Shown here: positions 1-35,258 of the stretch, piece after piece
Layout of the letters: the number at the start of each line of letters is the position of its first letter
Position numbering within the stretch: the first letter of the stretch is position 1
IMG/VR virus record: IMGVR_UViG_3300031566_000192
Location: 1 to 35,258 of that record
Source: a virus
DNA length: 35,258 nucleotides
Reading direction: 5' to 3' (one strand)
Translations under genes and position numbers: made by a program
The notes under the pieces: generated by a model
Databases searched by the model: none
Told to the model about the DNA's origin: nothing
What the model saw: only the letters and a program-made list of their open reading frames with translations

Positions 1-127
1 TACACAAAAGAGATTCCAAAAATCACAATGGAGAGTTGTGTCTTTGCGTTCGAATATATCGAGGCGACAATCAAAGAGACAAATCAATTTTTCCAGGATT
101 ATTTGATCAAATCTCTTTTTCACAAAC
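1..127. repeat. Terminal direct repeat, copy 1 (identical to 35132..35258). It marks circular closure or terminal redundancy.
   Basis: Read base by base. tacacaaaagagattccaaaaatcacaatggagag...ctctttttcacaaac at 1-127 recurs exactly at 35132-35258. Confidence 0.97.
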
Positions 128-354
128 AATCAACTCGAGTGATCGAAACTTTGAAAAGGCACCCAAAAGGATTGACTCAAAAGGAACTTTCCCGTAAACT
201 GGTATCTCAATTCAAATCAAGTGATCTCTATGACAAGAAAACGGGGATCGTCACAAATTTGGTTGAGGCCGGTCGAATCATTGCTTTTCAAAAGAAAACC
301 GAGGGATCGAACAAACCGACAACGAGATTCATTCTCGACCATTCAAAAGACTAG
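1..354 (+). CDS. Primase-helicase, 3-prime portion. It continues 33368..35258 across the circular junction and ends in a winged-helix-like C-terminal tail.
   Basis: The frame of track ORF 28..354 matches the open frame from 33368 after subtracting 35131. Codons 1..27 are also open. The stop is TAG at 352-354. The tail RVIETLKRHPKGLTQKELSRKL...GRIIAF looks like a winged-helix domain. Confidence 0.85.
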   Translation, partial: YTKEIPKITMESCVFAFEYIEATIKETNQFFQDYLIKSLFHKQSTRVIETLKRHPKGLTQKELSRKLVSQFKSSDLYDKKTGIVTNLVEAGRIIAFQKKTEGSNKPTTRFILDHSKD

Positions 355-390
355 GTGAGTCAACAAAATATCAAAAGTTCAATAAAATAC

Positions 391-417
391 AGGGGGGCGT
401 TGACCTCCCTTTTTTTG
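391..417 (+). terminator. Intrinsic terminator after the primase gene
   Basis: Stem GGGGGG (392-397) pairs with CCTCCC (404-409), including one G-T pair. The loop is CGTTGA, followed by a T-run at 410-417. Confidence 0.7.
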
Positions 418-656
418 TATATCTCTCTCAATATATGCCTATATATATATACTTTATAAACTTATATAAAGAGAGTAATGAAATCAAGAGTTTAGGTGCT
501 CAATAAGTGTGAAACACTTATCTCAAACTTTATACACTTGTTCGTGTAATTCTTTCACGCACCGTTTCAATGACGCACCAATAAGTGTATAAAGTGTCAT
601 ATAAGTTTATAAGTTTATTTCACTGTTTTGAAAACAATATATCAAGGAGAGTTTCA
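418..656. promoter_or_regulatory. AT-rich, repeat-dense intergenic region, a candidate replication origin and/or regulatory hub
   Basis: Contains (TA)6 at 440-451 flanked by CTCTC/GAGAG. An 8-bp inverted repeat ATAAGTGT/ACACTTAT lies at 503-510/514-521. A 13-bp inverted repeat ACTTTATACACTT (527-539) / AAGTGTATAAAGT (583-595) is present. ACGCACC occurs twice (557-563, 573-579). ATAAGTTT is tandem at 601-616. The palindrome TGTTTTGAAAACA lies at 624-636. Confidence 0.5.
565..593 (+). promoter_or_regulatory. Sigma70-type promoter candidate, TTTCAA-17-TATAAA
   Basis: TTTCAA at 565-570, a 17-nt spacer, then TATAAA at 588-593. The -10 lies inside the right arm of the 13-bp inverted repeat. Confidence 0.4.
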
Positions 657-800
657 ATGTATTTATACGGAATCAAAATCGGAGAAACCTATCTCTTGAG
701 AACATGCGACTCGGAAAAATTCGAGGCACTACTCAAAGCACTTGAACCGATCAAAGACGCACTCACAATCATCAAGCCAAATTGGGAGGACTTTGAATGA
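657..800 (+). CDS. Hypothetical small protein (47 aa)
   Basis: ATG at 657 follows AAGGAG (644-649) by 7 nt. The track ORF 585..800 starts at a GTG inside the repeat region with no RBS. The stop overlaps the next start (ATGA). Confidence 0.6.
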   Translation: MYLYGIKIGETYLLRTCDSEKFEALLKALEPIKDALTIIKPNWEDFE

Positions 801-1450
801 AATATATCATTTCACAAAAAAGACTCGAGGAGCTTTCCAGGGATTCAAAATGGAACCCTATGTCAATCAAAGATATTCATTTGCCTCACAACTCTTTTTC
901 AATACTCGTGAAAACTCATGTCCCAAATATTCAAAACGAATTGAGCGTTTGCGAAAAAGGTCGAGAGATTCAACTTTCAATCGGAGACACAAAAATTGTG
1001 TTGAGCGACAAATCAAACGAACTCAATCTCGATATTTTCAAAAACGGGAAACTCTTGGAAAACAAAAACTCTCCGGTTGTTCAATCTTGTTTCATGATTT
1101 CCGGCTATACATTCCAATTCATTCAAGCATTGAACTCCAAAGACTTCATTCAAGGAATCGAAACCAGGATGAAAAAGACTCCGGGCGTCAAAGGTAAAAA
1201 AGCATATAGGCCAGTGACTTTCATTCACCTGGAAAAACGAAACTCTCCAAAAGTCTCGGAGAGTCAATCTCAAATCGAATGGGATCACTCGTTCATTGTC
1301 CGAGGTCATTGGAGATATTTCCAGGACGAAACAAAACTCGGAAAGAATCGACAAGACGAATATTCCGAACTTGGTCGAACTTGGATCAAAGAACACAAAC
1401 GACTTGAACATTTGGAGTTCAAAGAAAAAACAAGGATAATCAGAAAATGA
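797..1450 (+). CDS. Hypothetical protein with a basic C-terminal motif WDHSFIVRGHWRYF...GRTWIKEHKR
   Basis: Track ORF of 217 aa, translationally coupled on both sides by ATGA overlaps. I could not assign a family confidently. Confidence 0.75.
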   Translation: MKYIISQKRLEELSRDSKWNPMSIKDIHLPHNSFSILVKTHVPNIQNELSVCEKGREIQLSIGDTKIVLSDKSNELNLDIFKNGKLLENKNSPVVQSCFMISGYTFQFIQALNSKDFIQGIETRMKKTPGVKGKKAYRPVTFIHLEKRNSPKVSESQSQIEWDHSFIVRGHWRYFQDETKLGKNRQDEYSELGRTWIKEHKRLEHLEFKEKTRIIRK

Positions 1451-1749
1451 AAAACACGACGCAACTTGTCAACTTATTACAACAAGCAATCCAACAAAAC
1501 TCGACTCTCATTGGTCAACTTCAAAGCATATTGAAAAACATGCCGGAGAGTCACGAGGTTTCCATTCTCAAGACTCGAGGCATGGACTCAATGCAAATGA
1601 TCGAATCAATTCTCGAACACCCTAAAATCCAACACAACACTTTGAATTTCATTTCCGGACTCCGGGAACACCTCGAGATTCGAGGTCAACTTTCGGAGAG
1701 TCAACGGTTTCACCTGGAAACAACCTTTCAAAATATGTTTGGTGATTAA
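1447..1749 (+). CDS. Hypothetical helical protein (100 aa)
   Basis: Track ORF, with an ATGA overlap to the upstream gene. Confidence 0.75.
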   Translation: MKNTTQLVNLLQQAIQQNSTLIGQLQSILKNMPESHEVSILKTRGMDSMQMIESILEHPKIQHNTLNFISGLREHLEIRGQLSESQRFHLETTFQNMFGD

Positions 1750-1780
1750 AAACCAGGTTCGGCCCGGCCAGGCCAAAAGC

Positions 1781-1809
1781 TTTCAACTCTCCCTTTTGTC
1801 GAGTACAAT
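1781..1809 (+). promoter_or_regulatory. Sigma70-type promoter candidate, TTTCAA-17-TACAAT
   Basis: TTTCAA at 1781-1786, a 17-nt spacer, then TACAAT at 1804-1809. It lies about 33 nt upstream of the TTG start at 1842, which has RBS AAGGGAG. Confidence 0.5.
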
Positions 1810-1841
1810 GAAACCAGTGTTGACTTAAAGGGAGTTTATTT

Positions 1842-2231
1842 TTGGCAAATCCTAATTCTTGTATATTGCGAGAGGAACAAATTTGGAACCGAGTGTTCAT
1901 TGCACACAAGAACGCAATTCGTGTTGTTGTCGATGCCGTGAACGAGCGTGAAGTTGTTCGAATAGCGGTGCAACCCGGTGACGTTGGAAACGAACTTGAA
2001 ATCACGATTCCGAAAGAAGTCGTTGCGTTCACAATGAGAGTGAGAGGAAATTCACGAGCAAAGATTTCGCCCGTTCAAGGCGACATTGCAAACGAAATAT
2101 ATTTTTCCCTTGGGCCTCATTGGGTTTGGAAAGAACAACACCTCGCCGGGAAAGATGATTTCAAACTTTATATTGAAATGGAAAAACAAAGAGACATTGA
2201 AATTTTCCTTTGGAAAGGTGAATTTCAATAA
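1842..2231 (+). CDS. Hypothetical beta-rich protein (129 aa), first gene of a five-gene orphan block
   Basis: TTG start lies 7 nt after AAGGGAG (1828-1834). Track ORF. Confidence 0.65.
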   Translation: MANPNSCILREEQIWNRVFIAHKNAIRVVVDAVNEREVVRIAVQPGDVGNELEITIPKEVVAFTMRVRGNSRAKISPVQGDIANEIYFSLGPHWVWKEQHLAGKDDFKLYIEMEKQRDIEIFLWKGEFQ

Positions 2232-2251
2232 TTTAGACAAGGAGCGTCACA

Positions 2252-2839
2252 ATGAGTCATGAAAGAGAATCGTTTCCAATCCTCGAGGATATCGAAACGG
2301 AAATCGGTGCGGTATTGCACAAAATCAATGAGGGTGATTCGCCCATTGCCGATGATCTGACAACCAAGAAAAACGGAATGATTGGTTTCGCTTTCAAGGA
2401 TTCGGACGGGAATGTTGTGTTGCCACAACTCACACCGGACGGGGCGATCATCATTTCAAACGATCCCGGAACAACAATCCGAGGGCGTGGACAAAACGAC
2501 ACCGGAGACAAAAACACCTCAATGGTTTTGGTTGACCTGACAATCCCGGTTGGTAAAAAGTTCAACAAACTTTCCGCACAAGGTTCGTGTTTTCGTGATA
2601 CCGAGTTCGAAATCATTTTGATTGACGACTCGACGGGTTCTCCGATTGAGACAATCCTTGACGCATTTTTGACAGGGCCAGGACAATTCACAACGAAAAG
2701 CGGTCTTGAGATTGACGAGTTCGAAACGCTCGGTTTCACGGCACCCGTGAAACTTCAATTGAGAGCAATCAACTTGAATCGTGAATCAAAAACAATTGGT
2801 TCAATGTCGGTGAATGAAATTGATATCACGTTGCCATAG
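2252..2839 (+). CDS. Hypothetical beta-rich protein (195 aa)
   Basis: Track ORF. RBS AAGGAG is upstream of ATG 2252. Confidence 0.8.
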   Translation: MSHERESFPILEDIETEIGAVLHKINEGDSPIADDLTTKKNGMIGFAFKDSDGNVVLPQLTPDGAIIISNDPGTTIRGRGQNDTGDKNTSMVLVDLTIPVGKKFNKLSAQGSCFRDTEFEIILIDDSTGSPIETILDAFLTGPGQFTTKSGLEIDEFETLGFTAPVKLQLRAINLNRESKTIGSMSVNEIDITLP

Positions 2840-2847
2840 GAAAATAA

Positions 2848-3231
2848 ATGGGACACAACACAAGTGAATTTGAAATAAAAAATTCGGAGGGTGAAACAAC
2901 AACACTCTCCGGAAATACATCGGGAACGCCTTTCGTGACAATTCCGTTGCCTCCGGCGGCCGACAAAATCATTGAGACGATATTCATTGAGAATCTCGCA
3001 CCTTTGGTTGACGGGACGCAAATTGGTTTTGACACAACAACTCCAGGCCCGAACAAGGATTCCGAAATTCAAGTTTCAATTGACAACGGCACGACATTTC
3101 GAACGATATACGCCGGACAAGGATTCACTTTCGACACAAGAGAAAACAAACAAGTTCTCGTGAGGTCGAACATTGCAAATTGTCCCTTTTTAACAATAAT
3201 CAAATTCGAAAAATTCGACGAGGTGTCATGA
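2848..3231 (+). CDS. Hypothetical beta-rich protein (127 aa)
   Basis: Track ORF. The stop overlaps the next start. Confidence 0.75.
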   Translation: MGHNTSEFEIKNSEGETTTLSGNTSGTPFVTIPLPPAADKIIETIFIENLAPLVDGTQIGFDTTTPGPNKDSEIQVSIDNGTTFRTIYAGQGFTFDTRENKQVLVRSNIANCPFLTIIKFEKFDEVS

Positions 3232-3851
3232 TGAGTTTAGGTGATTGGATCGGAAAATTCATGATGGTCAAACTTTCCGGAAATGACGGAAATCTTTTGG
3301 CCGACGTTGTTCGTGTAAACAAGACAAATCGTTTGCTCGTTGACGCTCAAGTTCAACCCGTTCCGCTTGGACAACTATTCACCGAGAAACTTGAACTCAA
3401 TGGAAACGGTTCAACCGACCTGGCAATCAATCCAGGTGCGACACCGGACGAATTTTTCTTGCCATTTTCAAACGACGATCGAATTGTGACCTCGATCAAT
3501 ATATTTGGGAGAGACAACGGGATTCAATATGGAAATTTTTTGGGAAACAATTCAGAACTCGCAAACGGTTTGATTTTTGAGGTCAAGTCGGAGGATCAAG
3601 TTTTTCAATTCATACCAATAAGATCAACCGACGATTTTCGAAACGTTTTTGCGGTGACGCCGTCCGACTTCATTGTTGACTTTGCGTCCGGAGAGGATGC
3701 GTTCACAGCGTCTTTCATTCCGAGCGTTCCTTTTTACATTCGAAAACAATCCGACTTTGCGTCTCCGGATTATGTCAAACTAATTGTTCGTGACAATATT
3801 TCCGCAATAAATTATTTGGAATCAATATGCAAAGGGGCGTTCGATGTTTGA
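3228..3851 (+). CDS. Hypothetical protein (207 aa)
   Basis: I prefer ATG 3228, which forms an ATGA overlap with the upstream stop and has GAGGTG upstream. The track TTG at 3180 is less convincing. Confidence 0.75.
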   Translation: MMSLGDWIGKFMMVKLSGNDGNLLADVVRVNKTNRLLVDAQVQPVPLGQLFTEKLELNGNGSTDLAINPGATPDEFFLPFSNDDRIVTSINIFGRDNGIQYGNFLGNNSELANGLIFEVKSEDQVFQFIPIRSTDDFRNVFAVTPSDFIVDFASGEDAFTASFIPSVPFYIRKQSDFASPDYVKLIVRDNISAINYLESICKGAFDV

Positions 3852-4320
3852 CAAAAATGCAAATGACGAAATCGTTGTCAAAGAATTTCCGTTCAAATCA
3901 AAATTCACAAAAGACGGGAAACTCTATCGTGAAAAGTTTGGTGCCGTTTTTACACTGAAAGACAAAGACACCGACGGGGGAATCACCATTGTTGAGATTG
4001 AAAACCCGTTTGACATTGCACGAGTAAACAAAGCCGAGTTCAAATGGTTTCCGGAGGGCGTGACCGCCGATTTTTACATTCTCGACAACCTGGCCGGCGA
4101 CTATCAAGCAAGCTTGGGATCACCCAACCCGGTTCCAAACGCACCACTCACAAAACACGGACACGGAGTCGGGATTGCAAAAGACAATGACGAGGACGTT
4201 TCCGAGTATGACGCAAAATTGATCAAAGGAATGAAATTGAGAGTCGTTCTCACAAACACGACAACGACAACAAAAGTTTGTTGTCTCAATGTTGTCTTTC
4301 ACAATGAGGTCATTTCATGA
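3844..4320 (+). CDS. Hypothetical protein (158 aa)
   Basis: Track ORF, overlapping its neighbours at both ends. Confidence 0.75.
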   Translation: MFDKNANDEIVVKEFPFKSKFTKDGKLYREKFGAVFTLKDKDTDGGITIVEIENPFDIARVNKAEFKWFPEGVTADFYILDNLAGDYQASLGSPNPVPNAPLTKHGHGVGIAKDNDEDVSEYDAKLIKGMKLRVVLTNTTTTTKVCCLNVVFHNEVIS

Positions 4321-4802
4321 TTGTTCAAGAATTATTTTCAAAGAGAGAGGGTGACTTTTTCTCATGGTTGATTCGATTTGCAACAAAACCACTTGCAAAG
4401 AAAACACCATTCAAAAACATACCGAGTCACAATTGTATTCGAAAAGGCCATTTCGTATATGAGTCAACATTCTTTTCGGGCGTTCGAATCGTTCCTTTTG
4501 AGTCCTGGAAAAAGATCAACACAATCGTCGGAGTCAATCAAAAGTCAATTCCGATTTCGGATTCACAATTCGAAAAGGTTTTTGTTGATATTTGGGGGAA
4601 AAAATATGATTGGAAAGGGATTCTTTATTTTGGTTTTTCTCTTGTGCGTTTTCGATTGTTCGGGAAACCGATCCCAAAGGTCAACAAATGGAACGACAAA
4701 AACAAATATTTTTGTTCCGAGGCAAGCGGAAAACTATTCGGAATCGACTATCAAATGACGGCACCCGTTCAAATTCTCGAGCTTGGTTGTCCGGACAATT
4801 GA
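4317..4802 (+). CDS. Permuted papain-like amidase/peptidase (YaeF/YiiX, C92-type)
   Basis: His-before-Cys order: ...IPSHNCIRKGHFVYESTFFSGV... then ...KKYDWKGILYFG...NKYFCSEASGKLFG. This fits the permuted NlpC/P60-like pattern as I remember it. The assignment is by eye only. Confidence 0.55.
   Translation: MIVQELFSKREGDFFSWLIRFATKPLAKKTPFKNIPSHNCIRKGHFVYESTFFSGVRIVPFESWKKINTIVGVNQKSIPISDSQFEKVFVDIWGKKYDWKGILYFGFSLVRFRLFGKPIPKVNKWNDKNKYFCSEASGKLFGIDYQMTAPVQILELGCPDN
4787..4801. promoter_or_regulatory. TTGTCCGGACAATTG motif (perfect 12-bp palindrome TTGTCCGGACAA plus 3 nt), a candidate regulator binding site
   Basis: The exact reverse complement CAATTGTCCGGACAA occurs at 24636-24650. The palindrome centre lies 41.5 nt upstream of the terS ATG. 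Confidence 0.55.
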
Positions 4803-4827
4803 TTTGCTCAATCTTTGGTGATATCCT
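4799..4827 (+). promoter_or_regulatory. Promoter candidate TTGATT-17-TATCCT with an extended -10 (TGa)
   Basis: TTGATT at 4799-4804, a 17-nt spacer ending in TGA, then TATCCT at 4822-4827. The terS ATG at 4834 is the 7th nt after the -10, and there is no SD. Confidence 0.45.
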
Positions 4828-4833
4828 TTTCGG

Positions 4834-5418
4834 ATGAAAGGAAAAAAACTCACAGTCAAGCAAGAAAACTTTATTCGGGAATATCTCGTTGACCTTAACG
4901 CAACACAAGCGGCGATTCGTGCCGGGTATTCCGCAAAGACCGCAAATGTCATTGGCCCGGAAAACCTTGCGAAACCTTGCATTGCGGAACGCATCAAACA
5001 AGCAATTGACGCACGACAAGAGAAAACCGAAATCACCGCCGAGAGAGTATTGCAAGAACTCGCAAACATTGCCTTTTCGAACGTTGAGGACTTCTTTGAG
5101 TCGGTGTCATACTCCGATGAGGAGGACGAGGAACTTGCGGGCCAGGGGCGAAAATATCATCAATTGAAATCGGACTTTTTAAAATCACCCAGGATTGCGG
5201 CCGTTCAATCAATCGAACCCGGTGCATATGGTGCAAAATTAAAGATGGCCGACAAGATGAAAGCACTCGAAATGATCTCAAGGCATTTGGGAATTTTCAA
5301 CGCCGACACTTCACAAAAACCGGAGAACAACAACGTCATTGATCTCTCGGGAATATCGTCGGAAAAACTCCGACAACTTCAAAAGGTTTGGAACGACAAT
5401 GACGATTCCGAGCAATGA
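4834..5418 (+). CDS. terS: Terminase small subunit (Terminase_2 / P27-type)
   Basis: The N-terminus LTVKQENFIREYLVDLNATQAAIRAGYSAKTANVIGPENL is the classic small-terminase HTH signature. The gene sits directly upstream of terL. Confidence 0.88.
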   Translation: MKGKKLTVKQENFIREYLVDLNATQAAIRAGYSAKTANVIGPENLAKPCIAERIKQAIDARQEKTEITAERVLQELANIAFSNVEDFFESVSYSDEEDEELAGQGRKYHQLKSDFLKSPRIAAVQSIEPGAYGAKLKMADKMKALEMISRHLGIFNADTSQKPENNNVIDLSGISSEKLRQLQKVWNDNDDSEQ

Positions 5419-6910
5419 TCAAATCAAAATCGAGCTGGCCAAAAGGCATTTGCTCGATTTCACACGACACACGAAAAAGAATTACAAAGTAAACTGGCAC
5501 CACGAACAATTGTGCGAGAAACTCGAGGCATTTGCCAGGGGCGAAATTCCCCGACTCATGGTTTTCATGCCACCGAGACATGGAAAGTCCGAACTCGGTT
5601 CAAGGCGATTGCCGGCCTATATACTCGGACAAAACCCGAACGCCGAAATCATTGCGTGTTCGTACTCGGCCGACCTGGCAACCAAGATGAATCGTGACGT
5701 GCAAAGAATCATCGACTCTCCGGAATACCGAGAGATTTTCCCGGACACTCAACTCAACACAAAGAACGTTGTTTCAAGTGCAAAGGGATCATATATTCGA
5801 AACGCAACCGAGTTTGAAGTCGTTGGACATTCCGGAGGATATCGTTGTGCCGGAACCGGAGGGGCCGTCACGGGAACCGGGGGAACTCATTTGATTGTTG
5901 ACGATCCGATCAAGAACATGGAGGACGCAAACTCCGAAACAATCCGTCAAAAGGTTTGGGATTGGTACACGTCAACACTATACACGAGACTTGAATCAAC
6001 CATTGAGGAAAACGGGAAAGAGTCCGAGGACGAGGGTTCGATCCTGGTCATTCTCACACGATGGCACGAGGACGATCTTGCCGGTCGATTGCTCGCCCTG
6101 GCCCAATCCGATCCGGGGGCCGATCAATGGGAAATCCTTGAATTGCCGGCAATCAAAGAAAACACAACAAACCCGGACGATCCAAGGAAAGTCGGCGAGG
6201 CCTTATGGCCTGGAAAATATCCGATCAAGAGATTGAACAAAATCAAAGCGTCCGTCGGTTCAAAGGTTTGGTCAAGTTTGTTCCAACAACAACCGACTCC
6301 GGGCGAGGGTGCGATCTTCTTGAGACAATGGTTGCAAAATTTTTATTTTACATTACCGGAAACCAGGTGCGACTTGAAACTCATTTCGTGCGACCTCACA
6401 TTCAAAGACACAAAGACCGCCGATTTCGTTGTCATGAGTGTGTATGCGAAATATGGTTCCCAGGTGTTTTTGATCGACAAAATAAAAAAGAGAATGGACT
6501 TCACAACAACCTTGACCGAGTTCAAGGCACTCGTTGAAAAGCACTCGGACGCAACGATCAAACTCGTTGAGGAAAAAGCAAACGGGGCGGCCTTGATCTC
6601 AATGCTTTCAAAGTCAATCCCTGGAATTGTTCCGGTGATTCCAAAAGAATCAAAGACCGCACGAGCACACGCCGTCACGCCTTTTTACGAGGCCGGGAAT
6701 GTTTTCTATCCTCATGAATCAATTGCACCTTGGATTGGTGATCATATTGTCGAAATGTCGGCGTTCCCTTTTGGACGCAATGACGACTCGGTTGACGCCG
6801 AAACTCAAGCAATCTCGAGATTCATGATCGGCCAGGCCGACGCATGGACAACCGAGGACGGCGAGGAGTACAATGAAAATGAAACACTAATTGAACAAAT
6901 GGAATGGTGA
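5399..6910 (+). CDS. terL: Terminase large subunit
   Basis: Walker A-like MPPRHGKSE and Walker B-like HLIVDDP, with a C-terminal nuclease-like acidic region. ATG 5399 is preferred over the track TTG 5339, which would overlap terS by 80 nt. Confidence 0.9.
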   Translation: MTIPSNDQIKIELAKRHLLDFTRHTKKNYKVNWHHEQLCEKLEAFARGEIPRLMVFMPPRHGKSELGSRRLPAYILGQNPNAEIIACSYSADLATKMNRDVQRIIDSPEYREIFPDTQLNTKNVVSSAKGSYIRNATEFEVVGHSGGYRCAGTGGAVTGTGGTHLIVDDPIKNMEDANSETIRQKVWDWYTSTLYTRLESTIEENGKESEDEGSILVILTRWHEDDLAGRLLALAQSDPGADQWEILELPAIKENTTNPDDPRKVGEALWPGKYPIKRLNKIKASVGSKVWSSLFQQQPTPGEGAIFLRQWLQNFYFTLPETRCDLKLISCDLTFKDTKTADFVVMSVYAKYGSQVFLIDKIKKRMDFTTTLTEFKALVEKHSDATIKLVEEKANGAALISMLSKSIPGIVPVIPKESKTARAHAVTPFYEAGNVFYPHESIAPWIGDHIVEMSAFPFGRNDDSVDAETQAISRFMIGQADAWTTEDGEEYNENETLIEQMEW

Positions 6911-6914
6911 GAAT

Positions 6915-9119
6915 ATGGAAAACCAAGAACATGAATTGAGAGAGGGACAAGGAACCGAGTTTGAAATCAATCAAACGCCGGTGAAAGTTGTCGAGATCGG
7001 ATCAAGCGGAACGGAAATATTTGCCGGATATCTTGCCGAGGAGTATTTGCAAGAATTGCAAGGAACCGCCGCCGCCGACATATATGACAAAATGAGACGT
7101 TCCGATCCGAAAGTCAAAATGATTCTTTCCGCAATGAAAAATCCGATCAAGGGTGCAACGTGGGAAATCAATGAAAAAGGCGACGAGACTCGAGAGGGTG
7201 CAATTCAAAAGGCTTTCATCGAACATATACTTTTCAATGATCTTGGAAAGACCTGGAAATCATTTTTGCACGAGGCTTTGTCTTGCATTGATTTCGGGTA
7301 TTCACTTTTCGAGGTAACATATTCGGCGGTTTTGAATCATGAAAAGTGGGGATCATATAACGGAATTAGATCACTTGCTTTCCGCTCACAAAGAACGATT
7401 GAAAAATGGGAAATCAATCGTCACGGGGAATTGAAATCAGTATATCAACAAGCCGACGGCGATCAACAAAAAACAATATATATTCCGGCGAAATATCTCG
7501 TTCACTTTGCACTCGAGAGAGAGGGCGACAACTTTGAGGGAATCTCGATCTTGCGTCCGGCATATGGCCCTTGGTTGCGAAAGAATACATTTTTGAAACT
7601 TATTGCGGCCGGGATTGAAAAATATGCGATCCCAATTCCAATCCTGGAAATTCCGGAGGGGAAACAAGGTTCGGCCGAATACAAGACGGCACTCAATGCA
7701 ATGAAACGATATGTTTCGCACCAATGCAATTATTTGACGGTTCCGTTCGGTTGGAAACTCACATTGAACTCGAATCCTTTTGATGCCTCAAAGATTCGTG
7801 AAGTAATTGACGCCGAAAATGTTGAGATCGTGAACGCCGCACTTGCAAATTTCCTTGAACTTGGTCAATCCGGTTCGGGATCATATGCACTTTCGTTTGA
7901 CCTTTCCGACTTTTTCCTCGGAGGTCTTGAATATGTTGCGGAACAAATTGCGGAAACGCTCAACGCTCAATTGATTCCAAACTTGATTGCATTGAATTTC
8001 CCGGATCAAAAATGCCTGGTTGAACTCTCGGCGTCCGGAATCTCGGATCGTGCCGGCGAGGAGTTCTCAAAAATCATCATGAATCTTGTGAGTTCACAAA
8101 CATTGACTCCGGACGATCGACTTGAGGACAACTTGAGAAAACGTTTCGGGTTGCCGGAACGAGACGAAACAACGTCGAGGAAAGTTGAGGCACCTCAACC
8201 AACGCCCGGGCCTGGCCCTCAACAACTTGCGGAAAAAGGTGACGAGACTTTAAAAAAAAAGTCAAGTGATCCCGTGAAAGCAAAGATCGAGGAGGATGCC
8301 GAAAAGCTCAAATTGATCATGCAAAGAAACTTGAAAGCAATCGCCGAGGACGTTTCAAAACAAGCGGCGAAACATTGGAAAGATTCATCGGAGGACGAAC
8401 GTGTTGCACCTCCAAAGGAATATGACATCAAGGCCAGTGTTGAAAAATATCGAAAAGAAGTCACCGAGGAACTTGCCAGGCAATACAACACGGCCGTTGA
8501 ACAAGTCCGAGGAGAAAACCCTTTTTTCAAAAATATCAAATTGAGTGAAACGGCGACTCAAATCAAACTTGCCGAAAAAGACAAATTGAACAAAAAAGGA
8601 CTCATTCGAATCAACGGAATCGTTGATTCATTGGTTGACATCAACACGGGCGAAATCATCAAGACAAATGATTTGCAATACACACAAAGTGCGGACAAGG
8701 TTGCCGACGCCCTGGAAATTCAAACAAATATGATTGAACAAACAAATAAAAAGATCGACGGCCCAATGACGTCATCGGGTGCACTCTTGAACGCATCGAC
8801 GATGATCAACATTGCAAGGAAAGATTTTTTTGGTGAAATGATCAAGACGGGAGAGGTTGAGTCATTCACTTGGATCAACTCCGATCCGATCACCGACATT
8901 TGCAAAGGGTTGAACGGGATCACTTTGAAAGCAGACGATCCGGCCGTCCAAACGTACTGGCCGCCGTTGCATTTCAATTGCAAAACATACGTGACCGCAA
9001 ACACAAGCAAGACACAAGGGAACCCGGAACCACAAAACGGATTCGTTCCGACAAAGTCCCAGGAATCATCAATCAATTTGGCCGAGGCCTGGCCCGGACA
9101 TTGTCCGGATCATTGTTGA
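6915..9119 (+). CDS. Portal protein (Mu gp29/DUF935-like) fused to a Mu F / SPP1 gp7 minor-head domain
   Basis: The N-terminal ~440 aa (DIYDKMRRSDPKVKMILSAMKNPIKGATWEI...) is portal-like. A linker PQPTPGPGPQQ follows. The C-terminus carries DPITDICKGLNG...WPPLHFNCKTYV, the MuF/gp7 signature. ATG 6915 follows the terL stop. Confidence 0.8.
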   Translation: MENQEHELREGQGTEFEINQTPVKVVEIGSSGTEIFAGYLAEEYLQELQGTAAADIYDKMRRSDPKVKMILSAMKNPIKGATWEINEKGDETREGAIQKAFIEHILFNDLGKTWKSFLHEALSCIDFGYSLFEVTYSAVLNHEKWGSYNGIRSLAFRSQRTIEKWEINRHGELKSVYQQADGDQQKTIYIPAKYLVHFALEREGDNFEGISILRPAYGPWLRKNTFLKLIAAGIEKYAIPIPILEIPEGKQGSAEYKTALNAMKRYVSHQCNYLTVPFGWKLTLNSNPFDASKIREVIDAENVEIVNAALANFLELGQSGSGSYALSFDLSDFFLGGLEYVAEQIAETLNAQLIPNLIALNFPDQKCLVELSASGISDRAGEEFSKIIMNLVSSQTLTPDDRLEDNLRKRFGLPERDETTSRKVEAPQPTPGPGPQQLAEKGDETLKKKSSDPVKAKIEEDAEKLKLIMQRNLKAIAEDVSKQAAKHWKDSSEDERVAPPKEYDIKASVEKYRKEVTEELARQYNTAVEQVRGENPFFKNIKLSETATQIKLAEKDKLNKKGLIRINGIVDSLVDINTGEIIKTNDLQYTQSADKVADALEIQTNMIEQTNKKIDGPMTSSGALLNASTMINIARKDFFGEMIKTGEVESFTWINSDPITDICKGLNGITLKADDPAVQTYWPPLHFNCKTYVTANTSKTQGNPEPQNGFVPTKSQESSINLAEAWPGHCPDHC

Positions 9120-9165
9120 CTCAAATCATTTGATCGGCGACAATAATTGAAAATGGAGTTTTTAC

Positions 9166-10272
9166 ATGAAACATTTTAGGACGACACCAATCAAACTCGC
9201 CGAGGGAAATCCGGTTGAGGGAATTTCAAGTCAAGTTCAACTCATGAGAACTTGCACCTTTTTTCACAAGCAATATGGAAAGGTTGACATCACTCGACAA
9301 TTGTTTGACGAAATGATCGAAAACCACAAGAACAACGTTCGAGGCATCGAGGTCATGATTGACTATTCACACGACTCCGAAAGAGAGGCCGCCGGTTGGA
9401 TCAAAGACTTGCATGTTCGTGAGGTTCAACTTGCCGAGGGGAACGAGGAACTTGGAATCGAACCAAAGATTGAACATCAACTTTGGGCCGACGTTGATTG
9501 GACTCCAAAAGGAACAAAAACACTTTCGGACAAAGAGTTTGCATATTTGAGTGCGGACTTTGATCCCGATTATAAAGACAATGAAAATCCCACTCATTCG
9601 GTTGGTGCCGTTCTCTTGGGTGCTGGCCTCACAAACCGCCCAGTTATAAAGAGAATGAATCCGGCTATACAATTGAGTGAATTTTCGGAAACCAATATCA
9701 AGGAGAAAAACATCATGAACATTGAGGACATGAAAAAAGAACTTGATGCCAAAAACATCAAGTTAAGTGAAACCGAGGAAAAACTCGGCGACATGGAAAA
9801 AAATCTCTCCGATTCCGAGGTGAAACTTGCTCAAATTGATGAATTGATGAGGGAACTTGGTGTTTCTTCAATCGAGGAACTCATGAGTAAAATTCAAGCA
9901 ATGTCGAAAGACAATGTTGAGCTTGCCGAGGAAAAAGAGAAAACCGAAAAAGAAAGCAAGTTGAATGTTTTACTTAGTGAGGGGAAAATTTCCCAGGCAC
10001 AAAAGGAAAAAGCAATGACACTTGAAAAAAGTTCTTTTGAGGGATTCATTTCACTTGCTGAAATGAACGAAAAAGTTGTCAAGCTTGACGAAAGCGGTTC
10101 GGGAAAAACTCCAAAAGAGTCAATCGAAATCGACGACGTTGAGGACAAAGTTCTTGAACTTGCCGAGGCGAAAGCAAAGGCCGACAAGATCGACATGACC
10201 GATGCAATTTCAATCGTTCTTTCCGAGGACAAAGACCTTGCATCAAAATATTATAAACTTGGTGAGGAATAG
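9166..10272 (+). CDS. Head maturation protease / scaffold fusion (Mu gpI-like N-terminus, acidic coiled-coil C-terminus)
   Basis: N-terminal DYSHDSEREAAGWIKDL...AVLLGAGLTNRPVIKRM resembles Mu-like prophage protein I. The C-terminal half is E/K-rich coiled coil. Confidence 0.7.
   Translation: MKHFRTTPIKLAEGNPVEGISSQVQLMRTCTFFHKQYGKVDITRQLFDEMIENHKNNVRGIEVMIDYSHDSEREAAGWIKDLHVREVQLAEGNEELGIEPKIEHQLWADVDWTPKGTKTLSDKEFAYLSADFDPDYKDNENPTHSVGAVLLGAGLTNRPVIKRMNPAIQLSEFSETNIKEKNIMNIEDMKKELDAKNIKLSETEEKLGDMEKNLSDSEVKLAQIDELMRELGVSSIEELMSKIQAMSKDNVELAEEKEKTEKESKLNVLLSEGKISQAQKEKAMTLEKSSFEGFISLAEMNEKVVKLDESGSGKTPKESIEIDDVEDKVLELAEAKAKADKIDMTDAISIVLSEDKDLASKYYKLGEE
9715..10272 (+). CDS. Candidate nested scaffold protein from an in-frame internal start
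   Basis: AAGGAG at 9700-9705 is followed 9 nt later by the in-frame ATG at 9715 (MNIEDMKKELD...). This is analogous to Mu I/Z and lambda C/Nu3. Confidence 0.45.
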   Translation: MNIEDMKKELDAKNIKLSETEEKLGDMEKNLSDSEVKLAQIDELMRELGVSSIEELMSKIQAMSKDNVELAEEKEKTEKESKLNVLLSEGKISQAQKEKAMTLEKSSFEGFISLAEMNEKVVKLDESGSGKTPKESIEIDDVEDKVLELAEAKAKADKIDMTDAISIVLSEDKDLASKYYKLGEE

Positions 10273-10283
10273 GGAGGACGAAA

Positions 10284-10649
10284 ATGAGTAGTTATATTCA
10301 ACCACAAGTCAAAACTTTTTGTGCCGACGCCGATCTTGCACAATACACGTTTGTGAAACTTGGTTCAAGTGACAAGCATGTTGCAAATTCGGGTGCCGGA
10401 GAAAAGTCGTTCGGTGTCAATATGACAAAGGACGTGAAATCGGGTGACGCATGTGAAATTGCACACCTTGGGGGCGGTGCTTTGATTAAGCTTGCCGGAA
10501 CAATAACGAGAGGTGACTCGGTCAAGTCAAACGCAAATGGAGAGGGTGTCGTTGCGGCGGCGGTGGAATTTTCAAGTGCGGTTGCAATGGAATCGGGTGT
10601 TGCCGGGGACGTGATTAGTGTCATTCTTGACGCTCACGTTGCATTTTAG
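10284..10649 (+). CDS. DUF2190-type head decoration/cement protein
   Basis: A 121-aa Gly/Ala-rich beta protein (…GDACEIAHLGGGALIKLAGTITRGDSV…) located between the scaffold and capsid genes. RBS GGGAGG. Confidence 0.65.
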   Translation: MSSYIQPQVKTFCADADLAQYTFVKLGSSDKHVANSGAGEKSFGVNMTKDVKSGDACEIAHLGGGALIKLAGTITRGDSVKSNANGEGVVAAAVEFSSAVAMESGVAGDVISVILDAHVAF

Positions 10650-10660
10650 GGAGGATTGAA

Positions 10661-11596
10661 ATGAGTCAAATGAAAGCTATCGTTGATAAATTATTGACAA
10701 ATGTTTCATCAATGTACGTTCCGGAGGGTTATATTTCCGAGGCAATTTTGCCGAACTTACAAGTGAAACAAAAAACTGGAAAAATTGGAAAGTACGGTCT
10801 TAATCATTTAAGAATCGTTAACGCAAAAATGGGAGGCCGAGGACGTGCCGCAAGATTTGAACCAATCGTTCGTGACTCGGATTTATATTCGATCGAAAGT
10901 CATGGACTTGAGGGACTTGTGACCGAGGACGACTATGACAACTCGGAGGAACCGTTCGACGCTGAAAAGGATGAAACTCTTGGGTTGACAACAACTCTTT
11001 GGACGGCGAAAGAATATGCAATTGCAAGCGTTCTTTTCAACACGGCAATCATCACGCAAAACATCACACTTGCGGCGGCGACTGACAAATTCAGTGACTA
11101 TGTGAACTCAAAGCCACTTGAAAATTTCAGAGACGGTCAAAATGTAATTCTTGAAGGATGCGGAAAGATGCCGAACCGTGCGATTTGTTCTCAAAAGGTT
11201 TTCAATACTTTAAAGTATCACCCGGCGATTTTAAGATCACTTGGGTTTGCGGACAACCGTGCCGGAACTTTAAAAATTGCCGAGGTTGCACACGCAATGG
11301 GTGTTGAAATGCTTCACATTGGTGACGCCGCTTTCAACAACGCAAAGCTTGGACAATCTGACAACCTTGAGCAAATTTGGGGCGATTCAGTTCTCATGTA
11401 TTATGCACCAAAGACGGCGGCAAAATACCAACAATCACTTGGATATTACATGACAATGAAAAAAAGAGGCCCGAGACGTGTTTACAAGTTTACTGTAAAC
11501 AACCCACCGAACTCAAAGGGAATCATCGTTCAAGACGACTATCAATTCGCTTTGACAAACGTGAAATGTGCATACTTAATTAAAAACTGTTTATAA
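10661..11596 (+). CDS. Major capsid protein (HK97 fold, probably lambda gpE-like family)
   Basis: 311 aa, positioned after the protease/scaffold and decoration genes. It has a strong RBS and is followed by the strongest terminator in the genome. Confidence 0.8.
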   Translation: MSQMKAIVDKLLTNVSSMYVPEGYISEAILPNLQVKQKTGKIGKYGLNHLRIVNAKMGGRGRAARFEPIVRDSDLYSIESHGLEGLVTEDDYDNSEEPFDAEKDETLGLTTTLWTAKEYAIASVLFNTAIITQNITLAAATDKFSDYVNSKPLENFRDGQNVILEGCGKMPNRAICSQKVFNTLKYHPAILRSLGFADNRAGTLKIAEVAHAMGVEMLHIGDAAFNNAKLGQSDNLEQIWGDSVLMYYAPKTAAKYQQSLGYYMTMKKRGPRRVYKFTVNNPPNSKGIIVQDDYQFALTNVKCAYLIKNCL

Positions 11597-11602
11597 GACG
11601 AC

Positions 11603-11628
11603 GGGAGGGGAAACCCTCCCTTTTTTTT
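11603..11628 (+). terminator. Strong intrinsic terminator after the capsid gene
   Basis: GGGAGGG (11603-11609), loop GAAA, CCCTCCC (11614-11620), then T8 (11621-11628). Confidence 0.9.
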
Positions 11629-11648
11629 AAAATTAAAGGAGACTCAAA

Positions 11649-11858
11649 ATGAGTGAAACAAAAAAACCAACAACAAAAAAGAAAGTTGAAAAAGGTCTTG
11701 AAACAAAAGACGAAATGAAAGCAACGGGAAAGGCAACAAACAAGATTGCAAAACTCTCGTTCCAATACAACGGAAAAACACACGACAAGGGATGCGAAAT
11801 CCTTGGTCTTGATGAAAAAAGTTTGAAAGAACTTGAATCAAAAGGATTGGTTGAGTAA
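11649..11858 (+). CDS. Hypothetical Lys-rich small protein (69 aa)
   Basis: Track ORF with RBS AAAGGAG. TAATG overlap with the next gene. Confidence 0.7.
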   Translation: MSETKKPTTKKKVEKGLETKDEMKATGKATNKIAKLSFQYNGKTHDKGCEILGLDEKSLKELESKGLVE

Positions 11859-12310
11859 TGTCATATTGTACGGTTGAGGACGTCAAGTCCGATTTCAAAA
11901 ATTTGCAAATCACGTCGACCTCGTCCGTAACGATTGACGAGGTTCAAAAATTCATTGATCAAGAGTGTGCATACATCAACTCAAGAATATGTTCACTTTA
12001 TAAAGTGCCGGTCGATGAAATCGTTTCACCAATGTCGTTTGAAGTGTTGAAAAGAATCAACATTTTTCTTGCGGCCGATAGGGTTCGACATGTTCTCTAT
12101 GTGAAAACCGGAATCGACAACAAAGACCAGGACACGAAAGGACTTCATTCTCTTTCCAGGAATCCAAGGAAAGACCTGGACGAAATCCTCAACGGGAAAG
12201 TGAAACTTGGTGACGCAATAAAAGTTGACGAGTGCATCGGTTTCGACACGTCGGACGAACCGAATGATTGTTGTTCACAAACTTTCGACGTAAACAAACA
12301 ACAATGGTGA
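11858..12310 (+). CDS. Head-tail adaptor (Mu gp36 / DUF1320-like)
   Basis: The N-terminus MSYCTVEDVKSDFKNL...IDEVQKFIDQECAYINSRICSLYKVPV follows the DUF1320 pattern. Confidence 0.65.
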   Translation: MSYCTVEDVKSDFKNLQITSTSSVTIDEVQKFIDQECAYINSRICSLYKVPVDEIVSPMSFEVLKRINIFLAADRVRHVLYVKTGIDNKDQDTKGLHSLSRNPRKDLDEILNGKVKLGDAIKVDECIGFDTSDEPNDCCSQTFDVNKQQW

Positions 12311-12314
12311 TTTC

Positions 12315-12887
12315 ATGAGTCTCGGTTTCACATCATACCAGGTTGAAAACGACATTGCGTTTGCAAATGCAATGGATCGTGCCGCAAGGCAATCGAAAAA
12401 TTTGACGATTCCGTTGACATCAATCATGAAAGATTTTTACAAATCAAGAACGGCAATTTTTGCCTTGAAAGGGCCTGGACAATATCCCGACCTTTCCCCA
12501 CGATATAAACCAAACAAGCAACGTGCCGTCGGTTTTGTCTATCCAATTTTGAAACTCTCCGGAGCACTTGAGGAAAGTGTGACGAGTGATTCCGGGAAAG
12601 ACAACGTGACGAGAATTGAACCGTTGTCCCTGGAAATGGGAACGACGGTTCCATATGCAAATTATCATCAACAAGAGGGCGATTTCACAAACACGGGAAA
12701 AATGCCTTTGAGAAAATTTCTTTTTATCGGCCCGGAGTCCGTCAAGTTTGCAAACTCCGACATTTCCGGTTTTCCGGAACGAGCTTTGAACACTCTCAAC
12801 GTTTTTGTTCTCCGACAAATGGGAAAAAGCATTGAGGAGGCAACGGGCGTGAAACCAACAATAAAACAACAAAGGCCAAAGCTATGA
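12315..12887 (+). CDS. Virion morphogenesis / tail completion protein (Mu G-like)
   Basis: ILKLSGALEESV...LEMGTTVPYANYHQQEG...MPLRKFLFIG matches the Mu G-type pattern as I recall it. Confidence 0.55.
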   Translation: MSLGFTSYQVENDIAFANAMDRAARQSKNLTIPLTSIMKDFYKSRTAIFALKGPGQYPDLSPRYKPNKQRAVGFVYPILKLSGALEESVTSDSGKDNVTRIEPLSLEMGTTVPYANYHQQEGDFTNTGKMPLRKFLFIGPESVKFANSDISGFPERALNTLNVFVLRQMGKSIEEATGVKPTIKQQRPKL

Positions 12888-13357
12888 CATTTGACATTGA
12901 ATGTTTCATTGACAACCTTGAAATATTTTTGAAAGACAATTTGAACGATGCACTCGCCGTGATTGATGCGGAAAAAAATTCCGGTTGGACAACCGAACCG
13001 ATTGATCCCGAGGCATATGTTTTCCAATCACTCGACAACTTGCCGATCAACTTTGATCCAATTCTTTTTTACGGAATTTCAGAGATCAAAGGCGAGGCAA
13101 TACCGAGTGCAACCTCGGCGATATATTCAATTGAGGTTTCCGTGATCAAGACGGACGACGAATCAAAAACCATAGGCCGAAAATTGTTGAGATATCAACG
13201 GGCCATGAAGTCGATTTTTGAAAAAAATTACTTTATAATAAACAATGTGAGGCCGAAAATTGAGATCAAGAGTTTGCAACCGATATCATTTAGGATGCAA
13301 AACTCAAGTAATCAATTCAAAGCAATTGGGATCGAAATTGAACTTTCGATCTTTTGA
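12884..13357 (+). CDS. Putative neck / tail terminator protein
   Basis: Assigned by position only, between the morphogenesis protein and the major tail protein. Track ORF with an ATGA overlap. Confidence 0.45.
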   Translation: MTFDIECFIDNLEIFLKDNLNDALAVIDAEKNSGWTTEPIDPEAYVFQSLDNLPINFDPILFYGISEIKGEAIPSATSAIYSIEVSVIKTDDESKTIGRKLLRYQRAMKSIFEKNYFIINNVRPKIEIKSLQPISFRMQNSSNQFKAIGIEIELSIF

Positions 13358-13375
13358 CAAACAAGGAGTTGAGTC

Positions 13376-14287
13376 ATGAGTTTAGACAATCCAAGAATTT
13401 TTTTCGGAGTCCACTCATTCACGCCTTATTGCCGACAAACTGGCCTCCCTTATGGGACGGCACTTGTAATCGGACAATCGGGTTTTTCACTTAGTGGAGA
13501 ACTGGCGAGTTTGAATGGAGGTTCGAACAAGTACCCTTGGGCGGTTGAAGAAACAAACATCACGGCCGAATTGAGCTTGACTATCAAGCAATATGAGGAT
13601 TGGATGATGCAATTGTTTCTTGGAAAAAAACCGACCGAGAACGGTGTTTCAACGGGAACCGTTGAAAACGTTGCCAACAAAAAAGGAACAACAATCAATG
13701 CAACATGGGGAATCGCAAGCGTTCAACCGAAAGTTGGATCGGAAAGCGATTTGAAATTCACAAAGTATGTGATCCAGGTTGTTGACAAAGATGCGGACAC
13801 GGTTGACGTGTATGCAATGTCGAATGCAGACTTTGCGAGAGGAACGGACAAGCAATTTGAGGACAACCTCCTCAAAATTACAAGTGCACCACTTGCAATC
13901 ACAGACGGCGTAGCAATTGAAGTACCAGGGTTCGGAATTACAATCACCGGCGGTTCGACGGTTGACTTTGCCGGAAACGGAGTTGAAAACGGAAACACAA
14001 TCACTTTTGACGTGAGAGTTCCGAGTTCAAAATCAATCTCGGCGAGATTCGGAGGTTCGGCCGACAATTTCCCGGAATTTGGGGCGATTGTTGTTGGACA
14101 ACAACGAGGAAACGGCGAAATGGTTGAGCTTGACATTTTCAGACTGAAAGCGGTTGGGATGCCACTTGGTTTCCAAGAGAAAACGTTTTCCGAGGGTGAA
14201 ATCACGGCACAAGCATTTTACGATGCTGACAAAAACGGTGTTTTTGATTTACGTCATATCACACCACAAGGCGCCGGCGTTTGCTAA
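13376..14287 (+). CDS. Major tail (tube) protein
   Basis: 303 aa, with RBS AAGGAG. It lies just upstream of the chaperone/tape-measure unit and is followed by a terminator. Confidence 0.6.
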   Translation: MSLDNPRIFFGVHSFTPYCRQTGLPYGTALVIGQSGFSLSGELASLNGGSNKYPWAVEETNITAELSLTIKQYEDWMMQLFLGKKPTENGVSTGTVENVANKKGTTINATWGIASVQPKVGSESDLKFTKYVIQVVDKDADTVDVYAMSNADFARGTDKQFEDNLLKITSAPLAITDGVAIEVPGFGITITGGSTVDFAGNGVENGNTITFDVRVPSSKSISARFGGSADNFPEFGAIVVGQQRGNGEMVELDIFRLKAVGMPLGFQEKTFSEGEITAQAFYDADKNGVFDLRHITPQGAGVC

Positions 14288-14316
14288 AATTTTTCAATTT
14301 ATTTTGAGAATACGAG

Positions 14317-14349
14317 GGGAGAGTTTTAAAACTCTCCCTTTATTTTTTT
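14317..14349 (+). terminator. Intrinsic terminator after the major tail gene
   Basis: A perfect 22-nt palindrome GGGAGAGTTTT/AAAACTCTCCC (14317-14338) is followed by TTTATTTTTTT. The stop of the convergent minus-strand gene lies inside the stem. Confidence 0.8.
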
Positions 14350-14535
14350 GAAGTACATTCGAATCATGGCCTCGACGTCCTCGACGCTTTCAATAACGTA
14401 ATATATTTGTTTTTGACGTGTCACAACTCTCGCACCGCCCTCCGGTGCCGGTGAAATGCTTGTGATCTCGCCCGGTTTCACCAATGCGGAACCATTGTCC
14501 CCGTGAAGTTCAAGCGAAATAAAGTTTGATTGCAT
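14326..14535 (-). CDS. Small protein (69 aa), third gene of the minus-strand moron, with a weak FlbD-like pattern
   Basis: Strong RBS AAGGAGAG lies 5 nt upstream of the ATG. The pattern I.L.L.G...I..I...P...V.ESVEDVEAMI..Y resembles the flagellar FlbD family by eye. Confidence 0.7.
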   Translation of the reverse strand: MQSNFISLELHGDNGSALVKPGEITSISPAPEGGARVVTRQKQIYYVIESVEDVEAMIRMYFKKIKGEF

Positions 14536-14550
14536 GGGAACTCTCCTTGT

Positions 14551-14733
14551 TCATTGCTTTTTAAAAAAACTCTTTCCATATACATTGTGACGCAATCTCT
14601 TGTGTTTGTGAATCACCCTGGCCACGTTCCAAAATGTTTCCCCACAACGTGAACAAACCTGGCAAGGTTGTCCGACAACTTTAATCGGTTTGTGACCGCA
14701 AAAAAAGAAAATGCACAAGGCACGTTTGAACAA
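14551..14733 (-). CDS. Small Zn-ribbon protein (about 60 aa), start uncertain
   Basis: FCGHKPIKVVGQPCQVCSRCGETF is a GHK...CxxCxRCG zinc-ribbon pattern. There is no in-frame ATG. Candidate starts are TTG 14733 (favoured, no overlap with the RHH gene), ATC 14766 (6 nt after AAGGAG) and the track TTG 14811. Confidence 0.5.
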   Translation of the reverse strand: MFKRALCIFFFCGHKPIKVVGQPCQVCSRCGETFWNVARVIHKHKRLRHNVYGKSFFKKQ

Positions 14734-14753
14734 TTGTTTCCATGTTGTTTCAT

Positions 14754-14930
14754 TTATTGTTTTGATGGTTTTCTCCTTTCCAAGAATTTCACCGGAGCGT
14801 TGTTGATCCAATGACGAACAAGTTTTGAAATGTTCCCCTCGGAATATAGGCCGGCCCGGAGTTTCAATTTGTGAAGTTCCTCGGCCGTCAATCTGATTTC
14901 AATTCGTTTTTCTTTTGTGTATTTTTTCAT
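14754..14930 (-). CDS. Ribbon-helix-helix (CopG/Arc/MobC-like) DNA-binding protein, 58 aa. It is absent from the ORF track because it is under 60 aa.
   Basis: Manual translation gives MKKYTKEKRIEIRLTAEELHKLKLRAGLYSEGNISKLVRHWINNAPVKFLERRKPSKQ. The basic beta-strand (RIEIRLT) followed by two helices is the RHH signature. Confidence 0.72.
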   Translation of the reverse strand: MKKYTKEKRIEIRLTAEELHKLKLRAGLYSEGNISKLVRHWINNAPVKFLERRKPSKQ

Positions 14931-14937
14931 TACAATA

Positions 14938-14966
14938 ATTGTACGGACAAAGATTCACTTTTGAAA
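14938..14966 (-). promoter_or_regulatory. Promoter candidate TTTCAA-17-TACAAT for the RHH operon (leaderless geometry)
   Basis: On the minus strand, TTTCAA is the complement of 14961-14966, followed by a 17-nt spacer and TACAAT (complement of 14938-14943). The RHH ATG at 14930 is the 8th nt after the -10, with no SD. Confidence 0.5.
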
Positions 14967-14989
14967 GGAAATTTTTTTCCATATATACT
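14961..14989 (+). promoter_or_regulatory. Promoter candidate TTGAAA-17-TATACT for the tail chaperone/tape-measure operon
   Basis: TTGAAA at 14961-14966, a 17-nt spacer, then TATACT at 14984-14989. The leader carries AGGAG upstream of ATG 15011. Confidence 0.6.
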
Positions 14990-15010
14990 ACAATAAAAAA
15001 AGGAGAAAAC

Positions 15011-15508
15011 ATGGAACTTGAACAACTAATTCCCGAACGTGCAACGATCGTCAAGACGATTGAGGGCGAGGGCGAAACAAGAGAACTTGAATTGAACTTT
15101 CGACCTTTCAACCTTGAGGATGAATCTTGGTTGAAACGTGCATATGGTGACGATCTCAAAAAACATTTTGAGCAAATGGACATGGAGGTCATTTCAAGAG
15201 TTGCTTTTCACCAATTGGAACTTGACTCAAAACGTGAGGTCATGAAATTAAAATTTTACGACATGGACGAGGATTCGGGCGAGGAGAGTGAAGTCTCAAA
15301 GACTGGCCCTCAAAAGATTCGTCAAATAATTGCCGGGCCGTCGGCACAAATGGAACTTTTGACCGCATTGTTGAAAACGAGAGGATTCTCAATGCCGATT
15401 CTCGAGGAACTTGGTGTTCACCTGGAAAATGAGGTTGAAAAAAAATCGCCGGGAAAGCAGAAAAAGGCCCGCAAAATGAAGTCAATTGGGCCGAGGTCTT
15501 TGACGTAA
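15011..15508 (+). CDS. Tail assembly chaperone (G-like, zero-frame product)
   Basis: ATG 15011 follows AAAGGAG. The protein is acidic, lies immediately upstream of the tape measure, and contains the slip site. Confidence 0.8.
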   Translation: MELEQLIPERATIVKTIEGEGETRELELNFRPFNLEDESWLKRAYGDDLKKHFEQMDMEVISRVAFHQLELDSKREVMKLKFYDMDEDSGEESEVSKTGPQKIRQIIAGPSAQMELLTALLKTRGFSMPILEELGVHLENEVEKKSPGKQKKARKMKSIGPRSLT

Positions 15509-15792
15509 TTGCGTCGGAGTACGGTTGGACTTTTGACGAGTTCAAGAAACTCACTCTCCGAACACTTCAAAGTTGTTTGGACATGATTGAGATTCGAACT
15601 CACAATGAATACGCAAAACAAGCGGCGTTGCATGGAGCGAAAATCGACTTCAAGCACGTCAAAAGAAAATTCAAAGAACTATCCGACGAGCAAAAAATCA
15701 TGATGGCAAATGTTTCTCGTGCCGCCGCTCAAAGGAAAGTTCAAGAAAAAGCCGAACAAGCAAGGAAAAAGAATGGCATCAACAACAAGTGA
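15011..15792 (+). CDS. Tail assembly chaperone GT-like fusion made by a -1 frameshift at 15439-15445
   Basis: The -1 frame is closed by TGA at 15436-15438 and opens exactly at the A8 run. It then reads KKIAGKAEKGPQNEVNWAEVFDVIASEYGWTFDEFKKLTLRTL... through to the stop at 15790-15792. Confidence 0.7.
15439..15445 (+). promoter_or_regulatory. Programmed -1 ribosomal frameshift heptamer A_AAA_AAA
   Basis: The zero-frame codons are GAA AAA AAA TCG. See the GT feature. Confidence 0.72.
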
Positions 15793-18622
15793 ACTCATAG
15801 TCAAGATCGGTGCAAACGCCGATCAATTTGCGTCCGAACTCGAAAAGGTTGGATCAACGACAAAGAATCTTGAAAAAAATCTTGCGACGGTTGCGAAAAT
15901 ATCCGGTGCCGCATTTGCCGCCGGAACCGCAACGATTGCCGCCGCAACAATTGCGGCCGGAAACTTTGAGGACAAGTTCACAAACGTTGTCACACTTTTG
16001 GACAAAGGTTCATTTGCCTCGAAAAGTCTTGAACAAGGAATTGAGGGACTCAAAAAAGGAGTCATTGAACTTGGTCAAGAAACGGGAGCGTCATTCGAGG
16101 ATTTGAACAAAGCATTGTTCGACTTGATTTCATCGGGTGTCCCGGCCGAGGAGGCCATTGACACTTTGAGAGTCACAACTCAACTTGCGGCCGCCGGTGC
16201 AACGGACACGGCAACGGCCGTCCAGGCATTGACCGCAACCATGACATCATTCGGCGAAAGTGCCGGAACCGCCGCCGAGATTTCCGAAAAGTTTTTCACC
16301 GCTCAAAAGTTTGGTGTCACAACGGTCGGTGATCTTGCAAGTGAGTTCTCAAAGGTTGCCGGAACCGCAAATTCACTTGGGATTTCGTTTGACGAGGCCC
16401 TCGCATCACTTTCGGCATTGACCGCCGACGGTGCGAAACCAACAAACGTCGCCGCAACACAATTGAAAGCAACGTTGACAAGTTTGATCAACGTTCAAAA
16501 GAACTTGTCGAGTGAATCGCAAGCAATACAAGAGGCCTTGAGTCTCCAAAATTTAAAGTCAAAGGGACTTGTCGGAGTTCTCGACGAGTTGAAAGTCGCA
16601 ACCGGAGGGAACGTCGTTGAAATGCAACGATTGTTCGGGAGTGCCGAGGGACTTGCCGTTGCACTTTCATTGACCGGAGCACAATCGGAACTCGTCAAAA
16701 AACAAATTGCCGAAATGGCCGACGAACAAAAACGTGCCGCCGTATTTGCCGACGCACTTGCGGTCAAACAAGAAAATTCAAAAAAAGCATTTGAGAGATT
16801 TTCGAGGGTGATCGAAACCGCCGCAATTGTACTTGGTGAACAATTCGCACCAATCGTTGCGAAAGCCGCCGAGTTGTTGGGAGAGTTTTTCAAAATACTT
16901 GTAAACAATCCAGTTCTCGCAAAAACCGCCGCCCTTGTCATTGGACTTGGAACGGCACTCGCCGGAATTGCCGCCGCCGGTGCACTTGCCGCAACCGCAT
17001 TTTTGAAAATCAGAGCGGCAATGGTTGCCTTGAGTATATCAACAAAAGTTCTTTCAATTGGAATCAAAGGTCTTGTCGGAGCGACGGGATTTGGATTGTT
17101 GTTGATTGTAATTTCCGAAATATATGCAAATTGGGAAACAATATGGCCGGCCGTTGTGAGAATATTCTCGGCAACGGTCAACGCACTTGCAAACCTTGGT
17201 GCCGGTCTTGGAAAAATCCTCAAAGGAATATTCACTTTTGACGGTGACGCAATTTCCGAGGGAATGGACATGGCCAAAAAAGCGATTTCCGATGGCCTTG
17301 ACGACATAATTGACGCCGTCAAAGGCAAGGAGGACGCAAAGGTTGTCGTTCCAATCACGGCGAAAGTTGATGAAAGCCAGGTTCAAGGCGAGGTTGACAA
17401 GCTTTCAAAAGCCGGTGAAAAAGGGAGTGTTTCGGTTGGTGCCGGTGCAACGGTTGCGAAAGGCGACTCGGGCCAGGCCGCAAAGGATGATTCACTTGCA
17501 AAATTGAAAGAAAATGAATCGGCAAAAACAAAAGCATTGAACGAGGAACAAAAAAAGAGAATCGCACAAAACAAAGCCGCACTTGATTTGATCCAAAATC
17601 AAAACGCCGGTGCAACACAACAAGAGCTTGATTTCATCAAAAGAAAAAATGAACTTGCACTTGCCGAGCAAGCGGCGGCACAAGAAAAAAATCAAGCGGT
17701 TCGTGATAGTGAACTTGAACTCATTGCCGCTCAACGTGCGGTGCTACTTGAGGAGGAACGTGTTTTTCTTGAGGAAAAACGAGCAATTCAAGCCGAGGAT
17801 CGTGAAACAAAGGCCGCATTGAACGAGGAACTCAAAGCACTTTCCGAATCGGAACGTGCCGAACTCAACCAACAAGAACTTGATCAAATTCAAGCTCAAA
17901 TTCTCTCCAAAAGAGAGGTTGAGGACTCGGAGGCGAAAAGAAAACTCGACTTTGAAATCAAAAGACGAAACCAATATTTGAAAGATGAAAAACAATTCGG
18001 AAAAACATCGGCCGAGATCAACAAGTTTCTTTCAAGTGAAAGCGTTCAACTTGCAAAACAAAGTGCAAACGAACTTGTTGGACTGGCCCAATCTAAAAAT
18101 AAAACGCTCGCAAGTATAGGCAAGGCCGCAAGCGTGACACAAATTGCGATAGATACTGCCACAAATGCGGCGTCAATTTTCGCAAAACTCAACGCACTTT
18201 TTCCAATCCTGGCACCTGGAATTGGTTTCGCCGGTGCGGCGGCAATCACCGCATTTGGTGCCGAAAAAACCGCAAACGTTCTCGCCGCAAATGAGGGGGG
18301 ACTTGTCCCGAGGAACCTTGGGACGCCCGGGAAAGACTCAATTCCTGCAAGTTTGACACCTGGAGAGTTGGTTGTCCCCGAAAAGAATTTTGACGAGGTC
18401 GTCAACTCGGTTGCGTCCCAACGTTCCGGAGGTTCATCGTCGAGCGATTCAAATTCCGCACTTGTTGGACTTCTTTCCTCGATTGATCAAAAATTAAATA
18501 AACTGGAAAGTCCGGTCACAATCAACGGTGACGTTCTTGACTCCGAACCTTTTGTTGATAACATCATGGAAAAAATTCGGGATGCAAGGGACTTTCGAAA
18601 CGCAACACTTGAGGGGCTTTAA
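15773..18622 (+). CDS. Tape measure protein
   Basis: 949 aa from ATG 15773. It has Ala-rich hydrophobic segments and long coiled coils, plus the C-terminal GGLVPRNLGTPGKDSIPASLTPGELVVP motif. Its position after G/GT fits. Confidence 0.9.
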   Translation: MASTTSELIVKIGANADQFASELEKVGSTTKNLEKNLATVAKISGAAFAAGTATIAAATIAAGNFEDKFTNVVTLLDKGSFASKSLEQGIEGLKKGVIELGQETGASFEDLNKALFDLISSGVPAEEAIDTLRVTTQLAAAGATDTATAVQALTATMTSFGESAGTAAEISEKFFTAQKFGVTTVGDLASEFSKVAGTANSLGISFDEALASLSALTADGAKPTNVAATQLKATLTSLINVQKNLSSESQAIQEALSLQNLKSKGLVGVLDELKVATGGNVVEMQRLFGSAEGLAVALSLTGAQSELVKKQIAEMADEQKRAAVFADALAVKQENSKKAFERFSRVIETAAIVLGEQFAPIVAKAAELLGEFFKILVNNPVLAKTAALVIGLGTALAGIAAAGALAATAFLKIRAAMVALSISTKVLSIGIKGLVGATGFGLLLIVISEIYANWETIWPAVVRIFSATVNALANLGAGLGKILKGIFTFDGDAISEGMDMAKKAISDGLDDIIDAVKGKEDAKVVVPITAKVDESQVQGEVDKLSKAGEKGSVSVGAGATVAKGDSGQAAKDDSLAKLKENESAKTKALNEEQKKRIAQNKAALDLIQNQNAGATQQELDFIKRKNELALAEQAAAQEKNQAVRDSELELIAAQRAVLLEEERVFLEEKRAIQAEDRETKAALNEELKALSESERAELNQQELDQIQAQILSKREVEDSEAKRKLDFEIKRRNQYLKDEKQFGKTSAEINKFLSSESVQLAKQSANELVGLAQSKNKTLASIGKAASVTQIAIDTATNAASIFAKLNALFPILAPGIGFAGAAAITAFGAEKTANVLAANEGGLVPRNLGTPGKDSIPASLTPGELVVPEKNFDEVVNSVASQRSGGSSSSDSNSALVGLLSSIDQKLNKLESPVTINGDVLDSEPFVDNIMEKIRDARDFRNATLEGL

Positions 18623-18625
18623 AAT

Positions 18626-19207
18626 ATGAGTTTTCCAATTCCAAAAATACAATACAAGAACACCGACGACGTCAACGGGTTCACAGCATCAACAACCGAG
18701 GTTGTTCTTGATTCACTCTCCGGAGTTGAAACCGGAATGTTTTTCACCGGGCCAGGTGTTACGATTGGGACAACGATTGTTGCAATTGATGTCCCAGGTT
18801 CAAAGGTGACATTGTCGCAACCAATAACACCAACACTCGGAGAGTTGTTCTCTTGGTTTTTTGAGCTTGAATTTCGATATCCTCCGGAATCAAATGACAA
18901 CGTTGAGGAAAGTGTTCCGGATCAAACAATCTCGACATCGAGATCGGGGTTTCGTCAATATCTCACAAGATACATTGAGCTTGAAAGGCCATTGACTTTC
19001 AATTTTCTCACAAGAGAGGAAATCAATTTTTTGAAAACAATGTTCGACAATTGGTTTTCACTTGGTGAATATGTTCGATATTTCGACGACAAAACACTCA
19101 CAACATTTGTTGAATATCAAGCAAACGACACCAAATTCAAACCGTCGTTCATTCAAGGGACGTCGGAGTTGTATTCGTTGTCAATTGAGTTTGTGAGGGT
19201 GAAATGA
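18626..19207 (+). CDS. Distal tail protein-like
   Basis: Assigned from its position immediately after the tape measure, and its size of 193 aa. Confidence 0.5.
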   Translation: MSFPIPKIQYKNTDDVNGFTASTTEVVLDSLSGVETGMFFTGPGVTIGTTIVAIDVPGSKVTLSQPITPTLGELFSWFFELEFRYPPESNDNVEESVPDQTISTSRSGFRQYLTRYIELERPLTFNFLTREEINFLKTMFDNWFSLGEYVRYFDDKTLTTFVEYQANDTKFKPSFIQGTSELYSLSIEFVRVK

Positions 19208-21000
19208 CGGCATATATTGACGAGGTTCCTCAAAAGAAAAGATTCATTCCGAACGTTGTTGTGAAAATGCGTAATATTTATTTTTCAATTCATGAACCCG
19301 ATTCGGGTTTGACCATTCCAAGGAATCAAAGAATTTTGAAAAACCTTGTTCTCAACCCGGCACAAGTTGACTTGAAAAAGGTCACACAAACAATTGCCTC
19401 ATATTCAATGCGACTTGTGCCGTCCCCGGCTTTCAATCAATTATTGCTTGACGACACAACCGTTTTATTGAATGAAACCGTCGAAATTTGGCTCGGCCGA
19501 ATTGGAACGAACATGGACTTTTCGGAATATTTCAAATTGATCGACACAAAAGTTCGTTCAATGGACTATCGTGACGGAACTTTCAACATCAAAACAAGAG
19601 AATCATTCGACCTCATGACTCGAGAGGTTTTCAACTTGCAAACAACTTTGACATTTCAAATTGATGATTCGGTCACAAGTTTTCAAGGTTCATTTATTGA
19701 CTGGCCCGCAAGCGGAAAAATTAAAGTCGGAAACGAGGTCATGACATATGCGTCGAGAGACGACAACAATCTTTTCGGGATCATTCGTGGTGTCGGTTCA
19801 ACGGCAACCGGTCACGGCCAGGGTGAAACCGTTTTTTACATTTGGGAAATCACTGGAAATCCGGTTGAATTATTGTTGCAAATACTTCTTTCGACGGGAA
19901 CGGGAGTGAACGGAACATATGACGTTTTGAGTGCCGGTCTTGGAATACCGGAAAACCTCATTGACGTTGCAAGGTTTGAATCAATTCGTGACGAATTTTT
20001 CCCAACCGAAACATATGACATTGATATTTTTGGAATTGGTGACACACTTTCGCAATTGCTTGAACTTGAGTTTTTGCAATCATTGAACGTGCGTTTTCTC
20101 ACGACTGAAAATCAAAAAATTGGGATCACCATTCTTGATCAAGCTGAATTTTCAACGGCGACAAAATCAATCAATGAAACATCAATTGAGGGCGCACCAA
20201 AATGGAGTGTTTCTCAAGACAAGGTTTTCAATGTGATCACAATGTCTTGGGACTATGATCCGGCAACGGAAAAATTTGGAACAATTGAGACATTCAAAAA
20301 CCAAGAATCAATTGACAAGTACGGTGAAACAAAACCTTTGAAATTCAAATTCAAAGGAATCAAGTCGGCGTTGGGAGGTGTTGCAATCATCAACGATCGT
20401 GTGACTCGACTCCTCGAGAGGTTCAAGACACCGACGCCGTCAATTTCGCTCAACACTCATATGGACAAGTCGCTTTATAACGTCGGCGACAAAGTTGTTG
20501 TGACATCGAGAGAGTTGCCAGGTTCAACCGGAACTCTCAATTTTGCCGACACACTGGAAATCATTTCAAGGTCAATTTCACACGCAACGGGGACGGTTCA
20601 ATTCAAACTTGCGTTCACAAGTTTCACGGGCGTCGGAAATCTTGCCTATATTGCACCGGCAAATTCAATCGTGACCGTTCTCAATCAAAGAACGTTCACA
20701 TTTGGGGCCGGCCTTGGTGATCAATGGGAAACGGGATATTTTGTGAGACTATACAACAAGACGACTTGCAAATATGAAACATTCGGAGGCGTTGAGGAAA
20801 TTCGTCAAATTGTTTCAATTGTCGGCGATCAAGTCACGGTCGATTCGAATTTCGAAACCGTAATTGATCCAAATGTTCACATTGTACGATTTGCAGACTA
20901 TGACGAAACGTCTCAAGCTCAAAAGGCCTTTTGTTTCGTCGGCCAGGGGGGCGAATTGCCGTTTGCAGACGGTGCACCTCCATATAGAATTACTTTATAA
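19204..21000 (+). CDS. Tail tip / baseplate hub protein
   Basis: 598 aa, assigned by position. ATGA overlap with the upstream gene. Confidence 0.55.
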   Translation: MTAYIDEVPQKKRFIPNVVVKMRNIYFSIHEPDSGLTIPRNQRILKNLVLNPAQVDLKKVTQTIASYSMRLVPSPAFNQLLLDDTTVLLNETVEIWLGRIGTNMDFSEYFKLIDTKVRSMDYRDGTFNIKTRESFDLMTREVFNLQTTLTFQIDDSVTSFQGSFIDWPASGKIKVGNEVMTYASRDDNNLFGIIRGVGSTATGHGQGETVFYIWEITGNPVELLLQILLSTGTGVNGTYDVLSAGLGIPENLIDVARFESIRDEFFPTETYDIDIFGIGDTLSQLLELEFLQSLNVRFLTTENQKIGITILDQAEFSTATKSINETSIEGAPKWSVSQDKVFNVITMSWDYDPATEKFGTIETFKNQESIDKYGETKPLKFKFKGIKSALGGVAIINDRVTRLLERFKTPTPSISLNTHMDKSLYNVGDKVVVTSRELPGSTGTLNFADTLEIISRSISHATGTVQFKLAFTSFTGVGNLAYIAPANSIVTVLNQRTFTFGAGLGDQWETGYFVRLYNKTTCKYETFGGVEEIRQIVSIVGDQVTVDSNFETVIDPNVHIVRFADYDETSQAQKAFCFVGQGGELPFADGAPPYRITL

Positions 21001-21012
21001 AGGAGAGTTTTC

Positions 21013-22746
21013 ATGAGTGATTATATTTGTTTAGGAACCGAGGGGTTTGTTGACGTGCCGGACACCGACGTTGATTTCAAAAGTCCAATTGACGAGTTCT
21101 TAATGACAACAATGCGAAACAATGATCGCTATAATAAGTGTAAGGCCGAGGAGGCCGCCATTTCCGGAGGGGGAAACATTGAGTTCAAAGTCAATGGAAA
21201 TTTCAACATTCTTGAACTTGGATCAAACCCGGACAACGGACTTGATCTCGACGGCGGTTTTGTTTCACAACCGGCAACACTCTCTCGTTGTGCTTTGTTT
21301 ATATTGAAACAAGGTGCCGGCGGTCAAATGACTTTCGACGTAAAAAGATCAATTTATTTGGAAATTCCAATCAATCAAATCAAAAACATATTCAACGCAA
21401 ACACACAATCCGTTGCGAGAGGTTCAGCCGCACTTGACACGCAAACAATTGTCAACGCCGAGGCAACACAAAATTCACAATTGATTTCCTTTGCATACAA
21501 TGCGGAAAATATTGAATCAATTGTTCAAATTCAAGGTGCATCACAATTTCAAATCAACTTTGATCCGGATTCGGTCACTCTTGACGAGGACATTTGGGCC
21601 GTTGGAAATTACTTCATTCTTGACGGTGCAACAATACCAGGGAACAACGGCGTTTTTGAAATTCAACAAATCAATCGTTGCGGCGGCGTCAATGTTGTCA
21701 TTGAAAATCTTTCGGGTGCAAGTGAGATCCCGACCGGAGCAACCGCAAAACCAAACTTTGCGAAATATTTTTACACGACGGCAATCCCGTCAAACTTTGT
21801 TCCCGGAGAGTCGGCGGTTTTTGCCGGTCATACCGATCCAACAAACGACGGAACGTTCGAAATGTTCGACAAGAACGTCGGAGGAAACAACTTGATTGTG
21901 AAAAAAGGTGCCGTTGCGCTTGTTGAACAAGTTGGAATTGCCGGAACGGTCGATTCGTTACGTTGGAAATATTCATTTTTGAACAACGTGAACGACGCAT
22001 TTGTTGTCGGAGAACAAGCGGTTTTTTCCGCACACACCGATCCGTTGAATGACGGTTCGTTCGAAATCAAAGAAAAAAACGTTGACTCGGGTTTCAATGT
22101 TATTGTTTACAACACGGCCGGTGTCGCACAACCTGGAATTTCGGGAACCGTCGAAACGAATCGTTTTGTTTACGCACTCGACGCCGATCCGGACGGGTTT
22201 TTTGTTGTTGGTGATCAAATGGTTGCCGCTGGCCATGACAATGCGGTCAACGACGGAACTTTCACTCTTGTTGATGTCAAATATTTGGGGAACAATAATG
22301 TTGTTGTTTACAATGCAAGCGGTGTTCAACAACTCACACCAAACGGAACCGTTGATCACTTGCAAAAGGCGATTATTTTTCGAAATGATCAAAGTTTAAA
22401 TTTTCAAAATGGAAAAAGTTTTGTTCTTGTGAACGACACCGCAAACCCTGGAAACGAGGGAGAGTTTTTGGTTGTTGATCAAAACCGTGCGGCGGTTTCT
22501 CAATTCAATGTGATTGTTGAAATGCCGACATTTGTTGAACAACTTGGTGACGCCGGTTGTATCACCAAAGAAACAAGATCAATATTCAACGACGGTGCTC
22601 AACAAGTTCAAGTTTTCCAAGATCGACAAGTTGAGGTTTTTGAAAACAATATAAATACGAGTTTACTCGGAGAAAATACAACTTTAACTTTGGACGTCAC
22701 CGAGGCACCGTCAAACATGGAAACGATCTCGGTTGTGGTTCAATAA
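21013..22746 (+). CDS. Tail fiber-like protein with five tandem ~66-aa repeats
   Basis: The repeat motif F.VG..a.f.gH.D..NDG.F.....n....N.iV.N..G....G.tGTV recurs from about aa 194 to 520. Confidence 0.6.
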   Translation: MSDYICLGTEGFVDVPDTDVDFKSPIDEFLMTTMRNNDRYNKCKAEEAAISGGGNIEFKVNGNFNILELGSNPDNGLDLDGGFVSQPATLSRCALFILKQGAGGQMTFDVKRSIYLEIPINQIKNIFNANTQSVARGSAALDTQTIVNAEATQNSQLISFAYNAENIESIVQIQGASQFQINFDPDSVTLDEDIWAVGNYFILDGATIPGNNGVFEIQQINRCGGVNVVIENLSGASEIPTGATAKPNFAKYFYTTAIPSNFVPGESAVFAGHTDPTNDGTFEMFDKNVGGNNLIVKKGAVALVEQVGIAGTVDSLRWKYSFLNNVNDAFVVGEQAVFSAHTDPLNDGSFEIKEKNVDSGFNVIVYNTAGVAQPGISGTVETNRFVYALDADPDGFFVVGDQMVAAGHDNAVNDGTFTLVDVKYLGNNNVVVYNASGVQQLTPNGTVDHLQKAIIFRNDQSLNFQNGKSFVLVNDTANPGNEGEFLVVDQNRAAVSQFNVIVEMPTFVEQLGDAGCITKETRSIFNDGAQQVQVFQDRQVEVFENNINTSLLGENTTLTLDVTEAPSNMETISVVVQ

Positions 22747-22761
22747 AAAAGGAGAAAAAAT

Positions 22762-23358
22762 ATGACAACTTTAGTCGGAGGGGGAACGTTGCCAGTTGGA
22801 ACGATCTTGCCATTTGCGGGGCCATCGACCGCCGTTCCAGACGGATTCCTTTTGTGCAATGGTGCCTCAATAAATAGGAACGATTTCGCCGCACTCTTTG
22901 CGGTCATTGGAACATTTTGGGGAAACCCGGACGGGTTGAGTTTTAGGGTTCCAACAACACAAGGGTTGTTGTTAAGGGGCGTTGCATACGGTTCCGGGTT
23001 TGATCCAGACCGAAACTCAAGAACGGCAATCCAGGCCGGAGGACAAACCGGAGATCAAGTAGGGAGCTACCAAACTACGCGACATACGGTACATTCGCAT
23101 GGTACTGTTTTTGCTTATTATACAAGCAACAACTCTAACGTAGTCAATGGGGTGAGCAATTTTGTAGCAGGGAATGGCGGCTTTAACTCTACGGCTAATA
23201 GGTATCTAAGTTTCGGCGCAAATAGTGGCCCGAGGACGGGTTTTAACGGAAATGTTAATGTTAATTCAGTAGCGACTAAAAGAATCGCCACTGATAATAA
23301 TGGTTCCAATCAATCGGTAGGCGCTAACGTTTACGTAAATTATATTATAAAATATTAG
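22762..23358 (+). CDS. Phage tail collar domain fiber protein (MdpB-like)
   Basis: GTILPFAGPSTAVPDGFLLCNGASINRNDFAALFAVIGTFWGN is the tail-collar signature. The C-terminal ...VYVNYIIKY is the family-typical ending. Confidence 0.8.
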   Translation: MTTLVGGGTLPVGTILPFAGPSTAVPDGFLLCNGASINRNDFAALFAVIGTFWGNPDGLSFRVPTTQGLLLRGVAYGSGFDPDRNSRTAIQAGGQTGDQVGSYQTTRHTVHSHGTVFAYYTSNNSNVVNGVSNFVAGNGGFNSTANRYLSFGANSGPRTGFNGNVNVNSVATKRIATDNNGSNQSVGANVYVNYIIKY

Positions 23359-23367
23359 GGGGTTTTT

Positions 23368-24036
23368 ATGTCTATAGCTTATGGGTTCAACGAAAAAGGG
23401 TATTTTACAAGTCCTATTCCGATGCAAAAAAACCCTTTCAAACAAGGAGAATATTTGGTTCCATCAAACGCAACATTGATCGAACCTCCGGACGCTTCTA
23501 GCTATTCAGCCGACAAATTGCCTTTGTTCAACGAGGATTCAAAAACGTGGGAACTTGTTGACTCTCCGGCAAAAATCGCCGATGACAACGCAAAACTTGA
23601 GGTTGTGAATGATTGGGGCGTTTGTTTGTACGAAAGAGATTCAAGCGGAAACGTTGTTTTGCGTGATGTTCAAGAGGTTGATTCGGAAACAACGCAAATT
23701 TCAACTCAATTCAACAATGAACAATCGTTGAAAAACTTAAAAGAAACAATGGACGGCGCAATCATTCAAAAATCATTTGAAATGACCGGCGCAAGTTCAA
23801 TTGAAAGCGCCCAGGCATTCATGCAAGCTTTTCAAGTTCGAATTGCAAACGCTTCAAAATATGTCAATGATGGCCTTGTTGTTTTTTGTGCGACAACAAG
23901 TTTTCAAAAGTTTGACGATTTGGACACTGAACAAAAAATCGTTGATTATTATTCGGAAACTCTTGTTGAAATGGACAAGTTTAGGAATCAAAAAATTCAA
24001 GAATATTTGCAATCAAAGTCGGAACTTGGTCTTTAA
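23368..24036 (+). CDS. Hypothetical protein, possibly a tail fiber assembly chaperone
   Basis: It sits directly after the fiber gene. The N-terminus MSIAYGFNEKGYFTSPIP...LIEPPD loosely resembles Tfa-type chaperones. Confidence 0.4.
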   Translation: MSIAYGFNEKGYFTSPIPMQKNPFKQGEYLVPSNATLIEPPDASSYSADKLPLFNEDSKTWELVDSPAKIADDNAKLEVVNDWGVCLYERDSSGNVVLRDVQEVDSETTQISTQFNNEQSLKNLKETMDGAIIQKSFEMTGASSIESAQAFMQAFQVRIANASKYVNDGLVVFCATTSFQKFDDLDTEQKIVDYYSETLVEMDKFRNQKIQEYLQSKSELGL

Positions 24037-24602
24037 TTTCTAGGCGTCAAACCAAAAGTTGTGATGATATATTTGTCATTTGAAATTGGTTTGACGCCCT
24101 CATGAAAATAACGCCAAGTTGATGGGAAAATCACAAGTGTTCCGGCTTTTGGTTTTATTTCGATTTCCTGGAAAGGGAATTTTGTTTCGCCACCCTCAAG
24201 AACATCATTCAAATAAAAAATCGGCGCAAGGAATCGCGCATCGTTCAAATTTCGCTCATCGTTGTCGGTATGGGGTTTAAAAAATCCTTGTCCTTTGAAT
24301 GATTTTTGCATTTGCAATCCCCCCCAAAAAATTGGCGTTCCTTTCAAATTGAAATATCTTGATTTTATTTGGCACAATGCAATCTCAAGAATTTTTGAAT
24401 ATTTTGAATTGAGATTTTCCGAATCAATGTGCCAGTCTATAGAATTTTTCACTCCAGGTGAATAACCGCCACCGGTTTTCCCGTTGAATTTGTTTGGTGA
24501 CGTTTCAAACGCCTCAATTGTGTCAATGCAAAGTCGGTCACTTATAGCATTTTCCCAAACAAAAATTCCCGTTTTTTTCTCAAACTCTTTGTTGTATTCC
24601 AT
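24033..24602 (-). CDS. 2OG-Fe(II) oxygenase (prolyl-4-hydroxylase-like)
   Basis: HxD in FKPHTDNDE, a distal His in WRYFHEG and a basic residue in DKYIITTF. RBS AAAGGAG. Confidence 0.8.
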   Translation of the reverse strand: MEYNKEFEKKTGIFVWENAISDRLCIDTIEAFETSPNKFNGKTGGGYSPGVKNSIDWHIDSENLNSKYSKILEIALCQIKSRYFNLKGTPIFWGGLQMQKSFKGQGFFKPHTDNDERNLNDARFLAPIFYLNDVLEGGETKFPFQEIEIKPKAGTLVIFPSTWRYFHEGVKPISNDKYIITTFGLTPRN

Positions 24603-24635
24603 TGATTCTCCTTTGTTTTGGAAAATATATCACAA

Positions 24636-24650
24636 CAATTGTCCGGACAA
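24636..24650. promoter_or_regulatory. Second copy (reverse complement) of TTGTCCGGACAATTG, overlapping the -35 of the oxygenase promoter candidate
   Basis: CAATTGTCCGGACAA at 24636-24650. On the minus strand this reads TTGTCC-15-TATATT with TGa extended -10 geometry. The palindrome centre lies 42.5 nt upstream of ATG 24602. Confidence 0.55.
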
Positions 24651-24692
24651 AACATGATTTGAATTAGTTTCCGGCCAGGCCAGGCCTTGAGG

Positions 24693-24721
24693 TTGTGAGA
24701 ACTCTCAAAATCGAATATGAT
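24693..24721 (+). promoter_or_regulatory. Promoter candidate TTGTGA-17-TATGAT (leaderless geometry)
   Basis: TTGTGA at 24693-24698, a 17-nt spacer, then TATGAT at 24716-24721. ATG 24728 is the 7th nt after the -10, with no SD. Confidence 0.45.
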
Positions 24722-24727
24722 TCAAAG

Positions 24728-24967
24728 ATGAACGAAATAAACATGACATTGACAATCCTTGGTTCACTTGTTTCACTTTTGTTGCTACTCAATGCACATT
24801 TTACAAGAAAAACACTTGAGAAAATCACAACCGTTGAAATTCAACTTGCGGTTTTGATTTCAAAACACGATTCGACCGACGAACGTGCAAGGAAAAATGA
24901 ATTTGAAATCGAATTATTGAAAAGCAAGATCAACAAACTCGAAACAAAGGTTTTGAGTAATCAATAA
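24728..24967 (+). CDS. Membrane protein with an N-terminal TM helix and a coiled coil (holin or i-spanin-like)
   Basis: MNEINMTLTILGSLVSLLLLLNAHFT followed by a heptad-rich tail. The start was chosen from the promoter geometry. The track start GTG 24695 has no usable RBS. Confidence 0.55.
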   Translation: MNEINMTLTILGSLVSLLLLLNAHFTRKTLEKITTVEIQLAVLISKHDSTDERARKNEFEIELLKSKINKLETKVLSNQ

Positions 24968-24981
24968 AAAAAGGAGTAATC

Positions 24982-25209
24982 ATGGAAAAAGCGTATGACA
25001 TCAAAGCACTTGGGGAAAACATCAAAGGGAAAGGCCTTGATCTTGCCGAGGACGCAATCGTTCTTGTTGTTGAGGAACTTTTCAATTGGATCGAGGAAAG
25101 TGCAAAACTTTCGGAAACACCATATGACGACATGGGACTTGTTGTGTTGCCACAATTAAAAAAACTGGCACTTGCACAAGTTGACAAAATCGACGGTCAA
25201 GAGGGATAA
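24982..25209 (+). CDS. Hypothetical acidic protein (75 aa)
   Basis: Strong RBS AAGGAG. Track ORF. Confidence 0.75.
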   Translation: MEKAYDIKALGENIKGKGLDLAEDAIVLVVEELFNWIEESAKLSETPYDDMGLVVLPQLKKLALAQVDKIDGQEG

Positions 25210-25212
25210 AAT

Positions 25213-25500
25213 TTGAATCTTTTCAAATATCTCAAGAGTATTTGGCCAGTCGTTCGAACATGGTTGGTCAAAACTCTTTTGAAAAAGTATTTGCCGAAAC
25301 TTATATCCGGCCCTTGGGGTTGGATCGTCACAATTTTCGGCGAAAAGCTTTTCGACAAAGCAATCAAACCGGCTTGGAATTGGTTGAACCGAAAAGCGTA
25401 TGCAATAACACAAAAATGGAAACGCAAACCAAAGGCGAAAAGACTTGAGAACGCAAAAACTGAAAATGAGTTTGATGATTCTTTTGACGACATGCCTTAG
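25213..25500 (+). CDS. Hypothetical amphipathic/basic protein (95 aa), a holin candidate
   Basis: TTG start after AGAGGGA. The hydrophobic segment is ISGPWGWIVTIFG. TAG stop. Confidence 0.55.
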   Translation: MNLFKYLKSIWPVVRTWLVKTLLKKYLPKLISGPWGWIVTIFGEKLFDKAIKPAWNWLNRKAYAITQKWKRKPKAKRLENAKTENEFDDSFDDMP

Positions 25501-25789
25501 TGCTTGTCAAACGTCAATCACTCTCCCGAAAATAGCAAATCATGAACGTTGTTCCTCATTCATTGAGGAGGTCGAACCCGGACTTTTCAAAGGAAAGTGC
25601 CGTTGTCACGAATACCAGGTTTCAAAAGGCTATATTGGGAGAGTGGGTGACTCGTATGACGAACCTCTCACATATTGTTCGAATCAAATTCAATTTTCTC
25701 CGACAACTTGGTCGGACGAATATCTTTATTTTATTGATGAAATCTTTTTCATGCACTCGAACAACAAAACAAAACCGAGGCGAAAATGA
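25445..25789 (+). CDS. Cys-rich lipoprotein (o-spanin/u-spanin-like or exclusion lipoprotein)
   Basis: Signal peptide MRTQKLKMSLMILLTTCLSAC with lipobox LSAC. The gene overlaps the 3-prime end of the upstream gene by 56 nt in another frame. The alternative start is ATG 25466. Confidence 0.65.
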   Translation: MRTQKLKMSLMILLTTCLSACQTSITLPKIANHERCSSFIEEVEPGLFKGKCRCHEYQVSKGYIGRVGDSYDEPLTYCSNQIQFSPTTWSDEYLYFIDEIFFMHSNNKTKPRRK

Positions 25790-26322
25790 TTTGTGAATTG
25801 ATTCAAAAATATTGTTCAAAACGTGTAAAAATAAAAATTGAAAAAGCAACGGAAAAACCCGAGGACGCATTGAAACGTTTTCCGGTTTCCGAAATTCCAA
25901 AATGGTTCAAAATTGCGATCAATGAAATTGGGATCAAAGAGTTTCCAGGTGAAAACCACAATCCAAAAATCATTGAATATCACAAAAGTTGTGAACTCAA
26001 AGCAAAGTCGGACGAAATCGCATGGTGTTCCGCATTTGTGAATTGGTGTTTTTTGAAATCGGGCGTTGATTTTCGCACTCGTTCGGCCGCCGCAATATCT
26101 TGGGCCAAATGGGGGAATCATGTTGAGCAACCAAAAGTCGGAGACGTCGTCGTTTTCCGGAGAGTGGATTCCAGTTGGCGAGGCCACGTGGGTTTTTTTG
26201 TGGCACAAAACGAAAAACAAATCCTTTTGCTTGGTGGAAATCAAGGGAATGAGGTGTCTTTCCAATGGTATGACAAACGAGGAAAGTCAATCAATTTTCA
26301 TCAATATAGATCAATGCAATAA
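25786..26322 (+). CDS. Endolysin, TIGR02594 family (NlpC/P60-CHAP-like peptidase)
   Basis: NHNPKIIEYHKSC...DEIAWCSAFVNWCFLKSGV...SAAAISWAKWG...GDVVVFRR...WRGHVGFFV...LLGGNQGNEVS is a near-textbook TIGR02594 pattern. Confidence 0.88.
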   Translation: MICELIQKYCSKRVKIKIEKATEKPEDALKRFPVSEIPKWFKIAINEIGIKEFPGENHNPKIIEYHKSCELKAKSDEIAWCSAFVNWCFLKSGVDFRTRSAAAISWAKWGNHVEQPKVGDVVVFRRVDSSWRGHVGFFVAQNEKQILLLGGNQGNEVSFQWYDKRGKSINFHQYRSMQ

Positions 26323-26391
26323 AAATGAATAGGCCGTCCCTGGCCTGGCAAATCCTTTGCAAACAGTCCGTGTTTGATATATTGTCTCAAT

Positions 26392-26664
26392 ATGAACTCA
26401 AAGCGTCGAGATTTAATTTTACAGGTTGCAAACGACAACATGGATGCGTTGCCTATCATTCACCAATTGGACGGATTTGTTCACGCCGAGAGAATTTTCG
26501 AGTGGATGATTCAAAACAAAATGGTCGGTCAATCTCTTGTTGAAACATATGTTCACGATTTCAAATGTTCATGGTTGTCGCTTGGAAAATGGGTGATCAT
26601 GAAAGCAAACAAAGACACTCAAATTCGAAAAATAATTGCCGGGAAAGACTATATTTGCAAGTGA
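26392..26664 (+). CDS. Hypothetical protein (90 aa)
   Basis: ATG 26392 lies 8 nt after the -10-like TATATT (26378-26383), with -35-like TTTGCA at 26356-26361. The track start is TTG 26374. The 3-prime end overlaps the convergent VRR-NUC gene by 16 nt. Confidence 0.55.
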   Translation: MNSKRRDLILQVANDNMDALPIIHQLDGFVHAERIFEWMIQNKMVGQSLVETYVHDFKCSWLSLGKWVIMKANKDTQIRKIIAGKDYICK

Positions 26665-26978
26665 TTTTTCACGCACTCGATTGAGTATGCAACAAAGGCG
26701 ACACCGCCGTTTGATTTGATTGTTTCCAGGAACTCAACTTGACCTTTTGACGGTTTTCCTTTTGAATCTTTTTTCACCTCAATGGCCAGGAACCGACCGT
26801 CCGGCAAGATTCCGAGAATGTCAACGGGATCGCCGCAAACTTTTTCCCATTTATTTTTTTTACGAAAACCGCCCTCGATTTTTTTGTCAAACACCGAACC
26901 GTTGTTGTTCCTCCATGCCGACACTTTTTTGAACATCAAGAATTGCAGAATCGAGTTTTGAACCTCGGTTTCCGACAT
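26649..26978 (-). CDS. VRR-NUC domain nuclease
   Basis: GDPVDILGILPDGRFLAIEVKKDSKGKPSKGQVEFLETIKSNGGVAFVAYS is the PD-(D/E)xK VRR-NUC core. The start is taken at MSETEVQNSILQFL (ATG 26978). Confidence 0.78.
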   Translation of the reverse strand: MSETEVQNSILQFLMFKKVSAWRNNNGSVFDKKIEGGFRKKNKWEKVCGDPVDILGILPDGRFLAIEVKKDSKGKPSKGQVEFLETIKSNGGVAFVAYSIECVKNHLQI

Positions 26979-27576
26979 TGAATAGATCGTTTTGTTCAAA
27001 ATAAAACCTCCGAAAAATTTCCTCACAAGCGAGGCGATCCGACTTTGCATTGTGGTGATCGAGTTCAATACTAAAATGATCGGCGAGGTTTTTCAACTTT
27101 GCACTTTGCATTTTCAAGGCCCGTGCAATTGTCACGGTTGAAATGATTTTTTTCTCGTCAAAATACTTGTAAAAATCAAAATATTTGTCCTGGAAAGCAA
27201 AATCCATTTTGATCATTGCAAAATCAAAGTGTGCGTGAATATGAGTCTTGGTGACATCATTGAAAGACGACTCACTTGCATGACAAAGAAACGCAAATTT
27301 GCGATCTTTTGGCAACCAATCAATCAATTTTTGCAAACTCTCCGGTCTTTCCGGAAAGTTGTCGGCGGTTTTTTTTGAAATCCGATGAATCCGTCTCGCC
27401 TCCTCGTCCCAATGATAGGGACGAGATTTGAGTTCAAGTTCGTCGATTGTTTCCAGGGTTTCCGGGTGCAATTTTCCGAACGATCCGGTGATCCAACACG
27501 CACCATGAACATCAAGTCCGGTTGTTTCGAGATCGCACGAAATTATTGCGTCAATATCACCTGGAATTTCGATCAA
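26887..27576 (-). CDS. DEDDh 3-prime to 5-prime exonuclease (DnaQ-like)
   Basis: ExoI is IISCDLETTGLD and ExoIII is HHNAKSDRLACEEIF. TTG 27576 lies 7 nt after GGAGG and one base after the upstream stop. The track ATG 27621 would overlap the upstream gene by 44 nt. Confidence 0.78.
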   Translation of the reverse strand: MIEIPGDIDAIISCDLETTGLDVHGACWITGSFGKLHPETLETIDELELKSRPYHWDEEARRIHRISKKTADNFPERPESLQKLIDWLPKDRKFAFLCHASESSFNDVTKTHIHAHFDFAMIKMDFAFQDKYFDFYKYFDEKKIISTVTIARALKMQSAKLKNLADHFSIELDHHNAKSDRLACEEIFRRFYFEQNDLFNVGNRGSKLDSAILDVQKSVGMEEQQRFGV

Positions 27577-27577
27577 C

Positions 27578-28147
27578 TTAATACCTCCAAAAAAAAACGA
27601 TTCGTTTCCATTTCGGGACATACGTTTTTTTCACGGCCTCAATTGTGTCGTTTCCGTCGATCAACTTCAAATGACAATATTTGATTATTTTATTGAGTTG
27701 ATAGCAAATTGAAAAATGTCGTCTCTTTGTTTCGTTGAAATCGTGATCAAATCCGAGTTTGTGTCCCCACTCGTGACAAATATTTCCCTCGACACCAATG
27801 ATTGACATTGACCAAAAGAATTTGCGATTGATCCATTGTCGAATTGTGTTCCCATATGTATATCCGACAACGTTCGAAAATGGTTTCGGGTTGAAAATTG
27901 TGAGATCAATGTCGGCCTCATTGTCAATTTCCGGTTGTAATGTTTCCGCACCACTCATGAAGTGTTCGAAAATCTCTTGATTTGTTTTGTGTTTCCAATT
28001 TGAAGTTTCGCCCGAAAAGTCCGCTCGCAAAAACTCTTGTCGAAACATTTCCGAATTGCAAATCAACTCGAGATTGACTCTCGCCTCCTCGAGTCTCACG
28101 AGTTCTTTTGGGGTGAATTGTTGGTGATCAATTTTAAATTTTAGCAT
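27578..28147 (-). CDS. Small metallopeptidase-like protein with the metzincin motif HExxHxxGxxH
   Basis: HEWGHKLGFDH is encoded at 27743-27775 (verified codon by codon). 189 aa. Confidence 0.65.
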   Translation of the reverse strand: MLKFKIDHQQFTPKELVRLEEARVNLELICNSEMFRQEFLRADFSGETSNWKHKTNQEIFEHFMSGAETLQPEIDNEADIDLTIFNPKPFSNVVGYTYGNTIRQWINRKFFWSMSIIGVEGNICHEWGHKLGFDHDFNETKRRHFSICYQLNKIIKYCHLKLIDGNDTIEAVKKTYVPKWKRIVFFWRY

Positions 28148-28470
28148 TTTGAGTTCCTTTCAATAAAATCTTTTTTCTTTTGTTCGTACTCGTGCAAAAC
28201 CATTGAGAAAACACTCGCCTTTGAGTTTGAAAGTAATTCCCTGGCAAGTTCGACCTCGTCTTTCAATATTCGATTTTCAACTTGCATGTCGGCAAGTTTT
28301 GCCAGTTTGAAATTTCCGTCTTTTTCTCTTGTCACAAGGCCAGTGTCAAGAAACGCCTTTGTGTTTGCAAGTAGTTTTTCAACATACTTGATCAAAACCT
28401 CGTCGGCAATTGGTTTCCCTTTTTTCTTGAGTTGTTCTTGTGTCCACAACCACGCCTTTAAATATTCCAT
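28141..28470 (-). CDS. Hypothetical helical protein (109 aa)
   Basis: RBS AAGGAG lies 8 nt upstream. Track ORF. Confidence 0.75.
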   Translation of the reverse strand: MEYLKAWLWTQEQLKKKGKPIADEVLIKYVEKLLANTKAFLDTGLVTREKDGNFKLAKLADMQVENRILKDEVELARELLSNSKASVFSMVLHEYEQKKKDFIERNSKC

Positions 28471-28471
28471 T

Positions 28472-28864
28472 TCAATGACTCCTTTGGTTTACAACCGTTT
28501 GATTGACTTCATGCAAACGATCATTCATTTCACGAATTTGCATGTTTTGACTTTCACTCAATATGTACTTTGTTCGGAGTTGTTTGAATGACTCGTCTTT
28601 TTCTTTGATGATTTCAACGGCGTCGTTCACTTGTTTTGAAAGGCCATTTGTCATGATCTCGTAATTTTCAACAAGTTTTTTCATTGCAAAATAAAGATCG
28701 TAATTCATCAAGGCGGCCGAGTAATTCAATAAATTAAAAAAGAAAATCAACCCGAACCCGACATTCGGCAAATTTTCATTGCGAAACAAATGCCACGCAA
28801 AAACATATATTGTCATATGAAAGACAAATGAAATTGCCTTTTTTGTTTTTCTTTTCATTGCCAT
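28472..28864 (-). CDS. Membrane protein (two predicted TM helices plus a coiled coil)
   Basis: ATG 28864 lies 5 nt after AAGGAG and overlaps the helicase stop (ATGGCAATGA). The hydrophobic segments are AISFVFHMTIYVFAWHLF and VGFGLIFFFNLLNYSAALM. Confidence 0.65.
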   Translation of the reverse strand: MAMKRKTKKAISFVFHMTIYVFAWHLFRNENLPNVGFGLIFFFNLLNYSAALMNYDLYFAMKKLVENYEIMTNGLSKQVNDAVEIIKEKDESFKQLRTKYILSESQNMQIREMNDRLHEVNQTVVNQRSH

Positions 28865-30360
28865 TTTCTCTCCTTTACGTTGAACCATTTTCCATTTTTT
28901 TCAGCAATTATTTTTTTCGGGTTTCCCATGAGTTTCAAATCTCTTTGAAATTCTCTTTGAAAATATGTTCCGGCTTTCAACCATTCTTTCACAATTCCTT
29001 GCATGGTTGTATATTGAACAAACCAACAACGATTTCCGGCCTTTGAAATGTATTCCTTGTCAATTGTGATCGAAAGAACATCAAGTTCGACATCAATTCT
29101 TGCGTTTTCGTTGAACTTGTATTCCCTGGCAATCTCGTCAAGGTTTTTCGTGTGTCTCCTCGGGCCGGTTGGTTCCTTGTAAAATTCAAAACCACAATCT
29201 CGACATTCTTGAACTGGCAAAAAATTCATTTCCATGCAATTCGGACAAATGATCGCTTGTTTTTCTCCCTTTCCTTTCGTTTTTTTCTCAACAATCGGAT
29301 CGTTCGGGTGTCCCAGGTTTTCAACGATCTCGCCGTAATCCAAGAACAAACAATTTTCTTTCCCCTCAAAGAGTCGCAGACCTCGACCAACAAGTTGAAC
29401 ATATAACACGGGCGATCTCGTCGGCCTCATTGCAACAATTGCGTCAATGGCCGGAAAGTCATATCCCTCGGAAACCATTGTCACACTCGAAATATGTCTC
29501 ACGTCATGTGTTTCAAAAGATTCCATATTGAACAATTGGTGACGTTTTCCAAGTTTTGAATGAATGATCGTACAATCCTCATATTCTTGAACAACTCTTT
29601 GAACCAATTCGGCGTGTTTGATGCAAGTGCATGACCAAACAACTTTTTTTCGTCCGGAGAGTTTTGTCAAAGCGTCGGCGACTTGTGTTCGAACCTTTTT
29701 TTCATCAAGAGACATTTTCTCAACGTCTCTCAAAATGAACTCGCCTCTCCTTGTTCGGAGTTGTGAAGTGTCAAACGCCTCGGTTGTTCCTTTGAAAACG
29801 GGTTCGACAATATATCCGGCCTCAATCATTTGTTTCATTGTTCTTTTGAAATCAATGCAATTGTTCGGCTTGTCCTCTCCAAAAATATATCCGGCAACCG
29901 TGAAAGGTGTCGCCGTGAATCTCACGATTTTCAACTTTGGATTTGCCTCTCTCAACCTGGCAATGTAATTCTTGTATGTCGGAGAGTTGTCGGCGTTGTG
30001 ACATTCATCAATGATCAAAAGATTCAAAACGGTTGTTGTTTTTTCAACCGATTGAATTGATCCGACCGTCACGGCGGCCTCGTTGTTGTATTCACCAAGT
30101 GAACCACAATACATTGAGACGTGTTGTTTCTCAAGTGCCAAATGCAATTTTTCTTGTGTTTGTGTCACAAGTTTCACCTGGTTCACGAGAATTTGTGCTT
30201 TCAATTGAGGATATATTTTCAAGATTTTTTCAAGCAACATTGTGAAAATGATAGTTTTCCCCGAGGCCGTTGGGAGAACGATCAATTGATCATCTTTGAA
30301 TTTCATCGTTTCCCAAATTTTATTGACGCATTGGTCTTGATAGGGCCTGGCCTGGATCAT
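28855..30360 (-). CDS. Superfamily 2 DEAD/DEAH-box helicase with a C-terminal Zn ribbon
   Basis: RPYQ, motif I LPTASGKT, motif II DECH, motif III FTATP and motif VI QLVGRGLR. The Zn ribbon is CPNC...CRDCG. Confidence 0.9.
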   Translation of the reverse strand: MIQARPYQDQCVNKIWETMKFKDDQLIVLPTASGKTIIFTMLLEKILKIYPQLKAQILVNQVKLVTQTQEKLHLALEKQHVSMYCGSLGEYNNEAAVTVGSIQSVEKTTTVLNLLIIDECHNADNSPTYKNYIARLREANPKLKIVRFTATPFTVAGYIFGEDKPNNCIDFKRTMKQMIEAGYIVEPVFKGTTEAFDTSQLRTRRGEFILRDVEKMSLDEKKVRTQVADALTKLSGRKKVVWSCTCIKHAELVQRVVQEYEDCTIIHSKLGKRHQLFNMESFETHDVRHISSVTMVSEGYDFPAIDAIVAMRPTRSPVLYVQLVGRGLRLFEGKENCLFLDYGEIVENLGHPNDPIVEKKTKGKGEKQAIICPNCMEMNFLPVQECRDCGFEFYKEPTGPRRHTKNLDEIAREYKFNENARIDVELDVLSITIDKEYISKAGNRCWFVQYTTMQGIVKEWLKAGTYFQREFQRDLKLMGNPKKIIAEKNGKWFNVKERKWQ

Positions 30361-30665
30361 TCTTTCACCTCAAATTCGGCGTCAATTGCCGGTTGAATTT
30401 CAAGTTCTTGTTGTCCGTCCGATCTCTCGATCAATTCAAGATTTTCCTCGGCATATTCAACGAACGCCTCAACGGTTTCCGTTCGATTCTTTCCGTTCTC
30501 ATACCTATACATGACCATTGCAACGGCGTTTTTGAAAAACTCCGATCCCGAAACCTCAACGTAATTCAAAGCAAGAATCAAGTTTTGTTTCATTTTCTTG
30601 TCAAAATATTTTCCAGGGATCAACGAAATCAATCCAAATTTTTCATGCAAATTTTGTTCACTCAT
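30357..30665 (-). CDS. Hypothetical protein with an acidic C-terminus (102 aa)
   Basis: Track ORF, with ATGA overlaps at both ends. Confidence 0.75.
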   Translation of the reverse strand: MSEQNLHEKFGLISLIPGKYFDKKMKQNLILALNYVEVSGSEFFKNAVAMVMYRYENGKNRTETVEAFVEYAEENLELIERSDGQQELEIQPAIDAEFEVKE

Positions 30666-31492
30666 TTCAAACCTCTCAAAATGTATTCAATAACTGGCAC
30701 CGTCACGGCGTTTCCTATTTGCTTGAACCTTTGTGAGTCGCTCACAAGTTCCGTCCAACCCTCGGGGAATCCTTGCAAGAGTTCACAGTCCTCCGGGTGC
30801 AATGTAAACTTTTCGCCGTCAATGTCACGAAAGTTCTTTGACGAAAAGGAACCACAACCCGGGCCGGTTGTGAGTGTGTTTGCTCGCCCGTCCCTGGTTT
30901 CCCTTTCCTCCTTGTATTTTTCACGGTCTTTCGGATATCGCCAAGAGCTTGACCATGCAATCAACTCGTCCCAACGCTCGCCCGTTTCCGGCATTGGTTC
31001 CGTCAAATCCCAATTGAACCAATAAAGACGACGACGTTTTTGAGGCGTGAAATGATCCGAATTGATTTCGATTGCATCGACACCAAGTGTTTCGGAAATC
31101 AAGTCACGATCTTGCTTTGACATCGAGGCGACGTTTTCCAAAAGGAAATGTTTTGGTTTTTTTGTTTTTAAAATTTGAACGTATGTCCAAAAGAGTCCGG
31201 ATTTCGTACCTTTCAAACCTTGTCGATTTCCCTTTGCAATTGAAAGGTCGTTACACGGTGAACCTCCGACCAAAAGATCAAAGTCCGGCAAGCATTTCAT
31301 CAAGTACGGCCAGGCCTCCAGGTTTCGAATGTCACCAATGTTTTTATTTGCGTTCAATGGAAAACGTTGCTCGAAAACTTTGATTGCATGTTGATCAATT
31401 TCAGACCAACCGACGCACTCGGAACGTTCAAAGGTGTTGTGAATAGCAAGTTCAAAACCTCCGACGCCGGTGAACAAACTCAAATATTTCAT
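30662..31492 (-). CDS. DNA (cytosine-5) methyltransferase, compact (276 aa)
   Basis: Motif I LSLFTGVGGFE, motif IV GGSPCNDLS, motif VI LLENV, motif VIII QKRRR and motif X QIGNAVTVPV. ATG 31492 follows AAGGGAGAG. The track start is TTG 31528. Confidence 0.9.
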   Translation of the reverse strand: MKYLSLFTGVGGFELAIHNTFERSECVGWSEIDQHAIKVFEQRFPLNANKNIGDIRNLEAWPYLMKCLPDFDLLVGGSPCNDLSIAKGNRQGLKGTKSGLFWTYVQILKTKKPKHFLLENVASMSKQDRDLISETLGVDAIEINSDHFTPQKRRRLYWFNWDLTEPMPETGERWDELIAWSSSWRYPKDREKYKEERETRDGRANTLTTGPGCGSFSSKNFRDIDGEKFTLHPEDCELLQGFPEGWTELVSDSQRFKQIGNAVTVPVIEYILRGLK

Positions 31493-31515
31493 TTTCTCTC
31501 CCTTAAATGAGGAAA

Positions 31516-31533
31516 GGCCCTTTTTCAAGGGCC
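31516..31533 (-). other. Stable hairpin with a GAAA tetraloop between the DUF669 and methyltransferase genes
   Basis: The minus strand reads GGCCCTT GAAA AAGGGCC followed only by TTTCC. This could be a weak terminator, attenuator or RNA-stability element. Confidence 0.45.
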
Positions 31534-31552
31534 AGTCATTTGCGTTGTGTTT

Positions 31553-31996
31553 TTAAAAAATCGGCTTTCCGTCCGGGCCTTTTGGTAATTCGGCGGCTTG
31601 CTTTGGTGCACCATTGTCAAGTTTCTTGTATGCGGTGATTGAGTTTTTCTCGCCGTAGTCGTCCGTGTATTCTTTCACGTTCACAAGACACTCAAGACCA
31701 ACAAGTTGATCCGGTGACGTGAATTTCGAAAGATTTGCACCCGACGCAACAACAAGAGACTTGATTTGACCTAGTCCAATTTGAACCGCTTGAGGGTTTG
31801 CGTTTGCAATGTTGTATTGTTCGAAAAGTTTACGGCCGTTTTGTTGCTCGCCCGTAATGTTGAATTGAACTTTGATCATTTGACCGCCGGACTTTGTGTC
31901 GGCAAGTTCCGCTTTTTCAACTTGAACAAGGTAAGTTCCTTTTGGAACGACACCGCCGTTCGATGCCTCAATTTCTTCTAAATTAAAATCAAACAT
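31553..31996 (-). CDS. DUF669 protein (putative ssDNA-binding partner of Sak4)
   Basis: VPKGTYLVQVEKAELADTKSGGQMIKVQFNITGE...GRKLFEQYNI fits DUF669. It is adjacent to the AAA_24 ATPase, the usual gene pairing. Confidence 0.65.
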   Translation of the reverse strand: MFDFNLEEIEASNGGVVPKGTYLVQVEKAELADTKSGGQMIKVQFNITGEQQNGRKLFEQYNIANANPQAVQIGLGQIKSLVVASGANLSKFTSPDQLVGLECLVNVKEYTDDYGEKNSITAYKKLDNGAPKQAAELPKGPDGKPIF

Positions 31997-32723
31997 TCGT
32001 TTTCTCCTTTGTTGATTTGTTGTTCATTTTTGTCACTATGTTTGCAATGTTTGCAAGCTCAAATTGATCGAGATTTCCCGACCTATCCTTTGCAACATTG
32101 TTTTCGTATTTGCTTGTCACTAAAAATCTTTGATTTTTTCCCTCGTCATTTGTGAAAACTTTCAATTGAAAACATTCGTCAAACAACGCCGGGATTCTTG
32201 TTGAGATTTTTCCGTTGATATCAATTCCAGTGAAACGACGTCCGGTTTCATCTTTGTCATATGACTCAAGTGCGAAAATCAAAATGTTATATGGTGCAAA
32301 GTCTCGGAGTGCTTTCACAAAACCTTGAACGCCGTCGTTGTATTCGCCCCACAACTTGAGTGCGTCTTTCCCGTCCGGGTGCTTGTCTTTCAAATACTCA
32401 ACAAAACATTGAGTGATTTCCGTCAACGAATCAAAGATCAACCAATCATATTTTTTCTTGTATTCATCTTGATTGAGCATTTCCAGGAAATGCAAAAGTT
32501 TTTGAAATCGAAATTTTCGATCCATTTGTTTTCCGGTTCCGTCAACTGTAATGTCATAGACCGGAATGTTTGAACCACGCAAAGAACGCAACCCATTTTC
32601 AGCATTGACAATGATTGGTTTTCCGGGAACTGTTTTGGCCAGTGTCGTTTTTCCCGAACCACTTTCGCCGTAAACAATTATTGATTGCCGATCGTATTGG
32701 TCGGAGTCCGTTGTTGTAAACAT
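31989..32723 (-). CDS. Sak4-like AAA_24 recombination ATPase
   Basis: Walker A is IIVYGESGSGKTTLAKT and Walker B-like is WLIFDSLTE. ATG 32723 lies 7 nt after AAGGGAG. Confidence 0.82.
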   Translation of the reverse strand: MFTTTDSDQYDRQSIIVYGESGSGKTTLAKTVPGKPIIVNAENGLRSLRGSNIPVYDITVDGTGKQMDRKFRFQKLLHFLEMLNQDEYKKKYDWLIFDSLTEITQCFVEYLKDKHPDGKDALKLWGEYNDGVQGFVKALRDFAPYNILIFALESYDKDETGRRFTGIDINGKISTRIPALFDECFQLKVFTNDEGKNQRFLVTSKYENNVAKDRSGNLDQFELANIANIVTKMNNKSTKEKTNV

Positions 32724-32762
32724 TTTCATTCTCCCTTGTTTTTTTGTTTCGTTTGTGTCAAA

Positions 32763-32791
32763 ACATTAGGACAACGAAAACAATATTTCAA
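32763..32791 (-). promoter_or_regulatory. Promoter candidate TTGAAA-17-TAATGT for the leftward early operon
   Basis: On the minus strand, TTGAAA is the complement of 32786-32791, followed by a 17-nt spacer and TAATGT (complement of 32763-32768). Confidence 0.5.
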
Positions 32792-32801
32792 GGGAAAAAC
32801 A

Positions 32802-33002
32802 ATGAAGTTGAAAAAATTTCTTCAAACGACAAAAATTTCAATTGCAAAGTTTTCAGAAAACACCGGAATCAATGCAAATACATTGCAAACGTATGTTCAC
32901 CAAACAAGTGAACCGACCGTGACAAACGCAATAAAAATCATTGAGTCAACGCACGGTGCCGTTCAACTGAAAGATTTGCAAATTAAAGGAGAGAAAAAAT
33001 GA
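32802..33002 (+). CDS. Cro/CI-type (XRE) helix-turn-helix regulator (66 aa)
   Basis: LKKFLQTTKISIAKFSENTGINANTLQTYVHQ is an HTH pattern. ATG 32802 follows AAGGGA. The gene is divergent from the Sak4 operon. Confidence 0.68.
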   Translation: MKLKKFLQTTKISIAKFSENTGINANTLQTYVHQTSEPTVTNAIKIIESTHGAVQLKDLQIKGEKK

Positions 33003-33325
33003 ACAACACACACGACATGAGTGAAATGACCGACGAGAGACTTCAAAACATTGGGAGAAACTTTGCGGTTGACATGCTTTCACAAGCGGTTGAAACGGCG
33101 AAAACTCCGGAACAACTCAACGGACAACTTCACATTTTGAATTGTGCCGCAATTCACATTCTCGCAACGAACATTTTCAACCGTGCAAGCTTGCCGGATC
33201 AAAATGAAGTTGAGTTGATCATGGAATCGAAAGAATATCTTGAGGATGAAATTCAAACATTGAAAGACCATGCACACGAAATGAAAACGGTTGGAATCGA
33301 CCAAAACAAAAAAGCCGATCAATAA
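32999..33325 (+). CDS. Hypothetical protein (108 aa)
   Basis: Track ORF, with an ATGA overlap to the HTH gene. Confidence 0.75.
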   Translation: MNNTHDMSEMTDERLQNIGRNFAVDMLSQAVETAKTPEQLNGQLHILNCAAIHILATNIFNRASLPDQNEVELIMESKEYLEDEIQTLKDHAHEMKTVGIDQNKKADQ

Positions 33326-33341
33326 TTTTTGACCGGCTTTT
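33310..33341 (+). terminator. Possible weak terminator or attenuator hairpin
   Basis: AAAAGCCG (33310-33317) pairs with CGGCTTTT (33334-33341) around a 16-nt loop that contains the stop codon. The primase RBS follows, so read-through is needed. Confidence 0.35.
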
Positions 33342-33367
33342 CACAAACTTAACCAAAGGATTTGCAA

Positions 33368-35258
33368 ATGTTTAGTGACATAGCAATCGAATATTTCGAA
33401 AGTGATTTATTCGTCATACCATTGCACGGGAAAATCCCACTTGTCAAGAATTGGTCAATGTTTTCGAGACAAAAACCCTCGGAACTCTTGGTCGATTCTT
33501 GGTGCAATAAATACCCAAAAGCAAACGTTGGGTTTCTCACTGGAAAACTCTCCGGGATCATAGCAATCGACATCGACAAAGATTCGGCCCTCTCAATGGT
33601 GCCGCCGTCTCCGGTTGTAAAAAAAGGGAAAAAGGGAGAAACCAGGTTTTTCAAATACAATGGTGAGGCAAATTTCAAGAGACACGATCTCGGAATTGAA
33701 CTTTTGTCAACTGGAAATCAAACGGTCATTCCCGATTCGATTCACCCGGAAACCGGGGAACCGTATGTTTGGACATCGAATGAAACTCTCCTCTCAATTG
33801 ACAAGGATGATTTGCCGATTTTAGGTCAAGAGTTCTTTGACCTTGTTGGACAAGTTGAAACAATCAAAGGCGACACTCTCGGACGTCACAACGCACTCAT
33901 TGAAATTTGTGGTGCAATGGTTGGACGTGGTGAGGATGCGACAAGCATTGTGAATGAACTTCAAAAATATGACGAGGAAAACCACAAACCGCCGTATTTT
34001 ACGGACAAGAGTGAACCGCACAAAGGTTCCGGATATCATGCCGCACTTTCAATGTATATGTCCGTTGTGAAAACATCGTCTCAAAAGGGAGAGTTCGTCG
34101 AACCTAAAAAGATTGAACTCGTCTTTTCGGAGAGTGATATTCAAAAAACAATTGATGAATCAATTGAGACAACAAAAGTTGTGTTTCCGGAACCTCGAGG
34201 ATTCATCAAGGAATTGCGAGACGAGATCATCAAACGTTCACACAAACCAAGACCAAAGTTTGCACTCGCCTCGGCACTTTCAATTGTCGGTTGTGTTTCA
34301 TCGAACAAGGTTGCGTTTGGTGACACGACGCCGAACCTATATCAATTATTGATTGCCGAGTCCGGAGAGGGAAAAGACATTCCCCTCAAGGCCGGGAAAG
34401 AATTGTTCATTGAGTCCGGATTGATTCATTTGGTTGGACTTGAACAATATCGAGGCGACAAGTCAATTGTCAAAAAATTTGAATCACAACGAGAACGAAT
34501 GGACATCATTGACGAGATTTCAAAAGTCTTTCGTTCGGCCAGGTCAAGCAATACTTTTTCAAGCAATATCCCGGAAACCTTGACGGAACTTTGGAACTCG
34601 AGTTCGGGTTTGTTCATGGGATTCACAACAAGTGAGGACACAACCGGAATGACTTTCAATCCTTGCCTCTCTTTGATCGGTGCAACAACTCCGAACGCCT
34701 TTTCGGAAACATTCTCAAATTCAATGTTGATGCAAGGGTTTGGAGGGCGTTTCAATTATGTCTTTGACAATTCCAGGGTTGACCTTGTTGAACCCTCGAG
34801 AACGAGAATGTCGGACGATTTGGACATGTTCCTCACTCATTGGGGACTCATGGAAATCGCAACGGAGAGTGTTGACATCACAAAGACCGGAACCGTCAAA
34901 TTTGATTTCACACAAAAGAAACCGCAAGCGTTGGTGATCCCGACTCTTGAGAAACCTCTCGTCCCTCAAATCCAGGCCGACAAAGAATCGCTTGAATATA
35001 TGAGAGAAAAAATGCACTACTTTCACGAGTTGTCATATTCTTGCGACGAGTCGATCAAACCAATTGTTCAAAGGGCCTATCAGCAAATGAAAAAGATTTG
35101 CTTGATTGATGCGGTCGGCAATGCCGATCCATACACAAAAGAGATTCCAAAAATCACAATGGAGAGTTGTGTCTTTGCGTTCGAATATATCGAGGCGACA
35201 ATCAAAGAGACAAATCAATTTTTCCAGGATTATTTGATCAAATCTCTTTTTCACAAAC
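33368..35258 (+). CDS. Bifunctional primase-polymerase (AEP prim-pol) plus DUF3987 helicase-like domain, 5-prime portion. It is open at the window end and continues at 1..354, for a total of 705 aa.
   Basis: The frame was translated manually from ATG 33368 (RBS AAAGGA) to the window end with no stop. Prim-pol motifs are VGFLTGKLSGIIAIDIDKD and VIPDSIHPETGEPYVW. The DUF3987-like P-loop is LLIAESGEGKD. All track ORFs in this interval are antisense shadows. Confidence 0.9.
   Translation, partial: MFSDIAIEYFESDLFVIPLHGKIPLVKNWSMFSRQKPSELLVDSWCNKYPKANVGFLTGKLSGIIAIDIDKDSALSMVPPSPVVKKGKKGETRFFKYNGEANFKRHDLGIELLSTGNQTVIPDSIHPETGEPYVWTSNETLLSIDKDDLPILGQEFFDLVGQVETIKGDTLGRHNALIEICGAMVGRGEDATSIVNELQKYDEENHKPPYFTDKSEPHKGSGYHAALSMYMSVVKTSSQKGEFVEPKKIELVFSESDIQKTIDESIETTKVVFPEPRGFIKELRDEIIKRSHKPRPKFALASALSIVGCVSSNKVAFGDTTPNLYQLLIAESGEGKDIPLKAGKELFIESGLIHLVGLEQYRGDKSIVKKFESQRERMDIIDEISKVFRSARSSNTFSSNIPETLTELWNSSSGLFMGFTTSEDTTGMTFNPCLSLIGATTPNAFSETFSNSMLMQGFGGRFNYVFDNSRVDLVEPSRTRMSDDLDMFLTHWGLMEIATESVDITKTGTVKFDFTQKKPQALVIPTLEKPLVPQIQADKESLEYMREKMHYFHELSYSCDESIKPIVQRAYQQMKKICLIDAVGNADPYTKEIPKITMESCVFAFEYIEATIKETNQFFQDYLIKSLFHK
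35132..35258. repeat. Terminal direct repeat, copy 2 (identical to 1..127)
   Basis: Exact 127-nt identity, read directly. Confidence 0.97.

Follow-up and report, generated by a model that had tools for sequence, protein, structure and literature searches.

The Mu C late promoters have a -10 hexamer and no -35 hexamer; their dyad is imperfect, spans 16 bp and has its centre at -43.5 (PMC2582627). The HIP1 palindrome of cyanobacteria, GCGATCGC, is over-represented 15-300-fold, reaching more than one copy per gene, is conserved both within and between ORFs and is unconnected with gene regulation (PMC5861425). Its occurrence follows that of orphan methyltransferases acting on its inner sites (PMC4390886). 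Sequence words can also be maintained by repair, as VSP repair turns T:G mismatches in CTWGG into CCWGG, maintaining Dcm sites (PMC2715241).

The stretch of DNA analysed here (the window, 35,258 nt) is the whole genome, circular and 35.1 kb long, of a tailed phage with a Mu-type portal, a Mu-type protease and F-like head genes. There is no transposase in the genome, and the phage is accordingly not a transposable one like Mu. An initial annotation had listed nine exact copies of the palindrome GGCCWGGCC, and all nine are present (Table 1), with A at the centre of six and T at the centre of three; those at 24673 and 24678 overlap as GGCCAGGCCAGGCC.

Table 1. Positions of the palindrome copies and associated features in the window
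Feature	Position	Strand	Description
Site A	1761..1774	.	GGCCCGGCCAGGCC: copy 1766 and, in 5-bp register, a third GGCC
Site A -10-like hexamer	1804..1809	+	TACAAT, 29 nt past copy 1766; the start at 1842 is 33 nt further on
TerL copy	6830..6838	.	3' end of the terminase large subunit gene
TerL promoter-like stretch	6845..6874	+	TGGACA 6845-6850, 18-nt spacer, TACAAT 6869-6874
Copy 8209	8209..8217	.	Middle of portal gene; G-P-G-P; lineage-specific
Copy 9086	9086..9094	.	Last codons of portal gene; E-A-W-P; within a cluster of three GGCC
Copy 17471	17471..17479	.	Tape-measure gene; G-Q-A
Site B	24673..24686	.	Two overlapping copies (24673 and 24678)
Site B TATGAT	24716..24730	+	29 nt past copy 24678; ATG 24728 follows 6 nt on
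Site C	26342..26394	+	One-mismatch GGCCTGGCA, 29 nt, TATTGT 26380-26385, 6 nt, ATG 26392
Copy 30344	30344..30352	.	Codons 3-6 of helicase gene (- strand gene); Q-A-R-P; lineage-specific
Copy 31308	31308..31316	.	Inside C5 methyltransferase gene; E-A-W-P; lineage-specific
C5 cytosine DNA methyltransferase	30662-31492	-	276 aa; Pfam PF00145, E = 6e-46

Nine copies are far too many for chance. The claim that base composition predicts well below one copy is correct (0.08 at Markov order 0; mean 0.06 and maximum 1 in dinucleotide-preserving shuffles). Analytic Markov expectations rise to 0.37, 2.1 and 3.6 at orders 3, 4 and 5, and a self-fitted order-7 model gives 8.1; models trained with the nine copies masked give 0.24, 0.81, 0.97 and 0.52 at orders 3, 4, 5 and 6, and nine copies were reached in none of 300 simulated sequences (order 3 or 4). 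From the window's own 7-mers 3.5 copies are expected, a 2.6-fold excess, so much of the surplus is carried by the component words. The peptides given for the six coding copies (GQA twice, GPGP, EAWP twice and QARP) are right. With proteins and codon usage fixed, 11 peptide contexts could encode the motif and six do so, against an expectation of 0.37 (p = 2.6e-6), and context-dependent codon models raise this only to 0.5-0.8 (p = 2e-5 to 2e-4), which bears out the view that selection acts on DNA and not on peptides. One-sided versions are frequent, as had been noted (GGCCWGG 20, CCWGGCC 16).

The setting of these counts is a strongly biased vocabulary. In the window the dinucleotide TA stands at 0.27 of expectation and CWG at 0.20, the latter surviving almost only within CCWGG; GGWCC and GCWGC each occur 0 times against 41 expected, CTSAG 0 against 55 and CGCG 2 against 71, and 29 of the 64 hexamer palindromes have zero copies. 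The missing words are short, mostly palindromic and absent on both strands and in all frames, and the avoided set varies among close relatives. GGCC and CCWGG are unavoided, as previously stated (2.0x and 2.2x over composition; 90 CCWGG), and GGCC is avoided in no family member (1.2-2.3x). Synonymous sites are driven toward CCWGG by a context-dependent codon flip, with Gln CAG:CAA at 23:4 between C and G compared with 3:435 elsewhere and Leu CTG:TTG at 20:5 in CCWGG-forming context compared with 14:319 elsewhere; CTWGG overall is mildly low (0.69). Such an extreme dialect could generate the 9-mer as a functionless by-product, GGCC and CCWGG being among the few G+C-rich words that restriction avoidance permits, in which case proximity to promoters would reflect coincidence or shared ancestry. 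The unmasked order 4-5 and 7-mer expectations, the lineage specificity of several copies and the tendency of G-[QL]-A tripeptides to be spelled GGC CWG GCC in CCWGG-tolerant relatives all fit this explanation, but the masked (0.2-1.0) and context-aware codon models do not, and the window holds 1 GGCCSGGCC against 9 W-centred copies even though CCSGG is as enriched as CCWGG. Together with the fixed spacing at unrelated loci and the conservation in non-coding DNA described below, this makes a by-product unlikely.

The copies at 1766, 24673 and 24678 had been described as non-coding and promoter-proximal, and they are intergenic, with -10-like hexamers downstream. In all, four copies at three loci (1766; 6830; 24673/24678) have a candidate -10 element 29-30 nt downstream (TACAAT, TACAAT and TATGAT respectively). 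These loci are non-homologous, and at each the layout motif, 29-30 nt, TAYRAT lies on the + strand before + strand genes; TAYRAT has a frequency of 0.0006 per position on each strand, which predicts 0.02 such coincidences where 3 are observed. At a fourth locus, site C, a one-mismatch dyad has the same spacing. Site A separates a 100-aa gene (1447-1749) from the gene starting at 1842, whose start codon is preceded by a GGGAG ribosome-binding site. The TerL copy reads GGC CAG GCC (G-Q-A), CAG being a rare codon, and its -10-like hexamer lies 30 nt past the motif in a promoter-like stretch, which the portal ATG (6915) follows after 41 nt. A 13-mer, GAGTACAATGAAA, is common to site A and the TerL site, with unrelated spacers. 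Site B is intergenic between divergent genes, with a 2OG-Fe(II) oxygenase gene (- strand, 24033-24602) on one side and the + strand block of the lysis side on the other. At the GTG called as the start (24695) the spacing of the ribosome-binding site is poor, and the distance from TATGAT to the ATG at 24728 suggests a leaderless transcript. Matches to a -35 element are weak (TTTCAA, TTGTGA and TTGCAA; TGGACA at TerL), as is expected of factor-dependent promoters.

GGCC-N6-GGCC arrangements at sites A, B and C raise the possibility that the repeats form RNA or DNA stem-loops acting as terminators or processing sites. The upstream arm of site C does form a small hairpin whose ends covary between the window and the relative L065 (AGGCC..GGCCT and GGGCC..GGCCC), and there is a terminator-like match on the - strand at site A, but no - strand gene ends there and the third GGCC is absent from site A of the relatives L037 and L038. 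Since the 1-nt loop of GGCC-N-GGCC cannot close, and folding of eight motif regions was in no case better than that of shuffled controls (z -1.8 to +1.4), we consider this explanation barely credible.

To assess conservation we used the related metagenomic phage loci L037, L038, L064, L065, L067, L069 and L070, in several of which the geometry of dyad, spacer and hexamer recurs at syntenic sites. At site A the dyad is invariant in the otherwise diverged non-coding DNA of L037 (GGCCAGGCC) and L038 (GGCCCGGCC), and the 29-nt spacing is also found there (to TACAAT and TAAACT respectively). The TerL copy is kept with a W centre in L037, L064 and L069 and reads GGC CGG GCC (G-R-A) in L038, the site geometry being kept in all four, and synonymous-codon conservation has its gene-wide peak at 6830-6865 (0.86 compared with 0.52 overall). 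The TerL geometry could in part be a protein constraint, since the peptide encoded there (G-Q-A ... Y-N) is conserved, and this counts against a promoter reading. In L065 the place of site B is taken by GGCCCGGCC upstream of the homologous small gene, with the geometry kept, and that of site C by GGCCCGGCA-29 nt-TATTGT-6 nt-ATG. Over all non-redundant copies in the relatives, TANNNT is found at +29/30 in 8 of 15, against 1 of 14 copies in unrelated loci. Some relatives depart from this pattern: a terminator-like hairpin occupies the spacer at site B of L065, site B is arranged differently in the L038 phage, and L070, whose TerL is 71% identical, has GGCATGGCC at the TerL site and no copy of the motif across 12 kb. 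These too are counted against a promoter reading.

The centre of the dyad differs between relatives. It is W in the CCWGG-tolerant phages (the window, L037, L064 and L069) and S in L038 and L065, where CCWGG is avoided (0.05-0.07 of expectation) and four syntenic sites read GGCCSGGC(C/A), in TerL at the cost of a Q-to-R replacement. This switch arises because the avoided word set differs between relatives, and the hosts of the S-centred relatives evidently restrict CCWGG. The centre base is therefore free, and the initial annotation's reading of the motif as stacked GGCC, CCWGG and GGCC methylation targets is neither required nor supported.

Copy 9086 is ambiguous: a promoter shared across the family, TTGACT-17 nt-GACAAT, is found 21 nt downstream of it and overlaps the portal stop codon. 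GGCC clusters are kept at this locus in L064, L070 and L038, and L037 has a copy shifted by 4 nt, in a different frame (P-G-Q-A vs E-A-W-P). Copy 8209 is found in none of seven relatives, in a variable peptide, and at the position of copy 30344 L065 reads GAG GCA AGG and L067 GAG GCG AGA. Copy 17471 has no -10-like hexamer at the fixed distance, and the relatives' loci compared all end short of it. The non-promoter coding copies show no conservation in the relatives compared. Those at 8209, 30344 and 31308 fit a background inflated by the drive toward CCWGG and GGCC.

The phage does encode its own C5 methyltransferase, as had been reported. It is of the short DNMT3-like type (motif IV GSPCNDLS), matches M.HhaI (1e-25, catalytic core), DNMT3A (3.5e-14, full length) and M.HaeIII (4.5e-14) in the PDB, and is conserved across the phage family. 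A HIP-like origin, the resemblance drawn in the initial annotation, would make the 9-mer a genome-wide, methylation-linked iterated palindrome mirroring the host genome, maintained jointly by a C5 methyltransferase and biased mismatch repair or else through selection for a chromosome-level function. The motif is indeed a palindrome of C5-methylase-type words and behaves like an attractor (9 perfect copies compared with 10 for all one-mismatch neighbours summed), and GG flanks co-occur around CCWGG beyond independence (both, one or no side: 9/18/63 seen, 3.6/28.8/57.6 expected). The T-to-C drive at C[T]WGG, a known effect of Dcm/Vsr repair (PMC2715241), is seen at synonymous sites, and 4 of the 11 CCWGG sites of L069 lie within the 9-mer. 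Against this, the density is 1 copy per 3.9 kb, where HIP1 has roughly one in each gene (PMC5861425), the excess is only 2.6-fold relative to the window's own 7-mers, the unconserved coding copies contrast with HIP1 sites, and the S-centred dyads lose the CCWGG target. The methyltransferase family also occurs in CCWGG-avoiding phages, a relative with an 84% identical enzyme having 1 CCWGG (0.05 of expectation), no Vsr-like, vsr or dcm gene was found in the phage, and L070 has 31 CCWGG and 53 GGCC with zero GGCCWGG. We regard a HIP-like origin as distinctly unlikely, and nothing supports a cyanobacterial-style iterated palindrome. Alternatively, the family methyltransferase may methylate GGCC and so shield GG/CC-flanked CCWGG on both strands from a host nuclease targeting CCWGG or CWG, the shielded sites surviving or accumulating. 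GGCC is never avoided in the family, and scarce CCWGG survivors lie largely in the 9-mer (in L069 as above; 1 of 3 in the L038 phage), but CCWGG is not avoided in the window, which needs no shielding, the GGCC specificity is an assumption, and neither the fixed -10 distance nor the S-centred copies are explained. Such protection is very unlikely.

We propose that GGCCNGGCC is probably, though far from certainly, a two-fold symmetric element just upstream of the -35 region in a class of phage promoters; of the options raised earlier, the evidence favours a protein-binding site, and the earlier interpretation as a whole is partly supported. From the sequence, about half of the nine copies appear to mark this conserved class. 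If transcription starts about 7 nt past the -10 hexamer, the dyad centre would lie near -46, most likely bound by a dimeric transcription factor, phage-encoded or from the host, that would switch on middle and late operons (those of the portal and head genes, of the lysis-side genes and of the genes preceding the packaging module), much as at promoters that depend on Mu Mor/C. Constraint would fall solely on the GGCC half-sites and on how far they lie from the -10 hexamer, the free centre being W in this phage because CCWGG is a favoured word there. Copies 8209, 17471, 30344, 31308 and perhaps 9086 would not be regulatory; the pressure that removes dozens of short words would push synonymous sites to CCWGG and GGCC, lifting the background from about 0.1 to about 1-3 copies. 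The five of nine copies left with no promoter explanation are somewhat above that background, which weighs against a promoter reading, as does the size of the dyad: 9 bp, with a half-site separation of 5 bp, is short for a helix-turn-helix dimer. Among about 30 small proteins checked, there was no Mor/C-family match, which is also counted against it, and no DNA-binding factor for the dyad. Only the 108-aa protein encoded at 32999-33325 is present in step with the motif; it is an acidic bundle of three helices for which no structural match was found.

Compared with restriction-site avoidance, the window shares the loss of short palindromic words on both strands and in all frames and an avoided set that differs between close relatives, but the breadth of the loss (TA, CWG) goes far beyond ordinary cases and the 9-mer excess at fixed promoter positions is left unexplained. 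The near-saturated C-CAA-G to C-CAG-G and C-TTG-G to C-CTG-G changes resemble the action of Dcm/Vsr, although positive selection for CCWGG would yield an identical pattern, no vsr or dcm gene is identified and CTWGG is only mildly low. With HIP1 the dyad shares a short G+C-rich palindromic form with methyltransferase-type sub-sites, occurrence in several reading frames and intergenic DNA, Markov over-representation and DNA-level selection. It differs from HIP1, whose own word is absent from the window, in having nine copies in 35 kb conserved at promoter-linked sites only, with a dispensable inner CCWGG, so that a HIP1-like host signature is not supported. Differences from the Mu Mor/C system are that the element is a perfect, G+C-only dyad of 9 bp with closely spaced half-sites, that no Mor/C-family protein is detected, that the promoters are predicted from sequence and that the phage has no transposase. 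As in the Mu system, several promoters per phage combine a -10 hexamer that can be recognised with a -35 that is poor or missing, a dyad is fixed just upstream, and the promoters precede head, lysis and late genes, in a phage that itself carries Mu-type portal and protease and F-like head genes.

All nine copies of the palindrome GGCCWGGCC listed in the initial annotation were confirmed, as were the peptides quoted for the coding copies and the placing of three copies in intergenic DNA. The number of copies to be expected depends on the null model: it is 0.06 in dinucleotide-preserving shuffles, 0.37 under an order-3 Markov model, 2.1 and 3.6 under order-4 and order-5 models fitted on the sequence including the copies, and 0.24, 0.81, 0.97 and 0.52 under orders 3–6 when the copies are masked in training. 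The motif is in excess 9–11-fold over the masked order 4–5 models, 2.5-fold over the self-fitted order-5 model and 2.6-fold over expectation from its own 7-mers. The proposal that selection acts on the DNA rather than on the protein is borne out, as six of the 11 possible peptide contexts encode the motif against 0.37 expected with proteins and codon usage held fixed (p = 2.6e-6), an expectation that becomes 0.5–0.8 once codon choice depends on up to three preceding bases. Both G-Q-A copies are written with CAG, a rare codon in this genome (26 of 465 glutamines). Even so, sub-words account for much of the excess, N(GGCCWGG) × N(CCWGGCC) / N(CCWGG) giving 3.5 copies. Of the 90 CCWGG sites, 9 have GG flanks at both ends, 18 at one end and 63 at neither, compared with 3.6, 28.8 and 57.6 under independence, and the perfect copies are about as many as all one-mismatch variants summed (10). 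A literature search for the 9-mer returned primers and human sequences only.

The first and last 127 bases of the window are identical, so the assembly is circular and the genome is 35,131 bp long, with the Prim-Pol gene crossing the window end. The genome encodes small and large terminase subunits, a Mu-type portal with an F-like domain, a Mu-like protease/scaffold, capsid protein, tape measure and tail proteins, a CHAP/NlpC-P60 endolysin and, besides Prim-Pol, a helicase, an AAA_24 ATPase, a DUF669 single-strand-binding-like protein and an exonuclease. The endolysin type and clear Shine-Dalgarno sequences indicate a bacterial host. TerL scans of IMG/VR, JGI metagenomes and GTDB gave no host, the relatives found being at most 54% identical (Paenibacillus, a Nitrospinales MAG), and a near-identity search of 50,697 phage records gave no match to a close sequenced phage. 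The same genome is present in nine metagenome contigs (JGI, ENA, Logan) with differences of eight bases or fewer, so population variation has no power here. For comparison we used syntenic metagenomic phages reached through TerL and methyltransferase homologues. Their TerL proteins are 78% (L037, from a sample that a study of a marine bone-degrading microbiome cites), 74% (L063), 71% (L064 and L070), 67% (L038/L067), 65% (L069) and 62% (L040) identical to that of the window phage, while L065 was linked by a methyltransferase 84% identical. The family was recovered from sulfidic soil or sediment and from bone-degrading marine communities.

The window is written in a strongly biased dialect of short words. 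Depleted words include TA (0.27 observed/expected), CTA/TAG (0.11), CAG/CTG (0.20), AGC/GCT (0.32) and CTTC/GAAG (0.17); CGCG has two copies and GCGC 10 where 71 of each are expected, and GGWCC, GCWGC and CTSAG have none against 41–55 expected. Absent altogether are 29 of the 64 hexamer palindromes, among them GAATTC, ATCGAT, ATGCAT and GGATCC, whose absence is not explained by short-word biases; CGGCCG, CAATTG, TCCGGA and TTGCAA are enriched 3–7-fold. Of 185 CWG trinucleotides, 91 lie within CCWGG and 31 within ACTGG/CCAGT, the remaining contexts being depleted 6–100-fold. The losses are strand-symmetric and independent of reading frame, and persist under a null model of codon usage (GGWCC 0 vs. 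36, GAAG 16 vs. 184). Close relatives have lost different sets of words, which together with the symmetric loss of palindromes is as expected of a genome shaped by restriction avoidance: L037 avoids GGWCC but not CGCG, CCWGG stands at 2.2 times expectation in the window and at 0.05–0.07 times in L038 and L065, and the composition of L063 and L040 is close to normal. GGCC is avoided in no family member. Dialects that differ this sharply are what restriction avoidance adapted to different hosts produces; the word bias is not shared by the distant TerL relatives.

The dialect extends to a context-dependent flip in codon choice. In the coding regions of the window, glutamine codons flanked by C and G have a CAG:CAA ratio of 23:4, against 3:435 for all others, and leucine codons in that setting a CTG:TTG ratio of 20:5, against 14:319 for all others, both flips being synonymous forms of a change from C[T]WGG to CCWGG. 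This is the change produced by Dcm/Vsr very-short-patch repair (PMC2715241), and the flip resembles the outcome of such repair, although selection for CCWGG would give an identical pattern. The flip is also found in L037, L070 and L064 and is reversed in L038 and L065 (glutamine 0:11 and 0:2). The dialect and the completeness of the flip point to either an exceptionally restriction-rich host or a sequence-targeted repair bias. The dialect is itself the more unusual feature of the window and may be a more remarkable lead than the motif. Further repeated words were seen: ACTCTCC/GGAGAGT has 36 copies against about four expected under an order-2 model and ACTCTCCGG has 12, both mostly within genes and in both orientations, while CCTGGAAA/TTTCCAGG has 22 copies against 0.35 expected. 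ACTCTCC/GGAGAGT was considered as a companion motif and set aside, being scattered over coding DNA in both orientations.

The feature that sets some copies of the 9-mer apart is what lies downstream of them. On the plus strand the copies at 1766 and 6830 and the second of the overlapping pair at 24673/24678 are each followed, after 29 or 30 nt, by a −10-like hexamer and then by a start on the same strand (see table). The hexamer class TAYRAT occurs in this TA-poor window at 0.0006 per position per strand, so that over nine copies, two strands and two offsets 0.02 coincidences would be expected and three are seen. The first two of these sites, site A and the site within TerL, have GAGTACAATGAAA in common and unrelated spacers. 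A fourth locus, site C, carries a dyad with one mismatch at the same distance from its hexamer. Candidate −35 elements (TTTCAA, TTGTGA and TTGCAA) match at 3–4 of six positions, apart from TGGACA at the TerL site with five of six. The ATGs of the two small genes downstream of sites B and C lie 6 nt after the hexamer and lack a ribosome-binding site; these genes may be expressed as leaderless transcripts, and the GTG start called in databases at 24695 looks doubtful. Beside site B lies a 2OG-Fe(II) oxygenase gene, the lone minus-strand gene adjoining it, which is missing at that place in L065. A further candidate, site D, was dropped as it has only a half-site and both of its elements fall inside a strongly conserved peptide.

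Coordinates of the dyad sites, their counterparts in related phages and other features discussed in the text
Feature	Genome	Position	Strand	Description
Terminal direct repeat	Window	1–127, 35132–35258		127 bp
Prim-Pol gene	Window	33368 onward, stop at 354
Site A	Window	1766	+	Dyad, 29 nt, TACAAT, 33 nt, start at 1842
Site A	L037			GGCCAGGCC, 29 nt, TACAAT
Site A	L038			GGCCCGGCC, 29 nt, TAAACT
TerL site	Window	6830	+	Dyad, 30 nt, TACAAT, 41 nt, portal ATG at 6915
TerL site	L037, L064, L069			W centre, 30 nt, TAYAAT
TerL site	L038			GGCCGGGCC, 30 nt, TATACT
Site B	Window	24673/24678	+	Dyad (24678), 29 nt, TATGAT, 6 nt, ATG at 24728
Site B	L065			GGCCCGGCC, 29 nt, GACAAT
Site C	Window	26342		GGCCTGGCA, 29 nt, TATTGT, 6 nt, ATG at 26392
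Site C	L065			GGCCCGGCA, 29 nt, TATTGT
Site D	Window	13201		GGCC, 29 nt, TATAAT
Other dyad copies	Window	8209, 9086, 17471, 30344, 31308
Promoter-like sequence	Window	9113–9144		TTGACT, 17 nt, GACAAT
Small genes	Window	24695–24967, 26392–26664
2OG-Fe(II) oxygenase	Window	24033–24602	−	PF13640; PHROG 61, E = 1e-33
C5 cytosine methyltransferase	Window	30662–31492	−	276 aa; DNMT3-type motif IV (GSPCNDLS)
ACTCTCC/GGAGAGT	Window	e.g. 1068, 1786, 14331, 21002
Intergenic stretch after Prim-Pol gene	L040	4016–4460		440 bp, A+T-rich
Counterpart of this stretch	Window	354–657		About 300 bp
GIY-YIG endonuclease gene	L038	19342–19839	Opposite	Between tail genes
GIY-YIG endonuclease gene	L064	10813–11316	Opposite	Between tail genes

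The arrangement is conserved in the relatives. A TAnnnT hexamer is found 29–30 nt downstream of the dyad at three window loci, at the one-mismatch locus and at syntenic loci of five relatives, and over the non-redundant copies in relatives eight of 15 have TANNNT at this distance, compared with one of 14 copies in unrelated loci. When the non-coding site A regions are aligned, no columns are invariant except those of both GGCC half-sites, of hexamer positions and of the end of the gene upstream. Synonymous-codon conservation over the TerL genes of the dialect phages peaks at exactly 6830–6865, where it reaches 0.86 compared with 0.52 overall. Phages that tolerate CCWGG have W as the centre base at every syntenic site and those that avoid it have S, a switch that changes G-Q-A to G-R-A within TerL. 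The conserved part is thus GGCC-N-GGC(C/A) and its distance to the hexamer, and the CCWGG core is not conserved. Were the motif purely a by-product of composition, as the contribution of its sub-words might suggest, neither this fixed dyad–hexamer geometry nor the conservation of the dyad in non-coding DNA would follow, and this explanation fails.

The remaining copies behave differently. Those at 8209, 30344 and 31308 lie in stretches encoding variable peptides and are absent from every relative examined. The copy at 9086 belongs to a GGCC cluster at the 3′-end of the portal gene that is kept in several relatives with a shifted register, in another reading frame, and may be functional. Downstream of it a promoter-like sequence overlies the portal stop codon (TGT TGA CTC) and is kept in all relatives examined (L037, L063, L064, L038, L040), upstream of the protease/scaffold gene; the reading of 9086 as a class-I-type site was left ambiguous, as its distance to this sequence is not conserved, the window and L037 being 4 nt apart. 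The four or five unexplained copies are slightly above the one to three that context models allow, and the forces that enrich GGCC and CCWGG probably also favour their overlap. The copies outside the promoter architecture look like compositional fallout. In L069 four of 11 CCWGG fall inside the 9-mer, while the whole L070 locus has no GGCCWGG/CCWGGCC against about five expected, despite 31 CCWGG and 53 GGCC, so these forces vary among relatives. Methylation of overlapping GGCC could shield CCWGG and add copies where CCWGG is restricted, an effect that is not needed in the window phage. L063 likewise has no GGCCWGG among 28 CCWGG, and in some hosts the 7-mer GGCCWGG may be among the words avoided.

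Two other features of the relatives were noted in passing. The A+T-rich intergenic stretch of L040 carries repeated GTGGAA(A/G)/TTCCAC words and may be a replication origin with iterons, its counterpart in the window being shorter. L038 and L064 have a GIY-YIG endonuclease gene that is absent from the window.

The initial annotation likened the 9-mer to HIP1, the highly iterated palindrome of cyanobacteria, and this likeness could not be upheld in the phage genomes compared. HIP1 is 15–300-fold more frequent than Markov expectation and approaches one copy per gene (PMC5861425), whereas the window has nine copies in 35.1 kb and about 50 genes. HIP-type palindromes abound over the host chromosome, and related genomes share the sites within ORFs as well as between them, but in the window phage only the promoter-linked ones are kept. 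HIP has been tied to methyltransferases that recognize its inner sub-sites (PMC4390886), and a C5 methyltransferase is encoded here; the relative with the 84%-identical enzyme avoids CCWGG, and the inner CCWGG is replaced by CCSGG at syntenic sites and is dispensable. An over-represented palindrome is not necessarily HIP-like where word bias is extreme. A reading as a hairpin or terminator was rejected as well, as the eight regions containing the palindrome fold no better than shuffled sequence (z −1.8 to +1.4) and a terminator scan gave a sole match on the gene-less strand.

The methyltransferase aligns end to end with the catalytic domains of DNMT3A/3B (E about 4e-14), and some of its homologues have been named “DNMT 3A” by JGI annotators. 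It lies in the early operon of the minus strand, 26649–32723, the early region of the plus strand being 32802–1749, and is kept throughout the phage family, including members of normal composition. Its best homologues in cultured phages are at most 36% identical, the close ones all being metagenomic proteins. Assignment of specificity by homology was tried and rejected, as the PDB matches (M.HhaI, DNMT3A, M.HaeIII) cover the catalytic core only. Since L065 avoids CCWGG despite its closely similar enzyme, it is unlikely that the enzyme protects CCWGG. We hold it to be quite improbable that the methyltransferase acts as an epigenetic timer, methylating the GGCC half-sites of GGCCNGGCC so that 5-methylcytosine on replicated DNA would fire the late promoters or evict a host repressor. 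Bearing on this idea, without deciding it, are the place of the gene in the early operon, the lack of GGCC avoidance and the conservation of the half-sites rather than the centre; if it were true, the phage's own cytosine methylation would gate its late-gene programme.

The simplest reading of the conserved dyad is as the site of a dimeric factor for middle or late transcription. Promoters of this class would combine a −10 hexamer and a weak −35 with a perfect dyad placed directly against the −35 region, the dyad centre lying near −46 if transcription starts about 7 nt past the hexamer, and GGCCNGGCC would be the putative site through which the factor switches on middle or late transcription. 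Downstream of the predicted promoters are the genes that run up to the packaging module, those of portal and head, and those on the lysis side, and it is from these positions and the Mu-like layout that we infer this role. As to what might bind, the sole recognizable DNA-binding protein in Pfam and PHROGs searches of about 30 small proteins is a 66-aa Cro/CI-type HTH protein, which was rejected as a motif-free relative has the HTH too. A 108-aa acidic protein co-occurs with the motif; its AF2 model (pLDDT 75) is a three-helix bundle with no match in the PDB.

If this reading is right, an uncultured phage family gains a concrete, testable late-promoter architecture from sequence alone. It would also have a regulatory palindrome whose free centre base follows the restriction-avoidance regime of each phage, up to an amino-acid change in TerL, and so provide a clean case of defence pressure and gene regulation in competition for the same nucleotides.

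The closest known parallel is phage Mu. Unlike in Mu, a gene for an activator of the Mor/C family, which activates the middle and late promoters of that phage, was not found in the window phage, with no match to Mor in Pfam (at E ≤ 1 or ≤ 0.5) or PHROGs among the approximately 30 small proteins. Late promoters of Mu lack a −35; they consist of a −10 hexamer and a dyad, centred at −43.5, to which the C dimer binds (PMC2582627). Those predicted here are alike in combining a −10 hexamer with an upstream dyad, although their centre near −46 follows from an assumed start. About half of the GGCCWGGCC copies belong to this conserved layout of predicted promoters, which would add a new case to a known kind of phage regulation.

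Follow-up and report, generated by a model that had tools for sequence, protein, structure and literature searches.

The window analysed here is a stretch of viral DNA of 35,258 nt, in which a single plus-strand gene joins a Mu-type portal protein to a MuF-like head-morphogenesis protein (Table 1). The ORF can start at TTG 6891 or at ATG 6915, the latter being preceded by GGTGAG, and ends at 9119. A total of 425 homologues were found for its product, and most of them have the same fused architecture. The protein matches the Portal_Mu family (PF06074) with a score of 134.7 bits, the curated cut-off being 23.9, and a Foldseek comparison of the AlphaFold model with solved portals, those of G20c, P23-45 and Mu among them, gives E-values of 1e-8 to 1e-16. 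The structures matched by the model are stand-alone portals of 400-445 aa. Similarity is weaker in the MuF part. The match to Phage_Mu_F (PF04233) covers aa 626-693 (9.5e-5) and reaches only 23.6 bits, below the cut-off of 29.6, an equally weak match being found in 17 of 23 relatives. The MuF part also matches phrog_115 (minor head protein) at 1.7e-4, and several relatives have been named "SPP1 gp7 family" by JGI; a sequence search of the MuF part against solved structures gave no match. The gene directly downstream, for a Mu gpI-like prohead protease/scaffold protein, is also the downstream neighbour in the relatives, and [LF][AS]E motifs flank the portal/MuF junction throughout the family.

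Megablast detected no close cultured relative, and tblastn matches to cultured phages were confined to the portal half with at most 31% identity. Assigning a host from genome collections was attempted and given up: the matches are MAG contigs of 35-41 kb from very different phyla, which are most likely whole phage genomes and thus uninformative.

Table 1. Features at the portal/MuF junction and its surroundings (window coordinates).
Feature	Position	Strand	Details and evidence
Portal–MuF fusion gene	6915..9119	+	734 aa, 82.2 kDa; ORF list, translation, Pfam and PHROG matches
Portal domain (Portal_Mu PF06074)	7077..8150	+	aa 55-412, Pfam 6.4e-39
Disordered hypervariable Pro/Gly-rich linker	8097..8264	+	aa 395-450; AlphaFold pLDDT <50
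SD-like AGGTGA	8237..8242	+	12 nt before heptamer; in window, not conserved among relatives
A9 homopolymer, proposed slippage site	8252..8260	+	third base of Leu446 and Lys447-449
In-frame A_AAA_AAG heptamer, ribosomal -1 slip motif	8255..8261	+	sequence
MuF-like (SPP1 gp7 / Mu gpF-like) head-morphogenesis part	8265..9116	+	aa 451-734; weak Pfam and PHROG matches, model
-1 frame TGA	8267..8269	+	reads GTC AAG TGA; would end product of -1 shift or A10 mRNA
+1 frame TGA	8275..8277	+	reads AGT CAA GTG ATC CCG TGA; would end product of A8 or A11 mRNA
Mu gpI-like prohead protease/scaffold gene	9166..10272	+	PF10123 3.7e-25; directly downstream of portal–MuF gene

The linker between the two halves is hypervariable in the alignment save for two islands, xLAE and KKKSSDPV. 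The conserved L-A-E motif lies inside the linker and the A-run at its 3′ end. As the pLDDT stays below 50 up to aa 450, while confidence in the model is high from aa 451 on, with a helix from aa 453, Lys447-449 are the final linker residues. A preceding sequence-only reading had placed a slip site exactly at the portal/MuF boundary, and both the Pfam limits and the pLDDT profile agree with this. Furthermore, in relatives where portal and MuF are encoded by separate genes, the portal stop and the MuF start (M-A-R-K-K or M-K-K-K-K) are found exactly at the position of the A-run, the start/stop overlaps often being of the ATGGCTAA type.

The zero-frame codons across the site are TTA (8250-8252) AAA AAA AAG (8259-8261) TCA AGT GAT. 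Every coordinate given in that reading for the A9 run, the heptamer, the -1 frame TGA and the AGGTGA motif was confirmed on the window sequence; closure of the +1 frame had not been mentioned in it. The predicted product of a -1 shift or of an A10 mRNA has 451 aa (50.7 kDa) and the C-terminus ...LKKKVK, in line with the portal-only protein of about 450 aa that had been proposed. The predicted product of an A8 or A11 mRNA, which continues in the +1 frame, has 453/454 aa and ends with ...LKKSQVIP. The end of the predicted portal-only product coincides with the end of the portal gene in the split-gene relatives.

The heptamer AAAAAAG by itself is common, with 23 copies on the plus strand of the window, and a -1 stop within two codons has a background of 0.20 in these genes, so the window sequence alone does not set the slip site apart from chance; judged by the relatives, it goes beyond chance. 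In the 35-kb window, just one other run reaches a length of at least nine. For the exonuclease ORF beside this second run, no relatives were found in viral contigs. TTA makes up only 2% of the Leu codons in the portal–MuF gene of the window. AAA accounts for 45-75% of Lys codons.

Conservation was analysed in 15 independently assembled close relatives with 64-80% aa identity, which are phylogenetically related to one another. The sequence-only reading had made its proposal depend on the run and its -1 stop being kept in relatives, and both are kept. The junction has the form NNA AAA AAA AAG, with a run of A9 or A10 in all 15; in the single A10 case, a compensating codon pattern keeps the frame. 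The codon before the run is TTA, TCA or GTA, so that the residue varies (Leu, Ser or Val) while the third base is A in all 15. Codon 449 is AAG in 14 of the 15. Among 687 codon columns, the third base is invariant in only 7, which include the three consecutive codons 446-448, whereas AAA and AAG are mixed at 13 of the 14 other columns with invariant Lys. In a sliding scan with five codons, synonymous conservation within the gene is highest at the slip site (0.95 observed, 0.51 expected). Synonymous sites are nearly saturated over the gene as a whole (identity 0.485, 0.387 expected), and the four sites of the run are fixed in the 15 sequences. The sum of log10 p calculated under independence is -22.5, a value which overstates the significance since the relatives share their phylogeny.

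The alternative frames are closed as well. A -1 stop occurs within 1-2 codons in 14 of the 15 relatives, well above the background given above, and it is built in three ways (TGA, TAG and TAA). A +1 stop is found within five codons, again in 14 of 15, with a background of 0.29. Closure of the +1 frame is required solely when the gene gives rise to mRNAs of different lengths. None of the close relatives showed a frameshifted variant at the genomic level.

Signals that might stimulate ribosomal slippage were looked for in the same sequences. The AGGTGA motif had been likened to the dnaX stimulator. It is indeed present in the window, 12 nt before the heptamer, but an SD-like motif within 25 nt upstream of the run is absent in 6 of the 15 relatives and variable in position in the rest; as a stimulator the motif was rejected, since it lies in the hypervariable linker and is not conserved, and it is probably not one. 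For a downstream stem-loop or pseudoknot, RNAalifold predicted 0 pairs from 12 relatives, and the fold of the 84 nt downstream of the run in the window has z = -0.25. A GUGAUC/GAUCAU pairing that is visible by eye in some relatives is missing in others and was discarded. The site is thus devoid of the elements to which dnaX owes its high efficiency, neither an SD-like stimulator nor a downstream structure being conserved. Upstream of the run, no significant fold that could act as a nascent-RNA hairpin was detected in the 15 relatives, and no tRNA gene, hence no phage-encoded tRNA-Lys, is present in the window.

We then extended the comparison to 79 non-redundant fused portal–MuF genes. Runs of A9 or A10 are found in 27 of them, distributed over at least eight lineages of the portal tree, and within these genes they are located at the junction only. 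Lengths of A-runs in the junction zone are bimodal, with a second mode at 9-10 (length 4, 121 runs; 5, 60; 6, 36; 7, 5; 8, 3; 9, 19; 10, 8; none longer). Beyond the zone, the lengths decay monotonically and none reaches 8. The difference is equally clear for KKK tripeptides, which are encoded by an A-run of at least nine in 22 of 24 cases inside the zone and in 0 of 11 outside, each of the latter being interrupted by AAG. An in-frame A_AAA_AAG occurs in only about four lineages, while in about nine the A9 or A10 run ends in AAC, AAT, AGT, AGC, ACT or GCC. These sequences point to a run length of 9-10, rather than the AAG heptamer, as the common denominator across lineages.

A sister subclade (L003, L004 and L006) has G_GGA_AAG at the junction instead, with -1 stops after 1-5 codons. 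This subclade consists of three sequences only, a wider contig scan having added none. GGGAAAG is enriched about 9-fold in the junction zone (5 in 5,278 codons, compared to 5 in 49,178). About 45 of the 79 fused relatives (ca. 57%) are devoid of any slip motif, and thus the fused design can do without a portal-only product and the device is not universal. There are also two special cases. One split-gene relative (L118) carries A9 at its MuF start without any fusion. In a related clade, a portal-only ORF of 450 aa (P0041), analysed here at the protein level, ends with ...FAEKKQKKKE.

We consider it likely that some kind of programmed slippage operates at the A9 run. As to the route, we tentatively favour slippage that occurs mainly during transcription and places a portal-only protein beside the fusion, a reading to which we assign slightly less than an even chance. 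Standard decoding would yield the 734-aa portal–MuF fusion. Nine A's roughly match the RNA-DNA hybrid in length, and RNA polymerase would stutter on the run and produce A8, A10 and A11 mRNAs, all of which would reach one of the two TGA codons within 2-5 codons. The result would be a portal alone of about 451-453 aa (ca. 51 kDa), ending a few residues past the linker. A -1 ribosomal shift on A_AAA_AAG would lead to the identical C-terminus and probably adds a few percent. The resulting mix of portal and portal–MuF subunits may be of consequence for the dodecamer. Transcriptional slippage is favoured because the shared feature is a run length of 9-10 and because a dnaX-type stimulator is not conserved. 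A7 or A8 would suffice for the heptamer, yet these are rare, and therefore length seems to be what matters. The tau/gamma logic of the sequence-only reading, with the short protein made by slippage and the long one by standard decoding, remains the best-supported interpretation by comparative inference, and so does its suggestion that the A9 run may serve transcriptional slippage, given the conserved length. It has been described that selection against A/T runs starts at length nine in many bacteria (PMC1088944).

A ribosomal -1 shift of the dnaX type as the main route is rather unlikely in our view, but it is the most serious competitor. The Lys-tRNAs would re-pair from AAA AAG to AAA AAA and decoding would continue in the -1 frame, the additional upstream A's representing a tandem A_AAA_AAA heptamer or allowing E-site re-pairing. 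The heptamer is in frame, and the retention of AAG at codon 449 speaks against transcription as the primary route. So does the G_GGA_AAG of the sister subclade, which is not a homopolymer and can therefore be used by the ribosome only. The phage's own tail-chaperone pair also has an in-frame G_GGA_AAG (15451-15457) with an open -1 frame, which indicates that the host supports shifting on XXA_AAG. The phage can thus draw on ribosomal shifting, which may be the main route. Against this stands the lack of conserved stimulators described above. Unstimulated A_AAA_AAG in E. coli shifts at about 0.3% (at most about 3.7%; PMC4066793). Such a shift also leaves unexplained why A7-A8 are rare while A9-A10 are common, why most of the independent lineages lack AAG, and why the +1 frame is closed, too.

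It is improbable, though less so than the two readings that follow, that there is no recoding at all. The run would then be a by-product of a conserved Lys-Lys-Lys motif beside L-A-E in an A-rich genome, rare slips would be harmless, and any separation of portal and MuF would be left to the gpI-like protease, acting at the conserved L-x-E motifs. Several observations fit. The Lys-rich stretch is ancestral, as it corresponds to the N-terminus of the stand-alone MuF protein, and in L118 it is encoded by A9 without a fusion; both facts count against slippage in general. The frequency of AAA among Lys codons, the family-wide motifs at the junction with the protease gene next to it, and the fact that most fused relatives lack a slip site can be added. 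However, neutrality predicts a drift between AAA and AAG as at the other invariant Lys positions, and here four sites are fixed. One invariant third-base A belongs to a codon for a variable residue, and a protein motif cannot account for it. Neutral tolerance also predicts neither the length mode of 9-10 nor the conservation of stops in the two other frames.

Two further explanations are very improbable. A DNA-level contingency tract, a heritable switch between a fused and a portal-only plus frameshifted state, would agree with the hypermutability of runs of nine in replication (PMC1088944) and with the portal-only P0041, but all 15 independent assemblies have an in-frame length (A9, or A10 with compensating codons), and a variant without MuF would entirely lose a conserved head protein. 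Some other overlapping signal, such as an internal MuF start, a promoter or terminator, or a site for packaging or bending, would draw on the ability of A-rich tracts to boost initiation and on the upstream AGGTGA and in-frame GTG 8274 of the window, but it leaves the stops in both other frames unexplained, nothing promoter-like or terminator-like is found in 7800-8800, and the SD-like motif is not conserved. Internal initiation of a free MuF protein was rejected, as no conserved in-frame ATG, GTG or TTG occurs near the run among the relatives, the Val codon being GTA in most of them.

Returning to slippage, and to its meaning for the family, we give an even chance to a more general scenario. 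Slippage at A9/A10 or, in one subclade, at G_GGA_AAG would be a repeatedly evolved undoing of the portal–MuF fusion in a large uncultured phage family, leading to a portal dodecamer with a set mix of bare and MuF-tethered subunits, the latter bearing a cargo domain as well in some relatives. An internal or ejected head protein might in this way be dosed via the portal itself. If the site is real, a phage with two fused head genes would still make free portal, and the site would offer a simple way to approach the stoichiometry of MuF-type proteins by experiment. Some MuF-type proteins carry a toxin or a cargo and travel with the DNA. Transcriptional and ribosomal slippage would be interchangeable in sister lineages, as for dnaX.

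For the tail assembly chaperones and a few capsid genes of tailed phages, recoding is well documented. We found no report of recoding in a portal gene; the accessible part of a 2016 review on recoding contains neither "portal" nor "MuF", and slippage does not come up in papers on portal–MuF fusions. A slip at the junction would be the first case of recoding described for a portal gene. Gene calling and annotation will give the fusion only, and an apparent homopolymer "error" at this position should not be removed from an assembly without comment.

The closest parallel is dnaX of Thermus thermophilus. There, too, an A9 run lies within a coding region, the long protein results from standard decoding, non-templated numbers of A lead to the short one, and the other frames close soon. 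Ribosomal stimulators are not needed, and the short form accounts for about 50% of the product (summarised in PMC1088944). The gene codes for a clamp-loader subunit, however, whereas the predicted slippage in the phage gene would cut the protein short at the joint of two formerly separate genes. E. coli dnaX shares the identical in-frame heptamer, a near-immediate -1 stop and a truncation that removes C-terminal domains. It differs in requiring two stimulators, an SD-like element upstream and a stem-loop downstream, neither of which is conserved here. In the phage gene, the run extends to A9, and its length is what is conserved.

Among phages, lambda G/GT is a morphogenesis gene in which slippage sets the ratio of two proteins with a common N-terminus, and its heptamer G_GGA_AAG recurs in the chaperone genes of this phage and at the sister-subclade junction. 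Yet the shift in lambda extends the protein, so that the rare product is the longer one, while here it would truncate; moreover, the G/GT proteins are not virion components and the portal is. Microbacterium phages (clusters EA3/EA5/EA8 and EB) also combine portal and MuF-like minor capsid functions in one gene (PMC7302621), but slippage has not been reported for them and they are unrelated in sequence (best cultured-phage match about 31%, portal half only). Mu gpH/gpF and SPP1 gp6/gp7 are encoded by separate genes, and the predicted slippage product resembles a stand-alone portal (400-480 aa). While the ratio is set there by two genes and translational coupling, one gene and slippage would serve this purpose here.

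The head genes on the plus strand of the window form a module of the usual tailed-phage type, in which portal and MuF are joined in one ORF. Its Phage_Mu_F match (aa 626-693) is weak and below threshold. AlphaFold modelling with 23 homologues leaves aa 395-450 disordered and becomes confident with a long helix starting at aa 453; upon structure comparison, the N-terminal part resembles solved stand-alone portals of 400-445 residues. As disorder gives way to the helix at this point, the three lysine codons of the A9 run lie where the inter-domain linker ends.

Genes and domains of the window referred to in the text
Feature	Position	Strand	Remark
Small terminase	4834-5418	+	
Large terminase	5339-6910	+	
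Portal–MuF	6915-9119	+	734-codon ORF
Portal_Mu domain	aa 55-412 of 734-codon ORF		Pfam-type profile match, 6e-39
Mu gpI-like protease/scaffold gene	9166-10272	+	
Cement protein	10284-10649	+	
Major capsid protein	10661-11596	+	
Tape measure gene	15710-18622	+	farther along
ORF with HEWGH motif	28147..27578	-	189 aa, no Pfam match
RNase_T-type exonuclease ORF	27621..26887	-	244 aa

Direct inspection bore out the slip site described in the sequence-only reading. The zero-frame codons from 8250 are TTA AAA AAA AAG TCA AGT GAT, with an A9 run at 8252-8260 and an in-frame A_AAA_AAG at 8255-8261, and the -1 frame reads GTC AAG TGA with its stop at 8267-8269. The +1 frame is also shut, after five codons (TGA, 8275-8277). 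Predicted products are the fusion (734 aa, 82.2 kDa), a -1-frame product of 451 aa (50.7 kDa) ending in ...LKKKVK and a +1-frame form of 453 aa ending in ...LKKSQVIP. As AAAAAAG occurs 23 times on the plus strand of the window and a -1 stop within two codons has a background chance of 20% of positions in these genes, the site does not stand out from chance in the window alone, and a comparative test was needed.

Of the 425 homologues returned by a protein search, almost all come from metagenomes and the majority share the fused architecture; in nucleotide and protein-level searches no cultured phage was nearer than about 31% identity, and that over the portal half only. Directly after the hypervariable linker, the protein alignment shows a conserved island, KKKSSDPV. 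For 14 relatives (64-80% identity), picked by protein similarity only, the DNA was compared with the window. All 15 sequences have NNA AAA AAA AAG, except one with AAA AAA AAA (A10), so that codon 449 is AAG in 14. The codon before the run is TTA, TCA or GTA; the amino acid differs, yet each of these codons ends in A, and TTA accounts for just 2% of Leu codons in the window's gene. An invariant third base was found in only 7 of 687 ungapped codon columns, three of which are the consecutive codons 446-448; AAA and AAG are freely mixed in 13 of the 14 other invariant-lysine columns. In a 5-codon sliding scan, the slip site is the top of the whole gene for synonymous identity (0.95 observed versus 0.51 expected) and contributes 6 of the top 15 scan windows, while the remaining synonymous sites are near saturation (0.485 versus 0.387). 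The off-frame stops are kept as well: in 14 of 15, the -1 frame meets a stop after only one or two codons (background 0.20), reached in three different ways (TGA from AGT/AAT + GAT, TAG from TCT + AGT, TAA from TCT + AAA), and 14 of 15 also have a +1 stop within five codons (background 0.29). The naive probability of this conservation (sum log10 p = -22.5) is overstated because the sequences share descent. Matches in a genome collection (L147-L158) are on 35-41-kb contigs of MAGs from very different phyla, among them Saccharibacteria, Oligoflexia, Paceibacterota and Gammaproteobacteria. These are most likely complete, mis-binned phage genomes, and host assignment from them is therefore unsafe.

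With further loci, 79 fused genes (non-redundant at 90% identity) were assembled. The junction zone, taken as the stretch that separates the portal profile match from that of MuF, makes up 9% of total length, and 27 of the 79 genes have A9 or A10 there; no run of A8 or longer was found elsewhere in their domain-covered part. Run lengths in the zone are bimodal (4:121, 5:60, 6:36, 7:5, 8:3, 9:19, 10:8, none longer), while outside they decay smoothly to a maximum of 7. Inside the zone, 22 of 24 KKK tripeptides are encoded by an unbroken run of at least 9 A's; outside it, 0 of 11 are. In the portal-domain tree the A-run occurs in at least 8 separate lineages, in most cases again with both alternative frames shut quickly. 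In-frame A_AAA_AAG is found in only about four lineages; in about nine, the base after A9 or A10 is C, T or G, in other frames. L003, L004 and L006, which form the sister subclade to the window's clade, lack the A-run and have instead an in-frame G_GGA_AAG at the junction (CAG/CCG GGA AAG) with -1 stops 1-5 codons on, as seen in three DNA sequences only; their linker has an additional insert of ~50 aa (NGAQV...FP). In about 45 of the 79 genes the junction has no slip motif. Some relatives extend beyond the MuF part, with an additional C-terminal domain of ~90 aa (P0013, P0025, P0033, P0022) or methyltransferase domains PF13489/PF08242 (P0036), recalling fusions of MuF to a cargo or a toxin; the portal would then be tethered to the cargo domain too.

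About 20 loci have separate portal and MuF genes, often overlapping, with ATGGCTAA or GTGGCTAA junctions. Their portals stop 10-20 residues past a conserved (T)LAE...(R)LAE motif and their MuF proteins start with a basic N-terminus (MARKKP, MKKKKV, VAKKKAK). Given this portal end and MuF start, the A-run of the fused genes lies where the two genes once met, and a slippage product would match a stand-alone portal. In the split-gene locus L118, A9 begins inside the portal TAA stop (CGT GGC TAA AAA AAA AGC) and encodes KKK of the MuF N-terminus (GTG GCT AAA AAA AAA GCC). L118 thus shows the Lys-rich, A-rich stretch to be ancestral; it arose before the fusion or separately from it, and did not originate as a slippage device. 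A portal-only ORF of a related clade (P0041, 450 aa), ending in a Lys-rich junction (...FAEKKQKKKE), may stem from a split gene or from a change of run length in the genome. In L128 (IMGVR_UViG_2020627001_000041), the frame breaks at an A8 (GAC TTA AAA AAA ATA CTT AAG TAG) within the MuF part, ~75 nt before the portal ORF ends; the data set is old, and a homopolymer misread in sequencing is the probable cause.

We consider programmed slippage of some kind probable, with transcription somewhat favoured over the ribosome as the leading route; both would yield the identical ...LKKKVK product. Four features favour transcriptional slippage as the main route: the codon before the run keeps its extra A, lengths of 9-10 are sharply preferred to 7-8, some lineages have no AAG, and both alternative frames are closed. 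In T. thermophilus dnaX, A9 leads to about 50% short product in this way, and selection against A/T runs becomes visible at length nine in many bacterial genomes (PMC1088944). Ribosomal -1 shifting is very much alive, as AAG is conserved and G_GGA_AAG occurs in the sister subclade and in the phage's own tail-chaperone site. Neither classical dnaX stimulator is supported. The AGGTGA proposed as stimulator is present at 8237-8242 but is window-specific, 6 of 15 relatives having no SD-like sequence; RNAalifold detected no conserved downstream pairing among relatives, the window's own downstream fold is no better than shuffled sequence, and no upstream hairpin is significant. In E. coli, the best XXA_AAG heptamers that have no stimulator shift at about 0.3%, rising to no more than about 3.7% in favourable context (PMC4066793). 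The chaperone ORF, which ends at 15508 immediately upstream of the tape measure gene, has its in-frame G_GGA_AAG (CCG GGA AAG) at 15451-15457, by its sequence a canonical lambda G/GT-type tail assembly chaperone frameshift; it also contains an A8 (15438-15445), and no stop interrupts the -1 frame between 15436 and 15792.

Cleavage between portal and MuF by the neighbouring gpI-like protease is plausible. [LFI]-[AS]-E motifs recur at the junction (QLAE, ~8226-8237), in the middle of the MuF part (IKLSE...IKLAE, ~8535-8580) and near its C-terminus (INLAE, ~9075-9090), and are kept family-wide, at the junctions of most loci and in C-terminal tails of stand-alone portals (TLAEKIRLAE). Their likeness to L/I-x-E prohead-protease sites suggests processing, which may operate alongside slippage, especially in relatives without a slip site, but leaves the nucleotide-level conservation unexplained. 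DNA-level phase variation is unlikely because all 15 assemblies have the in-frame length. A KKK motif with codon bias, tolerated as harmless, fails against the invariant third base on a variable codon, the lack of AAA/AAG drift, the bimodal lengths and the conserved off-frame stops. Internal initiation, a promoter or a terminator at the run was not supported.

The window's only other homopolymer of 9 or more is a T9 on the minus strand (27589-27597), within the 44-nt overlap (27578-27621) of two ORFs. An mRNA lacking one T would fuse them; the T9 may mark another slippage site, an error in assembling the homopolymer or a mere overlap. No relatives of the exonuclease ORF were found in viral contigs.

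In phages, slippage classically sets protein ratios in tail assembly chaperones. Our full-text literature search found no portal gene with frameshifting or slippage, and portal and MuF genes are not mentioned in the accessible part of a large 2016 recoding review. Portal–MuF fusions occur in Microbacterium phages, where slippage was not noted (PMC7302621). The dnaX logic claimed for the window, with the short product made by slippage and the long one by standard decoding, fits the site, its A-run and off-frame stops being conserved. Since this logic is known and the literature search returned no portal or MuF example, we regard the slip site as a candidate, well supported by sequence comparison, of dnaX-like kind in a gene new for it, the closest match in detail being dnaX of T. 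thermophilus.

Follow-up and report, generated by a model that had tools for sequence, protein, structure and literature searches.

In the virus record IMGVR_UViG_3300031566_000192, the whole 35,258-nt stretch of which (positions 1 to 35,258) was analysed and is here called the window, three small genes are read leftward from between two sets of rightward tail genes. The flanking genes are called tube and chaperone by position only, as their proteins gave no match in Pfam, PHROGs or PDB. The question raised by this locus is whether the antiparallel unit is an imported cassette of accessory genes, or a part of the phage's own control of its late genes.

Organisation of the minus-strand unit

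The three-gene minus-strand unit was confirmed at positions 14326-14930, and every feature of the preliminary description was found again at its coordinates. The genes are named g1 to g3 in the order of transcription, and the features of the unit and its borders are the following.

14314..14349, both strands: terminator, GC-rich hairpin with a 12-bp stem (14314-14341), then a T-run
14326-14535, minus strand: g3, 69 aa, ATG start, with AAGGAG (14543-14548) 7 nt upstream
14551-14811, minus strand: g2 reading frame, without in-frame ATG, open up to TTG 14811
14551..14766, minus strand: conserved body of g2, 71 codons from ATC 14766, predicted CHCC zinc ribbon with a basic C-terminal tail
14767..14778, minus strand: SD sequence of g2, AAGGAG (14773-14778), and 6-nt spacer (14767-14772), inside the 3' end of g1
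14754-14930, minus strand: g1, NikA/Arc-type ribbon-helix-helix (RHH) protein as judged from sequence, 58 aa, ATG start
14938..14965, minus strand: predicted sigma-70-like promoter, TTCAAA-16-TACAAT
14961..14989, plus strand: predicted sigma-70-like promoter toward the chaperone and tape-measure genes, TTGAAA-17-TATACT, 10/12 matches

The promoter and the terminator boundary that had been proposed for the unit thus both stand, as does the reading of g3 as a 69-aa gene with a strong ribosome-binding site. The -35 elements of the two promoters overlap. The TACAAT -10 element of the minus-strand promoter is kept in relatives; the plus-strand chaperone promoter is not conserved, with an 11-nt deletion in lineages L009 and L062. 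Promoter calls of the sigma-70 type are provisional. A scan of genome collections for the host returned a single contig of 37 kb in the bin of a Saccharibacteria MAG, and this is an unreliable host call.

The hairpin of 14314-14341 has a folding energy of -23.3 kcal/mol on the plus strand (z = -5.3, reached in 0/200 shuffles) and of -14.3 kcal/mol on the minus strand (z -4.4). It ends the tube gene on the plus strand, no other hairpin lies where the minus-strand unit ends, and the stem includes the stop codon (14326-14328) and the last codons (KGEF) of g3. L061 and L064 also have a hairpin, and substitutions in the L002 stem still pair.

GC and AT skew flip over 14150-14900, as minus-strand coding predicts, and the cassette has a GC content of 0.42-0.43, the flanks one of 0.42-0.47. 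Judged by dN/dS values of about 0.1-0.35 for g1, g2 and g3, all three genes are under purifying selection. Searches of the three products against Pfam, PHROGs, NCBIfam and PADLOC returned nothing above cut-off, an Rfam search of the whole window gave no match, and a tRNA scan of the window found none.

The first gene encodes a ribbon-helix-helix protein

By sequence comparison, g1 is a NikA/Arc-type RHH protein, in agreement with the preliminary description. The Pfam family NikA-like (PF21983) was matched by 12 of the 18 members of the g1 family (best E = 3e-9; 32.1 bits and E = 1.3e-7 for the L009 homologue), the window protein alone scoring 13.5 bits, below the cut-off of 27. The family profile matched the PDB structure of NikA (2ba3) at E = 0.023, and in the sequence alignment the pattern K.I.IRLT..E...LK..A...G.NvS..vR aligned with the strand and helices of NikA. 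Single family members also produced weak matches to the CopG/TacA antitoxin families (E 0.056, 0.069) and to P22_AR_C (E 0.039). The similarity to NikA indicates an RHH fold that probably reads DNA via its beta-strand, and is silent on mobilisation.

No SD sequence precedes g1, and the -10 element ends 7 nt ahead of its ATG, hence the g1 mRNA is probably leaderless.

Distribution and synteny among relatives

With the g1 HMM, an antiparallel ORF directly after the tube gene was identified in about 45 distinct loci. Nearly all fetched relatives, down to 34% identity of the tube protein, have the gene in antiparallel orientation between tube and chaperone genes, and of the loci that extend 700 nt or more beyond the tube gene only L019 was without it. 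Its companions are less common: g2 was found in nine lineages and g3 in seven, and about 37 lineages have the RHH gene without g2 or g3. The complete trio, the conservation of which as a unit had been suggested as a check, was present in seven lineages, with altered gene order in L063. All g2 and g3 homologues with examinable genomic context sit in the slot downstream of the RHH gene.

The content of this slot varies, which agrees with its earlier reading as a place for accessory genes: a 144-aa lipoprotein-like gene in L052 and L104, several small ORFs in L045 and L042, and g2 alone in L009 and L062. In L015, L032, L044 and L057 the RHH gene stands by itself at a distance of 2-80 nt from the stop codon of the tube gene, and therefore has a function without cargo. 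Amino-acid identity is 40-56% for the g2 and g3 proteins versus 80-83% for the tube protein.

No match to a cultured phage was obtained by DNA search of 13300-15800 or by tblastn of the tube protein, and neither this arrangement nor phage FlbD-like proteins were found described in the literature.

The second gene encodes a predicted zinc ribbon without a canonical start codon

On the four-ligand criterion, g2 is a predicted zinc ribbon or zinc knuckle, as had been proposed from the window alone. The residues C18, G24, H25, C38, R40, C41 and E43 (numbered from the ATC) are invariant across its versions, and the metal-ligand set C18, H25, C38 and C41, on two knuckles, is thereby kept in all of them; the window protein also has a C-x4-C, the second Cys of which is not conserved. 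The AF2 model (pLDDT 65) has an N-terminal helix followed by beta-hairpins, and its fold search against PDB returned only generic zinc-knuckle fragments (E > 1). The YgiT-type finger TIGR03831 scored 19.2 bits, with a cut-off of 20.2. An alignment search found six clusters only, all in the same genomic slot, and a word-index search with the window g2 returned only g2 itself. The earlier assignment to the DUF1660 type (PF07874) was not borne out: six g2-family members had no Pfam match at E <= 10, and the window, L001, L008 and L009 versions had no DUF1660 match at E <= 1, in HMMER searches, the filters of which may lose very weak matches.

The sole canonical start of the g2 frame is TTG 14811, which has no SD sequence and would give a 58-nt overlap with g1; the TTG-proximal stretch of the frame is closed by a stop codon in L002. 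As read from the sequence, translation of the conserved body has no other possible entry than ATC 14766 or a frameshift from g1, and the A_AAA runs near the g2 start make an alternative -1 slip from g1 into g2 possible. The same arrangement of SD sequence and ATC/ATT precedes g2 in L001, L002 and L064, so that a canonical start codon is absent in four lineages. In L061, L008, L009 and L062 the gene starts at an ATG in an ATGA overlap, and in L063 at GTG. A 46-aa ATG ORF in another frame (14613-14753) was weighed as a candidate for the real g2 and dismissed: L002 retains neither its ATG nor its frame, and the zinc frame is kept everywhere. The dN/dS of g2 is 0.12-0.34 (window versus L001, 0.34; window versus L061, 0.12).

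The third gene encodes a small protein with a possible FlbD/SwrD-like fold

A model of g3 with moderate confidence (pLDDT 72) has five beta-strands and a C-terminal helix. Its best matches in BFVD were phage proteins annotated as FlbD/SwrD family (E = 5.9e-4 to 4e-2, TM 0.67-0.75), and superposition on phage proteins annotated as "flagellar and swarming motility protein" gave a TM of 0.71-0.75, an rmsd of 2.3 A and 27% identity. The modelled fold may resemble that of phage FlbD/SwrD-like proteins. None of 17 g3-family members matched PF06289 (FlbD/SwrD) at E <= 10, or any Pfam family; a fold search against PDB returned only weak PH-like or chemokine-like matches (E > 0.1), and a PDB sequence search returned nothing. 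The family search found 11 clusters among 1.84 billion representatives, with the distant members in the same slot, and dN/dS was 0.09-0.46.

A candidate operator at three transcription units

A 12-bp palindrome, TTGT-N4-ACAA, was identified as a candidate operator at the g1 promoter and at two further positions of the window.

14939..14950: candidate operator TTGTACGGACAA (on the g1 strand, TTGTCCGTACAA), overlapping the g1 -10 element and separated by 8 nt from the start codon of g1
4787..4798: second copy of the palindrome, TTGTCCGGACAA, abutting the putative -35 element (TTGATT) of the terS promoter
24639..24650: third copy, between a 2OG-Fe(II) oxygenase gene (24033-24602, minus strand) and holin-like/CHAP lysis genes (plus strand; ATG of the holin-like gene at 24728)

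The window thus contains three sites at <=1 mismatch, versus 0.27 expected and with this count reached in 0/100 shuffles. The second copy is centred about 41 nt ahead of the ATG (4834) of terS, which was identified by Terminase_2 (E = 3e-38) and is without SD sequence.

A 13-nt block at the g1 promoter, TTGTCCGTACAAT, is unchanged in the window, L001, L009 and L062, with one mismatch in L061, and synonymous sites are saturated between the lineages sharing the invariant block. Upstream of RHH starts, TTGT-N4-ACAA occurs at 1.2 per kb versus 0.05 per kb elsewhere, a 23-fold enrichment; the exact motif is near the RHH start in only 10 of 40 lineages, or in 15 of the 40 when one mismatch is allowed. 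The palindrome is placed likewise at terS in L106, L107 and L105, and L106 has a one-mismatch copy at the same oxygenase/lysis position. In L105 both sites read TGTGG..ACAA (a count reached in 2/100 shuffles), and the RHH beta-strand of this phage reads KTIKIRIT versus KRIEIRLT. The L008/L107 phage keeps the terS site and has no palindrome at its GIY-YIG-RHH promoter. When terS, oxygenase and TerL were back-translated and searched against IMG/VR, only unrelated or distant loci were returned, none of them with the palindrome.

The palindrome is present in lineages without g2, and g2 is therefore not its primary binder. The same 12-mer at the g1, terS and lysis/oxygenase regions points to the RHH protein as probably an autoregulated late-gene regulator, and the preliminary statement that none of the products can be assigned a function was for g1 too pessimistic.

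Alternative explanations

The preliminary description regarded the unit as a moron inserted among the structural genes, an accessory system with possible roles in anti-defence or superinfection exclusion. "Inserted" is the wrong word, because the GC content equals that of the flanks and g1 is syntenic across the lineage. Of the moron reading, the predicted promoter and terminator of the unit stand, whereas the presence of g1 at the site in almost all relatives and a base composition that is not foreign speak against it; the site absence expected of a moron holds for g2 and g3 only when the wider lineage is considered. An accessory locus in which the RHH protein mainly regulates variable host-directed cargo, with g2 and g3 as this cargo, would still account for the RHH-adjacent genes that differ from lineage to lineage, and for g2 and g3 evolving much faster than the tube protein. 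It is somewhat unlikely, as the RHH gene does without g2 and g3 in so many lineages and was alone in the four examined closely, heads its operon when aca genes are usually placed last, and shares its candidate operator with the terS and lysis/oxygenase regions, and as no match was found in PADLOC, a defence-system library. A type II toxin-antitoxin or P22 immI-like region, with the RHH protein as antitoxin or Arc-like repressor, is far less probable still. The RHH gene does head the operon, and the weak single-member matches to CopG/TacA and P22_AR_C and the marginal similarity of g2 to the MqsA/YgiT zinc knuckle are in its favour, but g2 and g3 match no toxin or Ant family in Pfam, NCBIfam, PADLOC or PHROGs, most lineages (about 37) have the RHH gene and neither of the other two, and a canonical g2 start codon is missing in four. 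Neither an integrase nor a repressor turned up among the larger ORFs of the window, nor did any evidence of lysogeny, and with no toxin at hand the toxin-antitoxin analogy drawn earlier is not supported.

Two further alternatives concern parts of the argument. Another regulator, of phage or host, might bind the palindrome, the RHH gene being a member of its regulon, or the RHH protein might handle DNA in a non-transcriptional manner like NikA; we regard this as distinctly unlikely. A perfect 12-bp palindrome suits HTH dimers too, the L008/L107 phage has the palindrome at terS and none at its RHH promoter, and the nearest named relatives of g1 are relaxosome proteins. Against this, the palindrome is enriched specifically at the RHH starts of distant lineages that share little else, the site centre co-varies with the RHH beta-strand in L105, and the window yielded no relaxase, oriT or partition ATPase; the screen of the window for other DNA-binding proteins covered ORFs of 90 aa and more. 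As for g2, its window copy might be a decaying pseudogene, untranslated after a small deletion removed the ATG: the ancestral ATG (TAATG, 14751-14755) is out of frame, the distance from ATG to TGG is 8 nt versus 12 nt in L061 and L008, and L002 has a further 27-nt deletion. This is unlikely, since the window, L001, L002 and L064, the last a far more distant lineage, each have an open frame with intact zinc ligands and keep an SD sequence, a spacing of 6-7 nt and an in-frame AT(C/T), and since the dN/dS values of g2 are those given above.

A proposed control circuit

With the predicted site also before packaging and lysis genes, the unit looks like the phage's own control circuit, and on balance we lean toward reading it as a unit transcribed leftward, with a conserved phage transcription factor at its head, and not as an imported cassette. 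In this circuit an RHH dimer or tetramer would bind the palindrome and repress its own promoter, and so autoregulate a probably leaderless mRNA. The centre of the terS site is near -41, where activators are usually placed, and the RHH protein thus probably gates or activates the packaging/head operon there, the choice of activation over repression following from site position alone. An influence on the divergent tail and lysis/oxygenase units is possible too. The CHCC zinc ribbon g2 with its basic tail, probably a nucleic-acid binder, and the possibly FlbD/SwrD-like g3 would be passengers co-expressed with the regulator, and minus-strand transcription would stop at the hairpin common to the tube gene. 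The window g2 would have to be translated from the ATC after the strong SD sequence, or by a -1 slip from g1.

A wider reading, which we offer as a long shot, joins these parts. The RHH protein would serve as the master switch for late genes in a large uncultured lineage (genomes of ~35-38 kb, no cultured representative), using one palindrome for self-repression and for activation of a leaderless terS operon. Some members would produce their g2 solely through non-AUG (AUC/AUU) initiation or as a -1 frameshift fusion of RHH and zinc ribbon, giving two regulator forms, and the FlbD-like g3 would act on a host MotAB-type stator, of the flagellar motor or of a stator-like defence or transport complex.

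Under the preferred reading, an apparent oddity becomes a simple testable circuit of one small RHH protein, one 12-bp site and three transcription units, in a widespread phage lineage without a cultured member. The locus also adds two families of small proteins that are new and restricted to this operon, one a CHCC zinc ribbon and the other FlbD-like by prediction. In g2 it offers a clean natural example of a gene that is conserved and yet lacks a canonical start codon, and the RHH gene may be used as an anchor to find accessory genes in these phages.

Comparison with known systems

In the immI region of P22, the RHH repressors Arc and Mnt are encoded at the divergent promoters Pant and Pmnt, embedded among late genes. 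Common to both loci are small RHH genes, back-to-back promoters within a late or structural region, and operators (here a candidate) overlapping core promoter elements. Unlike immI, the unit of the window has neither an antirepressor gene nor a second RHH gene, its RHH gene is syntenic lineage-wide, and the candidate operator is also found at the terS and lysis/oxygenase regions; the analogy made in the preliminary description is not supported, no Ant-like antirepressor being present in the unit.

Aca proteins regulate anti-CRISPR operons, in which the aca gene is usually the last, and are usually of the HTH type. As in Aca operons and morons, a DNA-binding regulator anchors a short variable operon with its own promoter and terminator inside the structural module. 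The regulator of the window is in contrast placed first, is often alone in relatives and is of the RHH type, and its candidate operator is common to core late promoters.

The zinc ribbon g2 recalls P2 Ogr and P4 Delta in being a protein of ~65 aa with predicted zinc binding, beside a late-gene control region with TGT...ACA dyads, but it has no Ogr_Delta match. To the zinc knuckles of YgiT/MqsA it is linked by a finger score just under the cut-off. Like FlbD/SwrD (PF06289) and the phage proteins annotated as such, g3 has a size of 60-70 aa, and its modelled fold may be similar to theirs; it has no Pfam match.

NikA, an RHH protein with an accessory role in the relaxosome of plasmid R64, is both the closest sequence family (PF21983) and the closest solved structure (PDB 2ba3) for the g1 family, from which g1 differs in having no relaxase or oriT context in the window. 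In function, there may be a likeness to Pseudomonas AmrZ, a dual-function RHH regulator, and to SvtR of SIRV1, a virus-encoded RHH protein that controls structural genes: as suggested here by site positions only, a small RHH protein would act on several promoters, including those of virion genes, and on its own gene.

The minus-strand unit in its genome

The window represents a phage-like genome of ca. 35.3 kb, matching a JGI metagenome contig of 35,274 bp. Three minus-strand ORFs, g1 (ribbon-helix-helix, RHH), g2 (CHCC zinc ribbon) and g3 (69 aa), were found between the tube and chaperone genes, exactly where the preliminary description had placed them. The names tube and chaperone are positional only, these proteins having no match in Pfam, PHROGs or PDB.

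Features of the window
4834-5418: terS, first gene of the packaging and head block, followed by TerL, Mu-type portal, Mu-I-like protease and capsid genes
13376-14287: tube gene (303 aa), occupying the major tail protein position
14326-14535 (-): g3
14551-14811 (-): g2 reading frame
14754-14930 (-): g1
14961-14989 (+): predicted rightward promoter TTGAAA-17-TATACT
15011-15508 and 15577-15792: two small ORFs in the chaperone position
15710-18622: tape-measure gene (970 aa), its start overlapped by the preceding ORF by ca. 80 nt
30662-31528 (-): C5 cytosine methylase

The lysis region contains a CHAP enzyme, and a leftward replication module encodes exonuclease, helicase, C5 methylase, DUF669 and AAA_24 proteins. 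A search of the phage collection found no cultured relative. The sole relative in the genome collection was L104 (CAZNER010000010.1, 37,408 bp), a phage-sized contig with the tube gene and an antiparallel RHH gene, binned with a Candidatus Saccharibacteria MAG, which is a possible though unreliable pointer to the host.

Both proposed boundaries of the cassette were recovered. A hairpin with a 12-bp stem and T-run follows the tube gene (14314-14349; -23.3 kcal/mol, z = -5.3), and the g3 stop codon falls within its stem. On the other side, the predicted leftward promoter TTCAAA-16-TACAAT (14965..14938) overlaps the rightward one in its -35 element, sigma-70-like recognition being assumed for these and all other promoters described here. 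Strand skews invert across the cassette. Its GC content equals that of the flanks, which does not support the view that it was inserted.

A core RHH gene with variable cargo

Related loci of uncultured phages (L-numbers; over 50, with 34-92% tube identity) were gathered by a tube-protein search of IMG/VR and a metagenome collection. The g1 HMM matched an antiparallel ORF directly after the tube gene in ca. 45 distinct loci, and among loci extending at least 700 nt beyond the tube gene only L019 lacked a g1-type ORF. Many loci have the RHH gene by itself, with 2-80 nt between it and the tube stop codon. The gene thus belongs to the syntenic core of the lineage and is not the moron previously suggested. 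The RHH assignment itself was upheld: 12 of 18 family members match Pfam NikA-like (best E = 3e-9; 32 bits for the L009 protein), the closest solved structure is NikA (2ba3), and the family shares the pattern ..I.iR.T..E.n.iK.kA..Y.eGN.SeY.., although the g1 of the window scanned singly is sub-threshold in Pfam.

With improved HMMs, the trio was confirmed as a unit in seven lineages (window, L001, L002, L008, L061, L063 and L064, with the order g1-g3-g2 in L063), while L009-type loci and L062 have g1 and g2, and ca. 37 lineages neither g2 nor g3. Eight close homologues of g3 have the same arrangement on their contigs; indeed all g2 and g3 homologues with examinable genomic context sit in the same slot, g3 relatives with 37-41% identity among them. 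An exhaustive profile search returned only 11 g3 clusters among 1.84 billion representatives. The dN/dS values were 0.1-0.35 for g1, g2 and g3, against ca. 0.1 in the tube gene. In other lineages the leftward unit contains different genes; it therefore does accumulate accessory genes.

Other genes at the locus
L052:4454-4888 (-): 144-aa lipoprotein-like gene (signal peptide, lipobox; phrog_4002), shared with L104
L045:4480-5151 and 5361-5842 (-): small ORFs by the RHH gene
L042:4462-4611 and 4932-5580 (-): small ORFs by the RHH gene
L012:4966-6754 (+): LamG-domain gene inserted between tube and RHH genes

The set C...GH...C.RC.E is invariant in the g2 family, which also keeps a basic tail. The AF2 model of g2 (pLDDT 65) shows a helix followed by hairpins and had no significant PDB match; the suggested DUF1660 relationship found no match either, and a YgiT-type finger scored just under the cut-off. 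For g3, the model (pLDDT 72) has five strands and a C-terminal helix, and the structures most similar to it (E = 5.9e-4, TM 0.71-0.75) belong to phage proteins with the FlbD/SwrD-type annotation 'flagellar and swarming motility protein', a family in which Pfam did not place g3.

Start of g2

Start of g2 by lineage
L061, L008, L009, L062: ATG overlapping the g1 stop codon (ATGA)
L063: GTG after GGAGG
Window, L001: no canonical start; Shine-Dalgarno (SD) AAGGAG, 6 nt, in-frame ATC
L002: no canonical start; SD AAGGAG, 6 nt, in-frame ATT
L064: no canonical start; SD AAGGA, 7 nt, in-frame ATC

In the window and L001 the ancestral g2 ATG (TAATG) is out of frame, with 8 nt to a conserved TGG vs 12 nt in L061 and L008. 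A 46-aa ORF beginning at this ATG (14613-14753, -) is a remnant of the ancestral start; it is open in L001 and lost in L002. Neither L002 nor the distant L064 has a canonical start upstream of the zinc motif. Such loss could reflect simple decay of g2, yet L064, sharing only ca. 40% identity with the window, retains an intact ORF and zinc ligands, which makes non-canonical expression the likelier explanation, with decay a lesser possibility in the window. Relative to g1, g2 is read in the -1 frame, and A_AAA or A_AAG runs lie a short way upstream, so a -1 slip yielding an RHH-zinc-ribbon fusion is an alternative to initiation at ATC or ATT.

Candidate operator and proposed regulon

Just upstream of g1, the block TTGTCCGTACAAT is invariant in the window, L001, L009 and L062, with one mismatch in L061, while the remainder of the intergenic region varies among them. 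It contains the g1 -10 element and forms a near-palindrome, TTGT-N4-ACAA. The g1 ATG has no SD and follows the end of the -10 element by 7 nt, which makes a leaderless mRNA probable. In a set of 40 non-redundant lineages, exact TTGT-N4-ACAA showed 23-fold enrichment directly before the RHH start; lineages without g2 are among those that have it.

The perfect palindrome TTGTCCGGACAA has exactly two further copies in the window; with the g1 site, three sites at ≤1 mismatch compare with 0.27 expected (reached in 0 of 100 shuffles).

Further dyad sites
4787-4798: TTGTCCGGACAA, abutting a TTGATT -35, ca. 41 nt ahead of the terS ATG, which has no SD
24639-24650: TTGTCCGGACAA, between a 2OG-oxygenase gene and the holin-like/CHAP lysis genes
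Relatives: L106:19944-19955, L106:21-32, L107 about 19929-19940, L105:19814-19824

The L061 phage (L106) has the same 12-mer before terS, a one-mismatch copy at the oxygenase position and a two-mismatch copy at the RHH position, and the L008 phage (L107) has TTGTCCGTACAA before terS. In the L064 phage (L105), the RHH gene has TGTGGCTACAA and terS is preceded by TGTGGGAACAA; the RHH beta-strand of this phage differs (KTIKIRIT vs KRIEIRLT). From these patterns we infer that the RHH protein probably binds the dyad, would repress its own promoter, and would act on terS, where the dyad lies in an activator-like position. Against this reading, the L008 phage has no dyad at its own RHH promoter. There, a 167-173-aa protein (L008:5407-5928, -; L107:9501-10004) combines a C-terminal RHH domain with a GIY-YIG nuclease domain at the N terminus (Pfam E = 8e-6), a layout resembling a homing endonuclease.

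At terS (TATCCT/GATATC; 4822-4836), g1 (TACAAT; 14928-14943) and the holin-like gene (TATGAT; 24716-24730, ATG 24728), the ATG has no SD and is preceded at 6-7 nt by a -10-like hexamer. The mRNAs of these three units appear to begin leaderless or near-leaderless, unlike internal genes, which have strong AAGGAG sites. The phage encodes a C5 methylase and the dyad centre is CCGG at two of the three window sites, so methylation could touch the operator. Over the whole window CCGG is 2.2-fold over-represented (202 vs 92 expected; 0 of 100 shuffles).

Comparison with known systems

The locus is best described as that of a phage RHH regulator with members of two undescribed families of small proteins. 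The earlier likening to P22 immI holds for the architecture, with a predicted RHH repressor and divergent promoters among late genes, but the window unit is without an antirepressor. A toxin-antitoxin module was not supported. Aca-type operons and morons are resembled in the variable cargo; in this lineage, however, the regulator comes first, is often alone, and has a candidate site common to core promoters.
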